DNA of 64,000 bases, taken from Methanothermococcus sp. Ax23 (GTDB lineage Archaea > AGJL01 > Methanococci > Methanococcales > Methanococcaceae). The number at the start of each line of letters is the position of its first letter. The stretch's first letter is position 1. The stretch covers positions 64,001-128,000 of the forward strand of contig NZ_CP157522.1 in NCBI RefSeq assembly GCF_049075655.1, written 5' to 3'. This document shows positions 1-64,000 of this stretch, piece by piece. The position numbers and the translations under genes are program-made. The notes beneath the pieces were generated by a model. That model saw only the letters and a list, made by a program, of their open reading frames with translations. It searched no databases and was not told where the DNA came from.

Positions 1-1253
1 AAAATTTAGGAAAAGAAAAGCGAAATAAAATTCAAAAAGAATGGAAACTGTGCAAATCTGGCTCTACTGACATATATATAGCATTTTTTGAGTTGGGATA
101 TTATTTATTAAACGATACTGGAAAATTAGGATATATCACGCCCAACACCTATATAAAAACATCAGCAGGAAAAGATTTAAGACTGTTTATCAAAAATAAA
201 AAAATTTTGGAATTATTAATTGATTTTAGACATTACCAAGTATTCGAAAACGCCACTACCTATTCATTAATAACAATACTATCCAAATCATATAGACAAA
301 ATAAGTTTAAACTGTATTATGGAGACTCCAATAAAAAAATTAAATTCATAGATGAAATTGATTTAAACAATTTGAACGATAATAATTGGATATTATGCAC
401 CAATGATGTATTAATAAAGATTAAAGAGATAGAAAATAGAGGAGCTCCGCTTGGAAAGATAGCAGATATTCATGTTGGAATTACCACACTTGCAGATAGT
501 TATTACATATTTAAAGACCCCATACTTAAAGAAAAAACTGCAATAATAAAATTAAAGGATGGTAGGGAGTTTGAAATTGAAAAGGACATTTTAAAACCAA
601 TAGTAAAAGCATCAGTTTTAAAGAGCTCAGACGAGGAGCAAAATCGTTATGTAATTTTCCCATATAAACTTAAAAATAATAAACATGTAATAATACCCGA
701 AAATGAATTAAAAGAAAAATATCCTTTAACATACAATTATTTCCTAAAAATTAAAGATATATTACTTGCGAGAGATAAGGGCAAACCAAATCCAGTAGCA
801 TGGTATGCTTTTGGAAGAAGTCAAGGATTAGATACTTCATTTGGCAAAAAAATATTAACTTCACCGTTAAATAAAAAGCCAAACTTTATAGTATGGGAAA
901 AAGAAGATTATACATTTTATGCTGGATATTGTATAAAATACGATGGAGATTTGTATGAATTGGCAAAGGAATTAAACAGTTCAGATATGGAATTTTATAT
1001 AAATCATGTAAGTAGGAGTTATCAAAATAATTATAAATCATATTCAAAAACATTCATTAAAAATTTTGGAATATCCAACCCGAAAATTATTGGAAAATTT
1101 AAAAATAATCGCACATCGGTAAAAGAAGTCAATAAAAATGGGGATAACTATAAAGATAAAAATAAAAATAAGGGCAAAAATACCAAACAAACTACATTAA
1201 CAAATTATTTAACTAAGGCAGATGATTTATTAAGTATAAATACCAATCTATAA
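1..1253 (+). CDS. N6-adenine DNA methyltransferase (Eco57I/TaqI-like gamma class), 5'-truncated by window edge
   Basis: Frame is open from the window start (..GSTDIYIAFFELGYYLLNDTGKLGYITPNTY..); typical post-NPPY MTase segments, DF...QVFENATTY and a TaqI_C-like TRD (WYAFGRSQ). Confidence 0.8.
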   Translation, partial: NLGKEKRNKIQKEWKLCKSGSTDIYIAFFELGYYLLNDTGKLGYITPNTYIKTSAGKDLRLFIKNKKILELLIDFRHYQVFENATTYSLITILSKSYRQNKFKLYYGDSNKKIKFIDEIDLNNLNDNNWILCTNDVLIKIKEIENRGAPLGKIADIHVGITTLADSYYIFKDPILKEKTAIIKLKDGREFEIEKDILKPIVKASVLKSSDEEQNRYVIFPYKLKNNKHVIIPENELKEKYPLTYNYFLKIKDILLARDKGKPNPVAWYAFGRSQGLDTSFGKKILTSPLNKKPNFIVWEKEDYTFYAGYCIKYDGDLYELAKELNSSDMEFYINHVSRSYQNNYKSYSKTFIKNFGISNPKIIGKFKNNRTSVKEVNKNGDNYKDKNKNKGKNTKQTTLTNYLTKADDLLSINTNL

Positions 1254-1261
1254 GGGATAAA

Positions 1262-2836
1262 ATGAAATTTACAGATGCAATATTAGATTTTTTAATGGAA
1301 AATAATATAAAAACAGTTTTTTCATATCCTGGGGAGCAGATTCTTCCATTGTATAATGCCCTAAATGAATCATCTATAAAAAATATAATGGTCAGGCATG
1401 AACAGGGAGCTCTACACATGGCAGATGGATACAGCAGAATTACAAACTATGTTGGAGTATGTTTGGCAACTGCGGGACCTGGTGCTACAAATTTGATGAC
1501 AGGCGTTGCTACGGCATACAAGGATTCATCATCTGTAATTGCCATTACTGGAAGATGCGAGCGAAAATACATAAATAAGAATTATTTTCAAGAAATGCAA
1601 ATGGATTTTTTAAATATATATAAAGGATACTTTGTAGATAAACCAGATGTAAGTTATTTCAAGAATGCACTTTCTGAAAGTTTAAATAGTAAAAAACCCA
1701 TTCATTTAAATGTCCCAAGTGATGTTCTTAAATTGGATGCAGATGATTACTCCACTAAATATGATGATGATAAAGATGAAGACATAAACTTAAAATGTGG
1801 CATAAATATAAAAGATATTAAAAATATTAAGGATATTAAAAAGCCATTATTGCTTATAGGTCAGGGCATTTATGGAACCTTATCATACAAAGAAATGCTG
1901 AAAATAAATAATATATTAAAAAACAGTAATATCCTCATTACAACAACCTATCCTGCAAGGGGAGTTATCGACGAAAAGGATAAAAACTGTTTAGGATTGA
2001 TTGGAAGAAGAGGAAACTTTATAGCAAATAAATACCTTTTGGAATGTGATGCCATATTTTCAATTGGTGCAAGTTTTTCATACAACACAATACCTGAAAG
2101 TATCCGAACAGAAGTTTTAAAGAAAATAATTGATTTAGATGCCAAAATTAATAATTTAAACGACATTAAGGCTTTGATTGACGCGTTAAATGATTTAAGG
2201 CATAGTTATACCCATGTAAATACAGATGGTAGCAATAAAGAAGACATTAGTAAATATAATTATAAATTAGACGAAAACCGAAGGTTTTCGTTGCTCGCTT
2301 GCTATCACAAGCGATTAGGTGATTATTCCCTAAAAATTAAGGAGATACTGGATAATTTACCAGATGACGCAATAATTACCACAGATGCTGGAAATCATAC
2401 GGTTTTTGTATCATTATTAAAAAAATGCGTAGTCCCAAGAAATATTATTTCATCTCACAGTATGGGAACCATGGGATTTGGACTTCCAGCTTCAATTGGA
2501 GTTAAATTTGGATGTTTAGATTATAACATTAATAGAGAAGTAGTTTCAATAAATGGTGATGGCGGTTTCCAGATGAATTTGCAAGAGCTCGCAACAGTAT
2601 CGGAAAATGATTTAAAAATACTTATTGTAATAATGAAAAACAACAGATTAAATGTATTTGGAGATATAAAGAACCCAGATTTCAACAAAATAGCAGATGC
2701 TTATGATATTGATAATGTTTATATAGAAGATATTGATGAGATAAGGGGAAACATAAAATATTATTTAAATAATAACAAACCTTATTTGATGGTAGTTGAA
2801 TGTGAAAATGAGGGGCTACCTAAACCTTTTGTTTAA
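1262..2836 (+). CDS. Thiamine diphosphate-binding acetolactate synthase large subunit-like protein
   Basis: YPGEQILP, RHEQGA.HMADGY, TAGPGATN, GTMGFGLPASIG and GDGGFQMN motifs; carries a 48 bp in-frame insertion. Confidence 0.9.
   Translation: MKFTDAILDFLMENNIKTVFSYPGEQILPLYNALNESSIKNIMVRHEQGALHMADGYSRITNYVGVCLATAGPGATNLMTGVATAYKDSSSVIAITGRCERKYINKNYFQEMQMDFLNIYKGYFVDKPDVSYFKNALSESLNSKKPIHLNVPSDVLKLDADDYSTKYDDDKDEDINLKCGINIKDIKNIKDIKKPLLLIGQGIYGTLSYKEMLKINNILKNSNILITTTYPARGVIDEKDKNCLGLIGRRGNFIANKYLLECDAIFSIGASFSYNTIPESIRTEVLKKIIDLDAKINNLNDIKALIDALNDLRHSYTHVNTDGSNKEDISKYNYKLDENRRFSLLACYHKRLGDYSLKIKEILDNLPDDAIITTDAGNHTVFVSLLKKCVVPRNIISSHSMGTMGFGLPASIGVKFGCLDYNINREVVSINGDGGFQMNLQELATVSENDLKILIVIMKNNRLNVFGDIKNPDFNKIADAYDIDNVYIEDIDEIRGNIKYYLNNNKPYLMVVECENEGLPKPFV
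2266..2318 (+). mobile_element. 43 bp double-hairpin micro-insertion with 5 bp target-site duplication (ATTAG)
   Basis: ATTAG|ACGAAAACC-GAA-GGTTTTCGT TGC TCGCTTG-CTATCA-CAAGCG|ATTAG; removing 48 bp leaves an intact reading frame. Confidence 0.75.
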
Positions 2837-2931
2837 GTGATAAAATTAATAAATATTTGGAATGATTGATTAAATTTATTTAAATAATCATAACTATTAA
2901 ACTAAAATCTGAATATAACGGAGGAATAAAT

Positions 2932-3798
2932 ATGGACGAATTATTTAAAACATTAACAAGCAACATGCACTTTAACGCAACGGAATTAAGCGACAAAACA
3001 TGGAATCAAAACTGGAAAGTTCCAGAGGGACTTATATCAATAATAGGATTAAAAAACGGAAAAAGCCCTGTTTTTTACTATGGATTAACAGAGAACTGCA
3101 AAGAAGATTACGTATTGAAAAAAGGAGTTTCCGACAATAAGAATAAATTTATAAATGCAAGACTTTATTTCAAATTTGACAGAGCAGATATAATTGAAAA
3201 AGAAAAGTATGTTGTAGCAAATGGGTTTAACGGTCTTTTGTTGTGTGTGAAAATCGATAAGGAAAAATTCATAAACACTTTTGAAAAGATGCTCTTGGAA
3301 GGATATAATAATGGAGATGAGCATATAATTGATGTTTTAGAAAGAATGAAAGAAAGAAATATGTTCAATTCAGTTGAAGAAAGTGCAAGATACATTGCAA
3401 ACAGGGATTACAACTGGTTAATAGGTAGATTAAAATACAAAGCAGGTCTTTTTAACTACTCTGGGCAGGGATATTGGTTATTACCATTAAAAACAAAAAT
3501 GGAGATTACAAAAGGATTCGAGGTAAATAATAAGGAACTTATTGTTGATTTAGAAAATACGGAACTGTTTAAGAATTATTTGATATATGTGGATATTAAA
3601 AACAATGTAATAAGATACAACAAAAACAGATTATGCAAAAGCGGATTTTCATTTGTGGATGAGGTAAGAAAGCAGATGCACGATGATATATGTCCGTGGT
3701 GCGGTGGAAAGCTGAGATTGGTAAAAACTAAAAGAGGAGAGTTTTTAGGATGTTCAAACTATCCGGGTTGTCTTTATAGAAGGTTTTTAAAGAAATAA
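2932..3798 (+). CDS. Hypothetical protein with C-terminal topoisomerase-type C4 zinc ribbon
   Basis: GGAGG RBS; C-terminal CPWCG..L.....RGEFLGCSNYPGC. Confidence 0.8.
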   Translation: MDELFKTLTSNMHFNATELSDKTWNQNWKVPEGLISIIGLKNGKSPVFYYGLTENCKEDYVLKKGVSDNKNKFINARLYFKFDRADIIEKEKYVVANGFNGLLLCVKIDKEKFINTFEKMLLEGYNNGDEHIIDVLERMKERNMFNSVEESARYIANRDYNWLIGRLKYKAGLFNYSGQGYWLLPLKTKMEITKGFEVNNKELIVDLENTELFKNYLIYVDIKNNVIRYNKNRLCKSGFSFVDEVRKQMHDDICPWCGGKLRLVKTKRGEFLGCSNYPGCLYRRFLKK

Positions 3799-3887
3799 AA
3801 TAAATATCAAGTATAATAAATATTAATTATTTTTTGTTTATTCTTTTTTTATGAAAATTTATTTAATTTCTCTTTTAAAGTGGTAGT

Positions 3888-6245
3888 ATGATAAAAAAGA
3901 TAATTGTAAAAGGTATAGTCCAAGGCGTGGGATTTAGACCTTTTGTTTATAGAATTGCTAAAAATAATAATTTAAAGGGATATGTAAAAAACATGGGAAA
4001 TTATGTTGAAATAGTTGTAATGGGAAATAAAGACGATATAAACTCTTTTTTAGATGATTTAATGACTAAAAAACCACCATTAGCACAGATTAATGAAATA
4101 AATGTTTTTGATGAATTGAATGAATCCAATTACAAATCTAATTATGAGGATTTCATTATAGAAAAAAGTCAGGAAAATAAAGGTAATAAGGAAGAAGGAA
4201 CAATTCCACCAGATGTGGCAATATGTGAGGATTGTTTAAAGGAGATAATGGATAAAAACGACAGAAGATACAGATATCCATTTACTGCATGCACTAACTG
4301 CGGTGCAAGATTCACAATAGTAAAGGAGCTCCCATACGATAGGGAAAATACATCCATGGATGAGTTCCCATTATGCGAGGATTGTTTAAATGAATACAAA
4401 AATCCTATGGATAGGAGATTCCATGCTCAGGCGACATGCTGTCCAAAATGCGGTCCAGAGGTATTTTTAACAGACAAAAATGGGAATATTCTATATAAAA
4501 AAGATGATGCTGTCCAAAATGCTGTAAAACTTCTAAAAGATGGATACATACTTGCAATAAAGGGAGTTGGTGGAACTCATTTGGCATGCTGTTGTGATGA
4601 CGATAATGTGGTTTTAAATTTAAGAAACCGCCTAAACCGTCCAACTCAGCCCTTTGCTGTGATGACAAAACCAGAAAATTTAAATCTATTTGCCAATTTT
4701 GATGATGACGAGTTAAATCTTTTAAAATCGCCAAAACGACCTATTGTAGTCCTTGAAAAAAATGAAGATTATGATAAATATTTTTCAAAATATGTATCAA
4801 ATTTAAATTCCATTGGGGTTATGTTTCAGTATTCTGCATTACATCATCTTTTATTGGAAACTGATAAAATTGCATACATTATGACATCTGCAAACCTTCC
4901 AGGTCTTCCAATGGCTATAAAAAACGACGATATACTAAATAATTTAAAAGATATTGCCGATTATTTTTTGCTTCATAACCGTGAGATAGTAAATAGATGC
5001 GATGACAGCGTATTGAAGAAAATAAACAATAGAATGATATTTTTAAGGCGGTCAAGAGGATATGCACCAGAGCCCATTATTGTAAATAATAATCCAGCCA
5101 TTAAAAACAACGACAAAAATATATTATGCGTAGGTCCCGAGCTCAACTCAACGGCATGTTTAGTTAAGGGCAATAAGTTTTATTTGACTCAATATATTGG
5201 AAAAACATCCAAATACGAGACATTTAATTATCTCAACGATGCAATAAAGAATTTGATGAAAATTACAAATACAAATAAAATAGATGCGGTGGTCTGTGAT
5301 TTGCATCCAAACTACAATTCTACAAAACTTGCTTATGAATTGGCTGAGAGGTTTGGGGCGGAGCTCTACAAAATCCAACATCATAAGGCACATGCCTATT
5401 CATTGATGGGGGATAATGATGTATTTGAAGATGGCATTTTCATTGCCATTGATGGACTTGGATATGGTGAGGATGGAAATATTTGGGGTGGTGAGGTTTT
5501 AAAATACGATAAAAATAAAAATAAAATGGAAAGAATAGGACATTTAGAAGAGCAATATCAGGCAGGCGGAGATTTAGCTACAAAATATCCACTTAGGATG
5601 CTTTTATCCATATTGTATAAAAAATTAAGTCGTGATGAATTAATTGAGTTTATCAAAGGATACGACTTTTTCAGTGATAAGGATTTAAAGCTTATGCTGT
5701 TTCAATTGGATAAAAAAATTAATGTTGTTAATACCACATCATGCGGAAGAATACTTGATTCTGTCTCGGCGATGCTTTCGGTGTGCTACGAGAGAACCTA
5801 CGATGGAGAATACGCCATTAGGTTGGAAAGTGTGGCTGAGAACTTTGTAAAAAAATATCCAAAAGATTATAAAAAATGCGTGGAAATGGTTAAAAACGAT
5901 ATAAAAATAAAAAATAATATATTGAATACAACTGATTTGGTTTATAACTGTTATAAAATGCTATTGGGCGGATTTGAAAAGGAATTTATTGCCTATTATA
6001 TTCATTTAGCCCTTGCTGATGGACTTTCAGAAATTGCTATAAAAAACGCAGAACACGAAGGCATTAACTATATCGGCTTAACTGGTGGAGTTTCCTATAA
6101 TAAAATCATATCTGAGAGAATAAGGCAAAATGTGGAAAGTAATGGATTTAAATTTTTGTATCATAGGCGAGCTCCGAACGGTGATGGAGGTATTAGTTTT
6201 GGTCAGGGTGTTGGATATATTTTAAATAGATGCTATGACTATTAA
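3888..6245 (+). CDS. hypF: Hydrogenase maturation carbamoyltransferase HypF
   Basis: GIVQGVGFRPFVY acylphosphatase domain, two CxxC zinc fingers, DLHPNY, QHHKAH, GDGGISFGQ. Confidence 0.97.
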   Translation: MIKKIIVKGIVQGVGFRPFVYRIAKNNNLKGYVKNMGNYVEIVVMGNKDDINSFLDDLMTKKPPLAQINEINVFDELNESNYKSNYEDFIIEKSQENKGNKEEGTIPPDVAICEDCLKEIMDKNDRRYRYPFTACTNCGARFTIVKELPYDRENTSMDEFPLCEDCLNEYKNPMDRRFHAQATCCPKCGPEVFLTDKNGNILYKKDDAVQNAVKLLKDGYILAIKGVGGTHLACCCDDDNVVLNLRNRLNRPTQPFAVMTKPENLNLFANFDDDELNLLKSPKRPIVVLEKNEDYDKYFSKYVSNLNSIGVMFQYSALHHLLLETDKIAYIMTSANLPGLPMAIKNDDILNNLKDIADYFLLHNREIVNRCDDSVLKKINNRMIFLRRSRGYAPEPIIVNNNPAIKNNDKNILCVGPELNSTACLVKGNKFYLTQYIGKTSKYETFNYLNDAIKNLMKITNTNKIDAVVCDLHPNYNSTKLAYELAERFGAELYKIQHHKAHAYSLMGDNDVFEDGIFIAIDGLGYGEDGNIWGGEVLKYDKNKNKMERIGHLEEQYQAGGDLATKYPLRMLLSILYKKLSRDELIEFIKGYDFFSDKDLKLMLFQLDKKINVVNTTSCGRILDSVSAMLSVCYERTYDGEYAIRLESVAENFVKKYPKDYKKCVEMVKNDIKIKNNILNTTDLVYNCYKMLLGGFEKEFIAYYIHLALADGLSEIAIKNAEHEGINYIGLTGGVSYNKIISERIRQNVESNGFKFLYHRRAPNGDGGISFGQGVGYILNRCYDY

Positions 6246-6271
6246 TAAATTAGAAGCATTGAGGGGAGATT

Positions 6272-9200
6272 ATGGAAATAGAGCATATATTAATTAATAA
6301 AAATGTGTTAAAGGAGAGGTTAAGCAATTTTGATTTAAATGAAATACCAGATTTAGAGGAAAAACGAAAAATAATAGATAGTTGGATAACTGAAATAGAG
6401 GATAAAGGAATAGAAAAAATAAAAGAGGAATCATTAAAGGGTAAATTTTTAGAGGATATATTTTCAAAAGTATTGGGTTATAAATCAGTAATTGGAAATA
6501 AAGAATGGAATTTAGAAGTGGAGCAAAAAACACGGGTTGATAGTAAAAAGGCAGACGGTGCATTGGGATTTTTTAGCAATGATAAAAAAGATATTCATGC
6601 AGTAATTGAATTGAAAGATGGTAAAACCAACTTAGATTTAAAACAGAGCTCGCGAAAAGACAACAGAACACCAGTAGAACAGGCGTTTGATTATGCCACT
6701 AAATCGGGGAAAAACTGTAAATGGGTCATAGTTTCAAATTTTAAAGAGATACGACTCTATAATTACACAAATACGAGAATGGAAGAGTATCATCTTTTTG
6801 ATATATCAAAACTTAGGGATGATGAGAAATTTAAAGAATTTTATTATATATTGAACTTTAACAATTTAATAAATAAAAACGGAGAGTCAGAAACTGAAAA
6901 ACTTTGTTCTGAAACTGTAATTCGTGAAAAAGAAATTACTAAAAAGTTTTACAATGAAATTAAGAATATTAGGATAAATTTATTTGAGACGCTTAAAAAA
7001 GAAAATCCAAATATTGATGAGCTCACCTTATTTGAAAAGACACAGAAACTTATTGATAGGTTTTTATTTGTTTATTTTGCAGAGGATAAGGGAATTCTGC
7101 CACCAAATACGGTTTATAGAGTAAGTAAGGAGGCAAAATCGAGCGGATTTATAAAAATTACTCAATGGGATGCGTTTAAGCAATTATTTGAATATATTAA
7201 CGAAGGATGCCCCGACTTTGGAATATATGCCTATAACGGCGGTTTGTTTAAAAAGGATGAGGTATTGGACAATTTAAATATACCTGATGAAATTATTATG
7301 GAGCTCGTGCAATTATCGGAATATGATTTTGATGGGGATTTAAATGTTAATATTTTAGGGCATATATTTGAGCAGTCCATATCTGATATTGAGGAAATAA
7401 AGGCATCAATCAATGGAGAACCTTATGATGAAAAACAGGGGAAGAGGAAAAAGGACGGTATTTTTTATACTCCTGAATTTATAACAAGGTATATTGTTGA
7501 AAAATCCATTGGTGGATGGCTTGAAGATAGAAAAAGGGAAATAGGGATTGAATTATTTGAAAGTATATCTCCTGAACAGATGGGGAAAGATAAAATTAAA
7601 AAAGGAAAGAAATTTGAATATAAAAAGAATTCCAAATCATACAAATCGTTAATGGCGTGGAAAAAATATAAGGAGATTTTAAAGAACATTAAGGTAATAG
7701 ACCCCGCTTGTGGTTCTGGTGCGTTTTTAATTCAAGCATTAAATTATTTGGTTGAAGAAGGGGATAAAGTAAATAAGGCAATTAGGGAATTGCAGGGGGG
7801 AACAGAGGAATTATTCACATTAAAAGCGGATATTTTAAAAAATAACCTTTATGGAGTTGATATAAATAGGGAGTCCGTAGAAATTACAAAACTATCTTTA
7901 TGGCTTAATTCTGTTAGGAAAGGGGAAAAACTGACATCACTTGATGACAATATAAAATGTGGCAATAGTTTATTTTTTGATTGGCATGGTGAATTTAAAG
8001 AAATATTTGAAAATGGGGGCTTTGATGTTGTAATTGGTAATCCCCCCTATGTTAGACAGGAAAGAATTACCGAAATAAAACCAGAATTGGAAGGAAATTA
8101 TAAAACATACTCGGGAACAGCTGATTTATTTGTTTATTTCTATGAATTGGGATATAATATTTTAAAAGATGGGGGATATTTAGGATACATTACAAGTAAT
8201 AAATGGATGAGGGCGAAATATGGGGAAAATTTAAGGGAGTTTTTAAAGGAAAATGTATTAATAAGAGAGATTGTAGATTTAGGCGGTGCAAAAATCTTTG
8301 AAGATGCCAGTGTTGATACAAATATACTAATATTTAAAAAAGAAGATGATAAGGGAATTATTAGAAACAACAAATTTAAAGCAGTTTTATTTAATGATTT
8401 TAAAAATAATGAAGAGTTTGAGGAACATATAAAAAATAAAGGATTTACAATGTGTCAGAGCTCGCTAAGTAAGGACGGATTTATTCTTATAGATAAGAAT
8501 ATTTTAAATCTTAAAAAGAAGATTGAAAAAATTGGAATTCCTTTAAAGGATTGGGATATAAAAATAAATTTTGGAATTAAAACAGGCTTTAACGATGCCT
8601 TTATTATTGATGGAAAAACTAAGGATGAATTAATTAAAAAAGACCCAAAGAACAAAGAGATAATAAAGCCGATTTTAAGGGGAAGGGATATAAAAAGGTA
8701 TGGTTATGAATTTGCGGATTTATGGCTTATAAATACGCACAATGGATTAAAAAATAAAAATATTCCACCTGTGGATGTTCCCAAAGATTATCCTGTAATT
8801 TATGAATGGTTAAAACAATTTGAGGAAAAACTTAAAAAAAGAAGAGATAAAGGGGATAATTGGTGGAATTTAAGAAATTGTGCTTATTTAGAGGAATTTG
8901 AGAAAGAAAAAATAATCTTTTCTAGGATAGTTAAAAAACCCCAATTTTCATATGATGAAAATGGATGTTATGCAGAAGCTACAACTTACATTCTTACAGG
9001 AAATGAAAATTTGAAATATTTACTATTGCTGTTAAATTGTAGTGCAATATATAATATATTTTATAAATTCTATTCAGGTGGTGGCATAGATGGTGAAATT
9101 AAAATATATAAATTGAATGACCTACCTATCCCAAAAATCCCCGAAAACGAACAAATCCCATTCATAGAAAAAGCTGATAAAATGATTGAATTAAATAAAA

Positions 9201-9508
9201 AATTCATAAACAAGAAAAATAAATTTTTAAATAGGTTAAAAGGAATTGGAGTAAATAAAATTTCCAAAAAATTAGAAAACTTCCATACATTAGACTTTAA
9301 CGAACTTATAAAAGAATTAAAAAAGCAGAAAATAAAACTCTCCCTAAAAGAACAAGATGAATGGGAAGACTATTTCAACGACTACAAAAATGAATTAAAC
9401 GAAATTCTATCAGAAATAGAAAAAACAGATAAAGAAATCGACAAAATGGTTTATAAATTATACAACTTAACAGATGAAGAAATTAATATAATTGAAAACA
9501 TAAACTAA
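6272..9508 (+). CDS. Type IIG restriction-modification enzyme (fused endonuclease, N6 MTase and TRD)
   Basis: N-terminal AD..(x)..ELK nuclease motif, GIFYTPEFIT, DPACGSGAF (motif I), GNPPY (motif IV), C-terminal TaqI_C-like TRD and coiled coil. Confidence 0.9.
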   Translation: MEIEHILINKNVLKERLSNFDLNEIPDLEEKRKIIDSWITEIEDKGIEKIKEESLKGKFLEDIFSKVLGYKSVIGNKEWNLEVEQKTRVDSKKADGALGFFSNDKKDIHAVIELKDGKTNLDLKQSSRKDNRTPVEQAFDYATKSGKNCKWVIVSNFKEIRLYNYTNTRMEEYHLFDISKLRDDEKFKEFYYILNFNNLINKNGESETEKLCSETVIREKEITKKFYNEIKNIRINLFETLKKENPNIDELTLFEKTQKLIDRFLFVYFAEDKGILPPNTVYRVSKEAKSSGFIKITQWDAFKQLFEYINEGCPDFGIYAYNGGLFKKDEVLDNLNIPDEIIMELVQLSEYDFDGDLNVNILGHIFEQSISDIEEIKASINGEPYDEKQGKRKKDGIFYTPEFITRYIVEKSIGGWLEDRKREIGIELFESISPEQMGKDKIKKGKKFEYKKNSKSYKSLMAWKKYKEILKNIKVIDPACGSGAFLIQALNYLVEEGDKVNKAIRELQGGTEELFTLKADILKNNLYGVDINRESVEITKLSLWLNSVRKGEKLTSLDDNIKCGNSLFFDWHGEFKEIFENGGFDVVIGNPPYVRQERITEIKPELEGNYKTYSGTADLFVYFYELGYNILKDGGYLGYITSNKWMRAKYGENLREFLKENVLIREIVDLGGAKIFEDASVDTNILIFKKEDDKGIIRNNKFKAVLFNDFKNNEEFEEHIKNKGFTMCQSSLSKDGFILIDKNILNLKKKIEKIGIPLKDWDIKINFGIKTGFNDAFIIDGKTKDELIKKDPKNKEIIKPILRGRDIKRYGYEFADLWLINTHNGLKNKNIPPVDVPKDYPVIYEWLKQFEEKLKKRRDKGDNWWNLRNCAYLEEFEKEKIIFSRIVKKPQFSYDENGCYAEATTYILTGNENLKYLLLLLNCSAIYNIFYKFYSGGGIDGEIKIYKLNDLPIPKIPENEQIPFIEKADKMIELNKKFINKKNKFLNRLKGIGVNKISKKLENFHTLDFNELIKELKKQKIKLSLKEQDEWEDYFNDYKNELNEILSEIEKTDKEIDKMVYKLYNLTDEEINIIENIN

Positions 9509-9697
9509 TTTAATTTTTTTATTATTTTTAGAGTTGTTATTTTGGGAGCTCCTATATTATATATCTCATTATTCGAATTTAAATTAAATTATATATTGAA
9601 TTAGATAAAGTAAAAAATAATAAATAATACGGAGTTATATTCAATTTAGCGAATAATAAACCTTTATTTTTTGATTGATAAATTACGGGGTTTAAAT

Positions 9698-9922
9698 ATG
9701 TCAAATAAAAAAGAACTTCTATTAAATATGATTTTTGAAATTTTCAAAATAATATTTACCGTGGAATTAACATTATTGGCTGGTGTGATTTTAAAAATAG
9801 CATTTGAACCGCAATATATATTTATGGGTTTAAAAGTAATTGTATTTGGATTGTTTATTATATTAATTACATTGTGGTCTTTCGGAGCTCCTATATTTTA
9901 CTTATATAATCGCATTGATTAA
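9698..9922 (+). CDS. Small two-helix membrane protein
   Basis: ATG after a GGGG RBS-like element; two hydrophobic segments. Confidence 0.55.
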   Translation: MSNKKELLLNMIFEIFKIIFTVELTLLAGVILKIAFEPQYIFMGLKVIVFGLFIILITLWSFGAPIFYLYNRID

Positions 9923-10041
9923 CTTCGTTCTGCTAATTCCTTACCGCCAAATTTAAAGAACCACACATAAAATCCAATTGATAAAAAACCTAAAATTGCC
10001 ATTACAACAATCATTGTAATGGTAAAAGCATCTAATTCCAT
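9919..10041 (-). CDS. 40 aa single-pass membrane peptide (below ORF-track cutoff)
   Basis: GGTGGT RBS then MELDAFTITMIVVMAILGFLSIGFYVWFFKFGGKELAERS*; upstream TTTATA box; stop overlaps the stop of the convergent ORF. Confidence 0.6.
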   Translation of the reverse strand: MELDAFTITMIVVMAILGFLSIGFYVWFFKFGGKELAERS

Positions 10042-10161
10042 AATACCACCAGGTATGTATATAGTATTACAAATATAAATAATTTTTGAATTTAAAAATA
10101 GTTTAAAAATAATAAAAACACCTTTGATTTTAAATTTCCCCCAATATTCAAAATAATAAAA

Positions 10162-11055
10162 TCATTCCTTAAAATACGGCTCTCGCCTATTTATACATTC
10201 AACAAAACATTTTTCAATATCTTCCCCATTTCTTAAAGGGGTTAAAACATCAATTAAATTATCATCCCTAAGTAGGCAGGGTTTCAAAAATCCGTCATAA
10301 GTTAATCTAATTCTTGTGCAATGACTACAAAATTCTGTATTATCCATAGGTCTAACAAATTCCACTTCCAAACCATCTACATAATATTTTTTTCTGTTCT
10401 GCATGAACTGTCGAGTAATTACTTTATCCGACTGTTCTGCTATTTTATTTTCTATTGGTGCTATATCTACATAGTATTTTTTCAAACTTTCATTTAATGG
10501 AATAAACTCTATTACCTGCAAAATAGCACCGAGCTCCCTACAATAGTTCATTATATCATCTAAATCATCAATGGTGTTTTTCATTGCTAAATAATTTATC
10601 TTTAAAGGAGTTAAGCCCACATCTATCGCTTCTTTTACACCATTTTTTACCTTCTCAATGTCTCCACAATAGGTTATTTTTTTATACTTCTCTGGATTGA
10701 GTGTATCTATGCTAACATTTACTCTATTAAGCCCCGCATCTTTAAGCTTTTTAGCATATTCTTCTAAAAAAATGCCGTTGGTGGTTAATGAAATATCCTT
10801 TAATCTACTATCTGCCATATTTTCAATTATTTGAGGCAAATCAGTTCTTAAAAGAGGTTCCCCCCCCGAGATTTTTATCTTCTTTACGCCGAAATTTAGA
10901 GAGGTTTTTACAATTTTTCCAATTTCCTCAGGACTCATTAAACTAATATTTTTACCATCATGTCCCTCCTTATGACAGTAAAAACACTTTAAATTACATT
11001 CTGGTGTTATCGAAATTCTCAGAGACCTTATTTCTCTACCAAATGGGTCTTTCAT
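10162..11055 (-). CDS. moaA: GTP 3',8-cyclase MoaA
   Basis: LRISITPECNLKCFYCH, GGEPLLR, C-terminal FCSHCTRIRLT..G.LKPCL. Confidence 0.95.
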   Translation of the reverse strand: MKDPFGREIRSLRISITPECNLKCFYCHKEGHDGKNISLMSPEEIGKIVKTSLNFGVKKIKISGGEPLLRTDLPQIIENMADSRLKDISLTTNGIFLEEYAKKLKDAGLNRVNVSIDTLNPEKYKKITYCGDIEKVKNGVKEAIDVGLTPLKINYLAMKNTIDDLDDIMNYCRELGAILQVIEFIPLNESLKKYYVDIAPIENKIAEQSDKVITRQFMQNRKKYYVDGLEVEFVRPMDNTEFCSHCTRIRLTYDGFLKPCLLRDDNLIDVLTPLRNGEDIEKCFVECINRREPYFKE

Positions 11056-11225
11056 AATATCACTTTGACATACCGACTTAACATAAAAAATAGTGGATTA
11101 ATTATTATCCTTTAACATATTTATACTTAATTAATCAAATATAAAAATGTAAATTAAATATAAAAAATAAAAAAGCGAATTTTAAATCATAATAGGCATT
11201 TCAATTTCATTGGTTATATATATAT

Positions 11226-11918
11226 TTATTCTTCCTTTTTCCCTTCTTTTTTCTTTAAAAAAGTATCTACGAATGATACCTTTTCAACATCGAGTCTTTT
11301 TATAATTTCATTAGCAACTGCCATTTTAACCATTTGAAGGTTATTCATAAATACAGCACTTTCTGGGAGGTTTATTGTAGCAGTATTTTTTGTTAATTTT
11401 ATTTTTAAATCATCTGTGTTTAGTCTTGGCATGTATAATTTGATTAATTCTTTAACAATTTCTTCTGGTTCTTCAACAGCTTCTTCAACTTTTAAAACAT
11501 ATTTTACAGGTTTTCCAGCTAATTCATGGTTGAAATCAACTAAAACTCTTCCACCATTTACGCTTGCAACTTTTCCAGCATTTCCATCGATAGTTATAGG
11601 CATCCCAACAACTGGATTTACTTTATGTTTTTTAAACTCTTTAATTGAAACAATTTTAACTTTTGAAGGGTCTCTTTTACCAAATGCTTTTTCCGGTGTG
11701 AGCTCTAACTCTCTCTCTTCTCCAACTTCCATTTCCAACAATGCCTCATCCAAACCTGGAACTAACATTCCTGAACCTACTGAAACAGTAACTGGACCAT
11801 ACACCATCATTGGGTTGTATATCCCTTCTTTTTTAGCCATCTCTTCATCTGTGGTATCAAATAATTTTCCATTTACATATCCGTTGTATGTTATCTTCAC
11901 AAGTTTTCCTTCTTCCAT
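11226..11918 (-). CDS. Long-type archaeal FKBP peptidyl-prolyl isomerase (SlyD-like)
   Basis: [32 protein letters not shown]. Confidence 0.93.
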
Positions 11919-12142
11919 TAATCACACCTTCTATATTTTTTACTTTTATTTTGGCATAATTTCCGTTTTTAATGAACTCTTTTAAATTAAGCAAATAACC
12001 ATATAAATAACTAATATATATAATTTTGTTCAACTGAACCAAAGCATAGGTTAAACGATAATATGGTTTTATAATTCCCTATTGTTCATTAAAAACTTAA
12101 ATTAATAAATCATTATAATTACATAAGATTAATTGTGATATT

Positions 12143-12805
12143 ATGGTTATGATTTCGGCAATTATACTATCGGGCGGAAATGCGACAAGAATGGGAGGTG
12201 AAAAACCTTTCAGAAAACTAAACAACAACAATTATTTGATAGAAAATATTGCAAATGTGCTTATTGAAATGAATATCCCTTTTACGATAGTATTTAAACA
12301 TTTGAATAATCTCGATTCTGAAAATATACAGAAACAACATTATATGTTTGAAAAATACCGTCAAACAATAACATGGGACATTTTAAACGATAAGGGACCA
12401 ATTATTGGAATATTATCTGGTATGAGGATACTAAATACAGAATGGGTAATGGTGCTACCCTGTGATATGCCACTTATAAACAAAATTTCAATAGATAAAT
12501 TATTAAATTACATACCTATTGCAGATTCTGAAAAATATGATTGCATTATACCAAAACATGAAAATGGATATATAGAACCTCTATTCTCAATATATAAAAA
12601 ATCATCAATAAATATTTTGGAGGAGCTCGTTAAACAGGTAATTAAAGATGGTAGAACTATCCCAATAAGAAGTTTTATAGATGAATTAAACCCGTTATAT
12701 GTTCCGGTGGATGAAATAGACCACACAAAAAAGACTTTTGTAAATGTAAATACTCATGATGATTTAAAAGCCATAATAAAACACAAAAACAGTAATAAAA
12801 AGTAA
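12143..12805 (+). CDS. mobA: Molybdenum cofactor guanylyltransferase
   Basis: ILSGG.ATRMGGEK, GPIIGI, PCDMP, NVNT. Confidence 0.9.
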   Translation: MVMISAIILSGGNATRMGGEKPFRKLNNNNYLIENIANVLIEMNIPFTIVFKHLNNLDSENIQKQHYMFEKYRQTITWDILNDKGPIIGILSGMRILNTEWVMVLPCDMPLINKISIDKLLNYIPIADSEKYDCIIPKHENGYIEPLFSIYKKSSINILEELVKQVIKDGRTIPIRSFIDELNPLYVPVDEIDHTKKTFVNVNTHDDLKAIIKHKNSNKK

Positions 12806-12855
12806 AAATAACAGTAAAAACTAAAATAAAAAAAGGATAAAAAAATAAAATATAT

Positions 12856-13911
<1,056 letters not shown>

Positions 13912-13937
13912 CTATAAAATTTTATTTATCTTTACTT

Positions 13938-14219
13938 CACGAATCATTAGGCAGGAAGCCCACGATTTCAATCGTTATACAAAACAATGTTTTGTAAAAT
14001 CTCTTACGAGATGGGAGGAATGCCAAAAAATTTATATAACATAGATGGTATAATAATAGTTAAGCCCTAAGGCACGAAGCTCGATAGAGTGGATACGGTT
14101 AAAAGGGTTTATTATTAAGAATAATATAGGGTTGCCTGTCAGCCAGCCTAATGTCCTCCGCCCTAATTATTAAGGGAGTTGGAAGGGCAAGCCAACGGAT
14201 TTATCCGTTGGTAGCTGAC
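13938..14219 (+). mobile_element. Non-autonomous IS200/IS605-family derivative (both end hairpins, no tnpA/tnpB)
   Basis: Left hairpin GAAGCCCACGAT-TTCA-ATCGT..GGGAGGAATG (interrupted) and right hairpin AAGCCAACGGAT-TT-ATCCGTTGGTAGCTGAC; no ORF between; boundaries approximate. Confidence 0.7.
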
Positions 14220-14239
14220 CTTAAACATTCTATTTGGAA
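14065..14239 (+). ncRNA. Candidate TnpB omegaRNA/reRNA-like (HgcC-like) RNA with putative guide
   Basis: GC-rich; TTTATATA box at ~14031; GTCAGC (14138-14143) complementary to terminal GCTGAC (14214-14219); hairpins at 14161-14176 and 14192-14211. Confidence 0.55.
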
Positions 14240-14605
14240 ATTTTATTTTTGATAATCTCGTTAATATTAATTGTGTTTTTATCGTGCCACTTATGTATTT
14301 TTTAGATAATATACCTTAGCATTACTTTTTATATATTATATTTTTTCTTTCTTTAAGGTCTGCTTCCATGTTATTTAGTAATTATGTAATTATAATATAT
14401 TCAAATATGTTAGTTTTAGTTTAAGATATTTAAGTATATTTAAGTATATTTAGTTAGGTAAAATATTTTATTGTAAGTTAATATATTGTAGATTATATCC
14501 TTTTGATTAAAAGATAATATACATAAATAAATATTGTAATGATTAAAAATAATATATAGTTTATTCGATTTAAAATTAATATTTATAGCTAAATTTGGTG
14601 AAACC

Positions 14606-14998
14606 GTGATTTCTTCAAATATTGAGGATTATCTAGAAAGAATTTATTTATTTATTCAAAAACATAAAAGACCTGTAAAAACCACTGAGCTCGCAAAAAT
14701 ATTGAATGTTAATCCATCTGCAATAACTAGCATGGCTAAAAAATTACACTCAGAAGGGTATGTAATTTACGAACCCTATGTTGGTATCCTATTAAGTAAA
14801 AAAGGAGAAGAGGTTGCTAAAAAAACCATAAGAAAACATAGGATTATTGAAACATTTCTCAGAGATTGTCTTGGCATGGATGCAGATAAATCATCGGAGG
14901 AGGCATGCAGAATAGAGCATGCAATTTCAGAAGAAACTATTGAAAAACTTTATGAGTTTATAAATAAATTAAAATCTAAAAAGGGGAACGAAAATTAG
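14606..14998 (+). CDS. DtxR/MntR-family metal-dependent transcriptional regulator
   Basis: EDYLERIY HTH region, RKHRIIETFL, EACRIEHAIS. Confidence 0.92.
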   Translation: MISSNIEDYLERIYLFIQKHKRPVKTTELAKILNVNPSAITSMAKKLHSEGYVIYEPYVGILLSKKGEEVAKKTIRKHRIIETFLRDCLGMDADKSSEEACRIEHAISEETIEKLYEFINKLKSKKGNEN

Positions 14999-15005
14999 TG
15001 AAACC

Positions 15006-15674
15006 ATGAAAAAAAGGCATTTAGAAATAATACTTGATAATTTAAAACCTCATCCAAGCCCAAAATCCCATTTAGAACAATATACAATAGAAGGGAAGCT
15101 TGCCAGTGAAATACTATTTTTTGCAAAAGAGGATATTTTAAACAATTTTGTAATAGATTTAGGATGTGGAACTGGAAAGTTAGCAATTGGAGCAAAATTG
15201 CTTGGAGCAAAAAAGGTCTTAGGAATTGACATTGACAAGGAAACAATAGAATTTGCAAAGGAGAATGTAAAGGGAATGGCTCATATCGATATAGTTAACA
15301 AACTTAATTTGGATATAAATGATTGTATTAATAACATTGTATTTTTACAGGAGGATGTTAAAAATATTAATGAGAATTTTATAAATAAATACAAACCAGA
15401 TGAAGAAATAAAAAACATAGTCATTCAAAATCCACCATTTGGCTCCCAAAAAAAATATGCCGATAGAGTATTTTTAGATAAAGCTTTGGAGATAGGGGAT
15501 GTAATATATACAATACACAATACGCCAACAAGGGAGTTTGTAATAAATTACATAAAAGAAAAAGAAAGAACAATTACAAATATTTTTCAGGCAAATTTTA
15601 GAATACCAAAAATATATGAATTCCATAAGAAGAAATATTTGGAAGTTCCTGTTGATATTTACAGGATTGAATAA
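15006..15674 (+). CDS. METTL5-like SAM-dependent RNA methyltransferase
   Basis: LEQY, DLGCGTG, NPPFG. Confidence 0.88.
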   Translation: MKKRHLEIILDNLKPHPSPKSHLEQYTIEGKLASEILFFAKEDILNNFVIDLGCGTGKLAIGAKLLGAKKVLGIDIDKETIEFAKENVKGMAHIDIVNKLNLDINDCINNIVFLQEDVKNINENFINKYKPDEEIKNIVIQNPPFGSQKKYADRVFLDKALEIGDVIYTIHNTPTREFVINYIKEKERTITNIFQANFRIPKIYEFHKKKYLEVPVDIYRIE

Positions 15675-15774
15675 ATAAATTAATAAAATGTTATAAATAT
15701 TTATATATTATAAAATTAATCATATTATGAAATATGGATATATAATCTAATCAATAATAGAATATGGTGAGTTT

Positions 15775-16593
15775 ATGAAAGTATTTGAAAATATCAAAAA
15801 TGTTGGTAAAGTTATCAGATTGGAGAGAGTATTCAACAAAAAATCAGAAAAAACAGTTATTATTCCTATGGACCATGGAGTATCATCAGGACCCTTGGAT
15901 GGCTTAAAAGATATGAAAAAAGCCATTAATTCAGTAGCGGATGGCGGGGCAAATGCAGTATTGGTTCATAAAGGTATTGTTAGACATGGGCATAGGGGAT
16001 ACGGAAAGGACATAGGTTTAATAATTCACCTTTCAGCTGGAACTTCATTATCGCCAGACCCAAACGAAAAGGTCGTAGTCACAACAGTTGAAGAAGCTAT
16101 AAGAATGGGGGCTGATGCGGTTTCAATCCATGTGAATGTTGGAGCAGATACTGACTGTGAAATGTACAAAGACTTAGGTAAAATAGCAGAAGTTTGTGAA
16201 TACTGGGGAATGCCTTTAATAGCTATGATGTACCCAAGAGGTAAAAAAATACCTGATGAGAGAGACCCAGAAGTTGTAGCACATGCGGCAAGACTCGGTG
16301 CCGAGCTCGGGGCAGACATTATAAAAACAAGTTACACAGGAGACATAGACTCATTTAGGGAAGTCGTAAAGGGATGTCCAGCACCAATCGTAATTGCAGG
16401 AGGACCTAAAACAAATACTGATAAGGAGTTCTTACAAATGGTTAAAGACGCCATAGAAGCAGGTGCAGCAGGAGTTGCAACAGGAAGAAATGTGTTCCAA
16501 CATAAAGATGTTTCAGGAATAACAAAGGCAATATCAATGGTTGTTCATGAAAATGCTGATATTGATGAAGCTTTGAAAGTAATTAAAAATTAA
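15775..16593 (+). CDS. aroA': 2-amino-3,7-dideoxy-D-threo-hept-6-ulosonate synthase (class I DhnA-type aldolase, MJ0400-like)
   Basis: [35 protein letters not shown], close to MJ0400 as recalled. Confidence 0.88.
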
Positions 16594-16670
16594 AGGAATA
16601 ACTAAAACTTGATGATGATATAGCGAGATATATATGGTTAAATAGTAATAATTAAATTGTAGTTAAATAA

Positions 16671-17381
<711 letters not shown>

Positions 17382-17458
17382 ATTATACTTCTCTTTTTGT
17401 TTTGATATTTTAAAAAGCTATAAATATTAAAAATAATATATGTTCTTTTGGTGGTATT

Positions 17459-17737
17459 ATGAAAGAAAATAATATTGGACAATTAATAGACGCGTTAAGC
17501 AATAAAGAATTGATAATAAGGGTGGATTTGAATAAAAATCTTAAAATATCAAAGTTTAAAATAGGCTCCCTTGAATTGAATGGGGAATTGGGGATAAGTT
17601 TTAGGGATATTAAAGAGGAAATAAAAGAAGAAGAAATTGAAGAGAAAGAGTTGAAGGAAAAGATTGAGGAAATAAGTAAAGAAATTGAAAAAGAAGAATC
17701 TGGGGAAGAAAAAACCAAAAATATTGAAGTAGAATAA
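17459..17737 (+). CDS. Hypothetical protein with acidic C-terminus
   Basis: GGTGGT RBS and ATG; coding-like composition. Confidence 0.7.
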   Translation: MKENNIGQLIDALSNKELIIRVDLNKNLKISKFKIGSLELNGELGISFRDIKEEIKEEEIEEKELKEKIEEISKEIEKEESGEEKTKNIEVE

Positions 17738-17876
17738 CTGCTAAAATATACCATAATTACATACTATTTTTTATTTTACTGTTTATCATATAATATTATT
17801 TTTTTATAAAATATTATATAAAATTCTTAATTTTTTACAATAATATATAGGGTAATTTCTATTTTAAGGTGATATT

Positions 17877-18416
17877 ATGGTAAAAATACTTGATGCGTCT
17901 TCATTTATTCATGGCTACAATCCCGCAGTTGAAGAGGGGGAACATTATACTACTTATGGCATTATAGAAGAGGTTAAAACAAAAAAAGATGTTGTCGAGC
18001 TCGCCATTGAATATGGAAAGTTGAAGGTGAGAGAGCCTCAGCCTGAAACCGTTGCAAAGGTTAAAGAAATGTCCATAAAAACTGGGGACACACTATCTAA
18101 AAACGATATGGATATACTAGCTCTTGCAGTAGATTTAAAGGGTATATTATATACCGATGATTATGGACTTCAAAATGTGGCAGAGCGATTAAGTGTTAAG
18201 GTAAAATGTATAGTATCCGAAGGAATTAAAGAGAGATTTATATGGAAACTTGTATGTAGGGGCTGTAAAAAGATGTATAATATAGATTACTTTGATGAAG
18301 CATGTGAAATATGCGGAAGCCCTTTGGAACGAAAAATGGTTAAAAATAGAATGAATAAACAATCGAATACTAAAAAAGGTAAAAAGCACAAAAATAAGAA
18401 AAAAAGTAATAAATAA
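17877..18416 (+). CDS. nob1: Nob1 rRNA maturation endonuclease (PIN domain plus zinc ribbon)
   Basis: ILDASSFI, LS..D..ILALA, TDDYGLQNVA, CRGC/CEICG. Confidence 0.9.
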   Translation: MVKILDASSFIHGYNPAVEEGEHYTTYGIIEEVKTKKDVVELAIEYGKLKVREPQPETVAKVKEMSIKTGDTLSKNDMDILALAVDLKGILYTDDYGLQNVAERLSVKVKCIVSEGIKERFIWKLVCRGCKKMYNIDYFDEACEICGSPLERKMVKNRMNKQSNTKKGKKHKNKKKSNK

Positions 18417-18454
18417 AATAATGAAAATAATAACACTAATAATTTGGTGAATGT

Positions 18455-19822
18455 ATGAGCTCCGATACTAATGGTAATAATATTAATAATAATTCCATAG
18501 ATTTCAATGAATTTAAAATGATTACAAATGTGGAATTGATTAAGAATGAAAACAAAAATCAGTTGATTATTGAAATAAACAAAAATTACGAAACATCGAT
18601 TACTTTGGATTATGATGTTCAATTGAAGGATGGCATACTTTTTTTAGTTGATGATAGCCTTAAAAAAATAAATAGAAATAGGCTTGAATCTATTAAATCT
18701 GGTATTCTAAATCTAATATCTATAAATATATCCCAGAATTTGATAAATAAAACTACTAAGAGAAAAACATACTACATACACCCGCCAATCCCTTTAATCG
18801 GACATACTGCCTTTGGACTTATAGATAGAGGGACAAATATAATTCAAGTGCGAGGATTAAGTGGATGCAATATAAACTGTCCATTCTGTTCAGTTGATGA
18901 GGGAAGGTATTCAAAAACACGAAAAAATGATTATTATGTTGATTTAGATTATTTAATAGATGAATATAAAAAAATAGTTGAATTTAAAGGAAACAAACAC
19001 ATAGAGGCTCATTTGGATGGTCAGGGAGAGCCATCTTTATATTATCCACTACCTGATTTAGTTCAAAAATTGAATGAAATTAACAAGAAAGGAAAGGGCA
19101 TTGTATCCATGCAGTCAAATGGTATGAACTTAACATATAAGCTAATCGATGAATTGGAAGAAGCAGGGCTACACAGAATGAACCTATCTATAAATGCCAT
19201 AGATGAAAAAATGAGCAGAATTTTATCAGGTAGTAGGGATTATAATATTAATCATGTATTGGACATTGCGGAGTATATAAAAAATTCAAAAATCCATCTC
19301 TTAATAGCACCGCTACTTTTGCCAAATGTCAATGATGAAGAATTTAAAAAAGTAATAGACTACGCCGTTCAGTTGGAAATGAAAAATCCTCAGAATATAA
19401 TAAATCCTATCACCAATAAGAAAAATCCAATAGTAGGAGCTCAGCTATGCCTCACATATCAGTTTGGCAGGAAAATCAAAAAAATGAAGGTATGGAAATT
19501 TAAAAAATTCTATGATTTATTGAAATATTATGAAAATGAATATAAAAAGAACGGCATTGATGTTCAATTGGATACACCGTTATCAAAGGCATTTGGAAAC
19601 CATAGAAGGAAAAAACTTCCAAGTCCATTTAAATTAAACGAAATTATAAGGGCAAAGGTTGTTTTAGATGGAAGGGTAAATGGAGAGGTAATTGGAGTTG
19701 CAAAAGATAGAGTTATCCAGATAATAAATGTCCATCAAAACTATGAAAAACTCATGGGAAAATCTGTTAAAGTTAAAATTTTAAGAACGAAGGATAATGT
19801 ATTTGTCGGAGCTCCGATTTAA
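18455..19822 (+). CDS. Radical SAM protein with C-terminal TRAM-like domain
   Basis: GCNINCPFCSVD, DGQGEP, C-terminal KVKILRTKDNVFVG. Confidence 0.85.
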   Translation: MSSDTNGNNINNNSIDFNEFKMITNVELIKNENKNQLIIEINKNYETSITLDYDVQLKDGILFLVDDSLKKINRNRLESIKSGILNLISINISQNLINKTTKRKTYYIHPPIPLIGHTAFGLIDRGTNIIQVRGLSGCNINCPFCSVDEGRYSKTRKNDYYVDLDYLIDEYKKIVEFKGNKHIEAHLDGQGEPSLYYPLPDLVQKLNEINKKGKGIVSMQSNGMNLTYKLIDELEEAGLHRMNLSINAIDEKMSRILSGSRDYNINHVLDIAEYIKNSKIHLLIAPLLLPNVNDEEFKKVIDYAVQLEMKNPQNIINPITNKKNPIVGAQLCLTYQFGRKIKKMKVWKFKKFYDLLKYYENEYKKNGIDVQLDTPLSKAFGNHRRKKLPSPFKLNEIIRAKVVLDGRVNGEVIGVAKDRVIQIINVHQNYEKLMGKSVKVKILRTKDNVFVGAPI

Positions 19823-19948
19823 ATAAAAAATAATTAAAATAATTAAGTTTGATAAATTATAAATATTAGGTTTTATGTTAGATATTTATTATTCTATTTT
19901 ATTCTATTTATTTTAGCATTTTATTTTATTAAATTAAGGAGGAAAAGC

Positions 19949-22153
19949 ATGGATTTAAACGATTTAAAATATATAGAGGAAAAACTTGGAAGAAAGCCAA
20001 ACGATGTGGAAATTGGAATGTTTGAAAACCTTTGGAGCGAACATTGTTCATACAGAAGCACAAAAAATGTTTTAAGATTATTTGGAAAGACTATAAAAGA
20101 AAATCAAAATATCGTCGTAGGTCCAGGAGATGACGCAGCATTGATAAAAATAGATGAAGAAAATGATTTATGCGTTGCCATGGCAATGGAGAGCCACAAC
20201 CACCCATCATACATAGACCCATACAACGGTGCGGCAACAGGAGTTGGAGGAATTGTAAGGGATATAATTTCCATGAATGCTAAACCGATAGCATTAATGG
20301 ATGCTTTGAGGTTTGGGGATATAAACGGAGAGGAGCAGGACAAAGTAAGATGGCTTGTTGAAGGAGTTGTTGAAGGTATTGGAGACTATGGAAATAGAAT
20401 CGGTGTTCCAACTGTTGGAGGAGAGTGTGAATTCGATAAATCCTACGACTACAACAATCTTGTAAATGTGGTATGTATTGGACTTGTAAAGGAAAAGGAC
20501 ATAATCACAGGAAAGGCAAAAGAGCCTAATTTATCCATTATACTTGTTGGAAGCACTGGAAGGGATGGAATAGGCGGAGCTTCATTTGCATCAAAAGACC
20601 TTACAAGCGAAAGTGAGGAGGACAGACCAAGTGTTCAGATTGGGGATGCCTTCACAGAAAAATGTTTAATAGATGCCACATTGGAGGCATGCAAAACTGG
20701 AAAGGTTAAGGCAATGAAAGACCTCGGAGCTGCGGGAATTACCTCATCATGCTCTGAAATGTGTTATAGTGGTGGTGTTGGTGCCGAGCTCCATCTTGAA
20801 AATGTCATACTGAGAGAAGAGGGCATGACTCCTTATGAAATAATGGTTTCAGAATCACAGGAGAGAATGCTTTTAGCTGTTGAAGAGGGAAGCGAAGATG
20901 AAGTTATAAAAATATTTGAAAAGTATGAGCTCCCTGCATCAGTGATAGGAAAAACCACCGATACAAAAAAGTTAGTGGCAAAAATGAACGGGGAAATAGT
21001 TGTAGATTTGCCTTTGGAATTGCTCTGTGAAGCTACACTTGTAGATAGGGAAGAAAAAGAATGCATATTGGAAACTCCCGATAATAAGGATGAAATACCT
21101 CAGCCAGAGGATTTAAATGATGTTTTATTAAAATTGTTGAAGAGTCCAAATATCAACTCAAAGGAATGGATTTACGAAAGATACGACCACGAGGTTCAGG
21201 TAAGAACAGTTGTAAAACCTGGAAAGGATGGTGCAGTATTGCGACTTATTGAAGGTTATCCAAAAGGACTTGCCTTAACAACTGATTGTAATCCAACATA
21301 CTGTAAATTAAACCCATACATTGGAAGTGTTAATTTAGTATGTGAATCAGTTAGAAATTTAGCTACTGTTGGGGCAAAACCTATTGGAATGCTTGACAAT
21401 TTGAATTTTGGAAATCCTGAAAGACCTGAAAGAATGTATCAGATAAAAAAATGTGTTGAAGGACTTGCTGACTGTGCAGAGTTCTTCAATATTCCAGTAG
21501 TTGGAGGAAATGTAAGTTTATACAACGAAACCATAATTGATGGAAAGGACTACCCAATAAACCCAACCCCAACAATCTGCATAGTTGGAAAGATTGAAGA
21601 TGTTGAAAAGGTTCCTTCCGTATATAATAAGGTAAAAGAAGGGGATGTATTAATAATTACAAATGAAACAAAGGATGAAATGGGAGGAAGCGAATACTAC
21701 AAATACATACACAACACAGAAAAAGGAATGGTTCCAAGAGCAGATTTAGAGAAGGAAAAAACAATATACAGCACAGTAGTTGAATTGGTAAATGAAGGAC
21801 TGGTAAACGAAGCTTCCGACTGTTCAAGAGGAGGTCTTGCTGTTGCCATCTCAAAAATGTGCATAAGCAACAACATTGGTGCAGAGCTCCACTTAACCAA
21901 CTACAATAAAAACAATTTAAGGGACGATATATTGTTATTCTCAGAGACATCTGGAAGAATAATACTTGCTGTAAGTGAGGAAAATAAAGATAAAGTTATG
22001 GGAGCTCTTGGGGAAAATGGATATGTAATAGGAAAAATCGGCGGAAGTTCGTTAAAAATAATTAACAACAACAAAGAAATTGTAAATATGGATGTGGAAG
22101 AGATGAAAAAAGGATATAAAAATGCATTCTCCGAAATGATGGGAGAAATGTAA
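19949..22153 (+). CDS. purL: Phosphoribosylformylglycinamidine synthase subunit PurL
   Basis: [34 protein letters not shown]. Confidence 0.97.
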
Positions 22154-22181
22154 TAAAATAAATAATAATAAAAAATAAAAA

Positions 22182-22967
22182 TTATTCTAACTCCATATTT
22201 TTTAATCTGTTGGAAATATAACTTAACATCTCTTTTAAATTTTCTTTATTATCATATTCATCTATAATTTTTCGGAGCTCCTGTTTATCTATTTTTTTAT
22301 ATTCTTTAATATATTTTGTTAATAATGGGATACATCTTGTCAATTCATCCACTATTGTAATAGTTGATTTCCTCGCAGTTCTTGAAAGTGGGTTTAAATC
22401 AATAGAAATTACTTTCTTACCCATATTTACGAGAGCTTCTGTTCTATCTCCATCTTCCAAAGGAACAAGCACAACATCTGAGGAATATATCCCTTCTTCT
22501 GAAACCTTGCCTCTTAAACTGTCCAAATTTGGTATTTGCTTATCTGCATCGTCTATTCCAAGTAGTTTTATTTTATTATCTTCTATTTTTTCTTTTATAT
22601 TTGAATCTTCTTCAAAAGCTTTTTTTATATTTTCTTCTCTTTCTTTTGTCCTGTAAAATAGATTTACCTCTATTTTGCCGTTTAATTCTTCTGCAAGTTG
22701 GACAATTTCCTCTTTTGCAAGGGCTATCGTATTTCCATTGATTGAAATTACAGGATTTTCTGCTAATACGAGCATTGCCGCAGAGGCTTTTATTGATTTT
22801 AATGCTATATCTGTGGTTTCCTCACCAATAAGGTAATCAAATGCTTCTCCTCTACCGTGTGCAGTAAGCCCAGCTTTTGCAAGTATTCCTTTATCTAATG
22901 CCTCCACTACCTTTTCACGATTTAATAATGATTTGTATCTTGGATGTGTTTTTGGAACAAATGTCAT
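22182..22967 (-). CDS. Archaeal 4-phosphopantoate--beta-alanine ligase
   Basis: [37 protein letters not shown]. Confidence 0.92.
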
Positions 22968-23025
22968 AATCTCCCTTTTAATTTTTTATATATCGAGTTA
23001 AACTAGGATAATTTATATTAATAAT

Positions 23026-23589
23026 TTATAAATTCCCAACATATTCCAAAATAATGGCCACAACAACTGGAAGGAGTAAATTATCATCAATTTTTATTTT
23101 TTTACTTACAAACTCAATGCAAGCACCAATAAATGCAACAATAATTCCATACATCCCATAAGGATGATATAATATAACACATGCTGAAATAAGGAATGCC
23201 AAAAATCCTTCAATGGTTTTTCCAAAATATTTTATTTTAAGCTTTCCTCTAACTCCAATTAATGTGGCAAGTCCATCTCCAATCGCAAAAACAAGTATGG
23301 AATAAAATGCAGAGTTAATATCTTCAATTATAATCAATGTTATCAACAAACCAATTGCAAATAGAATAGCTCCTTTTCCACATTCATTTTCTCTTCCACA
23401 TGCTTCAAGTAAATCAGATATTATTGGAATATAATGCTCTTTTAAATAATAATACAATAAAATTCCAATTAATATTAAAATAAATAATGGTAGTATAAGG
23501 GGTGTTTTTCCGATATATAGGACGGAAAAAGCTACAATGATTCCAAATATTATATGTAAAGTCTGCCGGTATATTTCTCTTATTATCAT
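23026..23589 (-). CDS. Dolichol/phytol kinase-like (cytidylyltransferase family) membrane protein
   Basis: RQTLH, GDGLATLIG, KTIEG, DDNL. Confidence 0.8.
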   Translation of the reverse strand: MIIREIYRQTLHIIFGIIVAFSVLYIGKTPLILPLFILILIGILLYYYLKEHYIPIISDLLEACGRENECGKGAILFAIGLLITLIIIEDINSAFYSILVFAIGDGLATLIGVRGKLKIKYFGKTIEGFLAFLISACVILYHPYGMYGIIVAFIGACIEFVSKKIKIDDNLLLPVVVAIILEYVGNL

Positions 23590-23639
23590 AATAATACCTA
23601 AGTTATTAATTAGTCAATATCCAATATTATTTACTAAAA

Positions 23640-25037
23640 TTATAAACTTTCTTTAATTGCTTCATATAATTTATCACATAAAAACTTTATTTCTTCCTCA
23701 GTAATTGTCAAGGGTGGAATAATTATCAGCGTATTAAATATGGGTCTCATATATATGCCCTTTTCGAGCAATTTATCCGCAACCTTATATCCTGCCTTAA
23801 ATTCATAGGGGTATGGCTCTTTTGTTTCTTTATTTTTTACGAGCTCTATACCAATCATGAAACCTTTCTTTCTAACATCTCCCACATGTTCCAGTTCCTT
23901 CAATTTATCCAGTGAGTCGTGAAGCAGTTTTATTTTTTCCCCAATATTTTCAAATACTCTATCGTTTTTTAATATATCCATTGTGGCAATTGACGCCGCA
24001 CATAATATTTGATTCCCTGTATATGTGTGTCCATGGAAAAACTGCCTGCATTCTTCAAAATCTCCTAAAAACTGGTTATATATTTCTTCCGTTGTAATAG
24101 TTGCCGCAAGTGGCACATATCCTCCGGTTATTCCTTTTCCAAGGGTGATGATATCTGGTTTTTCCAGTTTCTTTAATGTTTCATTGTCTGAAAATAAATA
24201 TTTTCCAAGTCTTCCAAAGGTTGCCACTTCATCTAGTATAAGGATTATATCGTGTTCCTTACATTTTTTTGCAACTTCTTCAATATAGCCATCAGGATAT
24301 GGAATTATACCTGCTGAACCCATTACTCCCGCTTCAAGAATTACGCAAAACAATTCGTTTTTGTGCTCTTCTATAAGGTTCAGCATGTTTTCAAGGCATT
24401 TCATACTGCATCCTTTTTCATTCCTCTCATCGGTATCCTTGAAATTGTGGTATTCACACCTATAACAATAGGGAGCTCCTGCATGATAGCCCTTAAACAA
24501 AAGTGGTTTAAAAAATCCGTGAAATGTTTCACTACCTCCTACACTCATTGTTCCAATCGTATCTCCATGATAACCTTCTTTTACTGAAACAAACTTTGTT
24601 CTGTTTTTATTTTTATCCGAATCCTTTAATTGATAGTATTCAAAAGCCATTTTAACAGCTATTTCAACAGCTTCCGCACCATCCTCTGAATAAAACACCT
24701 TTTTTAAATGTGGCGGGGCAATTTCTACCAATTTTTTTGCCAAAACTATTGAAGGGACATTTCCACAGCCCAAAAGCGTAGAATGGCATATTTTTTCAGC
24801 TTGATTTTTTATTGCATCGATTATTCTTTTTTCACTGTGGCCGAACAGATTGCACCATATGGACGAAACTGCATCAAGGTATTTTTTTCCGTTTATGTCG
24901 ATTAAATAGTTTCCTTCCCCCCTCTCTACAATTATATTTTTTGATGGCGGGTCATATTCTTTCATCTGTGTATATGGATGCCAAACATATTTTTTATCCC
25001 ATTCAACAAGCTGTTCTGGGTTCAATTTATCATTCAT
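23640..25037 (-). CDS. bioA: Adenosylmethionine--8-amino-7-oxononanoate transaminase
   Basis: VWHPYTQM, DAVSSIWCN, YHGDT, DEVAT, GKGITGG, HGHTYTGN; start at ATG behind GGTGA. Confidence 0.93.
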   Translation of the reverse strand: MNDKLNPEQLVEWDKKYVWHPYTQMKEYDPPSKNIIVERGEGNYLIDINGKKYLDAVSSIWCNLFGHSEKRIIDAIKNQAEKICHSTLLGCGNVPSIVLAKKLVEIAPPHLKKVFYSEDGAEAVEIAVKMAFEYYQLKDSDKNKNRTKFVSVKEGYHGDTIGTMSVGGSETFHGFFKPLLFKGYHAGAPYCYRCEYHNFKDTDERNEKGCSMKCLENMLNLIEEHKNELFCVILEAGVMGSAGIIPYPDGYIEEVAKKCKEHDIILILDEVATFGRLGKYLFSDNETLKKLEKPDIITLGKGITGGYVPLAATITTEEIYNQFLGDFEECRQFFHGHTYTGNQILCAASIATMDILKNDRVFENIGEKIKLLHDSLDKLKELEHVGDVRKKGFMIGIELVKNKETKEPYPYEFKAGYKVADKLLEKGIYMRPIFNTLIIIPPLTITEEEIKFLCDKLYEAIKESL

Positions 25038-25137
25038 CTTATCACCATCCATAAATGCTACCTTAAAAATCGGAGATTGTTTATTATGGGACAATTATCA
25101 TAAATAAAAATTAAAAAGTAGAATATGTTAATTATAA

Positions 25138-25824
25138 TTAATTTGTTCCCTTCCAAATTCCAACAAATAACATGTGGTCTTTTTCAAATGGCTCAATATT
25201 TATTTCGTCAATGATTTCAAAACCGCCATTTATTAAAATCTCCTTCTGTTCTTCAAATATTTCTTTTGGATTTCTCACAACATCGACACTTCTGGCTTTT
25301 ATGGAAATCATTCCATATCCATTTTCTTTTAAGAACCATTTTGCATTTTTTACAAGTATCTCTGCCTGATTTGGCTGTGCAACATCTTCAAAAATTACAT
25401 CAACTTTCTCAACTACATTTGAATAAGTATTTGGGGCATTTGCATCCCCCAATATTGGAATTAAATTTTTCCTATCGTTGCAGACTTCTAAAAACTCCCT
25501 CATAATCCTTGGTGCAAATTCCACAGAATAAACTGGTGAATTTTCCGTAATATCTGCAACATGGGATGGTGTCGTTCCTGCGGATACACCCAAATAAAGA
25601 ACTTTCGTGTTTCTTTTGATTGGCATGTGTTTTAATCCATTTATTATGGAAGCCCCTAACTTACTCTTATTGGGATTCCAAATTCTGTACTCTACACCAT
25701 CCACTTCAATTAATTTTTCCCCATATACCCTTTTTGATGGGACCAATGATTTTGTAGCGATTCTTCTTAATCCATCGCCCATATCTACTTCATAAATATT
25801 ATCAAAAATTTCCTTAATTTTCAC
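25138..25824 (-). CDS. flpA: Fibrillarin-like rRNA/tRNA 2'-O-methyltransferase
   Basis: YRIWNP.KSKL, VLYLG.SAGTTPSHV, DVAQPNQ. Confidence 0.96.
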   Translation of the reverse strand: MKIKEIFDNIYEVDMGDGLRRIATKSLVPSKRVYGEKLIEVDGVEYRIWNPNKSKLGASIINGLKHMPIKRNTKVLYLGVSAGTTPSHVADITENSPVYSVEFAPRIMREFLEVCNDRKNLIPILGDANAPNTYSNVVEKVDVIFEDVAQPNQAEILVKNAKWFLKENGYGMISIKARSVDVVRNPKEIFEEQKEILINGGFEIIDEINIEPFEKDHMLFVGIWKGTN

Positions 25825-25845
25825 AGTATCACCGAATATTTTAAT

Positions 25846-27228
25846 TTATAATTTAGAGGATGTTTTTCCTATTACTTTTCTCTCAGTTTTTGGTCTGTCT
25901 TTTTTATGATTTTTCTGTTTTGTTCTTTCTGATTTTTTCTTAGGTTTTGATGATTTTTCTGGTTGATTACCTTTTCCTTTTCCACTAGGTTTGCCTTTAC
26001 CCCTATCCTCTTTCCTACCTTTTCCCTTACCTTTTGCTTCTCCCCTTCCTTTTCCTTTTTTACCTCTTCTATCCTCGTCTCTTCTTACTGGTTTTTTCTT
26101 CCTTGGTTCTGGGTATTTTTCCTTTATGGATTCAACCTTTTTATTGAGGTCTTCCATGAGCTCATCTGCAATATAGTTTCCGAATACATCTGCCCTAACT
26201 GCAATTGAAAGTTTGCATGCGAGAGCTCTTGCAACCTTACCTTTAATCCACCATGGTGATGATTGAAGAAGAGGATGCTGGAATATCACACCATGTTTTG
26301 GAGGTAGAGCTCCTTCTCTTAAATGTGCAAATAATGCCTTTTCCGCACCTATCACCTGTATTGTGGATGCTGGAAGTTTTGATAATCTGTCAATCCCACC
26401 AGTTAAACTTATTAACCTTGCACCTAATGATGAGCCAGCTATTTTTGTTAAGTTTGGGGCAGTCTCTTCCATTAATTCTTCCAAATACTTCTGTAAATTT
26501 TCTCTGAGATTATACATTGATTTTATTTCTTCTGCAAATATTTTTATAACGGACAAATCCCTCTCTGACAACTCTGCACCCATTGATTTTTTTGCAACTG
26601 TGGATAATGTTCTTGCAAGCTTTGAAGGAAGGGATTTTTTCAACCTTGTTCTTGTGTAATTGTCCCTTTCCGTGTATGTGGATGCTACATCTACATAGAG
26701 CTCGTGTTTTTTTATCAATTTATCCATCTCTGGGAAGTATAATGAATACCATTCTCTAAATCTCTCGGAGAATAAATTTAGGGTTTCATCTAAATCATCC
26801 AGTGCACTTACAGTTTGGATTATTAACTTATCTCCTTCCTCGGAAGATTTTTTCATGAGTAATTTTGTAAATTCAGTGCCCCATAAATTCATTTTTTCAA
26901 TAAAATCATCATAATCTTTAAAAACATTGTATTTATTGCCGAGCTCATATAGGTTTTTCCTTACGAGCTCCCCTGCAATATTTGGCTCGTTTTCAGATAG
27001 TTCAATATTTATTTCTTCCTCCATTCCTTCGTCGTTAGTTAAATTCCATTCTTTTTTTAGCTCCTCAACAATCTCAAAATTTCCATTCCTTAAATCATAC
27101 ATAATCTTAGGAATATCCTCTTCTTCAAAGATTTTGTAGTATTTTAAGTCATCTATTGTTAAACTCTCTAAATTTCCATCCGATTCCAAAGCAAATGCTC
27201 CATAAGGTGCAAATGTTAAATATATCAT
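25846..27228 (-). CDS. nop5: C/D box sRNP protein Nop5
   Basis: REWYSLYFPE, APNL, PASTIQVIGAEKALF, PKHGVIFQHP; basic C-terminal tail. Confidence 0.95.
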   Translation of the reverse strand: MIYLTFAPYGAFALESDGNLESLTIDDLKYYKIFEEEDIPKIMYDLRNGNFEIVEELKKEWNLTNDEGMEEEINIELSENEPNIAGELVRKNLYELGNKYNVFKDYDDFIEKMNLWGTEFTKLLMKKSSEEGDKLIIQTVSALDDLDETLNLFSERFREWYSLYFPEMDKLIKKHELYVDVASTYTERDNYTRTRLKKSLPSKLARTLSTVAKKSMGAELSERDLSVIKIFAEEIKSMYNLRENLQKYLEELMEETAPNLTKIAGSSLGARLISLTGGIDRLSKLPASTIQVIGAEKALFAHLREGALPPKHGVIFQHPLLQSSPWWIKGKVARALACKLSIAVRADVFGNYIADELMEDLNKKVESIKEKYPEPRKKKPVRRDEDRRGKKGKGRGEAKGKGKGRKEDRGKGKPSGKGKGNQPEKSSKPKKKSERTKQKNHKKDRPKTERKVIGKTSSKL

Positions 27229-27566
27229 AAAATCACCGTTGATTTAATATAAAATTTAATATAAATAATTATTATATATTATAAAAATAGATATTTTTTA
27301 TCTTAAATAATATATTTATAATATTTAAACTATGGTATTTTTAAAGTAGGTGTTGTTTATTTTCTATACACATCATTTTTCATCAGAAAACTATATATAT
27401 CATAGTATATATTATGCTATTGTTCAATTTTTTAAAGTAGTTTAACCGCTAAAACAAAACACAAATTAAATATAAATACAAATATTAAATTAAACATAAT
27501 AATAATCTAAATGAAACAAATGGCTTTGTTTTTAAGCCAGAAAACCACTTTTTTGGAGGAGCAAAT

Positions 27567-28226
27567 ATGACAGATGAAAACCTATTGACAACATTGGACA
27601 CATATTTGGCGTCTGGAATTCATATAGGAACTCAGCAAAAAACAGAAGACATGAAAAGGTTCATTTACAGAGTAAGGTCTGATGGACTCTATGTTTTGGA
27701 CGTTAGAAAAACAGATGAGAGAATAAGATTAGCTGCAAAATTCTTATCAAACTACGAACCAGAAGATATTTTAGCAGTTTCAAGAAGAATCTACTCAGTA
27801 GGTCCTTTGAAGAAATTCGGTCAAACAACAGGAATAACCACAGTTGCAGGAAGGTTTGTTCCAGGAACATTAACAAACCCATCATCAAGAAAGTTCCTTG
27901 AACCAGAAGTTCTATTTTTAAGCGACCCTAGAGTAGATAGACAGGCATTAAAAGAAGCTATTGAGATTGGAATTCCAGTTGTAGGAATGTGCGACACAGA
28001 ACACTTAACATCATTCATTGACTTCATAATCCCAACAAATAACAAAGGTAGAAAAGCAGTTTCATTAATATACTACCTCATAGCAAGAGAATACATGAAA
28101 AACAGAGGATTGATTGGTGAAGATGTGCCATTTACATACGAAGAATTCTTAGAAAAAGCTATGAATGTTAAGGTAAAAATCACACCACAACAGTTCCAGA
28201 GAGGCAGAGGAAGGAGAAGAAGATAA
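27567..28226 (+). CDS. rps2: 30S ribosomal protein S2 (uS2)
   Basis: [31 protein letters not shown]. Confidence 0.97.
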
Positions 28227-28311
28227 ATATAAAAAAGTTAATATATATTAATATAAATAAAATTGAGGATGTAATAATATATTTATTTCGCATGCCTCAC
28301 TATGCCATAGG

Positions 28312-28926
28312 ATGATGAAAATGGATGAAGAATTATTATTTGAATGCCCAATTTGCGACGACATAACCCCTCATGACATATTAAAAAGGCAGGAATCAAA
28401 AAAACACATAAAGCTAACTGTAAAGTGTTTGAACTGCGGATATGTCCATGAGATTGAAAAAACTATAAAACTAAAAGATGTGAAGGTAATTATAAGCAGA
28501 TACGGGGAATCTGAAAAAAAGGTTTCTCAGCTTCCAGTGGATGAGGTTTTAAAAGTCGGGGATATCATAAATATTTTTGGAGAGGATGTGGAAATAACCA
28601 GTATAGAAACTACAAAGAGGGTTATGTCATCAAAGGTTGAAGATATACAAACAATATGGGCAAAATCCCTAAACATACCTAAAAAGGTTGGTATTTCTAT
28701 AAACGATAGAGATACCACCTATTCCATCAATATATTAGTTCCCCAAGATTATGTATTCGATAATGAAACAACATATCGAGTAGGAAGAATGTTCTTTAAA
28801 ATAAAGATGATAAAAACTGAAAAAGGAACATTCAAAAGGGAAATTGCAAGAAAAATAAAAAGAATATATGCAAACTCTTCAAGACCTGTTAGAAATTATG
28901 AGGATTTAACTGAAAATATTGTGTAA
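28312..28926 (+). CDS. Archaeal zinc-finger protein (HVO_0476-like)
   Basis: CPIC...H...CLNCG.VH, VIISRYGES. Confidence 0.75.
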   Translation: MMKMDEELLFECPICDDITPHDILKRQESKKHIKLTVKCLNCGYVHEIEKTIKLKDVKVIISRYGESEKKVSQLPVDEVLKVGDIINIFGEDVEITSIETTKRVMSSKVEDIQTIWAKSLNIPKKVGISINDRDTTYSINILVPQDYVFDNETTYRVGRMFFKIKMIKTEKGTFKREIARKIKRIYANSSRPVRNYEDLTENIV

Positions 28927-29029
28927 ATAAAATTAAAAATACCTCCTATATATCGCCCATATATTTATTCATATATCATATATCAATTAATTACCCAAAT
29001 ATAATAATATCACTAATGAGGTGTAATTC

Positions 29030-29725
29030 ATGGCAAGAATGAAAGCTAGAGCTGGCAAAGGAAGAAGAGTAGCCAGAGATACTTGGAAAACAAAATCATG
29101 GTATAATATATATACTCCACAGTCATTCGGTGGAGATTTAATAGGTCATACCCCTGCAAACGACCCATCATTAGTTATTGGAAGAGTTGCAGAAACAAGC
29201 TTAAAAGACCTAACAAATGACCACTCAAAACACATGATAAGAATGTACTTCAAAATAGATGGAGTTAGTGGAACAAACGCAACAACCCAATTTGTTGGTC
29301 ATGACACAACAAGAGAATATTTAAAATCCTTAATTAGAAGAAGAAGAAGTAAAATAACAACTATCACAGATGTAAGAACAAAAGATGGATACAAGTTAAG
29401 AGTTAAAGCTATGGTTTTAACAGCAGTTAGAGCAAGAGACCACCATAAAACAGACATAAGAAAGAAAATGGAAGAAATTGTCAGAGATATGGCTAAAAAC
29501 GCAACATTCCCAGAATTTGTTCAAGCTATGTTGTTAGGTGGATTAGGTTCAAAAATATACGGGGAGTGCAAAAAAATATTCCCTATGAAAAGAGTAGAAG
29601 TTTATAAATCAGAAGTTTTAGAGTTTGGAAAACCAGTAGAAGCTCCTGAACCAGAAGAAACAGAAGAAGCTACCGCAGAAGTAGAAGAAAAGGCAGAAGA
29701 AACAGAAGAAGTAAAAGAAGAATAA
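29030..29725 (+). CDS. rps3ae: 30S ribosomal protein S3Ae (eS1)
   Basis: DTWKTKSWY, GRVAETSL, YLKSLIRRRRSKI. Confidence 0.96.
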   Translation: MARMKARAGKGRRVARDTWKTKSWYNIYTPQSFGGDLIGHTPANDPSLVIGRVAETSLKDLTNDHSKHMIRMYFKIDGVSGTNATTQFVGHDTTREYLKSLIRRRRSKITTITDVRTKDGYKLRVKAMVLTAVRARDHHKTDIRKKMEEIVRDMAKNATFPEFVQAMLLGGLGSKIYGECKKIFPMKRVEVYKSEVLEFGKPVEAPEPEETEEATAEVEEKAEETEEVKEE

Positions 29726-29899
29726 ATTAAATAACTTTTTTCTTTTTTATTTGGTATTATAAATAAAATAAAATTTTCATTATTTTTAGAGTTTTTCGTA
29801 ACTATGGATTATGGTGGATTAATTCAGGTCATGCAATTGGTTTCAAATGTTTCAAAGTATATCAACTGATATACTCATATAAACCACTGCTTTATAAGT

Positions 29900-30050
29900 C
29901 TCATTGTTGGTTTCGTTGCCGTCCCCAACTCGGCTTATGGGATGTGACCCGCACCCTCCTACCCGGTACTGAATTCCCGGTTCGCTTTTCTTAGATAATT
30001 AAAGAACAAGAAGCCCGACTAACACCAACACAAGTCGATATGTTAATATT
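29900..30050. ncRNA. Unidentified GC-rich structured RNA candidate
   Basis: GC-rich island in an AT-rich intergenic region with four hairpins and a loop-to-end complementarity (TGTTGGT/ACCAACA). Confidence 0.45.
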
Positions 30051-30209
30051 CACAAACCAACAGTGTATAATTTACACTTAATACTATTTATATTTTGTTA
30101 ATAGAATAATTAGTATTATCAAATAATACTATTTGAAACATTTGGTTTAAAATTGTTTATGATATTTGATATTTTTGTTTTCCACACATTTTTTAATATG
30201 TTTTTCTCT

Positions 30210-30373
30210 ATTTGATAAGCCCCTTTTTTCCAGTCTTTACCTTAGTTCTCCACTCATCAAATAATTTCAGTGCTCGGGTCTCTACTTCTTCTTTTAATTT
30301 TAAATACCCTCCAAAACAAAAAGATTAAAACAACTACCAATAACAATACCATTAAATTTAAAATTAAATCCAT
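30210..30373 (-). pseudogene. Frameshifted N-terminal fragment of a membrane-anchored protein (resembles the start of Holliday-junction-resolvase-like Endonuc_Holl proteins)
   Basis: MDLILNLMVLLLVVVLIFLFWR, then in a shifted frame KLKEEVETRALKLFDEWRTK, then a stop. Confidence 0.35.
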
Positions 30374-30457
30374 ACTATCAACTTCAACTTATCAAAATAA
30401 TTAAAATAAGTAAATAAATATATAATTATAATTATTAAAATAATATGGGGTGAGATT

Positions 30458-31063
30458 ATTAAAAATAAATTTACAATGATAAGTATAATGTTTATAAGTA
30501 TTCTTATAACTTTTTCTGGATGTTTAGATATATTACCAAATAATAATTATGATGATAATAATTATGGTTATACAAATCCAAATGATTTCCTCAATAACCA
30601 TGAGTATTTTACTGCCAAGGTCGTAAAAATTACCGATGGAGATACAATATGGGTTATGGCTGAAAACGGAACAAAATATAAAATAAGACTTTTGGGCGTT
30701 GATACGCCAGAAATATATCACAAGAACAGCCCGCAAAAATTTTATATTGATAACAATCATCCAATTACCAATATAAGTTATTTGAAAGTTTGGGGGTATA
30801 AAGCAAAAGATTATGCAAAAAATAGACTGGAAAATAAAACTGTTATTGTAGTTTTTGACAATAAGGCACCAAAAAAAGGATATTATGGCAGATATCTCGC
30901 ATACATATATGTAGATGGAAGAGATTTCAACGAAGAATTGATTAAAAATGGATATGCTAGGGTTTATGTGTCTAATTTTGAATTAAAAAATGAATATTTA
31001 AAAGAAGAAAGATATGCAAAAGAAAATAAAATAGGATTATGGAATTTAAGTAATAATAATTAA
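30458..31063 (+). CDS. Thermonuclease (SNase-like) lipoprotein; probable ATT start
   Basis: Lipobox FSGC, DGDT, IRLLGVDTPE, YGRYLAYIY, GYARVY; GGGGTGA RBS then ATT-AAA-AAT-AAA gives MKNK.. Confidence 0.88.
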   Translation: MKNKFTMISIMFISILITFSGCLDILPNNNYDDNNYGYTNPNDFLNNHEYFTAKVVKITDGDTIWVMAENGTKYKIRLLGVDTPEIYHKNSPQKFYIDNNHPITNISYLKVWGYKAKDYAKNRLENKTVIVVFDNKAPKKGYYGRYLAYIYVDGRDFNEELIKNGYARVYVSNFELKNEYLKEERYAKENKIGLWNLSNNN

Positions 31064-31123
31064 AATAATTAATAATTAGTTTTTTAATGCATGAGCTCTA
31101 CAAGGTATTAATCTAACTATTTA

Positions 31124-31570
31124 TTATTCAATATCAATGCCTTTTTTGATAGATACTTCACTCTTTGGTAAATCAACTATAAGCACACCATTTTCAAATT
31201 TAGCAGATGCTGTATCTTCTTTCACAGTTGCAGGTAATTTTATTGTTCTATATATCTCTTCGTCCTCAGGAATCTCTGAATAAATAATTCTTTCGGATTC
31301 TGTTACCATTAATGGTGTTCTTTTTGCTCTGATTTCTAAGGTGTTTCCAATAGCATTAACTACTATATCTTCCTTATTTACTCCTGGAATCATTGCTATA
31401 ACTTTTATATTATTGTCTCCTTCAATCAATGTAATTGGCATGTATCCTTTACCGGAAATTTCAAGACCACCTGAGCTCATGGTTCTCATGGTAGTCATTC
31501 CAGTCATTGGAGACATAAACATTTCAGTCATTAATTTTTCAATTTCTGAAAATGGATCTCTTCCAAACAT
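31124..31570 (-). CDS. hsp20: Small heat shock protein Hsp16.5/Hsp20
   Basis: MFGRDPF N-terminus, alpha-crystallin domain AKFENGVL, C-terminal IDIE; GGTGA RBS. Confidence 0.95.
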
Positions 31571-31612
31571 AATTCTCACCCCATTTTTTTCTATAATAAT
31601 ATGCCTTAATAG

Positions 31613-31635
31613 TTCTATATAAATATTTCGGTTTA
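31613..31635 (-). promoter_or_regulatory. BRE/TATA promoter of hsp20
   Basis: Minus strand reads AACCGAAA-TATTTATATA about 45 nt upstream of the ATG. Confidence 0.6.
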
Positions 31636-31744
31636 GTGCATGGTTATGCCACAATTACAAACAATCAATAAAAATAACTATAAAAATAAAAAGACCCATT
31701 TATTTAATAAATCATATATTCATATTTTTATTTATGGTGGTATC

Positions 31745-32995
31745 ATGTTTGGAAGTTTAAAGGAAAAGTTAAGTAAAACTGTTTCAAAATTAACTGAAAA
31801 GATATATTCAAAGGGAAAAACAGAAGAAAATCCCGAAGAAAGCTTTGCTAATGCCAATACTGAAACTTATAAGGAACCGCAAAAGACGAATGAAATAAAG
31901 AATGAAAAGAAAGAAAAATCAGGCTCTGAAAAAAAAGGAATAGCTAAATTAATCAGCTTAGGAAAAAAAGAAGAAGTAGGGTCTAAAACAGATGCAGATA
32001 ATAAAGAACAGGCGGAAGAAAAAACCACTGAAAGTGTTGAAAAGAAAAAAATTGGATTCTTTGATAAGTTTAAAATAACAAAAACCATAAAAAAAGCCCT
32101 TGGTAAGGACGTTGTATTAACTGAGGATGATATAGAAGATGTTTTGGAAGAATTGGAACTGGAATTATTGGAAGCCGATGTTGCCTACGATGTCGTCGAA
32201 AAGCTTGTTGAATCATTAAAAAATCAGCTTGTAGGAACAAAAATAACAGCAAAAGATGACCCTGAGGAAGTTACAATAAATGCTCTAAAAAATGCCATAA
32301 GAGAAATATTGTCCCAAAAAAATATAGATATATATCAGTTAATTGAGGAGAAGAAAAAATTAAATGAACCTGCTGTGATAGTATTTGTAGGTATAAATGG
32401 AACGGGAAAAACCACATCAATATCCAAGCTAGCATATAAATTAAAAGAAAAAGGATATTCTGTGGTTTTAGCAGCAGGTGATACATTTAGAGCTGGGGCA
32501 ATTGAACAGCTTGAAGAGCATGCTAAAAATATTGAAGTTAAAGTTATAAAACATCAAAAAGGTGCGGATAGTGCCGCTGTAATATATGATGCAATACAGC
32601 ATGCAAAAGCCAGAGGGATAAATGTAGTTTTGGCAGATACTGCTGGAAGACAGGCCACAAATATTAATTTAATGGATGAGATTAGAAAAGTAATAAGAGT
32701 AACAAAACCTGATTTGGTTGTATTTGTAGGGGATGCCCTTGCTGGAAACGATGCCATAACTCAGGCCGAAGAATTTAACAATGCTGTGAATATAGATGGT
32801 GTAATATTAACAAAAGTAGATGCAGATGCAAAAGGTGGTGCGGCACTATCTATTGCCTATGCCATTGGAAAACCTATTTTATTCTTAGGAGTAGGTCAAA
32901 GATATGGGGATTTAGAAGAATTTAATGTGGATTGGATGGTAAATAAATTATTTGGAGATGAAGAAGTTAAATACTCTACTGAGAGAGAGTTCTAA
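31745..32995 (+). CDS. ftsY: Signal recognition particle receptor FtsY
   Basis: [31 protein letters not shown]; start at ATG behind GGTGG. Confidence 0.96.
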
Positions 32996-33057
32996 TAGCA
33001 ATGATAAATAGCAATTAGATGAAAATCATTATATGTTCAATTTTTTAATTTTCGCCA

Positions 33058-33702
33058 TTATTTTTCAATATCCATTTTTAAAACACTATATCCAACATAT
33101 CCAATAGCACAAACTGCCAATGGCTCAAATATTCCAAATACTGCCAAAATCAGCGAAATCGCAAATATTGCCATTCCTATCTTATTTGGATACTTTGGAT
33201 ATTTAATATCGCTTATCATTAATAATCCAAATACTAATGTCAATATTGGAACAATTATATCGGTAAAATTATATCCTATAACATTGGAATATTTTAAAAA
33301 CAATTCACAGATAATGCTTAGAACCAGAGCTCCCGCAGGTATGGGAAGTCCAACAAAATATTTAACATCCAATATACCAAATCTTGCCAACCTCAGAGCT
33401 CCGCATATGAGAAATACCAATGAAGTAATTAAGCTAAATGTTCCTTCGAAATAGTAATAAACTAAATAAGCAGGAGCTACCCCAAAACTAACAACATCAC
33501 AGATACTGTCCAGTTCTGCCCCAAAATCTGACACAGTATTTGTTTTTCTTGCAACATAGCCATCCATAGCATCAAAAACTATTGCTATATATATAAATCT
33601 GAAATCATGAAACAATATGGCAAGCATACCAAAAACAATATTTAAAATAGTTACATAATCCGATATTGTAATAATATCCTTAATTTTAAACATTTTTATC
33701 AT
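33058..33702 (-). CDS. pssA: Archaetidylserine synthase (CDP-alcohol phosphatidyltransferase)
   Basis: DAMDGYVAR..SDFGAELDSICDVVSFGVAPA, LRLARF. Confidence 0.9.
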   Translation of the reverse strand: MIKMFKIKDIITISDYVTILNIVFGMLAILFHDFRFIYIAIVFDAMDGYVARKTNTVSDFGAELDSICDVVSFGVAPAYLVYYYFEGTFSLITSLVFLICGALRLARFGILDVKYFVGLPIPAGALVLSIICELFLKYSNVIGYNFTDIIVPILTLVFGLLMISDIKYPKYPNKIGMAIFAISLILAVFGIFEPLAVCAIGYVGYSVLKMDIEK

Positions 33703-33818
33703 CTTTTTTTATTTTTATTTTCCTTTTTCTTTTTAGGTTTTAGTCTTACTTTTTTATTTTTATTTTATATTTTTCATATTAAATTTGTTAAAATATATAT
33801 AAAATTATATAAAAATAA

Positions 33819-34388
33819 CTATAACTTTTCATAAAGTCGATTGATACATTCTCTTGATTTTTCAAGCTTCTTATTTCCAATATTTAATAACATTTTTAAA
33901 TAATTATCATCCACTAGGAGCTCACCATTTATGCCTATTGGAACATCCATTTTATATGTGCTTAAAATTTCAACTATTATTCTCCTATCTGTTATGGATT
34001 TTATGGACGATGCCTTTAAACCGTTATGAATTGCAAGTTCGAGAAGTTTTTTGGCATGAAATATATCCTTTGAAGCAACATGTAAAATTGGAGAATTCAT
34101 TACAAAAACCATGGTTTCAAAATCTTCTGATTTTTTGTTAATCGCTTTAAATAATTCTTCTTCGTTGGCATAGTGGTGCCATTTTCCAAGCCATTTTGAA
34201 TATATCTTCGGATTTTTATTCTTTGGAAATTCCATAATTCCGCATCTTCCTATACAGGAGCTCGTTGTATAATAATTTTCCATTTCGTTTATTTTATCCA
34301 CTATGAACATTACCTCTTTATCTACAAAATTGTTTTTTATTGCCTCTTTTAGCTTTTCCATGGTTCTTTTTTTATCTTCTTGAAACAT
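33819..34388 (-). CDS. taw3: tRNA wybutosine-derivative methyltransferase Taw3/TYW3
   Basis: YYTTSSCIGR, WLGKWH, PILHV. Confidence 0.9.
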   Translation of the reverse strand: MFQEDKKRTMEKLKEAIKNNFVDKEVMFIVDKINEMENYYTTSSCIGRCGIMEFPKNKNPKIYSKWLGKWHHYANEEELFKAINKKSEDFETMVFVMNSPILHVASKDIFHAKKLLELAIHNGLKASSIKSITDRRIIVEILSTYKMDVPIGINGELLVDDNYLKMLLNIGNKKLEKSRECINRLYEKL

Positions 34389-34672
34389 GATTTCACTGAT
34401 GTTATTTATCAATTATATTAAAAATTATGAAATTATAATAATAATTGTAATGATGCAATAGTGATATAAAAAATAGCGGTATAATAATGATATAATGCTA
34501 AAAATTGAATTTATAATTTATATTTAAACATACAGCTTATAAAAATTACGCCAGAAATAAATGCAACAATTCCCCCATATACAAGGGTTATTTAGGATGA
34601 TTTGCCATAATATCCCCATATAAAAAAACATTTTTATTTTAATCCCAACCCCATAAAATAAATAATATACAA

Positions 34673-35692
34673 TTAAATAATGATGTCAATAATTTCTCCG
34701 CACTCTGGACATTTTGGAGTTCCTAATGATATATCTAAATTGTTTGTTATTATTGAAAATCCAGTTCTATCAATTAGCAGAGCTCCGCAGTTTGGGCAGT
34801 ATGTATTTTCTCCCCCATGACCTGGGATATTTCCAACATATACATATTTTAAACCTTCTTCCAGTGCCAATTCCCTTGCTTTCACAAGTGTTTCCACAGA
34901 AGTTGGTGGAACATCGGTTAATTTATAATCTGGATAAAATCTCGTAAAATGAAGTGGGGTTTCTTTACCTAATTTGTCCTTCACAAATTCTATTATATAT
35001 CTTATATCTTCCATGTTGTCGTTGTATGATGGTATTATTAAATTGGTTATTTCTACATGGATGCCCAATTTCTTTGCAACGATGCATGTTCTTAATACAG
35101 GTTCCAACTTTGCAGAGCATATTTCCTTATAGAATTTTTCATTGCCTTTTATATCTATATTCATGGCGTCTATTTTCAAATGTTTAAGGGGCTCCTCTTC
35201 TATATACCCATTTGTTACCATTACATTATATAATCCCTTTTCCCTTGCAATATTTGTTGTATCATGCATAATTTCATAAAAAATCGTTGGTTCTGTGTAG
35301 GTATATGCTATTCCATCGCATTTATATTTTAAAGTAGTTTCTACAATATCTTTGGGGTATATTTCATTATATGGGAGTTCATCCGGTGGAAACTGGCTTA
35401 TCTGCCAATTTTGACAGTGTTTGCATCTAAAATTGCAACCTCCTGTGGCAATTGAAAACACGGATGAACCTGGGTAAAAATGAAATAGTGGTTTTTTCTC
35501 TATGGGGTCAATTGCAGCAGAACAAATCTTTCCATAGTTCATAGCATACAATATCCCCCGTATATTTTCTCTCCCCCTACAAAATCCTCTTTTCCCCTCA
35601 GGTATTATACAGTGCCTTGGGCACAGGTTACATTTAATTTTATTATCTCCCATGGACTCATAAAACATTGCCTCATGAAGTTTTGATTGCAT
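34673..35692 (-). CDS. amrS: AmmeMemoRadiSam system radical SAM enzyme
   Basis: CNLCPRHC, DPIEKKPLFHF, GCNFRCKHCQNW, YTYTEP, YVYVGN. Confidence 0.88.
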   Translation of the reverse strand: MQSKLHEAMFYESMGDNKIKCNLCPRHCIIPEGKRGFCRGRENIRGILYAMNYGKICSAAIDPIEKKPLFHFYPGSSVFSIATGGCNFRCKHCQNWQISQFPPDELPYNEIYPKDIVETTLKYKCDGIAYTYTEPTIFYEIMHDTTNIAREKGLYNVMVTNGYIEEEPLKHLKIDAMNIDIKGNEKFYKEICSAKLEPVLRTCIVAKKLGIHVEITNLIIPSYNDNMEDIRYIIEFVKDKLGKETPLHFTRFYPDYKLTDVPPTSVETLVKARELALEEGLKYVYVGNIPGHGGENTYCPNCGALLIDRTGFSIITNNLDISLGTPKCPECGEIIDIII

Positions 35693-35696
35693 AATT

Positions 35697-36224
35697 TTAG
35701 CCCCCATTTTTTAAATAATCCGCTACATTAAATATTTCAGTGATTTCCATAAGAACCTTGTTGTTATATATTATATTATACGTTCTTTGAGGTAGTGCCT
35801 TTTTATCTGTTTTAAGGTATGATTTGACCGTATCATCTATTTCTTTATAGTCGATATTCCTAATCTCCCTTCGCGTTTCCAAATTATGGATTTTTAATAT
35901 CTTTCCGATAGGTATGTCCGCAGATAATAAGTCTTTTTTTATATTTTTTCTTACATTGTCATCATTGATATTTTTGAGGGGAATTTTTGAAGTTGCATAC
36001 ACCACAGGAATTTCCTTAATTTTAAGTATAACGCTTCTATAATTTACATTGTTTATTATCTCTTGATATATGGTTTTTACAACAACCTCATCATTGAATA
36101 ATATCTCTAAAATGTTTGTGATGCTTCCATCAGTTCCAAGAAGTATTTTTTCTTCATTTCTAAGGGGATATTTTTTTGAAAGTTCATTTATCACTTTATA
36201 TGGCTTTATTATCATGTCTGCCAT
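35697..36224 (-). CDS. Chorismate pyruvate-lyase-like protein (DUF98)
   Basis: ILLGTDGSIT.ILE, PIGKIL..HNLETRREI, ITEIF. Confidence 0.8.
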   Translation of the reverse strand: MADMIIKPYKVINELSKKYPLRNEEKILLGTDGSITNILEILFNDEVVVKTIYQEIINNVNYRSVILKIKEIPVVYATSKIPLKNINDDNVRKNIKKDLLSADIPIGKILKIHNLETRREIRNIDYKEIDDTVKSYLKTDKKALPQRTYNIIYNNKVLMEITEIFNVADYLKNGG

Positions 36225-36279
36225 TATTAACACTCTTATTAGTTATTTTAGGATTATGAAATTACTGATTTACTGCACA

Positions 36280-36933
36280 TTACTGGCTGGTGGTTTCTTC
36301 TGTTTTTTCTGCATCTTCTGTTTTACTTTCTTTTTCTTCTTTTTCCTTTCTTTTCTCTTTATTGGGCTCCTTTAATTTTCGATACAATTCCCTGGATTTT
36401 TCTTTTAATTTATTTATTTGAGAATATACTTCCATTAACTTTTGATGACTTTCTGCACTTATTTTCGCATGTTCAAGAACCTTCTCATGTTCTTCTGCTG
36501 ATTTTTTAACGAATTCTGAAATTTCCTCTGAAATCTCGGCTATTTTTTTGTTTAGTTGGTCAATAATATTGCTTTTTTCAAGAAGCTTTTTATAGGATTC
36601 AATCTCAGCTACGAGCTCCCTCTCTTTCTCCAAAGATGGACATTTAGTTTCAATTATTGTTTCCAGTTGCTGTATTTTTTGGTTTATTGAATCTTTATTT
36701 ACTTTCAATTCCTTAAATTCGGTTAATAATTCTCCCCTTTCTTTTTTTAGATTTCTTATAAGTTCTATTTTTTCTTTAACTATTTTATTAATGCTTTCTC
36801 TTTTTTCTTTATGTGATTTTACCGCTTCATTTGCATTATTTCTTTTTTCCTTTATTTCTTCTGCCTTTTCATAGAGCTCTTTTATTTTAGTATTTAGATT
36901 TTCTATTTCTTTTTTTATGTTGGTAGTTTCCAT
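36280..36933 (-). CDS. Archaeal coiled-coil protein
   Basis: E/K-rich heptads, ET..PSLEKERELV, SAESHQKL. Confidence 0.75.
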   Translation of the reverse strand: METTNIKKEIENLNTKIKELYEKAEEIKEKRNNANEAVKSHKEKRESINKIVKEKIELIRNLKKERGELLTEFKELKVNKDSINQKIQQLETIIETKCPSLEKERELVAEIESYKKLLEKSNIIDQLNKKIAEISEEISEFVKKSAEEHEKVLEHAKISAESHQKLMEVYSQINKLKEKSRELYRKLKEPNKEKRKEKEEKESKTEDAEKTEETTSQ

Positions 36934-37028
36934 TTTCACACCCTAAATTTGTGAATACGATATACTATATTCACATTAATATATAAATATTTTTAGATTT
37001 GAACCTAAGGTTAAAATATATCTTTATT

Positions 37029-37661
37029 TTATACATATTTTAGAATCTCCCTCAAATCCTTTTTTTCTACGCAAATATCTGCATTTTTCTTTAATATGTC
37101 CTTTGCACAAAATGCTATTTTAAAACCCGCTTTTTTAAACATGCTTATGTCATTTGCACCATCCCCAACAACTACGGTGTCTTTTAAATCGATGCCTTCT
37201 TTTTTTGCTATTTCTTCTAAGAGCTCCCCCTTTGCATGTGAGCTCATTATTGGACCTATCACTTCCCCAGTTAATTTTCCATCTTTTGTTATAAGTTCAT
37301 TTGAATAGGCATAGTCAAGACCAAGGATATCCTTTATTCGGTCTGTTGCCACGGTGAAACCCCCGCTTACAACTCCTGTTATATACCCTCTTTTTTTAAG
37401 TTCCTTAATTGTTTCTTCCGCTCCTTTTGTCAATTTTAAATTTGAAACTAAATCCATTATTTTTTCCATAGGAAGACCTTTTAAAAGTGATACTCTTTTT
37501 CTCAGAGATTCCTCAAAATTCAATTTTCCATTCATAGCATCCCTTGTTATTTTTTCTACTTCATCTCCAACACCTGCCAGCTTCGCTATTTCGTCGATTG
37601 TTTCACAGTCGATTAATGTGCTGTCCAAATCAAATAAAATAAGCTTCTTTTTATTATTCAT
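37029..37661 (-). CDS. serB: Phosphoserine phosphatase
   Basis: FDLDSTLI, VSGGF, GDGAND. Confidence 0.95.
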   Translation of the reverse strand: MNNKKKLILFDLDSTLIDCETIDEIAKLAGVGDEVEKITRDAMNGKLNFEESLRKRVSLLKGLPMEKIMDLVSNLKLTKGAEETIKELKKRGYITGVVSGGFTVATDRIKDILGLDYAYSNELITKDGKLTGEVIGPIMSSHAKGELLEEIAKKEGIDLKDTVVVGDGANDISMFKKAGFKIAFCAKDILKKNADICVEKKDLREILKYV

Positions 37662-37721
37662 TTAATCACCGTATAATTATTATATTTATTAATATGGTTT
37701 AATTATACCAATCTATTTGGT

Positions 37722-38498
37722 TTAAATCTTAAAGATATTGTAAATTAGTTGTTTATATACCTCAATTATAGCCTGTATTATGTTTAAATTATTATATTTT
37801 GCATACTCATATATAAGCCAGTCCAATGGCTCCAAAGATGCCGCAATTCCAATGAATATAAATATCATTACAATTTTCAATATATCAACCAAGTTTATAA
37901 ATTGTTTTTTATTTTTTCCTTTTTTCTCATTTTTATGTTCTCCACTTATTATTGGTAGGATTTTATCTGCTATTGTGATGCCCATTACTGCTGAAAGTGC
38001 AAATCCTGCAAATTCAAAAATACCGTGGGGTAGTATTATCAGTATGTCCTTAATATTAATTCCATAACCTACAATGCCAGTTAATGGATTTATCACAACT
38101 ATGGTATAAAATAAAATCATGGCATTTAAATAATCTTCAAAGGAGCTCCTATTATTTGCTATGTCTTTTTTATATAAGTATGCCACAAGGGAGAACGCCA
38201 ATAATATTACCGTGCATGCCATAGAATTGTTTATAAAATATGACAAGGATATTGATAAATAATTATATCCCATATAAGATGAAACTGCACCTGATATAAC
38301 TTCAAATTTTTGAGAAGCAATATCTCCTGCGGCACTTACTGCATTTCCAACAAAAAGGAAATATAATATTTTAGAAAAAAGAATCATGGAAAAAAATCCG
38401 CACCAGCACCCGACATATGTTATAAAAAATTTCTTCAAAAAACTTAATTTTAAAAAATATTTAAATGTATTTTGTAAAAACTTAATTGCATTTTGCAT
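37722..38498 (-). CDS. SpoIIM-like membrane protein
   Basis: FINN, ILPHGIFE, IAASLE; multiple TM helices. Confidence 0.75.
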   Translation of the reverse strand: MQNAIKFLQNTFKYFLKLSFLKKFFITYVGCWCGFFSMILFSKILYFLFVGNAVSAAGDIASQKFEVISGAVSSYMGYNYLSISLSYFINNSMACTVILLAFSLVAYLYKKDIANNRSSFEDYLNAMILFYTIVVINPLTGIVGYGINIKDILIILPHGIFEFAGFALSAVMGITIADKILPIISGEHKNEKKGKNKKQFINLVDILKIVMIFIFIGIAASLEPLDWLIYEYAKYNNLNIIQAIIEVYKQLIYNIFKI

Positions 38499-38499
38499 G

Positions 38500-40221
38500 T
38501 TAGCTCCCTTTAAAGAATTTATCATATTTTTCAATATCGTCCTTTTTAGGTTCCATATTTCCATAATATACCTTTTCGAAGATTTTTGTTATAGTTTTCA
38601 AACCTTTTATATTACTATACCTTCTACATATTTCTCTCGGAGTTAGGGATTTTTGAATATTTAACCTATGTATAAAAGAGGAATATGTTCTAATTATTCC
38701 TTCAACATATTTTTTATTAGATATATATTTTTCAAATTCCAAATAGATGCCTTTTATCTTCAATGCCTCAATTGCATCGTGGATAATTCCTTCATCCTCC
38801 TCAGCAGCCATGTCCTTCATGTCCCTACGTCTCTGTATTCTATATATTATTAAAACCAGCAATAAGACAACCGCCATAAAACTTAGAATATAACCATTAT
38901 TATTGCTATTGAATATGAGCATAATATTCTTATCTTTAATTAACTTCTTTGAGGATGGCTTATATTTAGAATCCCCTTTAAAAAATATATGACACTCATC
39001 ATGGGCATTATTTGACATATTAAATTCAAAACTACCATTTCTCGTCTTTGAAATATATGTTTTGTTATCCATTTCTAAATAAATATCTTTATTGTTTAAT
39101 AAATTATTGTCTTTATCAAATAACTTCCCAATTATTTTATTACCCTCATAATTTGCAGTTATATATGTTGGAATCCTTACAAAACTTATAGTAGCTGTTT
39201 TTTTGGATTTATTGTATATACTATTCCCTTTATATTCAATATTTACGGTAATATTTTTTTCCACGTTTGATTTGATATTTAGATTTAAAGGAGCTCTCAT
39301 GTTTTTATGGGTGTCTAGATAGTCAATATATACATTATCTTTTAGTTTATTTCCGTAATAATCGCATAACTCTATTTTTAAGTTTGCATCGTTGCCAACA
39401 TATTTTTTATTTTCATAAATTACATTGATATGCGTTGGAATCTTTAAACAAGATATTTTTAGCATGTTTGAAGTTCCTGATGGTGATGTTGCATAAAATA
39501 CATGATTTCCAAGTTTATCTATCAAAAATGTTTTTGAGAAACTATTATTTTCCAATTTAATATTATAGGATATGTTATTATGATAAAGAGTTATTGAATC
39601 TATCGGAGCTCCCCTATTTTTAATATATCCATATATTGTTATTTCAGAATTTATAAAAACAGTACTACTGTCCGAATATATAACAAATCCTTCTGGTGCA
39701 ATTTTGTTTAGCTTATTGGAGTATAATTCAGTATCTTTTAATAGTATGTTGATATCACTTCTAACCTTTGAAGTATCAAATTTTAAGATATTTCCGTCCC
39801 TGTCTTTTAAGGTTATTTTATCTATCTTATTTAATGAATCATTTAAAACTATTAAACTACTATGAACATTTTTTAAAGATGTTTTAAAAATTATATAATT
39901 GCTGGAATTTTCAACATCACTATATTCTACCATATCATTGTAATTTACCATAATATTATTGATAGAATTGTAAAATTGCTCAAAAACAGGTGCGATGTTT
40001 AAAAGTTTATGACTCACATTGTGCTTTTTTAAATCTTCTGAAACATTGAAAACATTGGCAGATAGGAGCTCTGCTTTATTATTGTCCATTAATGTATTTA
40101 AATTATCATGACCATTGTCGATAAGGTTTTGAAAATAATTATACATTATTTCATCCCCAACCCCGTCACCATATGCCACCGGACATAAAAACAGAATAAT
40201 TAAAAGTATGTAACTTTTCAT
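38500..40221 (-). CDS. Secreted/membrane protein with Ig-like repeats and a C-terminal DUF4129-like domain
   Basis: Signal peptide, Y.GN..Y/F.GD..Y.PS repeats, TM helix, SLTPRE...FEKVYYG. Confidence 0.7.
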   Translation of the reverse strand: MKSYILLIILFLCPVAYGDGVGDEIMYNYFQNLIDNGHDNLNTLMDNNKAELLSANVFNVSEDLKKHNVSHKLLNIAPVFEQFYNSINNIMVNYNDMVEYSDVENSSNYIIFKTSLKNVHSSLIVLNDSLNKIDKITLKDRDGNILKFDTSKVRSDINILLKDTELYSNKLNKIAPEGFVIYSDSSTVFINSEITIYGYIKNRGAPIDSITLYHNNISYNIKLENNSFSKTFLIDKLGNHVFYATSPSGTSNMLKISCLKIPTHINVIYENKKYVGNDANLKIELCDYYGNKLKDNVYIDYLDTHKNMRAPLNLNIKSNVEKNITVNIEYKGNSIYNKSKKTATISFVRIPTYITANYEGNKIIGKLFDKDNNLLNNKDIYLEMDNKTYISKTRNGSFEFNMSNNAHDECHIFFKGDSKYKPSSKKLIKDKNIMLIFNSNNNGYILSFMAVVLLLVLIIYRIQRRRDMKDMAAEEDEGIIHDAIEALKIKGIYLEFEKYISNKKYVEGIIRTYSSFIHRLNIQKSLTPREICRRYSNIKGLKTITKIFEKVYYGNMEPKKDDIEKYDKFFKGS

Positions 40222-40362
40222 TGCAACACCTGATATAAAGGGATATTCGTCATACTATGATATTTAAATAGTGATAAAGTTAATATATAATAAAATTATA
40301 TAAATACATTGTGTATATGCAATAGAATTTAACATATCAAATAAAAATGTGGGAGGATAATT

Positions 40363-43300
40363 ATGAAGGCCTATTCCATACTGCTATCTTTGATAATGAT
40401 TCTAGGGGCATTACCCCTAGGTTTTGCCTCAGAAACTACTGAAAATGTAGCAGTTGTAGTATCTACCCCAGCAGATGCCATTGTTGCAGCACCATACGCC
40501 AAAGCAATGGGATACAAGCTGGTATATACGCCAACAGATGAATTATCAGATGATGCAAAAAGAGAGCTCGAAAGAAATAATATTAACAAGGTAATAATTG
40601 TCGGTGGTCCAGTTGCAGTTAGCAACAGTGTGGAAAACCAGATAAATAAATTACATATAAATATTAAAAGAGTTTGGGGGGAGACTAGAATAGAAACTTC
40701 CCAAAAAATGTATGAATTGATTAAAGAAGAAAAGCCAGAGATGGTAAACAATATTGTAGTTGCAGAGGGGTTTAATGAAAAAATAATCCCTGTGGCAGTG
40801 AGCTTCGGAGCTCCTGTGGTGTACTATGGATTAGATAAAGATGATGAAGTAGCAAATTTATTAAAAACTGCAAAACCAGAAAATGCAGTAATTCTTGGTA
40901 GCAAAATTCCAAAAATAATAACAAACACTGTATCAGGATATGCAAAAAACACAATAATTGCATCAGGTAGTGACGATTCAGTTATAAAAACCGCATTAGC
41001 ATATGTTCCAAGAATAAATCCAAATGCTGAAAACAAAGATGTTGCAGTAGTTTATGCGGAAAAAACCAACAATCCAATATTGGATGCAGTAGTAAGCTTT
41101 GTTAATGGTTATGTTGGTGCAATAGCTCCAATTCCAGTATCAAAAGAAGATATGGTAAATAAAATAATTTCAAAACTTACATTTGCATCAGGGGTTTCAG
41201 TTTCAAGTGATAGCACATCAATGTCAAATATAATATCAAATATCGCAAGTAAAGCTGGGTTATCCTCTACTTCAATGATAAGCAGGCCATCAGGAGGAGG
41301 CGGAGGAACAACAACGACTCCAACAACACCAGTAGATAATAAACCAGTGATAAATAACTTTACAGTTTCAATTGATGGATTGGATACAACATTTACTATA
41401 AATGTAAGTGATGATAATGGATTAAAAAAGATTGTATTAAAATATGGTGATGGAACAGAGAAAGAAGAAACTATTTCAGGAACATCATATAATGAAACCA
41501 TTAAAACAAATTACCACATGCAAGGAAAATATACTGCAACATTGGTTGTATATGATGACAATGGACAGCAATCTACCAAATCCATAGTGGTAAATTTGAA
41601 ATACTTTGATGTAAATCCTGAATATATTTCAAAAATTAGAGGAAATGTGGATGAATACATTCCAATAATAATTACAAACTATCAAGATAATAACATAACA
41701 ATAACCACTACAAATACTACTACAAATGCAAATCTTACAGTTTCAACAAATGGAAGTCTAACAATCTATGCAAATTCACAAAATACGACCACTTGCATAA
41801 TTAAAAATACATCGGCATTAGCATCTGGAAAATCATACCAAGCAAAAATTACCTTTGCTTTAAATAGTCATCCAGAAATAAACAAGACCTTTGTATTTGA
41901 CATTGCAGTTCCAAAACAAGAAACCATAACCACTACGGGAAACAGTAGTGTTTCATTGCAAATTGTAAATACAACTGATGCAGGAACTACAAGTATCACA
42001 ATTGATGACAATGCTACAAACAATGCATTTATTGTAAATACAGCCGTAGGAAGTAAATCAATAGACATTATAATACCAACAAAAAATACCTCAGATACAT
42101 CTACAATAGAAAATACAACAATTCACTTAGAAAACATTAAAGATGCATTAGATAGAGCAGAAGAAATTCAAAATACTTCAACATTAACGGAAGAGCTCAT
42201 AAAACCAGTAGTAATTGCAAGTAAGGATGTGGAAAATGTATCAGTCTATGTTAAAAACATTACCATTGATGATGATACAAATGAAACAACAATAAACACA
42301 GAAATTAAATTCGAAAACACAACAGACACCTATGTTGTAATTGCCATACCTGTTGGTAATACCTCAGTAAGCGAAGTTTATAAAGAAGGATTGGGAACTA
42401 TTCCAGAATATGATAGCAATGCAGACCAGACCAACTACTTCAAATACGATGCAACAAATGGTATTTTAACATTATTCATGAAGGAAGACCCATTCGTGCA
42501 AATTAAATTAAAAGTAAATGCAGTAAATAACAGACCAGTTATATCAATGGATAACCCAGTTATAAACGGATTAAGTGTAGCAATAAATGCATCAAAATCA
42601 TACGACCCAGAAAATAAAACTTTAACATACAAATGGTTAGCACCAGGCAGTCAAAGCATTTACCCCGACAACAGTTGCGAATCAGTAGTTATTACATATC
42701 CAGCAGATGGAACTTACAACATCACATTAACTATATCAGATGGAGTATATGAAGTTTCAAAAGTAATAACAGTTAAACCAAAATTGGCAGTAAAAGTTGT
42801 AGCAAATGGAAAAACTGTTGGATTTGTAGGGCAGAATGATAGCACATTATCAATTACAGGAACAGAAACATTAAACCTACCAAACATAACAGCAAATGTA
42901 AATGTTGTAGATAAAAAAGATACTTCAAAAGGTGTAGAAATATACTTTAAAGATAATGAAAGTGTAGAATCAGTAATAGAAGCAATGAACAATTTCAATA
43001 CAGTATCCTATAATGGAGACACCATTACAATAAATTACAGCAATATTTACATGACTGGAAATAATGTTTCACTTTCAATAATAAGCAGTAGGAGCTCATT
43101 TAGAGATGCAGTTAATAAACTACTTAACGGAAATGCAACAGATTTAATAAATCTCTTGCATGAAAACTATGAAGGCACTGCAACAGTATTAAACGGTGTA
43201 GCAACCTTTAACATCACTGCAAATGACTCCAACGCAGATTACATTGTAGTAATTACAAACGGAAACATGATTACACCAGATAGCAACAATGTAAATGTCC

Positions 43301-43755
43301 TTGCAATAGGCGGATTTGAAGTAATGAAATACAACATGACATTGACTTACAATGGAACAGACATGTTTAATACTACAACATACATCATATCATTAAACGA
43401 CACGCCAACAAATAATACTGTAAGATATGGATTGGCAATGATCAATAAAAATGTAGGAATAACACTAAATGTAGTGGGAACAAATCCAAATAATAATTTA
43501 TTCAATGTCACAGTAGTTGGGAATAGTGGAAGCGAAATTGTTGTAGAAAACAATGATTTCATAACATTAAGTGCATCAAAAATAAATGACATAATAGGAA
43601 CGATATATACGCCAGATACTGCATCAGCAACATACAGTCCAGTTACAACCAACAGCACAGTTTCATTAGACCTCAATAATGTATCTGATAGCTATGTGAT
43701 AGGAATAGCCTACGATACAGTAGATAAAAAGATTGTTGCAGTAGAACAGCAATAA
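40363..43755 (+). CDS. Large cell-surface protein (cell-wall-binding-2-like N-terminus, Gly/Thr linker, PKD-like domains)
   Basis: Signal peptide; IVGGPVAVS..RVWGETRIETS; SGGGGGTTTTP; YGDG..GKYTATLVVYD; many N-x-S/T sites. Confidence 0.75.
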   Translation: MKAYSILLSLIMILGALPLGFASETTENVAVVVSTPADAIVAAPYAKAMGYKLVYTPTDELSDDAKRELERNNINKVIIVGGPVAVSNSVENQINKLHINIKRVWGETRIETSQKMYELIKEEKPEMVNNIVVAEGFNEKIIPVAVSFGAPVVYYGLDKDDEVANLLKTAKPENAVILGSKIPKIITNTVSGYAKNTIIASGSDDSVIKTALAYVPRINPNAENKDVAVVYAEKTNNPILDAVVSFVNGYVGAIAPIPVSKEDMVNKIISKLTFASGVSVSSDSTSMSNIISNIASKAGLSSTSMISRPSGGGGGTTTTPTTPVDNKPVINNFTVSIDGLDTTFTINVSDDNGLKKIVLKYGDGTEKEETISGTSYNETIKTNYHMQGKYTATLVVYDDNGQQSTKSIVVNLKYFDVNPEYISKIRGNVDEYIPIIITNYQDNNITITTTNTTTNANLTVSTNGSLTIYANSQNTTTCIIKNTSALASGKSYQAKITFALNSHPEINKTFVFDIAVPKQETITTTGNSSVSLQIVNTTDAGTTSITIDDNATNNAFIVNTAVGSKSIDIIIPTKNTSDTSTIENTTIHLENIKDALDRAEEIQNTSTLTEELIKPVVIASKDVENVSVYVKNITIDDDTNETTINTEIKFENTTDTYVVIAIPVGNTSVSEVYKEGLGTIPEYDSNADQTNYFKYDATNGILTLFMKEDPFVQIKLKVNAVNNRPVISMDNPVINGLSVAINASKSYDPENKTLTYKWLAPGSQSIYPDNSCESVVITYPADGTYNITLTISDGVYEVSKVITVKPKLAVKVVANGKTVGFVGQNDSTLSITGTETLNLPNITANVNVVDKKDTSKGVEIYFKDNESVESVIEAMNNFNTVSYNGDTITINYSNIYMTGNNVSLSIISSRSSFRDAVNKLLNGNATDLINLLHENYEGTATVLNGVATFNITANDSNADYIVVITNGNMITPDSNNVNVLAIGGFEVMKYNMTLTYNGTDMFNTTTYIISLNDTPTNNTVRYGLAMINKNVGITLNVVGTNPNNNLFNVTVVGNSGSEIVVENNDFITLSASKINDIIGTIYTPDTASATYSPVTTNSTVSLDLNNVSDSYVIGIAYDTVDKKIVAVEQQ

Positions 43756-43887
43756 AATATACATCTATTTTTCTTTTTTATATTATTTTAAAAGGATATT
43801 TTCTAAAAAAATTTAAAAATAAAAAATTATAAATATACCAAATTTTTATGGTATAATAAATTCACACTTAATTAAGGGGTGGTTTAT

Positions 43888-44904
43888 ATTAAAAAAACAT
43901 TATTTATGATTATTATTTTCGGATTTTTAATTTCTCCAATTTACGCAGTTTCAGATGTTCAAATATATCCTTCAAATCCAAATATAATGGACACTCTAAC
44001 ATTAACAGGAAAAGCCAGTCCAAACGAAGATATAAACTGTCAGGCATGGTTTGAAGTAAATCCAATAATATCTCCACCGTACTATGGATATCTTATGAAT
44101 AGTGTTGAAATACCCTCATCCCCAAATAATTTTAAAGTTGTTGCTGAAAATGTAAATAAAGTATATGTAAGCGTAAAAATGGGCATATGGGTCACAAAAA
44201 GTGCAAATGCAGATAGCAATGGCGTGGCAACAGTTTCTCAGTCAAATGTTCCTGTGGGAACCTATGACATAAAAATAGGAGGGACAATAAAAGATTCATC
44301 AAAACCTGTGAAATTAAAAATCATTGCATCTACAACCATAAAGGCAGATGAGAATGGGAATTTTGAATATTCCTACAAAGTTATAGATGGCATTCCTAAA
44401 ACTACAATTTTACATTTAAAGATTGAAAACATCACCAAAAATATATCTATCGCAGGTCGTAAATTACATATTTACAAAGGATGGAATGCCATATCGGTTC
44501 CATATAATTCAAATATATCCTATAACAATAACTCCAATATAAAATTAATAATAACTTATTCCAATCAAAAATGGACTTTAAATAGAAATAACAATTTAAA
44601 TGCACTTTATGGATACTTTATATATGCTGAAAACGATACTGAAATGGATGTATATTATGATACCAATAAATCCAACTGTTCAAGAATTATCAATAAAGGA
44701 TACAATTTGATAGGAATTGCCCCAAATGACTATGATTGGAATTTTAGAAATGGAAATATTTTAGCTTATGAATTATTTAAAAATTCTAGTTCGTATTATA
44801 GGATAATATCTACTGAGGGTGAGCTCTACTCAAACAATTCCTACTTGGAACCTTTTAAAGCATATTGGTTATTTACCAGTGAAAATGCCACTATATCGAG
44901 GTGA
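43888..44904 (+). CDS. Secreted protein, paralog A (probable ATT start)
   Basis: GGGGTGG RBS, KKTLF signal peptide; N-terminal domain near-identical to the next gene; YKGWNAISVP..GYFI and GYNLIG motifs. Confidence 0.75.
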   Translation: MKKTLFMIIIFGFLISPIYAVSDVQIYPSNPNIMDTLTLTGKASPNEDINCQAWFEVNPIISPPYYGYLMNSVEIPSSPNNFKVVAENVNKVYVSVKMGIWVTKSANADSNGVATVSQSNVPVGTYDIKIGGTIKDSSKPVKLKIIASTTIKADENGNFEYSYKVIDGIPKTTILHLKIENITKNISIAGRKLHIYKGWNAISVPYNSNISYNNNSNIKLIITYSNQKWTLNRNNNLNALYGYFIYAENDTEMDVYYDTNKSNCSRIINKGYNLIGIAPNDYDWNFRNGNILAYELFKNSSSYYRIISTEGELYSNNSYLEPFKAYWLFTSENATISR

Positions 44905-45401
44905 TGATTATTATTAAAAAAATACTATTTTTAATTATTTTAGGATTATTTATTTCATCAGCATATGCAGTTTCAGATATTCAAATATCTCCTTCAAACC
45001 CAAAAGTGGGAGACACTCTAACATTAACAGGAAAAGCCAATCCAAACGAAGATATAAACTGTCAGGCATGGTTTGAAGTAAATCCAATAATATCTCCACC
45101 ATACTATGGATATCTTATGAATAGTGTTGAAATACCCTCATCCCCAAATAATTTTAAAGTTGTTGCTGAAAATGTAAATAAAGTATATGTAAGCGTAAAA
45201 ATGGGCATATGGGTCACAAAAAGTGCAAATGCAGACAGTAATGGCATAGCAATAGTTTCTCAGTCAAATGTTCCTGTGGGAACCTATGACATAAAAATAG
45301 GGGGGACAATAAAAGATTCATCAAAACCTGTGAAATTAAAAATCATTGCATCTACAACTATAAAGGCAGATGAGAATGGATATTTTGAATATTCCTACAA
45401 A
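43945..45401 (+). repeat. ~435 bp near-identical direct repeat (43945-44379 and 44967-45401)
   Basis: Long identical DNA stretches at offset 1022. Confidence 0.9.
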
Positions 45402-46394
45402 ACAAACAACATTCCAGAAGGAACAACAGTATATTTGAATATTGGTGGCGTAAATAAAGAAATTATAATCGGGGGAGATACACCAGTTCCACCTGCTCCA
45501 CCAGTAGTTAATGATACAACTACTACAAATAATACCGACAACGAACCTCCAAAAATAACAATACTATCTCCATCAAAAAGGGATTATAATATTTCCAATG
45601 TGGATTTCGAAGTAATTGTTGAAGATGAATCAGATTATACAATAAAATTTTATTTGAATGGTAATGGATTGGGTTATAATGAATCAGGCAATCATTACGT
45701 GGGAACTCTCAATTTAAAAGAGGGGGAAAATATATTCAAGATAATTGCAAAGGACCAATATAACAATGAAAACAGTAAAATTATATATCTTAACTATTAC
45801 AAACCAAAGAATCTGGAAAATAAAACTATTGCGGATAACAAAAGTGATAATATTACACCCAGTCAAGATAACATAAATAAAAACATAGGAGACAATATCC
45901 AAAATAATAATTCTAAACCAAATAACAACAACCCAGAACAAGAAAATATAGTATATGGGACAATAATAAAACATGTTGGAAATGCCACCTTAATAATATC
46001 CGATGGAACAAAAATTAGCACAGTTGGAGACATACAGCTAAAAGAAGTAAGTCTTCCAAATATTACACTTGCTTATTATATATCACCAAATAATGCGGAA
46101 TTTAACAAGCCACTAACTCTTGAAATATCATTGGATGTTCCAGAAGGCAAGGAATTAAAAATATTATATTATGATGAGCAGATGAAATCTTGGAAAAGTA
46201 TTCCTTATGTTTATGATAAAAATAACAGCAAAATAACCATTGATGTAACAAAATCAGGATACTATGCCATAAAAGAAAAGGATATATCCGAAAATAAAAA
46301 TAACAACTCCATATTTAGCGAAATAATAATGGTTGTTAAAATTGTTATAGGAGGTCTTATACATCTGATAAAATCCAAATTGGGTATTGCATAA
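44904..46394 (+). CDS. Secreted protein, paralog B, with C-terminal anchor
   Basis: Signal peptide, shared N-terminal domain, Pro/Thr linker, Ig-like domains, C-terminal hydrophobic helix; start could be ATG 44904 or ATT 44910/44913. Confidence 0.75.
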   Translation: MIIIKKILFLIILGLFISSAYAVSDIQISPSNPKVGDTLTLTGKANPNEDINCQAWFEVNPIISPPYYGYLMNSVEIPSSPNNFKVVAENVNKVYVSVKMGIWVTKSANADSNGIAIVSQSNVPVGTYDIKIGGTIKDSSKPVKLKIIASTTIKADENGYFEYSYKTNNIPEGTTVYLNIGGVNKEIIIGGDTPVPPAPPVVNDTTTTNNTDNEPPKITILSPSKRDYNISNVDFEVIVEDESDYTIKFYLNGNGLGYNESGNHYVGTLNLKEGENIFKIIAKDQYNNENSKIIYLNYYKPKNLENKTIADNKSDNITPSQDNINKNIGDNIQNNNSKPNNNNPEQENIVYGTIIKHVGNATLIISDGTKISTVGDIQLKEVSLPNITLAYYISPNNAEFNKPLTLEISLDVPEGKELKILYYDEQMKSWKSIPYVYDKNNSKITIDVTKSGYYAIKEKDISENKNNNSIFSEIIMVVKIVIGGLIHLIKSKLGIA

Positions 46395-46603
46395 TACATA
46401 AATCCTGTCTAAAATTAAACAATAAAGCCAAAACTAAAAGAAAAAATCATTAAGGAAGAGGTGTCAATAATTTAGAAGGATATTAAATGAGAGGAGCTCC
46501 TCCTTATATATAATATATGGCGGAGCTCTGATAATGAAATTTATAAAATTAATCTTTTAACCATGATGGTGGTTAAGGCTAAGTTTAGAAAATAGGTGAT
46601 TTC

Positions 46604-47659
46604 ATGGAATTTTTTAATAGAAAAAAGGAATTAGAAGATTTAAAAAAACTACTGTTGTTTGAACCTAATTTGATATATTTTATATATGGCCCTATAAATA
46701 GTGGCAAAACCACTTTAATAAATGAAGTAATTAAAAATTTAGATGAGGAATATGTTGCTTTTTATATAGATTTAAGAGCTCACTTTATATCAAAATATGA
46801 TGAGTTCGTGAGGGTTTTATTTGATGTTTCATCTTATGACAGTAGGAATATTAAAAAATACTTTAAAGATTTGTTAATTGATATGCCACACAGTTTGGGG
46901 GGTATTCCAATACCTAAAACACTATTAAATGAAATATTGGATGAGAATAAATCAGAGGATGTATTTAATTATATACTAAATGTTTTTGAGAATTTAAAAA
47001 ATAATGGGAAAAAGCCAATATTGATAATCGATGAATTGCAGGTAATAGAAGATTTAAAAATAAATGGATATTTGATTTATAAGTTGTTTAATTTCTTTAT
47101 AAGTTTAACTAAACAAAGGCATCTTAGCCATGTGGTTGTTTTAACCTCCGACAGCTTGTTTATAAATAAAGTATATAATGAGGCAATGTTGCAAGACAGA
47201 TGCAAATACTACTTAGTGGATGATTTTGATTATAAAACTACGAGAGAGTTCCTAATAAAAAATAATTTTGGCTCAGAGGAAATAGAAACTGTATGGAATT
47301 ATTTTGGTGGAAAACCTATAAAATTAATAGATGTAATTCAGGAAAAATTACTTGGCAATGATGTTGAAGAATACTGTAAAAGTTCGTTAATATTCAGAGC
47401 TCGGCAGATAAAAGATGAATTGTATAAATTGAAAAGAGAGGACGAAAACTTATTTAAAAATGTTTTAGGTTTATTTGAGAGATATAAGCATGTTGATAGT
47501 TTTATCTATGAAGAATTAACAGATGATGTAATTTGGGCAGTTAAAAAGAATATATTATTCGTCAATATTAAAACTGGGGAGTTAAAACCACAGGGGAAGT
47601 TGGAGTTGTTGGCAATTAATGAAGTGTTGAAGGATTTTGTAGTGTCGGAGCTCCGATAA
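46604..47659 (+). CDS. Archaeal AAA+ ATPase (ATPase_2 family, expanded in Methanococcales)
   Basis: FFNRKKEL, YGPINSGKT, IIDELQ, TSDSLF, YFGGKP. Confidence 0.9.
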   Translation: MEFFNRKKELEDLKKLLLFEPNLIYFIYGPINSGKTTLINEVIKNLDEEYVAFYIDLRAHFISKYDEFVRVLFDVSSYDSRNIKKYFKDLLIDMPHSLGGIPIPKTLLNEILDENKSEDVFNYILNVFENLKNNGKKPILIIDELQVIEDLKINGYLIYKLFNFFISLTKQRHLSHVVVLTSDSLFINKVYNEAMLQDRCKYYLVDDFDYKTTREFLIKNNFGSEEIETVWNYFGGKPIKLIDVIQEKLLGNDVEEYCKSSLIFRARQIKDELYKLKREDENLFKNVLGLFERYKHVDSFIYEELTDDVIWAVKKNILFVNIKTGELKPQGKLELLAINEVLKDFVVSELR

Positions 47660-47863
47660 TACTATATCTCCGATAATAATATATATCTTCGAGCTCATAT
47701 TATTAAGATATATATTAAAAATTATGGTTTATATTAGATTACATCATTATGAAAAAATATTTATGTTAAAATAAGACAATAACCGAAAAAACTATAAAAG
47801 TAAGAAGAAAACATAATATTACATACATAAGTAATTACATAAATATTAAATGAAGGGGTATTT

Positions 47864-48781
47864 ATGAGAGCTCTTATAACAGGCGGTGCAGGATTTATTG
47901 GTTCTAATATTGCGTTGGAATTGCAGGACAAAGGATATGAAACAATTGTTTTAGACGATTTTTCAAGTGGTAATTTTAAAAATCTCCTTGGTTATGGAGG
48001 GGATGTTGTTTCTGAGAGTATTTTGGATGTTGATTTAAATAAATTTAAAGATGTTGATGCTATTTTTCATGAAGCTGCCATAACAGATACAACAGTTAGT
48101 GACCAGAAGTTAATGATGCAAATAAACACAGAAGGATTCAGAAGACTTTTAGATTTTGCTGTTGAAAATGATATAAAGTTTATTTATGCATCTTCTGCGG
48201 CAACTTATGGTGATGCTGAATCTCCACAAAAAGAAGAATATGCTGGAAGACCTAACAATGTGTATGGTTTTTCAAAATGGATTTGCGATTGCATAGCTAA
48301 AAAATACATGGAGAAGTATCCTGATAGTCACATTGTTGGTTTAAGATATTTTAATGTTTTTGGACCAAGGGAGCAGTATAAGGGAAAAATGGCTTCAATG
48401 GTTTGGCAGTTGGCAAAACAGATGGTTGATGGAAAAAATCCAAGAATCTTCAAATGGGGAGAGCAGAAGAGAGACCAAGTTTATGTTAAAAATATTGTTC
48501 AAATAAATTTGATGGCATTGGATGCTAAGGAAAGCTGTATTGTAAATGCAGGTAGTGGTAAGGCAGTTTCATTTAATCATATTATCGAAGTTTTAAATGA
48601 TGTTTTAGGCTTTGACTATGAACCTGAATATTTTGACAATCCTTATGAAGAGTTTTATCAAGATTTTACACAGGCAGATTTAACCAATGCTAAGAAATAT
48701 TTGGGATACGAACCCAAATGGACTTTTGAAGATGCTGTTAAAGATTATGTTGAATGGTTGAAAGAGAATAAATATATTTAA
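47864..48781 (+). CDS. hldD: ADP-L-glycero-D-manno-heptose 6-epimerase-like SDR
   Basis: ITGGAGFIGSN, HEAAITDTT, YASSAATYG, PNNVYGFSK, LRYFNVFGPREQYKGKMAS, YQDFTQAD. Confidence 0.8.
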   Translation: MRALITGGAGFIGSNIALELQDKGYETIVLDDFSSGNFKNLLGYGGDVVSESILDVDLNKFKDVDAIFHEAAITDTTVSDQKLMMQINTEGFRRLLDFAVENDIKFIYASSAATYGDAESPQKEEYAGRPNNVYGFSKWICDCIAKKYMEKYPDSHIVGLRYFNVFGPREQYKGKMASMVWQLAKQMVDGKNPRIFKWGEQKRDQVYVKNIVQINLMALDAKESCIVNAGSGKAVSFNHIIEVLNDVLGFDYEPEYFDNPYEEFYQDFTQADLTNAKKYLGYEPKWTFEDAVKDYVEWLKENKYI

Positions 48782-48803
48782 CTATATTGGAGGAGGGTAT
48801 AAA

Positions 48804-49826
48804 ATGAAAAAAGCAATTATAACTGGAATAACAGGACAAGATGGATATTATTTAACAAAATTACTTTTGGAAAAAGGATACGAAGTTCATGGAATCGTAA
48901 GAAGAAACAGTCAAAACTCCTTAGGAAACTTGGAGCATTTATCACAGGAAGAAAAAGAACAGATAAATATCCACTGGGGGGATATTACAGATAATTTATT
49001 CATGGATAACGTTGTTAAAGCAGTACAGCCTGATGAAGTTTATCACTTAGCGGCACAGAGTTTTGTTGGATTCTCTTTTGAGAACCCGAGATTTACCTAC
49101 GATGTAAATATTGGGGGAACTTTGAATGTAGCTAATGCGGTAAAGGAATACGCACCATCTTCAAAACTCTATTTTGCTGCAACGTCTGAATTGTATGGAA
49201 AGGTTCAGGAAATTCCACAGAAAGAGACCACCCCATTTTATCCAAGAAGTCCTTATGGGGTTTCCAAATTAGCAGGATTTTGGACAATTAAAAATTATAG
49301 AGAGAGTTATGACTTATTTATGAGCAATGGAATTCTGTTCAATCACGAATCACCTATGCGTGGACCAGAATTCGTAACAAGAAAAATAACAATGGCGGTT
49401 GCTAGAATATATCGTGGATTACAGGATTTTGTTGAGTTGGGGAATTTAAGTGCTAAAAGGGATTGGGGTTATGCTGGAGATTACGTTTATGGTATGTGGA
49501 AAATATTGCAGCATGATAAACCAGATGACTTTGTTTTGGCAACAAACGAAACCCACACAGTTAGGGAATTTGTTGAAAATGCATTTAAGGTTGTAGGAAT
49601 CGACATAGAATGGGAAGGCGAAGGAGTTAATGAAGTTGGTAAAGATGCCAATACTGGAAAGGTTTTGGTAAAAGTCAATCCAGAGTTTTTCAGACCTGCG
49701 GAAGTTGATATATTAATTGGTGACTATTCAAAAGCTAAGAAGGAGCTCGGATGGGAACCGAAGGTTAAATTTAAAGAATTAGTTAAGATGATGGTTGAAA
49801 AGGATTTGGAAAGGATTGGAAATTAA
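48804..49826 (+). CDS. gmd: GDP-mannose 4,6-dehydratase
   Basis: ITGITGQDG, PFYPRSPYG, GILFNHESP, RDWG, FRPAEVD. Confidence 0.95.
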   Translation: MKKAIITGITGQDGYYLTKLLLEKGYEVHGIVRRNSQNSLGNLEHLSQEEKEQINIHWGDITDNLFMDNVVKAVQPDEVYHLAAQSFVGFSFENPRFTYDVNIGGTLNVANAVKEYAPSSKLYFAATSELYGKVQEIPQKETTPFYPRSPYGVSKLAGFWTIKNYRESYDLFMSNGILFNHESPMRGPEFVTRKITMAVARIYRGLQDFVELGNLSAKRDWGYAGDYVYGMWKILQHDKPDDFVLATNETHTVREFVENAFKVVGIDIEWEGEGVNEVGKDANTGKVLVKVNPEFFRPAEVDILIGDYSKAKKELGWEPKVKFKELVKMMVEKDLERIGN

Positions 49827-49915
49827 GATTTTAATGTTCCTTTTACTGAGCTCAGATTTAAGATGAATTATGTGAGCTGTTTATTTTTTAATTTTTTAAT
49901 TTAAAGGATGATACC

Positions 49916-50605
49916 ATGGATAAAAAACTTTTAGCATTGATACCAGCGTACAACGAAGAGAAATCCATTAAAAAAGTAATTGAGAACATTAAAGATACTG
50001 TTGATGGAATTTTAGTTGTTGATGATGGTAGTGAAGATAACACCACGAAGTATGCAAAAGAATGTGGTGTTGAAGTAATCACATTTAGAGAAAATAGAGG
50101 TAAGGGGGTTGCAATTAGAGAAGGTTATAAATATTTTATAAATTCCCCCTATGACATATGCTTTATTTTTGATGCCGATGGGCAATATAGGAAAGACGAT
50201 ATTATGCCAGTTTGCTTCCCTATTATAAATGATGAGGCAGATATCGTTGTAGGTTCAAGATTCTTAGGAGAATATACCGAAGGAGCGAATATTAATTACA
50301 AAATTAGAATCGCATGTAATAATATATCCACAACAGTAACGAGGATTATGTCGGGAGTTCCAACAACCGATTCACAAAGTGGTTTAGTTGCAGTTAATAA
50401 ATATGCTGCTAAACAGCTTGATTTAAATGCTAATAGATGGGGGATTCATCAGGAAATCATAATAAGGGCAGGTAAAAAAGGTTTGAGATACAAAGAAGTC
50501 CCAATCATTTTTGAAAAAAGAATGCACGGAGTTTCTCGTTTAAAGGTCTTGAAATATCCTTTCACAGCATTTCCTGTTATGTTAAAGGCTTGGATGAGGA
50601 AATAA
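49916..50605 (+). CDS. GT2 glycosyltransferase (dolichyl-phosphate sugar synthase-like)
   Basis: IPAYNEE, VDDGS.D, DADGQY, GSRF, DSQSG. Confidence 0.88.
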   Translation: MDKKLLALIPAYNEEKSIKKVIENIKDTVDGILVVDDGSEDNTTKYAKECGVEVITFRENRGKGVAIREGYKYFINSPYDICFIFDADGQYRKDDIMPVCFPIINDEADIVVGSRFLGEYTEGANINYKIRIACNNISTTVTRIMSGVPTTDSQSGLVAVNKYAAKQLDLNANRWGIHQEIIIRAGKKGLRYKEVPIIFEKRMHGVSRLKVLKYPFTAFPVMLKAWMRK

Positions 50606-50658
50606 ATTTTGAGCAATTTACACATTAAAAACAAGATATTGGTTAATAGGGGAATATT

Positions 50659-51783
50659 ATGAAAATTGGAATTATAACAGATAGGTTAAACAGACCTTTA
50701 ACTGGTGTTGGGAACTATGTATATCACTTAACAAAAGAACTTTTAAAAATTGATAAAGATAAAATTTACTTAATAAATTACAATACTTTTGGAGATCCAC
50801 ATGTGGATAATAAAATAATGATTATAAAAAATTATTTTAGAAGTTTTCCAAAACCGTATTATTTTTGGAACTGGTATTTAAATTACAAATTGAACATAAC
50901 CAATATTGGACTTGATGTAATTCATAGTCCAGAAAGTAGCACGATTTATATGAAACTCAGATTTCAAAAGAAAATTATAACCGTTTATGACATTAGGCAG
51001 TATTTATATCCCGATATCTCAAACACAATGAACAAGTACGGATATAAGATATTTTTTCCAAAAACTCTAAAATCCGCCGATAAAATAATATCAATATCTC
51101 AACATACAAAAAATGATTTAATAAACCATTTTAAAATTCCAGAAGATAAAATAAAAGTAATACACTTGGCAGCAAATGAAAACTACAAACCATTAAGAGA
51201 AAATGAGATAAACGAAATAAAACAAAAATACAATCTAATTTATCCATTTATATTATATGTTGGAACATTAGAACAACACAAAAATATTCCAACATTATTA
51301 AAAGCACTTTACAAACTTAAAAAAATGGGGACGAAACATAAATTAGTAATCACTGGTAAAAAAGGATGGAAATACAAATCCATCTTTGAAACCATAGAAA
51401 AACTAAACCTACAAAAGGATGTAATATTCACTGGCTATGTTCCAGATGAAGATTTACCTGCTTTATATAACGCTGCTGATTTATTCGTTTATCCTTCTAT
51501 TTATGAAGGATTTGGATTGCCACCATTAGAGGCAATGGCATGTGGAACGCCAGTTGTAACTTCAAACACTTCCTCTCTACCCGAAGTGGTTGGAGATGCT
51601 GGAATAATGGTTAATCCTTATGATGTTAACGAGTTAGCTAAGGCAATGTATGAAGTTTTAACTAACAATGGATTAAGAGAAGAGCTATCTAAGAAAGGTT
51701 TAGAAAGAGCCAAACTATTCAGCTGGAAAAAATGTGCAGAAGAACATTTAAAAGTTTATGAAGAAGTTTATAATGTGAAATGA
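50659..51783 (+). CDS. GT4 glycosyltransferase (mannosyltransferase-like), copy 1
   Basis: [15 protein letters not shown]; GT-B fold. Confidence 0.92.
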
Positions 51784-52900
51784 GGGGAAGAATGAAGATT
51801 GGAATTATTTCAGAAAAATTAAATCCTCCAAGAACAGGCGTTGGAAATTATTTATACAATACATTGAAGGCTACTGCTAAATTACAAAATAAGAATTATT
51901 GTCTAATTAACTATCAACATAATAATTTAATTCCAAGTGCGAATCTGATAGTTGTAAAAAAACCATTTAATAATAGATACTTATGGTATCAAATTTTGCC
52001 CATAAATAACAGTTTAGAAAATTTAGATATAATTCACAACCCTTTTCAAATTCCAACAATTCTTAATTTTAAACAAAAATATATAATGTCTGTTTTAGAT
52101 TTAATACAAATATTATTTCCAAAAGAAATTGAAAAAAGTGTTTATTTGTTTCAAAAAATTATACTTTCGAAATCCATAAAATCCGCCGATAAAATAATCT
52201 CAATTTCACACCATACAAAACAAGATATAATAAAATACTTTAAAATTCCAGAAGATAAAATAAAAGTAATTCACTTAGCAGCAAATGAAAACTACAAACC
52301 ATTGAGAGAAAATGAGATAAATGACATAAAACAAAAGTATAACTTAAACTATCCCTTTATATTATATGTCGGAACCTTGGAACCAAGAAAAAACATTCCA
52401 ACTCTATTAAAAGCACTTTACAAACTTAAAAAAATGGGGACGAAACATAAATTAGTAATCACTGGTAAAAAAGGATGGAAATACAAATCCATCTTTGAAA
52501 CCATAGAAAAACTAAACCTACAAAAGGATGTAATATTCACTGGCTATGTTCCAGATGAAGATTTACCTGCTTTATACAACGCTGCTGATTTATTCGTTTA
52601 TCCTTCTATTTATGAAGGATTTGGATTGCCACCATTAGAGGCAATGGCATGTGGAACGCCAGTTGTAACTTCAAACACTTCCTCTCTACCCGAAGTGGTT
52701 GGAGATGCTGGAATAATGGTTAATCCTTATGATGTTAACGAGTTAGCTAAGGCAATGTATGAAGTTTTAACTAACGATGGATTAAGAGAAGAGCTATCTA
52801 AGAAAGGTTTAGAAAGAGCCAAACTATTCAGCTGGAAAAAATGTGCAGAAGAACATTTAAAAGTTTATGAAGAAGTTTATAATGTGAAATGAGGGGAAGA
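51296..52900 (+). repeat. ~495 bp near-identical direct repeat (51296-51791 and 52405-52900)
   Basis: Offset 1109; includes the stop codon and the downstream TGAGGGGAAGA. Confidence 0.9.
51792..52892 (+). CDS. GT4 glycosyltransferase, copy 2
   Basis: [20 protein letters not shown]; GAGGGG RBS. Confidence 0.92.
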
Positions 52901-52902
52901 GG

Positions 52903-54057
52903 ATGAAAAATAAAAAACTTATTCTTAAATTTATTAAACATATCTTTGATATATTATTTTTTTGGAAGAAATTTAAAAAATTTAAAAAGGAAAAAGTGAA
53001 AAAAATATTAGTAATTTCTGAATATTTGGGTGATGTTGTAGTTACATCTTCTTTTCTAAAAAATTTGAGATATAATTTTCCAGAAGTAGAGATTACACTC
53101 CAATGTAGAAAAGAAGCAAAAGATGTTGCTGAATGTATTCCATTTGTTGATAAAATAATTGTAGTGAATTTTCCATTTGGTTTGAAATTTAGAGAAAGTG
53201 ACGGATATTTGGCGATACTAAAGTATATAATAAGAAATCTTAATAAATATGATGTAGTGTTTAGTTTAAGTGGAACTATTTACAATCCAATTTTAATTTT
53301 TTGTGGGCGTTATTTAGTTGGATCTGAAGGAAAATTCTCTTTTTCATTCGATTTTTTATTGGATAAAAAAGTAAAAAGAGATAAGAATAAACATGTAGTT
53401 GAGAGATATTTAGATTTACTAAAAGCTTTAAATCTAAAAATATATGATAAAAGATTAGAACTAAAAATAGATGAACAATATTACAAATCATTAAAGAATA
53501 AACTGAATTTTATAGATTTTGATAAAGATTTTGTTATAGTATGTCATCCTCGTGGAGGTCATGTTTATAAAGACTGGCCTTTTGAATACTGGAATAAATT
53601 AAATAATAAAATTCTCAAGGATTTTCCAGATGTTAAAATATTGTATGGTGGTTCTAAAAACGAATATAACGATTTAAATAAAAACATTAAGTTCGATAAC
53701 AAAAATATTTATAACATTGCTGGTGAATTATCATTAAAAGAATACTTCGCATTAATTGATTTATGTGATTTATTAATAAGCGTAGATACATCAGCAGTTC
53801 ATGCACGAGCAGCATTTAATAAATATTTAATTGGATTATATTCTGGAAACAACGCCAACGAATGGGATCCCTACACAGATAAAAAAACTGTATTTAAAGA
53901 TGTAAGTTGCGATAAATACCCTTGCTATCTATTACAAGCACAACTAATGGGATTAAAACCATGTCCTTATGGTTATCCCGCACCATGCATGAAAAATATA
54001 AAACCTGATGAAATTTATAAAAAGGTTAAGGAATATATTTTAAGAAATAAAAAATAA
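52903..54057 (+). CDS. GT9 (heptosyltransferase-like) glycosyltransferase
   Basis: LGDVV, HVVERYL, K.WP, LISVDTSAVH.RAA, C.PC-like Cys cluster, CM..I.PDE. Confidence 0.82.
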   Translation: MKNKKLILKFIKHIFDILFFWKKFKKFKKEKVKKILVISEYLGDVVVTSSFLKNLRYNFPEVEITLQCRKEAKDVAECIPFVDKIIVVNFPFGLKFRESDGYLAILKYIIRNLNKYDVVFSLSGTIYNPILIFCGRYLVGSEGKFSFSFDFLLDKKVKRDKNKHVVERYLDLLKALNLKIYDKRLELKIDEQYYKSLKNKLNFIDFDKDFVIVCHPRGGHVYKDWPFEYWNKLNNKILKDFPDVKILYGGSKNEYNDLNKNIKFDNKNIYNIAGELSLKEYFALIDLCDLLISVDTSAVHARAAFNKYLIGLYSGNNANEWDPYTDKKTVFKDVSCDKYPCYLLQAQLMGLKPCPYGYPAPCMKNIKPDEIYKKVKEYILRNKK

Positions 54058-54067
54058 TTGTGAGAAT

Positions 54068-56260
54068 ATGAAGCTACAAAATCCATTTAAATTACAAAAT
54101 TGGAAATTTAAAAAATTTTTATTAATAATTTTGGGCATTCAATTATCTTTATTAGGGTTATTTACATTAAATAATTTAGGAATAGACATAACAATTTTAA
54201 GACCATTGATAGGATTTATATATATATCCTTCATCCCAGGATATTTGCTTCTAAGGATTTTAAGATTGCACAATTTAAGCAGTATTGAGAGTTTTTTATA
54301 TGCCCTTGGACTGAGTTTATTTATGGGTATGTTTGTTGGATTTTTGATGAATATGTTTTATCCAATTTTAGGCATTACAAATAAACCTATTGCAGAAATT
54401 CCAATAGTTTTAACTATGGCTGGAGTTGTGTTTTTATTGTGTATTATTGCTTATTTTAGAGATAAAAAATATAATAGTCCTGACTATATCAATTTAAAAG
54501 ATATTATAAATCCACAGGTTTTATTTTTAAGTTTAATTCCATTCATGGCAATATTTGGAACCTATTTAGTAAATTATTACCATAATAATATTTTATTAAT
54601 GATAATGATTGTTATAATTGCATTGATTGCATTAATTGTTGGATTTACAGATTGGATTGATAAGAAATATTATCCTTATGCTATTTGGGCAATTGCTATT
54701 GCATTAGTATGGCATATAATGCTAATAACTCCTTATGTAAATAACCATGATGGGGAAATGGTAGGTGCTAAATCAACAATAGAAAATGGATTTTGGAATT
54801 ATAATATATATGGGAACTATAATTCAATTTTAAGCAATAATGTATTTACCCCAATGGTTTATTTTATTTTGGGAATTAATCTAACTTGGGTTTATAAATT
54901 AATATTTCCACTATGGATATCAATATTTCCAGTTGTGATTTATGTTATTGTTAGGAAGTATTTAGATTGCAAAATGTCATTTTTATCTGCATTAGTTGTT
55001 ATTATCTCAGGTGGAATGGCATACATTAATACATTTACAGTAATTACTAAACAATTTATGGCGGAATTTTTTATGTCATTAATAATAGTTGCTATGTATG
55101 GTGATATAAATAGACTTAAAAAAATGATAATCACATTAATGTTTGGAATGGGCGTAATTTGGTCCCATTATGGAACATCTTATTTGTTTATGGCAGGATT
55201 ATTATTCACAGTAATATTTTTAAAAATTTATAAATTAATCGATAACAAACCAAATAATTACAATAACTCAAAAGAATTTTTATCATTTGCGTTAATATAT
55301 TTATTGTTGATATTATCATGGTATATGTATGTTTCAAGTTCTTCATTATTTAAATCAATTGTAGGTATCGGAAGTAGTGTCTTTGGCTCAATTTGGACAT
55401 CATTTTTAAGCCCTGATGCATCAAGAGGAGCATATATGATAGCTAAAAAATATTCTGAAGGATTATTATTGCTAATTAAATATATGAACCTGGGAATAGC
55501 GTTTTTTATGGTTTTGGGAATGTGTAAAACATTGTGGAACTATAAAAAATCAAAATTTGATGCTACCTATTTAGGGCTGTCATTGTATTTTTTAGGAATA
55601 CTTGTTGCCGCAGTAGTTTTACCATTTTTTGCAGTAATGGGTCCCGATAGACTATATATTTTAGCATTAATTATAACTTCCCCATTTTGTATAATTGGAG
55701 GAATACTCTTCTTTAAAATAATTTCAAAAATTTTTAGAAAGGATATTAAAACAAATAATCTTCTAAAAATAGTATGTGTTTATGTAATAATTTTAATGTT
55801 ATTTAATGTTGGATTTATTCAAGAACTTACAAAAGATCATCCGACTTCAATAGCATTAAGTCAGAATTCGGTGGATAAATATGGAACATTAGAAGACCGT
55901 GCAAGGTTATATAATCGATTAATTACTGAGTATGATATGCATGCAGTGAAATGGATGTCCCAATACGATAAGAAAAATAGTAATATTTATTATAATAGGG
56001 GGCGATCATCAGTAGGTATTATGCTTGATAATTATGGAGACATGTCTTTAAAAATAAAGGGGTTGAACGAACATACAAAATATATTGAAGAAAAATCATA
56101 CATTTGGCTAATGTATGTCAATCTCAAAAAAAATGTTGGGTTTGGAGTCATCCCTGGTGTAGCTGTATCATATTATTTTGATTTCTCAGAAGTTAAACCA
56201 TTATTAAAAAATAAAAACAAAATATACGATAACGGGGGAAGTCAAATATTATTATCTTAA
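54068..56260 (+). CDS. Polytopic membrane protein (DUF2206-like)
   Basis: Many TM helices, FIPGYLLL, SHYGTSY, C-terminal NKIYDNGGS. Confidence 0.75.
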   Translation: MKLQNPFKLQNWKFKKFLLIILGIQLSLLGLFTLNNLGIDITILRPLIGFIYISFIPGYLLLRILRLHNLSSIESFLYALGLSLFMGMFVGFLMNMFYPILGITNKPIAEIPIVLTMAGVVFLLCIIAYFRDKKYNSPDYINLKDIINPQVLFLSLIPFMAIFGTYLVNYYHNNILLMIMIVIIALIALIVGFTDWIDKKYYPYAIWAIAIALVWHIMLITPYVNNHDGEMVGAKSTIENGFWNYNIYGNYNSILSNNVFTPMVYFILGINLTWVYKLIFPLWISIFPVVIYVIVRKYLDCKMSFLSALVVIISGGMAYINTFTVITKQFMAEFFMSLIIVAMYGDINRLKKMIITLMFGMGVIWSHYGTSYLFMAGLLFTVIFLKIYKLIDNKPNNYNNSKEFLSFALIYLLLILSWYMYVSSSSLFKSIVGIGSSVFGSIWTSFLSPDASRGAYMIAKKYSEGLLLLIKYMNLGIAFFMVLGMCKTLWNYKKSKFDATYLGLSLYFLGILVAAVVLPFFAVMGPDRLYILALIITSPFCIIGGILFFKIISKIFRKDIKTNNLLKIVCVYVIILMLFNVGFIQELTKDHPTSIALSQNSVDKYGTLEDRARLYNRLITEYDMHAVKWMSQYDKKNSNIYYNRGRSSVGIMLDNYGDMSLKIKGLNEHTKYIEEKSYIWLMYVNLKKNVGFGVIPGVAVSYYFDFSEVKPLLKNKNKIYDNGGSQILLS

Positions 56261-57312
56261 ATTCCTTTTCCGCCCCTTCCTTTAATTCCATCAAAAACTG
56301 CTTTACAATAGGCTTTAAATAACTGGAAATTTTTCTTTAAAAAAATGAAATATATAAACTTTTTAACAGAGTCATAACTCAAAAACCAAATTAAAAATAA
56401 AATATAATCAATAAACGCATTATGTTTTCTTACAAATAATATTCTATTCCTTGTTTGATAATACACTGATGCAGGGGAACCATTTCCACTAACCCCAAGT
56501 TTATGCCACAAAATAGATTTAGGAATATAAACACATTTATAACCCAATTTTTTAGCTCTGATCGATAAATCACTATCTTCGTAACATGCAAAATACAATT
56601 CATCTAATCCTTTTAATTTTTCTAAAATTTCTTTTTTAAGTAACATCGAGCATCCAGTTATAAAATCAAATTCTTTTATTTTATTATATGCTCTATTATC
56701 TATTGTGTGGTCTCCCTCATGCCAACCGTATCCCGTTTTTGTATTGATTCCCCCTCCAGCAAACCAAACCACATCACTTCTTCCGTCATAATCATAATAA
56801 TAAATCTTACTTCCAACAATTCCAATCTTTTCATCACTTTCTGCAACTTTTACCATTTCAATTAAAAAATCTTTATCTACAACCGTATCATTATTTAACA
56901 ATAGAACATACTTAGAATTTAAAACATCCAAAGCAAATTTTATCCCAACATTATTCCCCCCAGCAAAACCATAATTATCTTTATTTTTAATTAAAATCAT
57001 TCTTTTATTTGGATTTAGTTTTTCATATTCTTCTTTTTCTAAAAATTTATTACTTCTTGCTTTATCTTCTGAAATTTCAAAAACTTTAATGGGTTTGTTA
57101 TCTTCCGAATATTTGAAAAATTTAGAATTTACTTCAATTGTTCCATTGCAATATTCTTTTATTTTTTCAATAGATTCATCCTTAGAATCATTATCTACAA
57201 CTATCATATCATAATTTGGATAGTTAATTCTATAAAGAGATTCTAAGCATTCTATTGTATCTCTCCAACCATTCCAGTTTAATATGATTATTGAAACTCT
57301 CGGATAGTCCAT
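56257..57312 (-). CDS. GT2 glycosyltransferase (rhamnosyltransferase-like)
   Basis: IILNWNG, NYGFAGGNN, LLNNDT, YEDSD, YY..RN; GGTGA RBS. Confidence 0.88.
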   Translation of the reverse strand: MDYPRVSIIILNWNGWRDTIECLESLYRINYPNYDMIVVDNDSKDESIEKIKEYCNGTIEVNSKFFKYSEDNKPIKVFEISEDKARSNKFLEKEEYEKLNPNKRMILIKNKDNYGFAGGNNVGIKFALDVLNSKYVLLLNNDTVVDKDFLIEMVKVAESDEKIGIVGSKIYYYDYDGRSDVVWFAGGGINTKTGYGWHEGDHTIDNRAYNKIKEFDFITGCSMLLKKEILEKLKGLDELYFACYEDSDLSIRAKKLGYKCVYIPKSILWHKLGVSGNGSPASVYYQTRNRILFVRKHNAFIDYILFLIWFLSYDSVKKFIYFIFLKKNFQLFKAYCKAVFDGIKGRGGKGI

Positions 57313-57325
57313 AATTTCACCAAAA

Positions 57326-58366
57326 TTAGTCATATAAAATTCTTCTGGGTTTTTCATTATCAAAATTTCCTTTCAATCCGTCCAAATAAGCATTTGTAAT
57401 AAATTTTATTCGTTTAATTTTGTTATCATTAAATAACAATATTCCTAAAATAGACTTAAGATACGATGTTGTTAGTTTAGTATAAAACTTTAGCTTATTA
57501 GTTGAGTATTTTTTACCTAACCAAGTAAGATTTCTACACCCATAGTAACTTAACCATAATTTTTCATAAGGAATACTATTAACAATTTTCCATAAGAATT
57601 TTTTTTTCTTCACATTTTTTTGGGACATCTCTTTATGGAATATTATACTATCTGTTATTAATAAAATCTTACTAACTTTTCTTAATCTAATGCAATATTC
57701 GACATCGTCATGATGTATAAAAAATTCCTTTTTTGGATAACCCATCTTTGATATCGCTTTTTTACTAACTAAAATACCAACAAAAGAAGCAAAATCTATG
57801 TTTAAAACTTTATTATTAAAATATTTTTCTAATGGTATGGGTTTTTGAATGAGAGGAAATATGTTATCAAAATCGAAATAGCCCCTATGGAATATTGAGA
57901 CTTCTTCTTTAACATCATTTACAACACATGCTAAAGCACTAACATCTTTTTCATTGAAATATTCACTTAACTTTTCTAAAGCATCCTCTTTTGGTTCTGC
58001 ATCATCGTCCATTAACCATAACCAGTCATATCCCTTTTCATAAGCCCTTTTAACTCCTTCATAAAACCCTCCAGCTCCTCCAGTATTTTCATGCATTCTG
58101 ACATAGTGGAGTTTTATATTTTCCCCATTTACTAAATTTTTAATCGTAAATGTTTTTTCCCAAGGTTCATTTAAATTCTCTGGTGGTAATTCCTTTATAT
58201 GCTCTTTTTCTAAAAGTAGTTGTGAAGTTCCGTCTGTTGAAGCATTGTCAATAAGATAGATAGCATCTATTGGTTTTGTTTGCTTTCTCAATGCATCTAA
58301 ACATTCAATAAGCAAATCTTTCCTATTGTATGTAACTACAACTGCACATGTGGTTTCTTTTTTCAT
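57326..58366 (-). CDS. GT2 glycosyltransferase (galactofuranosyltransferase-like)
   Basis: VVTYNR, NTGGAGGF..G, WLMDDD, FFIHHDDVEY; adjacent to glf. Confidence 0.8.
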   Translation of the reverse strand: MKKETTCAVVVTYNRKDLLIECLDALRKQTKPIDAIYLIDNASTDGTSQLLLEKEHIKELPPENLNEPWEKTFTIKNLVNGENIKLHYVRMHENTGGAGGFYEGVKRAYEKGYDWLWLMDDDAEPKEDALEKLSEYFNEKDVSALACVVNDVKEEVSIFHRGYFDFDNIFPLIQKPIPLEKYFNNKVLNIDFASFVGILVSKKAISKMGYPKKEFFIHHDDVEYCIRLRKVSKILLITDSIIFHKEMSQKNVKKKKFLWKIVNSIPYEKLWLSYYGCRNLTWLGKKYSTNKLKFYTKLTTSYLKSILGILLFNDNKIKRIKFITNAYLDGLKGNFDNEKPRRILYD

Positions 58367-58376
58367 AAGTAATCCC

Positions 58377-59483
58377 TTATTCACCTTTTAACTTATAATA
58401 CAACTCCAAAGCTTTCTTAACAGTTTCATCCATATTATAATATTTATATCCTGCCAACCTTCCAATAAAATATATTCTTTCATCTTTCAACTTATTAACT
58501 TCTTCCATATATTTACTAAGAATTCGTTTATTCTCTTCATTTAAAATTGGGTATGCTACAACACCAACATTGGAAGGATATTCCATACAAATGGTAGTTT
58601 TTTTATGTTCTTGGAATGTCATCTTTTTAAATTCTGTTATTCTTGTGAAATCATAGTTATTATTATAATTAACAACTGCAACTGGTTGATAATCTCCATC
58701 AAAAGTTTTAAATTCAAAGTTTAAACATCTATAAGGTAATTTACCATATTTATAATTAAAGAAATAATCAATTTCTCCAGTATAAATCATTAAATCATAA
58801 TCAATCCAATCAATAATTTCTTTATAGTCAGTATTTAACAAAATTTTGATATTCCTATTATTAAGCATCTTTTCAAACATTTTTGTATATCCTTCCTTTG
58901 GCATACCCTGGTATTTATCATTAAAATATCTATCATCCCTACTTATTACAATTGGCACCCTTGCAGTTACTGATTTATCAATTTCTTCTGGTTTTAAACC
59001 CCACTGTTTCATTGTATAATTTAAAAACACTTTTTCATAAATAAAATCTGCCAAATATTTCAAATCTTCATCATCAACATTTTTTAAATCTAAAATTGGA
59101 ATTCTCTTTCCATATCCAAACTGTTTTATTAATTTTTTTTCTAATTTTTCAGCATATTTTTTTGGAAATAATTTATATACTGTATTTAAATTAAATGGTA
59201 TTGGAACTAATTTTCCATCAATGTTTCCTAAAACTTTATGTTGATAATAAATCCAATCTGTGAAGTTAGATAAATAATTCCAAACATCTTCATAATTTGT
59301 ATGAAATATATGAGGACCATATTTATGCACTAAAATACCATGTTCATTATAATAATCGTAGCAATTTCCTCCAATATGGTTTCTTTTTTCTATTATCAGA
59401 ACATTTTTTCCTTCTGATGCAAATCTTTCTGCTAATGTTATTCCAGTAATTCCTGCTCCTATAATTATAATATCAGTTTTCAT
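58377..59483 (-). CDS. glf: UDP-galactopyranose mutase
   Basis: GAGITG, HIGGNCYD, HKYGPHIFHTN, YF.DKYQG.P, GRLA.YKYYNMD. Confidence 0.95.
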   Translation of the reverse strand: MKTDIIIIGAGITGITLAERFASEGKNVLIIEKRNHIGGNCYDYYNEHGILVHKYGPHIFHTNYEDVWNYLSNFTDWIYYQHKVLGNIDGKLVPIPFNLNTVYKLFPKKYAEKLEKKLIKQFGYGKRIPILDLKNVDDEDLKYLADFIYEKVFLNYTMKQWGLKPEEIDKSVTARVPIVISRDDRYFNDKYQGMPKEGYTKMFEKMLNNRNIKILLNTDYKEIIDWIDYDLMIYTGEIDYFFNYKYGKLPYRCLNFEFKTFDGDYQPVAVVNYNNNYDFTRITEFKKMTFQEHKKTTICMEYPSNVGVVAYPILNEENKRILSKYMEEVNKLKDERIYFIGRLAGYKYYNMDETVKKALELYYKLKGE

Positions 59484-59493
59484 ATTTCATACC

Positions 59494-60777
59494 TCATTTA
59501 GTTAATATTTTCTTCCATTTGATATACACATACATTGATAATGTAATAAATATTTCCGTAATTACTATGGATGTAGAAATACCAATATGCTTCCAAAATG
59601 GAACTAACACCAATGCTAAAATTATGTTAATAATACTACCTGCAACTATAATTTTTGTAAATGCTCTTTTATAACCAAATGTTAGCATTGTTTGAATACC
59701 CAATATATTGCTTAAACCAATAATAAACGGCAAAAATGCCAAAATTCTAATAACTATTATTGAATTGTAATATTGCTCCCCTAAAACTATTTTCACTATC
59801 AAATCTGCAAATATGAATATTAACAAAGAAAGAATAAATGTGAATGCCCCCACTCCTCTTATTAATTTTTTAATAACAGATACTGCTTTTTCTTTTGATT
59901 CTGATGCCAATCTACTAATGTAAGGATAAAATGTTTGAGATATTGGATTTAACATGCCCAAAAACGCCTGAATTAATGTATATCCTGCAGAGAAATATCC
60001 TACAATAGTATTATTCGTAAATATACCCAGTATGAATGTATTTGATGTGGTATATAAATTTATTGAAACCGTAGAAACAAATATATGCCATCCTTCCTTT
60101 AATTGATTAATGACCTCTATTTTAGATGGTATTTTAAAAACTACATCAAATTTTTTGAATATAAAAATTAAACTTAAAACTCCAGCCAATATATAACCCA
60201 AGGAGCTTATAAGTGGAACATAAATATAATCCGAAGCATCCCTTATAAAAACAAATATCGAAATTGTAAATACCGTTTTAGAAATTATATTTAAGAAGGT
60301 AATATATTTCATTCGTTCCATACCTTGAAAAAACCATACTGGAAACAAAACATTTCCTAAAACCACTCCAAAAGCAAATATATAAATAATCCAATTATGG
60401 CTAAATTTTTCAAATGAAAATACCACAATACATAATATTATAAAACTTAAAACCATAAAAACAATTTTTATAATCATTACAGAACTAAAAATTTCTGATA
60501 ATTTTTCTTTATTATCCCTATGTACTGCTACATCTCTTGTTGCGGATAAATTAAATCCATAATCAGTAATAATATTAAAATATCCGATAAACGCACTAGC
60601 AAAAGCTATAAGACCATATTTATCAGGACCCAAAACCCTAACTAAATAAGGAAATGTAATTAATGGTAAAATGTAATTTAGTCCCTGCAATGTAAAAAGA
60701 GATGCAAAATTTTCAAATAATCTTTTAACATCATCATTTTTCAGTTTTTCTTTTAATTTTTTAATAGTTAAATCCAT
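59494..60777 (-). CDS. Wzx-type polysaccharide flippase
   Basis: NY.LPLITFPYL.RVLGP..YG, DYGFNLSATR, WFFQG.ERM. Confidence 0.9.
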   Translation of the reverse strand: MDLTIKKLKEKLKNDDVKRLFENFASLFTLQGLNYILPLITFPYLVRVLGPDKYGLIAFASAFIGYFNIITDYGFNLSATRDVAVHRDNKEKLSEIFSSVMIIKIVFMVLSFIILCIVVFSFEKFSHNWIIYIFAFGVVLGNVLFPVWFFQGMERMKYITFLNIISKTVFTISIFVFIRDASDYIYVPLISSLGYILAGVLSLIFIFKKFDVVFKIPSKIEVINQLKEGWHIFVSTVSINLYTTSNTFILGIFTNNTIVGYFSAGYTLIQAFLGMLNPISQTFYPYISRLASESKEKAVSVIKKLIRGVGAFTFILSLLIFIFADLIVKIVLGEQYYNSIIVIRILAFLPFIIGLSNILGIQTMLTFGYKRAFTKIIVAGSIINIILALVLVPFWKHIGISTSIVITEIFITLSMYVYIKWKKILTK

Positions 60778-60779
60778 TA

Positions 60780-60953
60780 CTATCCCCATTTAATTAAGTA
60801 TTGATAAATATGATCAAAAGATAAAATACCAAACCCCTCAGCTCCTAAATATCTCGCCATGTAAATTGTATAAATAAAACCAAATAATTTGGATATAATA
60901 TTAGATACAAACAAAATCCCCGTGTTTTTAGCAATTCTTTTAACCGAGCTCAT
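60780..60953 (-). pseudogene. Truncated N-terminus of a second, archaeal-type flippase
   Basis: [46 protein letters not shown], then unrelated residues and a stop at 57 aa. Confidence 0.75.
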
Positions 60954-61190
60954 CTTAACCCCTATATATTAAAATTAAAACTTACAATTATATCATCTCC
61001 CCTTTTATTTAAATGTTTTCTGGTTTTTAACCTATAAAATAAATAATCCTTCGGAGCTCCCATATTTATATGGCTAAAAAATTAAACCTGAGTTCAGAAA
61101 ATATAAAATTGTCGGAGCTCCCAATTCCAAGATAATTGAAATATTTAAATAATAATTATGATATACTTGATATAATATTATGAGCTCACC

Positions 61191-61620
61191 ATGGTTGAAA
61201 TTATGGAATTATTTAAACAATTAAAGGAAGACTTCAAAGAATATAAAAATTCTTGCATGGGGATAATTCTATTTGGTTCTTACGCAACAGGAAATTCCAC
61301 TAAAAAAAAGCGATATTGATATATGTATTGTAAATCCAAAAGATAATAATGTCTATTTTGGAATATTAAAAAAGTTGGGAGGGAAATACGATGTAAAAAT
61401 TTTCGAGGAGCTCCCATTATATATTCAAATTAACATAATCAAAAACTTCAAGGGCAATGTGATATATGGGGAGGAGATAGAGCTCTCGGAGTATTTCTAT
61501 AAGTTTAGAAAACTTTGGAAAGATATGGAACATAGGATTAAGGAAAATACTTTTTCAAGCGTTAGGGAAAAAATTCTTTTAAGGAGGAAATTCAATGAAC
61601 GAATCAAAGAATTCCAGTAG
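61191..61620 (+). pseudogene. Minimal nucleotidyltransferase (MNT antitoxin), frameshifted in an A8 run
   Basis: GIILFGSYATG in one frame and SDIDICIV in another, joined across AAAAAAAA at 61302-61309. Confidence 0.8.
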
Positions 61621-61741
61621 ATTGAACCGATACTTTAAAAAACTTGAAAAGTTCGAAGAAGAATATGAAATAATCCAAAATAATGATATTATCGATGAGA
61701 TAGAACTAAATATATCAGAGCTCCCATATTTATATGGCTAA
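61595..61741 (+). pseudogene. Truncated HEPN/DUF86-type toxin N-terminus
   Basis: GGAGG RBS; RY..KLEKFEEEY..I....I.DEI, then runs into the repeat; downstream of MNT. Confidence 0.6.
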
Positions 61742-61873
61742 AAAATTAAACCTGAGCTCAGGAAAATAAACATGTCGGAGCTCCAACATCCTTAAAATTA
61801 ACTTAAAAAAATAAAATATATTAATTTTAATTTTGCATCTCTGAGCTCAGGGCATCCTATAAATAAAAAAATC

Positions 61874-62387
61874 TTAATTTTTGTTTTTTAATTCATCCCT
61901 AATCTCTTTTAAAATTTCTTTCATTTCGTTCTGTCCTTTTATTATAGTTTCTTGCCCTTTTTTAACTTCTTCCAAAATTCCAAATATCATTTTAATATAT
62001 TTAACTCCTTCATCAAGTTTTTTATTCAATCGGAGTGAGCGAAGCGAACGGAGAGCTACGAAAACATTGGTTTTCGTTCAATTCCATTAAATCATCCGCT
62101 GATATTCTATTGATTCCTTTTGGAAATTCAATATATGAATTTAGTTCTTTTTCCTCAATCTCTTCTATTTTGATTAACTCATCCTTTTTTGCCAATGTCT
62201 TAATATTTCTTTTGAATAAATCTTTTATTTCTTCATCATCAAAGTTTGCCAAAATCCTAACTGTTCCATCCTCATAATTATAAACTACTCCATCAATACC
62301 TAAACCTCTCCCAATGTCTTCTATCCTATCTCTAAATCCAACATGCTGGACTTTACCATATATTTTTAACTCGTAAGTTGTCGCCAT
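61874..62387 (-). pseudogene. Acylphosphatase-domain/coiled-coil protein interrupted by a micro-insertion
   Basis: [16 protein letters not shown]; removing 52 bp restores a 153 aa ORF ending ..[21 protein letters not shown]. Confidence 0.8.
62026..62082 (-). mobile_element. 47 bp double-hairpin micro-insertion with 5-6 bp target-site duplication (ATTGA/ATTGAA)
   Basis: Minus strand: ATTGA|ACGAAAAC-CAAT-GTTTTCGT AGCTCTCCGTTCGCTTCGCTCACTCCG|ATTGA. Confidence 0.8.
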
Positions 62388-62544
62388 ATTCTCACCTTTG
62401 ATATTATATTATCGAGCTCATCCTAACCACTTAAAATTAAATCAATATTATCATATATTTTCCCACTATTTTAATATTTCCAAATCTAAAAACCTGAGCT
62501 CATAAAAAATTATCGGAGATCCGATAAAAAAATAAAAATATTAT

Positions 62545-63102
62545 TTAAAACAACTCATCCATTTCATCCAATTCCTTCAAAGTATGCCATTGCTTATCCT
62601 TATCGGATAGATTTGGTTTATCAACAGGCCATTCAATGCCAATGTCTTCATCATTCCAAATTACTCCGCATTCACATTCAGGAGCATATTTATTATCGAC
62701 CTTATAAACTACTTCAGCAGTATCACTTAAAACACAAAAACCATGGGCAAATCCTCGCGGTATGTAGAGCTCATGCTTATTAAACTCAGACAGCACAACC
62801 CCCACCCACTTTCCAAATGTTGGGGAATCTCTCCTTAAATCCACAGCAACATCGTAAATAACTCCCCTAATACACCTAACAATCTTTGCCTGTGCATAAG
62901 GTTCTTTTTGGAAATGCAATCCCCTTAATACCCCATAAGAAGATTTAGAGTGGTTATCCTGAACAAATTCCCCTTTTATGCCAGCATTTTCAAAATCTTC
63001 CTTTTTATAAGTTTCCATAAAAAATCCTCTTTCATCCCCAAAAACCTTAGGTTTTATTAAAATTACTTCTGGAATTTTAGTTTTTATGAATTCAAATGGC
63101 AT
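62545..63102 (-). CDS. rfbC: dTDP-4-dehydrorhamnose 3,5-epimerase
   Basis: FGDERGFFME, QDNHS.S..GVLRGLHFQ, GFAHGF. Confidence 0.96.
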   Translation of the reverse strand: MPFEFIKTKIPEVILIKPKVFGDERGFFMETYKKEDFENAGIKGEFVQDNHSKSSYGVLRGLHFQKEPYAQAKIVRCIRGVIYDVAVDLRRDSPTFGKWVGVVLSEFNKHELYIPRGFAHGFCVLSDTAEVVYKVDNKYAPECECGVIWNDEDIGIEWPVDKPNLSDKDKQWHTLKELDEMDELF

Positions 63103-63281
63103 AATATCCCTCCACTTTTATCAATTACCTTTTAAATATTGTTTTTTGTTTATCATATTTGACACTCTGTTGTTTTTATGTCAAATATGTTGGACATGCT
63201 ATATAATACCAATGTTAGAGCTCCAACATTTAAAAAAATTTTTATGATAGGTTTTTTAAATACCCTATTTGGTGATACAGT

Positions 63282-63519
63282 ATGGCACTAATAAAAATTA
63301 CAAGAAACTGTCAAATAACCATCCCTTCTGAGATTAGAAAAAAAATGGGCGTCAAAGAAAGGGATTATCTTGATATAGAAATAGAAAATGGAAAAATAGT
63401 TCTAAAAAAAAATAGAAAAAATAGAAAAAAGAAGGAAAACGATTAAACTTGGTAAAAAAATTACCACTGATGAAATTGGGAAACTCATAGAAGAGGGGAT
63501 AGATGAATGTATGCAGTAA
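63282..63519 (+). pseudogene. AbrB/MazE-family antitoxin, frameshifted
   Basis: GGTGA RBS; KITRNCQITIPSEIRKKMGVKEGD; duplicated AAAAAATAG segment shifts the frame before RKTIKLGKK..EEGIDECMQ*. Confidence 0.7.
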
Positions 63520-63560
63520 TAGATACAAATGTGTTAATAAATGTAGGAATTCAATATTGA
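63507..63560 (+). pseudogene. VapC/PIN toxin stub
   Basis: MYAVIDTNVLI then a stop; overlaps the antitoxin end. Confidence 0.6.
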
Positions 63561-63568
63561 AACATTAC

Positions 63569-64000
63569 TTAAATAATCTTTTTTAACTCATTTAAACATT
63601 CATTAACATTTTTCAGTTTAATGCCTAACAATTTTTCAACTTTCCCACTATTTAGTGAAGTGTCTTTTGGTCTATTTGCCTTCCATCCTAATTCGGAGCT
63701 CCGTATAGGTTTTATCAAATCCTTATTTAAATCAAATATTTCAGCGACTTTTAACGCAAACTCATACCTACTTACCTTTTCACCGCCCCCAAAGTGCAAT
63801 AAATCATTAACATCTTTTTCATAAATCTTAATAATTCCATCGGTGAGCTCAGGCACATAGGTTGGGGTGTTCCACTGGTCAGTTACTGCATTTACTTCAT
63901 TTCCCTCTTTTAAGGTATTTAAAACCCACATGAAAAAATTGACTTTAACAGGACTTATAAAGTAAGGGACAGAAATCCTTACAATAGATGTCAAATCATA
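63569..64000 (-). CDS. rfbD: dTDP-4-dehydrorhamnose reductase, C-terminal part (runs off window)
   Basis: DQWNTPTY, SRYEFA, A.RP.DTSL; next to rfbC. Confidence 0.85.
   Translation of the reverse strand, partial: YDLTSIVRISVPYFISPVKVNFFMWVLNTLKEGNEVNAVTDQWNTPTYVPELTDGIIKIYEKDVNDLLHFGGGEKVSRYEFALKVAEIFDLNKDLIKPIRSSELGWKANRPKDTSLNSGKVEKLLGIKLKNVNECLNELKKII

Follow-up and report, generated by a model that had tools for sequence, protein, structure and literature searches.

Is there in an archaeon a counterpart of the highly iterated palindromes of cyanobacteria and, if so, what keeps it abundant? The question is raised by the window analysed here (a stretch of 64,000 nt), in which about 83 copies of the hexamer GAGCTC had been predicted between positions 442 and 63850, in all three reading frames and between genes, as a HIP1-like repeat generated or maintained at the DNA level.

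GAGCTC in the window and the genome

The predicted number was exact: 83 copies are present (442..63850, the first at 442 and the last at 63845-63850), compared with a mean of 3.12 (sd 1.8, max 8) in dinucleotide-preserving shuffles of the window, of which 0/100 reached 83. The GC content of the window is 0.27-0.34 (4-kb bins). By the ORF calls made in this analysis, frame 0 holds 33 sites, which encode Glu-Leu, frame 1 holds 20 and frame 2 holds 10, while the remaining 20 fall outside ORFs, a placement that agrees with the original prediction. Across this methanogen-type genome, GAGCTC is the top-ranking hexamer, with 2,089 copies (16.75x over base composition) at a density of ~1 per 0.8 kb, or about 1,250 per Mb. 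Coding (1,917 vs 116.9 expected, 16.4x) and non-coding DNA (168 vs 9.5 expected, 17.7x) are enriched to the same degree. Sites are spread evenly (CV 1.09, 49-78 sites per 50 kb) with near-Poisson spacing, and core genes carry more of them per kb than accessory genes do (1.46 vs 0.98). The excess is found in metagenome contigs and five independent assemblies, which excludes an assembly artefact.

The enrichment belongs to the exact hexamer. All 18 one-mismatch neighbours are at or below ~1.3x, the tetramer AGCT is at 1.03x overall and the flanks of the sites carry little information. Longer palindromes do occur where they had been reported, namely GCGGAGCTCCGC (12 bp, 12966..12977), TCGGAGCTCCGA (19806 and 47645), GAGGAGCTCCTC (46491) and CTGAGCTCAG (49846 and 61841, with a further copy at 61752). 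The accompanying claim that sites are often extended did not stand, since extension by at least 1 bp affects 30% of coding sites genome-wide vs 28% expected, which is near chance, and is therefore no feature of this genome.

The simplest explanation would be that no active process is involved, and that codon, dipeptide or lower-order k-mer usage, or a dispersed repeat family, produces the excess incidentally. A maximal-order Markov model does return an excess of only 1.6x. This result is circular, because 81% (2,085/2,578) of GAGCT pentamers lie inside GAGCTC and owe their abundance to it. One cluster in the window also has a local cause: a ~75-bp direct repeat, each of whose two copies contains two or three GAGCTC-type sites (61050..61790), has been duplicated around a short nucleotidyltransferase-like ORF that appears to be frameshifted; the genome has no further copies. 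Against this explanation stand the 17.7x excess in non-coding DNA, the uninformative flanks and the congeners of similar composition, which contain 4-115 sites. Moreover, shuffling synonymous codons within genes left a mean of 190 copies (max 214, 30 shuffles) vs 1,918 observed, a 10x excess, with every reading frame enriched 7-13x. The enrichment thus outlived codon control and was not confined to one frame. Glu-Leu dipeptides are encoded by GAGCTC in 1,078/3,893 cases vs 66 expected. An explanation without an active process is already refuted and its probability is negligible; GAGCTC is, with very little doubt, truly a highly iterated palindrome in this lineage of archaea.

Distribution, conservation and decay of the sites

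Within the order, only one subclade shows the trait: 5/40 genomes of the order are enriched (1,321-2,089 sites each), and the others contain 4-229 sites. The enriched genomes are this genome (G000), G003, G010, G012 and G013; with 2,070 sites, G012 matches G000 in enrichment. A sister clade of seven genomes has lost the trait completely. G010 has an 8-mer dialect, GGAGCTCC (1,259 among 1,645 GAGCTC sites; ~800 per Mb). The clade restriction, this dialect and the DpdA lead described below are points beyond the original prediction.

Relative to G012, 77% of sites are conserved, ranking first among 72 hexamers with four G/C (control median 39%), and coding and non-coding sites alike are strongly conserved. 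There are 89 sites only in G000 vs 76 only in G012, which looks near-stationary (also 16 vs 7, p=0.09). Losses outnumber gains by 21 to 1 in G003, compared with 6 losses and 7 gains in G000, and the loss asymmetry in G003 (3.5) is the highest of 107 hexamers. We are confident that this close relative is losing GAGCTC specifically, and that, once the force is gone, sites decay through single transitions.

Peptide conservation at the sites depends on the frame. Peptides encoded by frame-0 sites (Glu-Leu) are conserved as well as controls, whereas those of frame 1 are conserved in 44.5% (n=474) vs 63.7% (n=168, p=2e-5) and those of frame 2 in 28.9% (n=142) vs 45.5% (n=898, p=2e-4), bearing out in the ortholog comparison the predicted excess of nonsynonymous changes. 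A PurL-like gene (19949-22153, forward strand) illustrates the first case: it holds GAGCTC at 20786, 20927, 21884 and 22002, and at two frame-0 Glu-Leu sites (approximately 20923..21064; alignment columns 975 and 1116, AEL and YEL peptides) non-enriched congeners read GAACTT or GAGATT. Two frame-1 sites on the forward strand illustrate the second. In an acetolactate-synthase-like gene (1262-2836), the site at 1407..1412 encodes G-A-L within RHEQGALHM, where the non-enriched congener G005 has RHEQGAVHM. In a HypF-like gene (3888-6245), the site at 6169..6174 encodes R-A-P within RRAPNGDGG, where the G005 ortholog reads SRVPNGDGG, with valine before proline, as had been proposed. It is very probable that GAGCTC is made by synonymous recoding of Glu-Leu, and that in the other two frames it costs amino-acid changes.

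Sites are also missing from acquired islands genome-wide, and islands of 5-11 kb without sites persist. The largest GAGCTC-free stretch of the whole genome is an 11.1 kb island in the window (49854..60945, C1:113848-124946) with a low GC content (0.25-0.29) and 0 sites. Its genes, as read from N-terminal sequences, appear to be glycosyltransferase-like and of polysaccharide type, and we read it as recently acquired DNA. Taken together, the parity of coding and non-coding DNA, the exactness of the hexamer, conservation above 71 comparable hexamers, the empty islands and the decay in G003 uphold a HIP1-like, DNA-level process. There is little room for doubt that exact GAGCTC is both created and preserved throughout long-resident DNA by a sequence-specific force whose target is DNA rather than proteins or codons.

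Such a force could be an uptake or recombination signal resembling DUS or USS and requiring no base modification: a surface or recombination protein would prefer DNA with GAGCTC, fragments bearing it would be imported or recombined more often, and the motif would spread by molecular drive. Natural transformation by type IV-like pili is reported in Methanococcales, which favours this explanation. The even density of ~1 per 0.8 kb in coding and non-coding DNA, placement mainly where the protein is compatible (the conserved frame-0 peptides), the dialect GGAGCTCC and the site-free foreign islands are all consistent with it, and HIP1 itself is now proposed as an uptake sequence (PMC13756078). Many gains also involve several nucleotide differences together, the pattern expected of imported patches: 42/90 non-conserved sites differ at 3-5 positions vs ~10% for control hexamers. 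The flanks of these sites are near-normal, however, and those of lineage-specific sites are no more divergent at distance 3 than control flanks (0.824 vs 0.801); there is therefore no sign of imported tracts. Known uptake sequences are, moreover, 9-12 bp and non-palindromic, a 6-mer discriminates weakly, and the site loss in G003 is left unexplained. We consider an uptake signal unlikely.

Alternatively, GAGCTC may be the binding site of a chromosomal protein (nucleoid architecture, segregation, or loading of replication or repair), with weak selection on each copy. An exact hexamer of restriction-enzyme-like specificity, the even spread, the strong conservation in coding and non-coding DNA and the higher density in core genes (1.46 vs 0.98 per kb) would fit, as would the retention of sites in G012, which has no DpdA cluster (see below). 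Selection on each site would nevertheless have to change amino acids and drive multi-step gains, with one-mismatch variants conferring nothing, while site-free islands of 5-11 kb are tolerated and a seven-genome sister clade has lost the trait wholly. A binding protein seems to us quite unlikely.

Methyltransferase and DpdA candidates

The mechanism of the cyanobacterial type (Elhai's model) would have a methyltransferase mark GAGCTC or AGCT, and methyl-directed or very-short-patch-like repair convert near-cognate sequences. The phenomenology is that of HIP1 in abundance, palindromy, conservation, lineage variants and decay (PMC4390886, PMC5861425), and a review table gives m4C methyltransferases with AGCT specificity for several archaea (PMC11033074). 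The strong avoidance of AGCT by some congeners (G005 at 0.11x) shows that AGCT-directed restriction exists in the group. Against this model, neither a PF00145 C5 methyltransferase nor MutS_V or NucS was found in G000, and GAGTTC and GAACTC are not depleted (0.85 and 0.90). None of four methyltransferases profiled is common to the five enriched genomes; for the Type III Mod-like and Type I HsdM candidates, profiling was partial. In the Methanococcus aeolicus PL15/Hp SMRT methylome, a strain that may lack the repeat, the motifs given are m4C CTAG, m6A GTNAC, GCACY and CGAG, and m5C ACGT, with no GAGCTC or AGCT (PMC10113651).

Individual candidates are unsuited by distribution or location. Candidate E (6272..9508, forward strand) is an MmeI/Eco57I-type N6-adenine methyltransferase fusion of 1,078 aa (Pfam Eco57I, MmeI_Mtase, TaqI_C and MmeI_N); it was rejected as the cognate enzyme: of five genomes searched, G013 has no more than a partial match (54%), G012, G003 and G008 have weak ones and G010 has none. 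Candidate F (1..1253, forward strand) is the 3' part (567 aa) of an Eco57I/TaqI-like methyltransferase by Pfam, whose gene begins 450 bp upstream of the window; it was rejected, with a close homologue only in G000 and G003 (86%) among 41 genomes. Candidate A is likewise restricted to G000 and G003 among enriched genomes. Candidate I is in G013, is matched only by its N-terminal half in G012 and was not found in G010 or G003. Candidate B sits in a GAGCTC-free island, and for candidate D, a Type I HsdM, the HsdS partner shows just 43% identity in G012. The methylation-directed repair suggested by the original prediction thus found no backing in these searches, and we regard it as very unlikely.

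A different candidate is a DpdA-type four-gene module outside the window (C1:1,537,329-1,542,521), encoding a DUF6884/DpdC-like protein, a UvrD/AddA-like helicase, a PD-(D/E)XK nuclease and DpdA. The DpdA gene product, g1502, scores 426.6 bits against the NCBIfam equivalog NF041059 (cut-off 200) and 411 bits against PADLOC DpdA, and aligns over its full length with the solved DNA-guanine transglycosylase 7UI4 (E 1e-80). The helicase has partial matches to AddA and RecB models, and QueC is present in the genome. No DpdB was seen in the cluster, and the likeness to DpdC is weak (E 5e-7). In Salmonella, the DpdA site has been mapped to the PvuII site CAGCTG, of which the central G-C pairs are essential and the outer ones contribute (PMC10164549).

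We tentatively propose that GAGCTC is the recognition site of this chromosomal module, which would swap the central G for a 7-deazaguanine made from the cell's preQ0. Marked sites would form a dense 'self' label, and their density would stay high because DNA bearing them would fare better, either since the adjacent helicase-nuclease leaves it intact or since uptake and recombination favour it, or both. Upon loss of the module, sites would erode. The distribution is partly in line with this. DpdA was found in 4/41 genomes, G000, G013 (81%), G010 (70%) and G032 (60%), the helicase following the same pattern in five genomes searched. G000, G013 and G010 share the genes that flank the cluster, which is therefore ancestral to the enriched clade; the assembled locus lacks it in G003, whose sites are decaying, as well as in G005, G009 and G011, which are not enriched. 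The association of DpdA with enrichment has a Fisher p of 0.004, which is overstated because it is essentially one phylogenetic event. The cluster is itself site-dense (15 GAGCTC in 5.3 kb in G013, Poisson p=1e-4), and was chosen after its function and site density were known. Many clade-specific genes would show the same pattern.

Other observations weigh on the DpdA mechanism. G012 is without the whole cluster, in a clean 7.3-kb absence with a 40-bp junction, and has only two tRNA-type TGT genes; as it keeps its sites, the mechanism requires a very recent loss there. In G032 the cluster lies in other genomic surroundings, yet the genome contains 130 GAGCTC; no other evident hyper-abundant palindrome was seen in the 12.6 kb examined, and its CTGCAG count (304) is like that of sister genomes with 93-288. 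A further 24 DpdA loci from other phyla, 13 of which carry DUF6884, helicase and DpdA together, showed no palindrome above ~5x in up to 21 kb each, and the module alone therefore does not generally produce such a repeat. Because acquired DNA has survived in site-free islands as long as 11 kb, dense marking in cis is not an absolute requirement. The DpdA cluster is the best lead for the mechanism, but a doubtful one, and the whole statement, of the GAGCTC phenomenon plus the DpdA mechanism, is possible at a marginally higher level of confidence that still falls well short of even.

Comparison with known systems

Very-short-patch repair by Dcm/Vsr skews CCWGG-related words in E. coli, with a small effect size. 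It is alike in that a repair bias tied to a modified palindrome shifts word abundance genome-wide, but it needs a C5 methyltransferase and Vsr; here there is no PF00145, and the precursors GAGTTC and GAACTC are not depleted. Chi, read by RecBCD/AddAB, is similarly a short over-represented 'self' sequence recognised by a UvrD-family helicase-nuclease; unlike GAGCTC, it is asymmetric, strand-skewed, non-palindromic and found ~1 per 5 kb, with no link to base modification. The DUS of Neisseria and USS of Pasteurellaceae share a density of ~1 copy per kb in genes and between them, lineage dialects, protein-tolerated placement and absence from foreign DNA, and differ in being 9-12 bp, non-palindromic and dependent on a known competence receptor.

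The dpdA-K system of Salmonella Montevideo resembles the cluster described here in its DpdA equivalog, preQ0 supply and adjacent helicase and nuclease genes. Its site CAGCTG shares with GAGCTC an AGCT core and the form of a palindromic hexamer, and bacterial Dpd modification, at ~1 per 1,000 nt, is of the order of the GAGCTC density (PMC10164549). The archaeal module differs in being compact, with four genes, no DpdB in the cluster and a weak DpdC-like protein; modification of GAGCTC is predicted, and hyper-abundance of the target is not among the features reported for bacterial hosts in that account (PMC10164549).

Lastly, HIP1 (GCGATCGC) and the alternate cyanobacterial HIPs differ from GAGCTC, which is archaeal, has another sequence with a 6-bp core in most carriers, is spaced in near-Poisson fashion, and occurs in carriers with no common methyltransferase among those profiled and no C5 methyltransferase or MutS. 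They are alike in being GC-rich palindromes at hundreds to thousands per Mb, in all reading frames and between genes, conserved beyond control palindromes, with palindromic extensions or variants, loss in some lineages and acquired islands without sites (PMC4390886, PMC5861425). GAGCTC thus has the appearance of an archaeal equivalent of HIP1, the cyanobacterial repeat that has long been a puzzle.

GAGCTC abundance and independence from coding

The window (C1:64,001-128,000; GC 0.27-0.34) contains exactly 83 copies of GAGCTC (hereafter sites), in agreement with the approximate count of the original prediction; dinucleotide-preserving shuffles yielded a mean of 3.12 and never more than 8. Across the whole genome of Methanothermococcus sp. 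Ax23 (G000; 1.67 Mb in two contigs) 2,089 sites were found against 124.7 expected from base composition (16.75x), an abundance of the HIP type, in which a GC-rich palindrome greatly exceeds expectation and reaches hundreds to thousands of copies per Mb. GAGCTC is by far the most over-represented hexamer, the runners-up (AGCTCC/GGAGCT, 7.8x) being words that merely overlap it. All 18 single-mismatch variants lie within 0.03x-1.31x. The tetramer AGCT stands at 1.03x overall, with 41% of its copies inside GAGCTC, and the remaining xAGCTy words at 0.3-1.3x. The enrichment is a property of the exact hexamer. The flanks hold little information (G at -1 and C at +1 in 37-39% of sites), and the proposed frequent extension into longer palindromes proved to be near chance across the genome. 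Under a maximal-order Markov model the excess is only 1.6x, a figure that is circular because 2,085 of the 2,578 GAGCT pentamers belong to GAGCTC itself.

Sites are spread in a near-Poisson manner (next-neighbour spacing CV 1.09, 49-78 per 50 kb) and about uniformly along the length of genes. The second, small contig carries 4 sites in 7.7 kb. Density is 1.46/kb in genes common to a congener versus 0.98/kb in genes without a homologue there.

The excess does not derive from coding. Within 1,621 non-overlapping long ORFs, called over 85% of the genome, 1,917 sites were found against 116.9 expected (16.4x), and a further 168 lie outside ORFs or at their edges against 9.5 expected (17.7x). Those in genes are divided 1,078/615/224 among the three frames, bearing out the claim that sites occupy all frames and the space between genes. 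In 30 rounds of synonymous-codon shuffling confined to each gene, the mean was 190 and the maximum 214 sites compared with 1,918 observed, and each frame is 7-13x enriched. GAG-CTC spells 1,078 of the 3,893 Glu-Leu dipeptides where codon usage predicts 66, and 38% of all CTC codons are preceded by GAG. Two outcomes had been named as fatal to the original prediction, loss of the excess under codon or k-mer control and confinement to a single frame; the codon shuffle and the all-frame enrichment mean that neither occurred. A codon or k-mer artefact is ruled out by the exact-hexamer, non-coding and codon-shuffle results together, and we regard the chance that the excess is artefactual as negligible.

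The largest GAGCTC-free stretch of the genome is an 11.1-kb island in the window (49,854-60,945) of low-GC, polysaccharide-type genes. By analogy with HIP1, absence of the motif would mark recently acquired DNA, and the repeat offers a practical way to recognise foreign DNA here. Transposase/TnpB-like ORFs form several families of near-identical members present in many copies, most of these copies with no sites amid site-rich DNA, which is consistent with recent spread. Just beyond the island, a direct repeat of ~75 bp (window 61050-61790) is present in two copies, each with two or three GAGCTC-type sites, and it is because this element is present twice that sites cluster at 60.9-61.9 kb of the window. 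The copies flank a short, broken nucleotidyltransferase-like ORF, apparently frameshifted into pieces of 42 and 115 aa; the unit may represent a small cassette or what is left of a toxin-antitoxin system. A dispersed repeat family was rejected as the source of sites, the 75-bp element having just these two copies in the genome.

Distribution, conservation and turnover among relatives

Five of the 40 genomes of the order Methanococcales (in the taxonomy used, the same 40 as the phylum) are enriched: G000 with 2,089 sites, G012 with 2,070, G010 with 1,645, G013 with 1,515 and G003 with 1,321. All others contain 4-229, and three congeners fall far under expectation (G008, 9; G005, 14; G007, 4). 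In G010 the 8-mer GGAGCTCC accounts for 1,259 of the 1,645 sites. An 80-kb sample of this genome holds 67 copies against ~0.1 expected, frequently as GGGAGCTCCC, and GGAGCTCC is a dialect of the same core. Metagenome contigs akin to G010 and G013 carry matching dialects.

In a PurL tree G013 branches first, then G010, followed by a split of the trio G012, G000 and G003 from seven genomes that lack the repeat and form a clade of their own (supports 0.93-1.0). This is a single-gene FastTree phylogeny, so that the branching order of the enriched lineages rests on one gene. PurL matches came from 39 genomes, of which the tree uses 30; left aside were G028 and G034 (for which no locus was built), G002 and G036 (gene split) and G014, G016, G019, G020 and G040 (at 33-37% identity, probably another paralogue). 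G001 and G037 gave no match. This order suggests either one origin of the repeat and one complete loss, or several origins.

The low GAGCTC count of G005 arises because AGCT itself is avoided there (0.11x), whereas GATC and GTAC are tolerated (1.0-1.2x), the reverse of G000. A related metagenome contig (locus L179) is free of AGCT over 7 kb. A single genus thus contains members in which the AGCT core is hyper-abundant in a specific context and others from which it has been purged. G000 strongly avoids many other palindromes, namely the tetramers GATC (0.03x), GTAC (0.07x), ACGT (0.10x), CGCG and GCGC (0.13x) and CTAG (0.14x), and six-mers of the form CTNNAG/GTNNAC (CTGCAG, CTCGAG, CTATAG, CTTAAG, GTGCAC, GTATAC, GTTAAC and GTCGAC; 0.03-0.14x), which look like traces left by several restriction systems, past or present. 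Two other apparent repeats were discarded: TAGCTA, as an alternative repeat on the AGCT core, seemed enriched in one 5-kb locus of G038 and whole-genome counts reach at most ~2-3x anywhere, and CTGCAG in G032 is no more numerous than in sister genomes.

Comparison of G000 with 400 kb of G012 (84% nucleotide identity) revealed 300 shared sites, 89 found only in G000 and 76 only in G012. Conservation of G000 sites in G012 is 77%, against 42% for all hexamers and a median of 39% for hexamers with four G/C, placing GAGCTC first of the 72 hexamers in that class; conservation of this kind is expected of HIP-type repeats. Of 90 G000 sites not conserved in G012, 42 differ there by 3-5 of their six bases, compared with ~10% for control hexamers, and the flanks are as similar as control flanks. 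The hexamer is therefore where change concentrates, and that change runs toward GAGCTC. Some gains alter proteins: in PurL, SEMC became SELC (GAAATG to GAGCTC) and SETSG became SESSG in G010, and YRSTK became YRSSK in G013.

Amino acid conservation was compared over 1,125 ortholog pairs between G000 and G005. Glu-Leu dipeptides are equally conserved whether encoded by the motif (54.5%) or otherwise (54.0%). Frame-1 tripeptides [GR]A[LPHQR] are conserved in 44.5% of motif-encoded cases (n=474) versus 63.7% of others (n=168; p=2e-5), and frame-2 Ser-Ser in 28.9% (n=142) versus 45.5% (n=898; p=2e-4). An excess of amino acid change at sites, as the original prediction anticipated, is thus seen in both of these frames. 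The usual changes are V/T/S to A and T/N to S, and the two apparent replacements of conserved residues that had been singled out in the window are of the same kind.

G000 and 284 kb of G003 (88% identity) share 225 sites, with 115 found only in G000 and 31 only in G003. With G012 as outgroup over 62 kb, G003 shows 21 losses and 1 gain (binomial p=1e-5), whereas G000 shows 6 and 7 (p=1.0). The sites lost in G003 went mostly by single transitions, and GAGCTC, at 109 vs 31 (ratio 3.5), is more asymmetric than any other of the 107 comparable hexamers (median 1.22). These data show that G000 is at site equilibrium and that G003 has lost the maintaining force. Metagenome contigs of 96-99% identity kept 15 of 15 comparable sites, with 0 of 187 differences falling in a site where ~1.7 were expected, an underpowered comparison. 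Taken together, the repeat is real, specific, old and actively maintained, by a force that acts on DNA and is powerful enough to alter protein sequences. Were the site bound by a protein, selection on that binding might maintain it, a reading that we consider quite unlikely.

Methyltransferases and the DpdA cluster

A methyltransferase coupled to repair would be the HIP1-style route to such a repeat. Recognisable DNA methyltransferases of G000 comprise one PF01555 enzyme (candidate A), one Type III Mod-like (B), one Type I HsdM (D) and three of the Eco57I/MmeI type (E, F and I). The original prediction looked for methyltransferases that track the enrichment; none of the four profiled (A, E, F and I) is common to all five carriers. 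A and F (Eco57I/TaqI-like) are present in G000 and G003 and not in G010, G012 or G013; E (MmeI-like) has a partial match in G013 only; I (Eco57I/TaqI_C) occurs in G013, is matched over its N-terminal half only in G012 (second contig) and was not found in G010 or G003. With each of these missing or partial in some carriers, a cognate METHYLTRANSFERASE reading was rejected. B is located in another site-free stretch (5.3 kb), and the HsdS partner of D is only 43% identical in G012. The genes of F (window 1-1253) and E (window 6272-9508), both Eco57I/MmeI-type N6-adenine methyltransferases, hold 3 and 4 sites respectively, at native density; they lie at most 9 kb apart and both are patchy among relatives. 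In site-losing G003 the ortholog of A (contig C37, 92% identical) has an in-frame TAA and may be a pseudogene.

No PF00145 cytosine-C5 methyltransferase was found in G000, by a search that was positive in 9 of 14 reference genomes, and neither MutS_V nor NucS_C was found there. Word skew driven by Dcm/Vsr-type repair gained no support, as G000 lacks a PF00145 gene and the presumed precursor words GAGTTC (0.85) and GAACTC (0.90) are not depleted. A SacI-type endonuclease (PF09566) had no match in 41 genomes, the 14 control genomes being equally silent. The accessible part of the SMRT methylome report on Methanococcus aeolicus PL15/Hp gives m4C at CTAG, m6A at GTNAC, GCACY and CGAG, and m5C at ACGT, and lists no GAGCTC/AGCT methylation for this strain, which may be without the repeat (PMC10113651). 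Judged from sequence, from which specificity is unreadable, G000 thus appears to have no recognisable HIP1-style cognate methyltransferase for the motif. An unrecognised enzyme may be present, and with none of the profiled enzymes common to the carriers we consider it improbable that methylation and repair make the repeat.

Comparison of gene content showed that 368 of the 1,621 G000 ORFs have no good homologue in G005, 206 of them in native context; some of the 368 are artefacts, being long, apparently intein-bearing genes below the coverage cut. Amongst these genes a four-gene cluster (C1:1,537,329-1,542,521) was chosen after inspection, for function and site density. It encodes a DUF6884 protein, a UvrD/AddA-like helicase with 8 sites in 2.3 kb, a PD-(D/E)XK nuclease and a DpdA equivalog. 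A reduced screen over 24% of G012 gave nothing better. The DpdA protein matches the NF041059 equivalog at 426.6 bits (cut-off 200), PADLOC DpdA at 411 bits and the "DNA-guanine transglycosylase" of PDB 7UI4 (E 1e-80), and is thus a predicted DpdA-type DNA-guanine transglycosylase. The DUF6884 protein has a weak match to DpdC (E 4.6e-7), and no DpdB-like gene was seen among the four. QueC is present in G000 (219 bits), so preQ0 should be available. A second, weak TGT-like ORF (C1:813616-814239, 336 aa, 22 bits to PF01702) sits inside a 7-kb GAGCTC-free stretch (C1:809168-816163) and may be another, recently acquired DNA-modification gene.

DpdA was found in 4 of 41 genomes, G000, G013 (81%), G010 (70%) and G032 (60%), and the cluster helicase co-occurs with it. 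Since the neighbours of the cluster in G013 and G010 are those of G000, the ancestor of the carrier clade already had it. Assemblies of G003 (where 32 bp separate the flanking genes), G005, G009 and G011 span the locus and lack the cluster. We tentatively entertain a 7-deazaguanine self-mark of the DpdA type as the maker of the repeat. The transglycosylase would place 7-deazaguanine at the central G of GAGCTC (GGAGCTCC in one lineage), and over evolutionary time the host would fill its genome with this self-mark, even at the cost of protein sequence. That the repeat is the footprint of a chromosomal DpdA system in this full sense is doubtful. G012 has a full complement of sites that looks near-stationary, but the 7.3-kb cluster is missing from it with a clean 40-bp junction, and its only two TGT genes are both tRNA-type. 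The boundaries of this deletion differ from those in G003, indicating a separate event, and the loss would have to be very recent. Moreover, G032 carries the cluster in another genomic context without GAGCTC excess or, over 12.6 kb, any other obvious repeat, and the association within the carrier clade is in effect a single event, for a cluster picked after inspection. Lastly, in another 24 DpdA loci, drawn from other phyla and in 13 cases sharing the DUF6884-helicase-DpdA arrangement, no palindrome exceeds ~5x in up to 21 kb each. One curious point is in favour of the DpdA mark. The sole cyanobacterium among these 24 loci in a species-level scan is Oscillatoria sp. PCC 10802 (locus L206, with a DUF6884 gene), the strain singled out, in the accessible part of Elhai's paper, for its alternate hyper-abundant palindrome rCCGGy. 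RCCGGY occurs 136 times in its 21-kb DpdA locus against 27 expected (5x), a pointer toward HIP repeats being tied to modification modules.

Relation to known repeats and modification systems

As to how the repeat is made, we rank the DpdA reading first, followed in order by the uptake, binding-protein and methyltransferase readings, and the remaining probability falls to a process outside those considered. DNA uptake sequences (DUS/USS) are non-palindromic words of 9-12 bp that are taken up preferentially via a competence receptor. GAGCTC, in contrast, is an exact 6-bp palindrome with low-information flanks, and we think it unlikely that the repeat is an uptake or recombination signal.

To our knowledge HIP1 has lacked an explanation for three decades and has been regarded as peculiar to cyanobacteria; its chromosomal distribution has been reported as quasi-periodic on the kilobase scale. 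Literature listings, whose scope left out subscription journals, REBASE and supplementary tables, yielded no paper describing a GAGCTC repeat in Methanococcales or archaea, and the accessible parts of three HIP1 papers (PMC4390886, PMC13756078, PMC5861425) do not mention archaea. The HIP1 phenomenology is now found in an archaeal clade with its contrasts in one genus: carriers, a dialect carrier, a site-losing lineage and congeners that lost the sites entirely or avoid the AGCT core. Such natural contrasts open the question to comparative genomics and to simple assays at the bench with methanogens that can be grown in culture. For genetic work, a site every 0.8 kb that may be modified would also matter for restriction barriers and transformation.

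The DpdA system of Salmonella modifies the PvuII site CAGCTG, in which the central G-C pairs are essential, according to the accessible part of the report (PMC10164549). Like GAGCTC, this target is a hexameric palindrome with an AGCT core. If the DpdA lead is true, it would be the first link of 7-deazaguanine DNA modification to genome-wide word evolution, and HIP-type repeats generally could be self-marking densities of base-modification modules, beyond methylation alone. Whatever its maker, the repeat is an archaeal analogue of HIP1 that comes with natural experiments of its own, in dialect, decay, loss and avoidance of the core.

Follow-up and report, generated by a model that had tools for sequence, protein, structure and literature searches.

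A palindromic repeat of the Methanococcales in frame within a ThDP enzyme gene of Methanothermococcus sp. Ax23

In the genome of Methanothermococcus sp. Ax23, the gene of an acetolactate-synthase-like enzyme contains a short stretch of two hairpins with ATTAG on both sides. The first-pass annotation of this locus had taken the flanking motifs as a clean target site duplication implying staggered-cut insertion of a micro mobile element. The locus thereby raises two questions, namely where the stretch came from, and whether ATTAG belongs to the target or to the element. Both were addressed by comparing filled and empty sites in this genome and its relatives. The features of the window, i.e. the whole stretch of 64,000 nucleotides that was analyzed (NZ_CP157522.1:64001-128000), are as follows, with positions counted from its first nucleotide and the basis of each assignment in parentheses.

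1262-2836, plus strand: host gene, an acetolactate-synthase-like ThDP enzyme of 524 aa (ORF, Pfam, NCBIfam)
2266-2270, plus strand: ATTAG, the conserved 5' tag of the family (read in the window sequence)
2270-2317, plus strand: 16 extra codons, D337-L352, DENRRFSLLACYHKRL (ORF, alignment, Pfam coordinates)
2271-2291, plus strand: hairpin 1, ACGAAAACC/GAA/GGTTTTCGT, with 9-bp arms and loop GAA (sequence, fold, covariation)
2292-2294, plus strand: spacer TGC, with hardly any variation across the family (31-copy alignment)
2295-2314, plus strand: hairpin 2, TCGCTTG/CTATCA/CAAGCGA, with 7-bp arms and a 6-nt loop (sequence, fold, covariation)
2314-2318, plus strand: second ATTAG, the counterpart of the one ATTAG in the closest ortholog's empty site (ortholog DNA)
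62025-62082, minus strand: second window copy, 52 bp (62030-62081), with another hairpin-2 module and ATTGAA on both sides (filled/empty comparison)

The inserted unit and its host gene

Between the two ATTAG motifs at 2266-2318 lie 43 bp forming two hairpins, a description already given in the first-pass annotation and borne out here by both sequence and fold. The last A of hairpin 2 (2314) doubles as the first base of the second ATTAG. By hand count, 21 of the 43 bp are G or C, versus 32% G+C genome-wide. The 43-mer occurs a single time in the window and in 0 out of 100 shuffles, while the hairpin-1 pattern has two window matches versus 0 expected. Folded as single-stranded DNA, the plus strand reaches -14.9 kcal/mol (z -5.3) and the minus strand -16.0 kcal/mol (z -5.6), and for each strand 0 out of 200 shuffles equaled the value. 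An Rfam scan of positions 2200-2400 returned merely two matches at chance level, with E-values of 1.7 and 5 and far under the gathering scores. Terminal inverted repeats are absent, as the ends of the element belong to two different hairpins that are not mutually complementary. Together with the family copies described below, this agrees with the earlier view of a very small repeated element that lacks such ends.

The host protein carries the Pfam domains TPP_enzyme_N, TPP_enzyme_M and TPP_enzyme_C, and it resembles acetolactate synthase large subunits, with a score under every NCBIfam equivalog cut-off. The open reading frame and the Pfam coordinates are both in accordance with the claim that 48 bp in frame add 16 residues ahead of the ThDP domain, since D337-L352 are placed between TPP_enzyme_M (187-302) and TPP_enzyme_C (375-512). 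Homologs of the host gene were found in 41 out of 41 genomes searched, and the ortholog alignment comprises the best 30 loci, 29 of which come from other genomes. None of these 29 has the 16 residues at this site; their presence in relatives is what the first-pass annotation had named as evidence against an insertion. The empty site predicted there, YKL-GDY, was found in the closest ortholog (genome G003, 87-90% amino acid identity, 87% by BLASTP), whose protein reads NYKLGDYSLK. The corresponding G003 DNA, AATTATAAATTAGGTGAC, equals the window sequence less exactly 48 bp, with one ATTAG remaining. At the level of ortholog DNA, this pair shows that the host gene gained the 48-bp unit once its lineage had separated from the nearest sequenced relative.

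The opposite reading is that nothing was inserted, and that an ancestral linker segment, with hairpins arising by chance, was lost in all relatives. The linker around the insert is indeed rich in indels, and its length varies in nearly every lineage of the 30-locus alignment. However, what the closest ortholog lacks coincides exactly with the repeat unit, and a unit of 42-48 bp is found at no fewer than 39 places in the genome as well as across the order, with covarying stems. Such a loss is already refuted by the sequence data, and its probability is next to nil. In an AlphaFold model of moderate quality (28 orthologs, mean pLDDT 73.8), residues 316-350 have pLDDT values below 50. The linker that holds the insert, between the middle and C-terminal ThDP domains, is variable and probably disordered, and a tolerated surface insertion is therefore plausible.

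A repeat family of the Methanococcales

The unit at 2266-2318 belongs to a family of short, interspersed palindromic repeats found in the Methanococcales. The family layout is an ATTAG tag, hairpin 1, TGC and hairpin 2, with a consensus of 47 bp including the tag. The window copy departs from this consensus in both hairpins. Its hairpin-1 loop is inverted, being GAA where the family consensus is TTC, and its hairpin 2 is 1 nt longer than the consensus form, which has 8-bp arms and the loop TAC. The insert measures 48 and not 47 bp because of this one additional base in the hairpin-2 loop.

Within the 1.67-Mb genome, the hairpin-1 pattern has 23 matches, and an nhmmer search with a profile of six copies identified 39 full-length copies at E<=1e-8. 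A strict pattern (TTAGACRAAA, a gap, and TTTYGTTGC), for which the reversed pattern served as control, gave 40 matches in this genome and occurred in 14 out of 40 genomes of the order, distributed over both families; the reversed control had no match in any of the 40 genomes. The base preceding TTAG, which the pattern leaves free, was A in 27 out of 27 distinct matches across genomes.

Covariation was analyzed after aligning 31 distinct copies, drawn from 12 genomes. Paired cells amounted to 93.1%, versus 29-45% with the partners slid, 10 out of 17 pairs had changed on both sides, and 0 out of 500 shuffles reached the covariation score. The TGC spacer is conserved, as is the foot of hairpin 1 (ACGAAA/TTTCGT). 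The upper part of this hairpin and the whole of hairpin 2 differ between copies, either through compensated changes or through replacement by other hairpin modules; at one orthologous locus the hairpin-2 module has been exchanged. There are also longer forms, of about 95-100 nt and with four hairpins; these start with ATTAG and hairpin 1 and finish with hairpin 2, and the unit of 43-48 bp is therefore the short form.

With a covariance model at E<=0.001, and at most 144 candidates scored per genome, matches were found in 23 out of 40 genomes. This genome had at least 82, and five others had at least 59, 49, 47, 43 and 30, respectively. No match was found among the candidates scored in the remaining 17 genomes, including eight of the 13 that belong to the same genus. 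Such a patchy distribution across genomes fits with mobility. By its tag, its two covarying stems and the covariance model, the family is now searchable across an order.

Most copies in this genome are passengers in a TnpB-only IS200/IS605-type element of 1.5 kb and in its approximately 30 miniature derivatives. This host element inserts after TTAC, and its own hairpins differ from those of the repeat. Three sites within it carry the repeat: one in tnpB near the N-terminus (seven out of nine full copies), one further along tnpB (three copies), and one 34 nt ahead of the right end (22 out of 37 right ends). The latter copies occupy a region that, by analogy with other TnpB systems, may encode the guide RNA, and they may thus matter for TnpB mining. 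About a dozen copies in this genome are solo, several of which reach into the final codons of genes and provide the stop codon. The second window copy similarly affects a gene end, as it removes a C-terminal extension of an acylphosphatase-domain gene (62022-62387, minus strand). This site is filled in Ax23 and in genome G012, and empty in G010 and G003.

Repeat inserts of this kind inflate linker variation in alignments and break contigs, several contigs of the relative G003 ending at repeat copies. Elsewhere in the Ax23 genome, a hairpin repeat in three copies at C1:200943 was considered as rRNA-linked and dropped, as an Rfam search of the surrounding 5 kb found nothing.

Filled and empty sites and the spread of the repeat

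Filled and empty forms were compared at 11 loci, several of which lie in AT-rich spacers where the alignment is soft (e.g. C1:478406). A flanking repeat of 5-6 nt was seen at three loci, a partial one at a single locus, and 0-2 nt at the other seven. The first group consists of the host gene at 2266-2318, with its ATTAG repeat and one ATTAG in the empty G003 site; C1:478406, where an ATTAGA repeat has one copy in the empty G012 site, though in an AT-rich spacer with a softer alignment; and the second window copy, 62030-62081. The latter has ATTGAA on both sides, and its left tag is non-canonical (ATTGA) and matches the right flank. Its empty sites in G010 and G003 consist of related but non-identical sequence, from which a single ancestral copy may be deduced. 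The partial case is the N-terminal tnpB site, where the insert is 47 bp with ATTAG to the left and ATTGC or ATAGC to the right, and where the empty form reads CAATAGCA.

The remaining comparisons are more diverse. At the IS right end, 22 filled copies could be set against 15 empty ones, and TTAG was found in none of the latter. An IS gene that is filled in G028 and G015 is empty in five copies in Ax23, the insert being 47 bp and the empty form having no tag. An eIF-2B-like gene, named from its translated flanks, is filled in G010 and empty in Ax23 (genome position 349469), with 48 bp and a repeat of AT. A glycosyltransferase gene, likewise named from its translated flanks, is filled by 51 bp in G003 with a repeat of TA, and empty both in Ax23 (genome position 115218, window position 51218) and in a paralog. 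Untagged empty sites with a junction repeat of 0-2 nt were also found for a composite element in G013 and in two pairs of G003 and Ax23, one at a nested site in G003 (45 bp) and the other in its gene for an IS transposase (49 bp). Among other copies, C1:744072 lies in an AT-rich spacer, with CTAAT in G003 as an uncertain target, and was left ambiguous. Synteny is broken in the comparison at C1:1012382, the one at C1:1536606 falls in a variable N-terminus, and the copy at C1:1266025 is common to Ax23 and G003, with a downstream flank that is not conserved.

These comparisons show that ATTAG is part of the element and arrives with it, and that no target duplication of fixed length is made. The duplication described in the first-pass annotation thus stands as a pattern at the host gene, with its one ATTAG in the empty site, though it has no fixed length and is not the rule. 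The staggered cut that it was said to imply does not follow, given seven untagged empty sites out of 11 and a tag conserved in every distinct match. The genome-wide tabulation of flanks that had been proposed as a check points the same way, as most copies have no duplication, which the annotation itself had listed as speaking against its reading: a 3'-side ATTAG was found at just two of about 15 independent short-form loci in Ax23. The chance of a given pentamer at a given place is approximately 0.002, as estimated from base composition. Two exact ATTAG repeats and one ATTGAA among some 11-15 loci are far above this, and likeness of the target therefore appears to matter. We infer that flanking repeats of 5-6 nt occur only where the target was already similar to the tag.

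The first-pass annotation had been unable to name a mobilizing enzyme, and this is also the outcome here: the Y1 transposase domain PF01797 was not found in Ax23, and the ends of the IS607-type and IS200/IS605-type elements are unrelated to the repeat. Three candidates were tried and set aside, namely the resident IS200/IS605-type element as a source (target TTAC, different hairpins), the Y1 transposases of relatives as mobilizers (unrelated adjoining hairpins), and an IS607-type element with a serine recombinase and TnpB, present in two copies (unrelated ends).

How the repeat spreads can be envisaged in several ways. A classical cut-and-paste micro-transposon, making a 5-bp staggered cut with a preference for ATTAG-like sites and duplicating the target, would account for the three loci with direct repeats of 5-6 nt, two of which have one copy in a relative's empty site. 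These repeats could equally be true duplications left by an enzyme with a preferred site, and at 62030-62081 the non-canonical left ATTGA equals the right flank, just as in a genuine duplication. Such duplications should differ from site to site, however, whereas the left tag is constant (27 out of 27) and still there at the seven loci without a duplication beyond 0-2 nt. Add to this the lack of terminal inverted repeats and of any candidate transposase with matching ends, and a staggered cut appears decidedly unlikely. Slightly better placed, yet still improbable, is single-strand transposition by a Y1 HUH enzyme in the manner of REP/RAYT or IS200/IS605, which leaves no duplication. The enzyme would recognize the hairpin foot together with the neighboring tag, cleave behind TTAG and place the element beside a TTAG-like target. 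GAA and GTA DNA triloops closed by C-G are unusually stable, and the complementary-strand loops of the repeat are mostly GAA or GTA closed by C-G. Some empty sites hold the tag once, and the short conserved tag directly 5' of the hairpin resembles that of the GTAG-tagged REPs, which also occur in genes according to PMC3733652. Against this stand the seven empty sites without TTAG, which a strict target requirement forbids, and the distribution of PF01797. The domain is absent from this genome, which is 98.9% complete, in a search whose control was positive in six of 14 genomes. Across the order it occurs in six out of 40 genomes, intact in three, and is unrelated to element counts, and the hairpins beside the Y1 genes of relatives have nothing in common with the repeat.

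Both classes of junction could instead result if integration were steered by how closely the target resembles the tag that the element itself carries, as suggested by the 11 comparisons. A tag-like target (ATTAG or ATTGA) would then give a flanking repeat of 5-6 nt, and 0-2 nt would be expected elsewhere. One conceivable route is a tag-specific single-strand nuclease recognizing the tag of donor and target alike; another is template switching from the donor, guided by microhomology and occurring at stable DNA hairpins. Taken as a whole, the observations are best explained, with a probability of about 0.75, by a copy of a non-autonomous family similar to REP, RPE and MJRE, gained after the split, tolerated by its host and integrated by guidance through tag likeness. 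With no cognate transposase found and two classes of junctions, the family lends itself to studying how REP-like and GC-cluster-like elements spread.

Reading frame, expression and known systems

In housekeeping genes the inserts measure 48, 48 and 51 bp, all multiples of three. Those in IS genes, at 47, 47 and 49 bp, disrupt the reading frame, and an insert of 52 bp lies at a gene end. As multiples of three are confined to the housekeeping genes, being in frame is a survival filter and not a property of the element. In the host frame studied here, reading of the 47-bp consensus form would arrive at the TAG within the right-hand ATTAG. The 48-bp insert is open in this frame and should therefore be translated as 16 extra residues, which are predicted to be tolerated. 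If read-through is true, the protein contains the peptide DENRRFSLLACYHK and positions 2270-2317 are kept in the mRNA. A 345-nt contig from an RNA library covers 2078-2422 without any difference, element included, and no joint skipping the element was found among the reads and contigs aligned to the gene, parts of which are uncovered in runs X2, X3 and X11. These data weakly suggest that the RNA retains the element, with DNA carry-over as another possible source of the contig. Contigs of runs X1-X3 have the identical filled allele; these may derive from the source strain, and they therefore lend no independent support and supply no empty allele.

Alternatively, the element could be eliminated or passed over in the course of expression, through RNA excision, ribosomal bypass or frameshift, giving a protein without the 16 residues and rendering out-of-frame copies harmless. 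The tnpB copies invite this thought. In seven of the nine full IS copies a 47-bp insert shifts the tnpB frame, yet neither half is interrupted in any of the seven, and pairwise dN/dS is approximately 0.1-0.25 on both sides of the insert, with dS up to 0.33 between filled copies. In three copies, moreover, the codon ATT stands both before and after the 47 nt. However, one pair of IS copies has a dS of 0 downstream of the insert and 0.14 upstream. Such mosaic identity indicates gene conversion among IS copies, so that the constraint on tnpB may be older than the insert. Other IS genes bearing the element have further frame breaks or stops (G028, G003). The housekeeping copies have the lengths that read-through predicts, and the RNA-library contig keeps the element and has no skipping joint. 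Since the flanks vary, a conserved bulge-helix-bulge would not be possible, and splicing of that type was set aside. Compensation of the tnpB frameshift at the RNA or ribosome level is consequently unlikely, and skipping of the element as a general explanation is highly improbable. Hardly more credible is a broader version in which the family is an archaeal counterpart of mitochondrial GC clusters, spread by a reader of "ATTAG plus hairpin foot" in single-stranded DNA (an enzyme or a replication-coupled process), with the 47-bp tnpB copies being recoded. If true, bypass or frameshift in tnpB would be the first such recoding tied to a mobile micro-element in archaea.

Unlike this broader version, the preferred reading of a tolerated, translated copy of a non-autonomous repeat places the family beside several known systems. 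Suyama, Lathe and Bork reportedly described in 2005 the palindromic repetitive elements MJRE1-3 of Methanocaldococcus jannaschii, which are said to be about 100 bp in size. MJRE belong to the same archaeal order and share with the present family the interspersed palindromes, some of them in protein genes; the multi-hairpin forms of the present family, at about 100 bp, are also close to the MJRE size. The copy studied here differs in being a two-hairpin short form of 43-48 bp. As far as could be seen, the accessible literature mentions neither the conserved ATTAG tag nor a distribution across the order, and neither copies nested in TnpB elements nor two classes of junction. In the openly accessible literature searched, the ATTAG-tagged Methanococcales family is undescribed, and of the 2005 work only a citation was found. 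That citation, in PMC2229807, places MJRE inside protein genes that are not destroyed by them. The same source describes the RPE as small palindromic repeats in frame in conserved Rickettsia genes, whose products are still functional. These resemble the present copies as in-frame palindromes in conserved genes, and the logic of comparing empty and filled orthologs is the same. RPE are, however, bacterial, 105-146 bp long and unrelated in sequence, with terminal inverted repeats and one long stem-loop, whereas the copy here has two separate short hairpins and a one-sided tag.

REPs, as described in PMC3733652, consist of a palindrome of 20-40 bp with a one-sided tetranucleotide tag, with many copies just downstream of genes and some inside, and those of the CGTC type are without a dedicated transposase. 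The palindrome with a conserved end tag is found here in analogous form, the tag being (A)TTAG and not GTAG or CGTC. The differences from REP and BIME are the paired unlike hairpins, the archaeal host, and a genome in which no RAYT/Y1 gene was found; in Ax23, there is thus no cognate Y1 gene flanked by repeats, as expected of RAYT-linked REPs. Neither does the family have the marks of classical DDE MITEs, i.e. terminal inverted repeats and a fixed-length duplication at every copy. With the PATE/MITE elements derived from IS200/IS605 it shares hairpins and the absence of both terminal inverted repeats and target duplication. Other than a PATE, it shares neither ends and hairpins nor the target TTAC with the resident IS, and seven empty sites have no TTAG; it is a passenger and not a derivative.

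Yeast mitochondrial GC clusters (e.g. GC42) are described in PMC4478555 as G+C-rich hairpin elements of about 42 nt with constrained stems in an A+T-rich genome. Their modules merge and shuffle, their putative target repeat is the short AG, many of their empty sites are without the expected footprint, and their mechanism is given as unresolved (PMC4478555). The swap of a hairpin-2 module at an orthologous locus is a likeness to these clusters. They are organellar and eukaryotic and have no sequence relation to the family. Byps, bypassed inserts related to GC clusters, are skipped by ribosomes, whereas no such skipping was seen here.

In-frame palindromic elements are already known as a kind from RPE and MJRE, and the present family works like RPE, MJRE, REPs and GC clusters. 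Like the first two, it occurs in frame in conserved genes at sites that are empty in relatives, i.e. in the ThDP enzyme of Ax23, the eIF-2B-like gene of G010 and the glycosyltransferase gene of G003. The ThDP enzyme thereby provides a clean, ortholog-checked archaeal example of a protein predicted to be lengthened by selfish hairpin DNA.

Insertion sites that differ between relatives

Besides the in-frame copy in the ThDP enzyme gene, two sites in the window, on contig C1 of the Ax23 genome (G000), are of relevance for the hairpin element:
62025-62082, minus strand: second hairpin-element copy, 52 bp, with a differing hairpin-2 module
51218/51219 (G000:C1:115218/115219): empty here but filled in a relative by an in-frame copy of 51 bp

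The 52-bp copy is bordered on each side by ATTGAA and terminates an acylphosphatase-domain ORF early. It is common to G000 and the relative G012, and is absent from G010 and from the closest relative, G003, in both of which the ORF continues into a C-terminal extension. At the empty site, it is G003 that carries the 51-bp copy, in frame in the orthologous gene. Judging from the translated flanks, this gene and its ortholog can be read as putative glycosyltransferases; a paralog situated 1.1 kb further (C1:116322) is likewise empty of the copy.

Exchange and divergence of element parts

One orthologous insertion is represented by G000:C1:1276528 and by locus L121 of G003 (C52:5597-5659), the latter with ATTAG at both flanks, and the two copies have different hairpin-2 modules. 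Since these genomes are close and the insertion is the same, the unlike modules indicate that hairpin 2 was swapped in place. The tag of the element itself also diversifies, as indicated by a sister subfamily in G003 (loci L123-L128, at least six copies) with the tag ATTAA, the spacer AGC and different stems.

Across the family, the tag strand mostly has TTC or TAC as the loop sequence, i.e. GAA or GTA with C-G closure on the opposite strand, a configuration that gives very stable DNA triloops. The hairpin-1 loop of the copy in the ThDP enzyme gene (2280-2282) is inverted, with GAA on the tag strand.

Other repeats and insertion sequences

The genome further contains the following features:
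G000:C1:200943, 337727 and 1309774: multi-hairpin repeat, three copies, including a hairpin-1-like stem
G000:C1:46658-48671 and 1510565-1512578: IS607-type element, two copies
G000:C1:1124969-1126500, outside the window: TnpB-only IS200/IS605-type element, target TTAC, with eight more full copies likewise outside it
Window 13953-14016: isolated left-end fragment of the TnpB-only element, 64 bp, 90.6% identity

The multi-hairpin unit was also found at contig ends in G003, and an Rfam search of a 5-kb stretch around the copy at 200943 gave no match. The IS607-type element encodes a serine recombinase (211 aa, with an in-frame TAG in one of the two copies) and a TnpB (438 aa); it was rejected as kin of the hairpin element, as its ends are unrelated.

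The 64-bp fragment recurs at two further genome sites, and about 30 miniature derivatives of the TnpB-only element are present in G000. In seven out of the nine full copies, tnpB is split by a 47-bp hairpin-element copy, yet both halves are still open, with a dN/dS of 0.1-0.25. Mosaic identity points to gene conversion among the copies. Furthermore, the two-hairpin element lies 34 nt ahead of the IS end in 22 out of 37 IS/MITE right ends (e.g. G000:C1:1302343-1302450), and this right-end region presumably codes for the guide-RNA scaffold, by analogy with studied TnpB systems.

Follow-up and report, generated by a model that had tools for sequence, protein, structure and literature searches.

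A 52-nt hairpin-bearing unit has split an acylphosphatase-like gene in the 64,000-nt stretch of DNA analysed here (the window, in whose coordinates features are given unless a genome is named). The unit belongs to a family that is a mobile, modular hairpin micro-element of the Methanococcales. Pairs of filled and empty sites show what is inserted: TTRR, hairpin, linker, module 2 and a final A (or G), placed between a purine and a TT-like sequence with nothing duplicated, the exchange point being the same in all cases. Membership of this family accounts for the split gene in the window and for 16 extra residues in a TPP enzyme. We refer to the genome under study as G000 (1.67 Mb, 32% G+C) and to its closest complete relative, a sister species, as G012.

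The element at 62026–62082 and its host gene

Read on the minus strand from 62082 to 62026, the element is ATTGA / ACGAAAAC-CAAT-GTTTTCGT / AGCTC / TCCGTTCGCTTCGCTCACTCCG / ATTGA. Its parts, and those of a second copy in the window, are as follows.

61874..62387, minus strand: split host gene, acylphosphatase-like (ORF calls, Pfam)
62026..62082, minus strand: whole feature as the earlier note gave it, with left pentamer, element and right pentamer (sequence reading)
62030..62081, minus strand: inserted unit of 52 nt, comprising TTGA, hairpin 1, AGCTC, module 2 and A (filled/empty-pair rule; removal of 52 nt mends the ORF)
62058..62077, minus strand: hairpin 1, 20 nt with an 8-bp stem, ACGAAAAC CAAT GTTTTCGT (pattern match, fold)
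62053..62057, minus strand: linker AGCTC, covarying with the pentamer ATTGA (pentamer–linker tally)
62031..62052, minus strand: module 2 (TCCGTTCGCTTCGCTCACTCCG), 22 nt, GC-richer, direct-repeat-like, with no stable hairpin (fold)
2266..2318, plus strand: second window copy, comprising ATTAG, hairpin 1 (2271–2291), TGCTC, hairpin 2 (2297–2313) and ATTAG (sequence reading, fold)
2267..2314, plus strand: inserted unit of the second copy, 48 nt, in frame (junction rule)
1262..2836, plus strand: TPP-enzyme ORF (524 aa) that contains the second copy, with the element between its TPP_enzyme_M and TPP_enzyme_C domains (Pfam)

The acylphosphatase-like host gene (62387 to 61874, minus strand), one of three such paralogs in G000, now consists of two ORFs of 121 and 51 aa. 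Deleting 52 nt in silico gave a single 153-aa ORF without any other lesion, reproducing what the earlier note had reported. The Acylphosphatase domain (aa 6–87; Pfam) lies entirely upstream of the insertion, and the tail of 51 codons, which is out of frame, had no Pfam match. The 52-nt unit explains the split gene: it shifts the frame after the catalytic domain and cuts off the 51-residue tail. The target was a stretch of Leu-Asn-Lys-Lys codons, GAA|TTGAATAAAAAA.

Several features that the earlier note had described for both window copies can be read directly in the sequence, namely a hairpin followed by WGCTC, an end in CG and the sense orientation relative to the host gene. The same note had assigned the two copies differing second hairpins. 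This holds for the copy at 2266–2318, which folded into two strong hairpins (z = −5.3/−5.6; 0 of 200 shuffles as good), whereas module 2 of the copy at 62026–62082 is not a convincing hairpin: the centroid contained hairpin 1 only (z = −1.5; 11–14 of 200 shuffles as good). Module 2 of the latter type also occurs at G000 positions 567636, 1008600 and 1287619. The hairpin pattern matched twice in the window (2271–2291 and 62058–62077), compared with 0 matches in 100 shuffles. No Rfam family was found in the window, and the element showed no similarity to CRISPR repeats.

The palindromic hexamer GAGCTC is common in this DNA. It occurred 83 times in the window (1–64000), or about once per 770 bases, against 3.1 occurrences expected and a maximum of 8 in shuffles. 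Around the element at 62026–62082 it lies within small inverted repeats such as CTGAGCTCAG and GGAGCTCC. It was absent between 49854 and 60945, a stretch in which its absence may be a mark of foreign DNA.

A modular family with covarying pentamer and linker

Scanning G000 for the pentamer plus hairpin gave 207 candidates, 91 of which also carried a family linker; 39 of these 91 sit in five larger repeated units and 52 remain outside. The unit plan is TTRR, a perfect hairpin of 17–26 nt with an A-rich 5′ arm, a 5-nt linker, a variable module 2 of 14–22 nt and a final A, replaced by G in some array units, for a total length of 44–57 nt. Pentamer and linker covaried: ATTAG went with TGCTC (36 copies), ATTGA with AGCTC or AGCCC (12) and ATCAG with TACTC/T/G (12). 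The seven bases RTTRRRY fit all three of these subfamilies. We tried to read the covariation as a simple pentamer–linker base-pairing code in the style of the IS608 guide and cleavage site, and by reading there is no register in which such a code suits every subfamily. Some units form head-to-tail tandems, for example four directly after a stop codon at G000 195.8–196.0 kb.

Among 40 genomes of the order, the strict motif was present in 13 and a looser one in 14, covering four of the five genera, and a reversed control pattern had no matches in any of the 40. Looser-motif counts were 46 in G000, 40 in G013, 10 in G010, 8 in G003 and 8 in G020; the seven genomes of genus g3 had none, and G012 had seven matches, of which 2–3 are apparently spurious. 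When we scanned 185,579 species, the motif was found at 35 loci. Four of these were titled Methanocaldococcus, Methanocaldococcaceae, Methanothermococcus or Euryarchaeota, and the other 31 were single matches in unrelated taxa (30 bacteria and one Nitrosopumilus), which we read as chance. A scan of viral contigs with the family motif returned nothing, nor did metagenome scans in which the flank and an element variant each served as query.

Two further observations concern variation among units. Units that are otherwise alike carry the loop of hairpin 1 either as CGAAGG or, in the opposite orientation, as CTTCGG (G000 66271 and 947099 versus 130893 and others), and hairpin 1 appears to have been copied from either strand. 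At G000 420847 and 1360207 and at G012 1016976–1017060, module 2 (ACCTTCATTTCATTCAGGTG) provides a GGTGAT ribosome-binding site just upstream of start codons; the G012 locus has two such units in tandem.

Filled and empty sites define the junction

Empty alleles were present in paralogs and in related genomes. The site occupied in the split host gene was empty in 12 of 14 homologs, from five genomes. Comparison of G000 with the whole G012 chromosome gave six clean sites filled in G000 and empty in G012 (G000 50754, 475890, 567636, 1008600, 1043363 and 1064237), plus a four-unit array, and protein alignments bore out gaps of 16 and 19 residues at filled/empty sites. The junctions follow a constant pattern. 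An empty GTTCC corresponded to a filled GTTGA...ATTCC (left...right); GTTCG, as deduced from synonymous codons in G012, corresponded to GTTAG...ATTCG; and at the G012 copy of the 62026–62082 type, GTTAA had become GTTGA...ATTAA. Even at targets that had no more than A or AT in common with the pentamer, the left side was ATTAG or ATTAT, and the right side was the untouched target.

The insertion was as long as the unit with 0–1 nt extra, and the exchange point always lay after the first base of the pentamer; two sites had one extra A beyond the strict rule (51 versus 50 nt and 48 versus 47 nt). Left and right pentamers differed at 10 of 13 filled/empty sites, the left one being the family's own, and the target TT was kept at only 7 of the 13. 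The earlier note had taken the flanking pentamers for a 5-bp duplication at an ATTNN target. That interpretation has to be given up: the pentamer is part of the element and covaries with the linker, the exchange falls between its first and second bases, and duplication amounts to nothing or to a single base.

The target resembles the start of the unit itself. The 12 bases downstream of the insertion point matched the unit's first 12 at 76 of 156 positions. Random sites gave 44.8 ± 5.6 matches, and none of 20,000 trials reached 76; mimicry at positions 5–12 alone had p ~0.0009. The site struck in the host gene, A|TTGAATAAAAAAC, is nearly identical to the first bases of subfamily-1 units (TTGAATAAAAATC). 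On the complementary strand, TC is the unit's first dinucleotide in all 13 defined cases; there the unit is positioned after ..AA and ends in the hairpin followed by CTAA, TCAA or CTGA.

Copies inside genes

At least 15 independent copies lie within ORFs. Eight are internal in-frame insertions of 45, 48, 48, 48, 57, 57, ~48 and ~48–51 nt, adding 15–19 residues, and two internal insertions, of 52 and 47 nt, shift the frame. Another 5–6 copies are C-terminal, where they either take the place of the final residues or lie directly against the stop codon, and five lie in 5′ leaders. In one in-frame copy, ATTAT replaces ATTAG just where TAG would be in frame. Because the surviving intragenic copies are mostly multiples of three in length or sit at the C terminus, they are probably translated rather than removed, with disruptive copies having been purged, as has been described for the coding palindromic repeats RPE of Rickettsia and MJRE of Methanocaldococcus jannaschii (PMC2229807, PMC2996958).

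The earlier note had also raised an orientation bias. Among curated intragenic copies, ~14 were in sense and 2–3 in antisense orientation. An automated count over 40 scorable copies found 24 co-oriented with and 16 opposed to predicted ORFs (p = 0.27), that is, no overall bias, and because this count is unbiased we read the sense excess in genes as survivorship, not mechanism. Cumulative GC skew was weak and orientations were mixed with respect to the replication strand.

Age of the insertions and a copy shared with the sister species

No pair of independent copies exceeded 92% identity; identical copies in G013 and G020 are parts of larger repeats. G012 carries the same 47 nt (47/47 identical) at the same codon of another acylphosphatase-like paralog. 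That gene is syntenic with an empty G000 paralog at 1057 kb and contains two further frame breaks and a stop. In the tree it paired, at 100/100 support, with an empty gene of G003 as its sister, and the filled G000 gene was nearest to another empty G003 gene. Over 80 flanking bases, the two filled genes had 9 differences, and the probability of 0/47 against 9/80 is ~0.01. In a gene-conversion test, the two filled genes grouped together at the informative sites close to the element (9 X versus 32 P overall), and the paralogs are mosaic throughout. Two histories would account for this: two separate entries of one variant into the same look-alike site, or a single old insertion that was reshuffled between mosaic paralogs.

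The insertion had been called recent on the grounds of the otherwise intact host gene, and the 92% ceiling and the shared 47 nt in G012 do not bear this out. The related proposal of an active family of ~45 bp modular insertions stands as far as the family goes, with units of about 45–57 nt; activity is not supported, given how far the closest independent copies have diverged and that no Y1, Y2, Helitron-like, Rep or reverse transcriptase (RT) gene was found in G000. In a strain check, three DNA-type runs (X1–X3) carried the filled form. Apparent empty reads in this check proved to be paralogs, their source contigs having 7–11 other differences. In one RNA run, reads touched only another copy's module.

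Micro-elements in TnpB transposons and other resident mobile DNA

A 1.3-kb multicopy gene of G000 is the TnpB of an IS200/IS605-type IS, and its ten copies differ by micro-elements. Seven of the ten have a 47-nt unit near the 5′ end that splits the ORF into 81 + 342–358 aa, compared with 392–393 aa in empty copies. In-frame units are present as well, one of 48 nt in three gene copies and one of 45 nt in a single copy. Three TnpB copies and about 20 MITE derivatives (~23 sites; for example, G000 contig C1 487311, 524419 and 1505742) contain a 51-nt double-hairpin insertion in the RE/guide-RNA (omega-RNA) region; this insertion is found in most copies of the TnpB IS and the ~250-bp MITEs, and copies without it exist too. 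A second TnpB IS, with three copies, has three different units at three points of its left end. The micro-elements themselves are not termini of resident IS elements, an origin that the earlier note had named as the finding that would overturn its case. Micro-elements have remodelled TnpB transposons at their ends, in the guide-RNA region and in the reading frame, which bears on the decay or adaptation of RNA-guided nucleases.

The frameshifted TnpB copies (G000 C1 1279053, 1504471, 1125179, 894325, 1075706, 130705 and 1499509) are the most numerous and the most alike. The TnpB IS/MITE family has a left-end module of another pentamer–linker class, which is present at window position 13979 (G000 77979) as a GTTAT-ACAAAACAATGTTTTGT-AAAAT hairpin with CTCTTACGAGATGGGAGG after it.

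Other mobile DNA in G000 includes a DDE_Tnp_1 IS in seven copies and two 97%-identical, 2-kb IS607-like elements (C1 46658–48671 and 1510565–1512578), which are absent from G012 and encode a MerR-type serine recombinase of 184–209 aa and a TnpB of 435–438 aa. We considered the IS607-like element as a partner of the micro-element and set it aside, as its ends show no similarity to the latter. A gene block without a G012 match at C1 ~280800–303000 holds an empty paralog at 290 kb and an 1186-aa protein that by eye resembles the large replication protein of a small contig, C2 (7.7 kb); the block may be an integrated plasmid-like element.

Search for the enzyme

The Y1 TnpA family (PF01797) had no matches in G000, although the same search matched in six genomes as a control, and none in G013, which has 40 element copies. 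Y1 TnpA is intact in G020, G028 and G015, where it adjoins a TnpB homologous to that of G000, and broken in G025, G010 and G003. Y1 genes or relics were thus present in 6 of 40 genomes. All six belong to the 14 that carry elements, and none of the 26 element-free genomes has Y1, in a set of kin that are not independent; this co-occurrence may only reflect IS elements with embedded copies. RVT_1 had no match in G000. Neither did Y2_Tnp (PF04986), the Helitron-like family (PF14214) or Viral_Rep, and these three blanks are weak, as the controls for all three were silent.

A Pfam scan of 45 ORFs flanking element clusters found no HUH gene, and inspection by eye of the 142 of 1543 G000 ORFs without a G012 match gave no obvious candidate enzyme. 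Contig C2 was considered as a source of an HUH Rep and rejected, since its ORFs by reading show one large primase-helicase-like protein. The hairpins of related and resident IS200/IS605 elements (CACCGCCC.. and CCCCACCCGTAAGGG..), those in G020, G028 and G015 and those of the two TnpB IS families of G000, differ from hairpin 1. The trans-acting enzyme of HUH/REP type that the earlier note had suggested is still the best guess, and no known transposase family can so far be tied to the copies.

How the units may move

We give about an even chance to the following account: the units are a family of non-autonomous hairpin micro-transposons that was moved in trans by an HUH-type enzyme now gone, the copies within genes are translated, and those in G000 are relics. 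The strand with the ...hairpin-YYAA 3′ end would be cut and rejoined as single-stranded DNA. The enzyme that cut and joined it would be of the HUH type (Y1, IS200/IS605- or REP-like) and supplied in trans, and it would join the unit between a purine and a TT-like sequence resembling the unit's own first dozen bases, without target duplication. Loss of this enzyme from G000 would have left the present copies behind. We infer single-strand cutting and joining by an HUH enzyme because the units have no terminal inverted repeats and no target-site duplication and because the hairpin adjoins the cut. We counted for the HUH link the accumulation of units at the termini of IS200/IS605-type TnpB elements and their co-occurrence with Y1, and against it the lack of Y1 in G000 and G013, the differing IS hairpins, the loose target, the extra A at two sites and the variable module 2.

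A bolder version, which we put forward tentatively and regard as rather doubtful, is that these are the first archaeal REP-like single-strand micro-transposons, of 44–57 nt. Target mimicry of their own cut site and hairpin arm would then explain how the same 47-nt variant came to lie in the same Leu-Asn-Lys-Lys codons of two paralogs in two species, and the mover would be either an IS200/IS605 TnpA acting on a foreign hairpin or an unrecognised enzyme common to the Y1-less G000 and G013.

Conservative site-specific recombination could yield similar junctions if a small circle or tandem form, with A|TTRR at its module 2–hairpin junction, were crossed with an R|TT look-alike by a tyrosine or serine recombinase (XerA-like, with integron-like G|TTRRRY logic, or an IS607-type TnpA). 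Such a process would be consistent with the reciprocal swap of the first base at the two junctions in three cases, with RTTRRRY fitting all three subfamilies, with tandem arrays such as the four units at G000 195.8–196.0 kb, and with the two IS607-like copies, and their MerR-type serine recombinase, that G000 has and G012 lacks. We nevertheless consider it unlikely. The IS607-like ends are unlike the micro-element, a double-stranded circle of 44–57 bp is too small for bending, and by reading the element is without an inverse core complementary to RTTRRRY, unlike an attC site; moreover, several targets share the first A only, which a recombinase that needs an identical overlap would not tolerate. 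Alternatively, there might be no dedicated enzyme, with replication switching template into an existing (tandem) copy and returning at microhomology with the element start. The similarity between target and element 5′ end does vary, with 1 to about 10 matches in 12 nt. Composite repeats of several hairpins are common, as are tandem arrays, and the hairpin loop occurs as both CTTCGG and CGAAGG. This route is also improbable, however, given that the left junction falls at the same base however little homology there is and that pentamer and linker covary. In addition, two families of the order share the motif down to the single base, and the control pattern had no matches, which implies a factor that reads sequence.

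The perfect ATTGA and ATTAG repeats flanking the two window copies, and the seven-copy DDE_Tnp_1 IS in G000, would suit an ordinary MITE that depends on a DDE transposase and duplicates a 5-bp ATTNN target. The evidence from filled and empty sites makes this very unlikely: the pentamers differ at 10 of 13 sites with the left one being the family's own, and an insertion measures the element length plus 0–1 nt; the element also lacks terminal inverted repeats, and its pentamer covaries with the linker. A different kind of explanation holds that the element is neutral to its host gene, the 153-aa protein still being made through intron-like removal at the RNA level or a ribosome hop with take-off and landing at TTG. 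The absence of other lesions in the G000 gene, the matching TTG codons that flank the 52 nt, and the fact that the 7 of 10 TnpB copies with the frameshifting 47-nt unit are yet the most numerous are in keeping with it. We find it hard to credit, as 8 of 10 internal insertions keep the frame, which would be needless if they were removed, and ATTAT stands in place of ATTAG in a copy whose TAG would otherwise be read in frame. In G012, the gene that carries this insertion is broken by a stop and by two additional frame breaks, and the fold shows no helix joining the two junctions, as a BHB intron needs. The acylphosphatase domain, finally, is complete upstream of the insertion, and truncation may be tolerated. 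For the HUH account, the joining rule makes concrete predictions that can be tested with oligonucleotides and the 144-residue transposase from relatives.

Comparison with known systems

By reading, the opposite strand of the micro-element is like Helitron/IS91, as judged by the Helitron end rule, in its TC start (13/13), hairpin-CTRR end (6/13), position between A and T or C and lack of duplication; it is unlike them in being hundreds of times smaller and in that subfamily 1 ends in TCAA, not CTRR. The integron attC site has an inverse core, RYYYAAC, which pairs with the core GTTRRRY, and is served by an IntI integrase; in the micro-element RTTRRRY is core-like with the cut following its R, and by reading there is no inverse core. 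In fungal mitochondria, double-hairpin elements, GC clusters and byps likewise invade both coding and non-coding DNA; they span a few dozen bases with two hairpins, no enzyme is known for them, and byps are bypassed in translation. These elements are organellar and unrelated in sequence, and the frame statistics of the micro-element argue against bypass.

Like IS200/IS605 elements and PATEs, the micro-elements have no terminal inverted repeats and no target duplication, carry a subterminal hairpin by the cut, and enter targets resembling their own end. Known PATEs are far larger than 44–57 nt. The context is also similar, as TnpB-only IS copies and MITEs of the IS200/IS605 family are abundant in G000. 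Unlike IS200/IS605 elements, however, the micro-elements have a hairpin 1 that differs from the IS hairpins, a loose target and no TnpA in G000. For the comparison of end structures we used the features of IS608 and REP given in PMC3333891. In a survey of 172 archaeal genomes, the only Y1 proteins reported were of the IS200 type (PMC6006769).

The REP/BIME–RAYT system of bacteria consists of hairpins with a short tag 5′ of the foot, in dispersed copies or arrays, which are thought to be mobilised in trans and persist after loss of the enzyme (PMC3333891). REPs are extragenic, and they typically flank the gene for the Y1 HUH enzyme, RAYT. The micro-elements likewise have a conserved tag, RTTRR, 5′ of the hairpin foot, many copies, clusters and arrays. 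By contrast, RTTRR differs from the GTAG and CGTC tags, the hairpin is succeeded by a linker and a second module, many copies are intragenic, and G000 has no RAYT.

In coding sequence, the micro-elements are like the Rickettsia palindromic elements (RPE) and MJRE1–3: all are in-frame palindromic additions, here of 15–19 residues, and MJRE comes from the same archaeal order. MJRE units are reportedly ~100 bp long. Unlike RPE and MJRE, the copy at 62026–62082 and the 5′ copy in TnpB break the frame. In-frame coding palindromic repeats have been described as RPE and MJRE (PMC2229807, PMC2996958), the latter in Methanocaldococcus jannaschii genes by Suyama et al. 2005, as cited in the same two papers; a further paper gives generic palindrome counts in Methanocaldococcus (PMC12306157). 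The earlier note's description of an undescribed system was therefore overstated, with in-frame palindromic repeats in M. jannaschii genes in print since 2005. Hairpin repeats in genes are already known, in Rickettsia and M. jannaschii; what this family contributes is base-precise filled/empty sites and the exact joining rule that they give. The rule bears on how the catalogued in-gene hairpin repeats may enter, by way of a fixed exchange point, no duplication, a self-like target and covariation of tag and linker.
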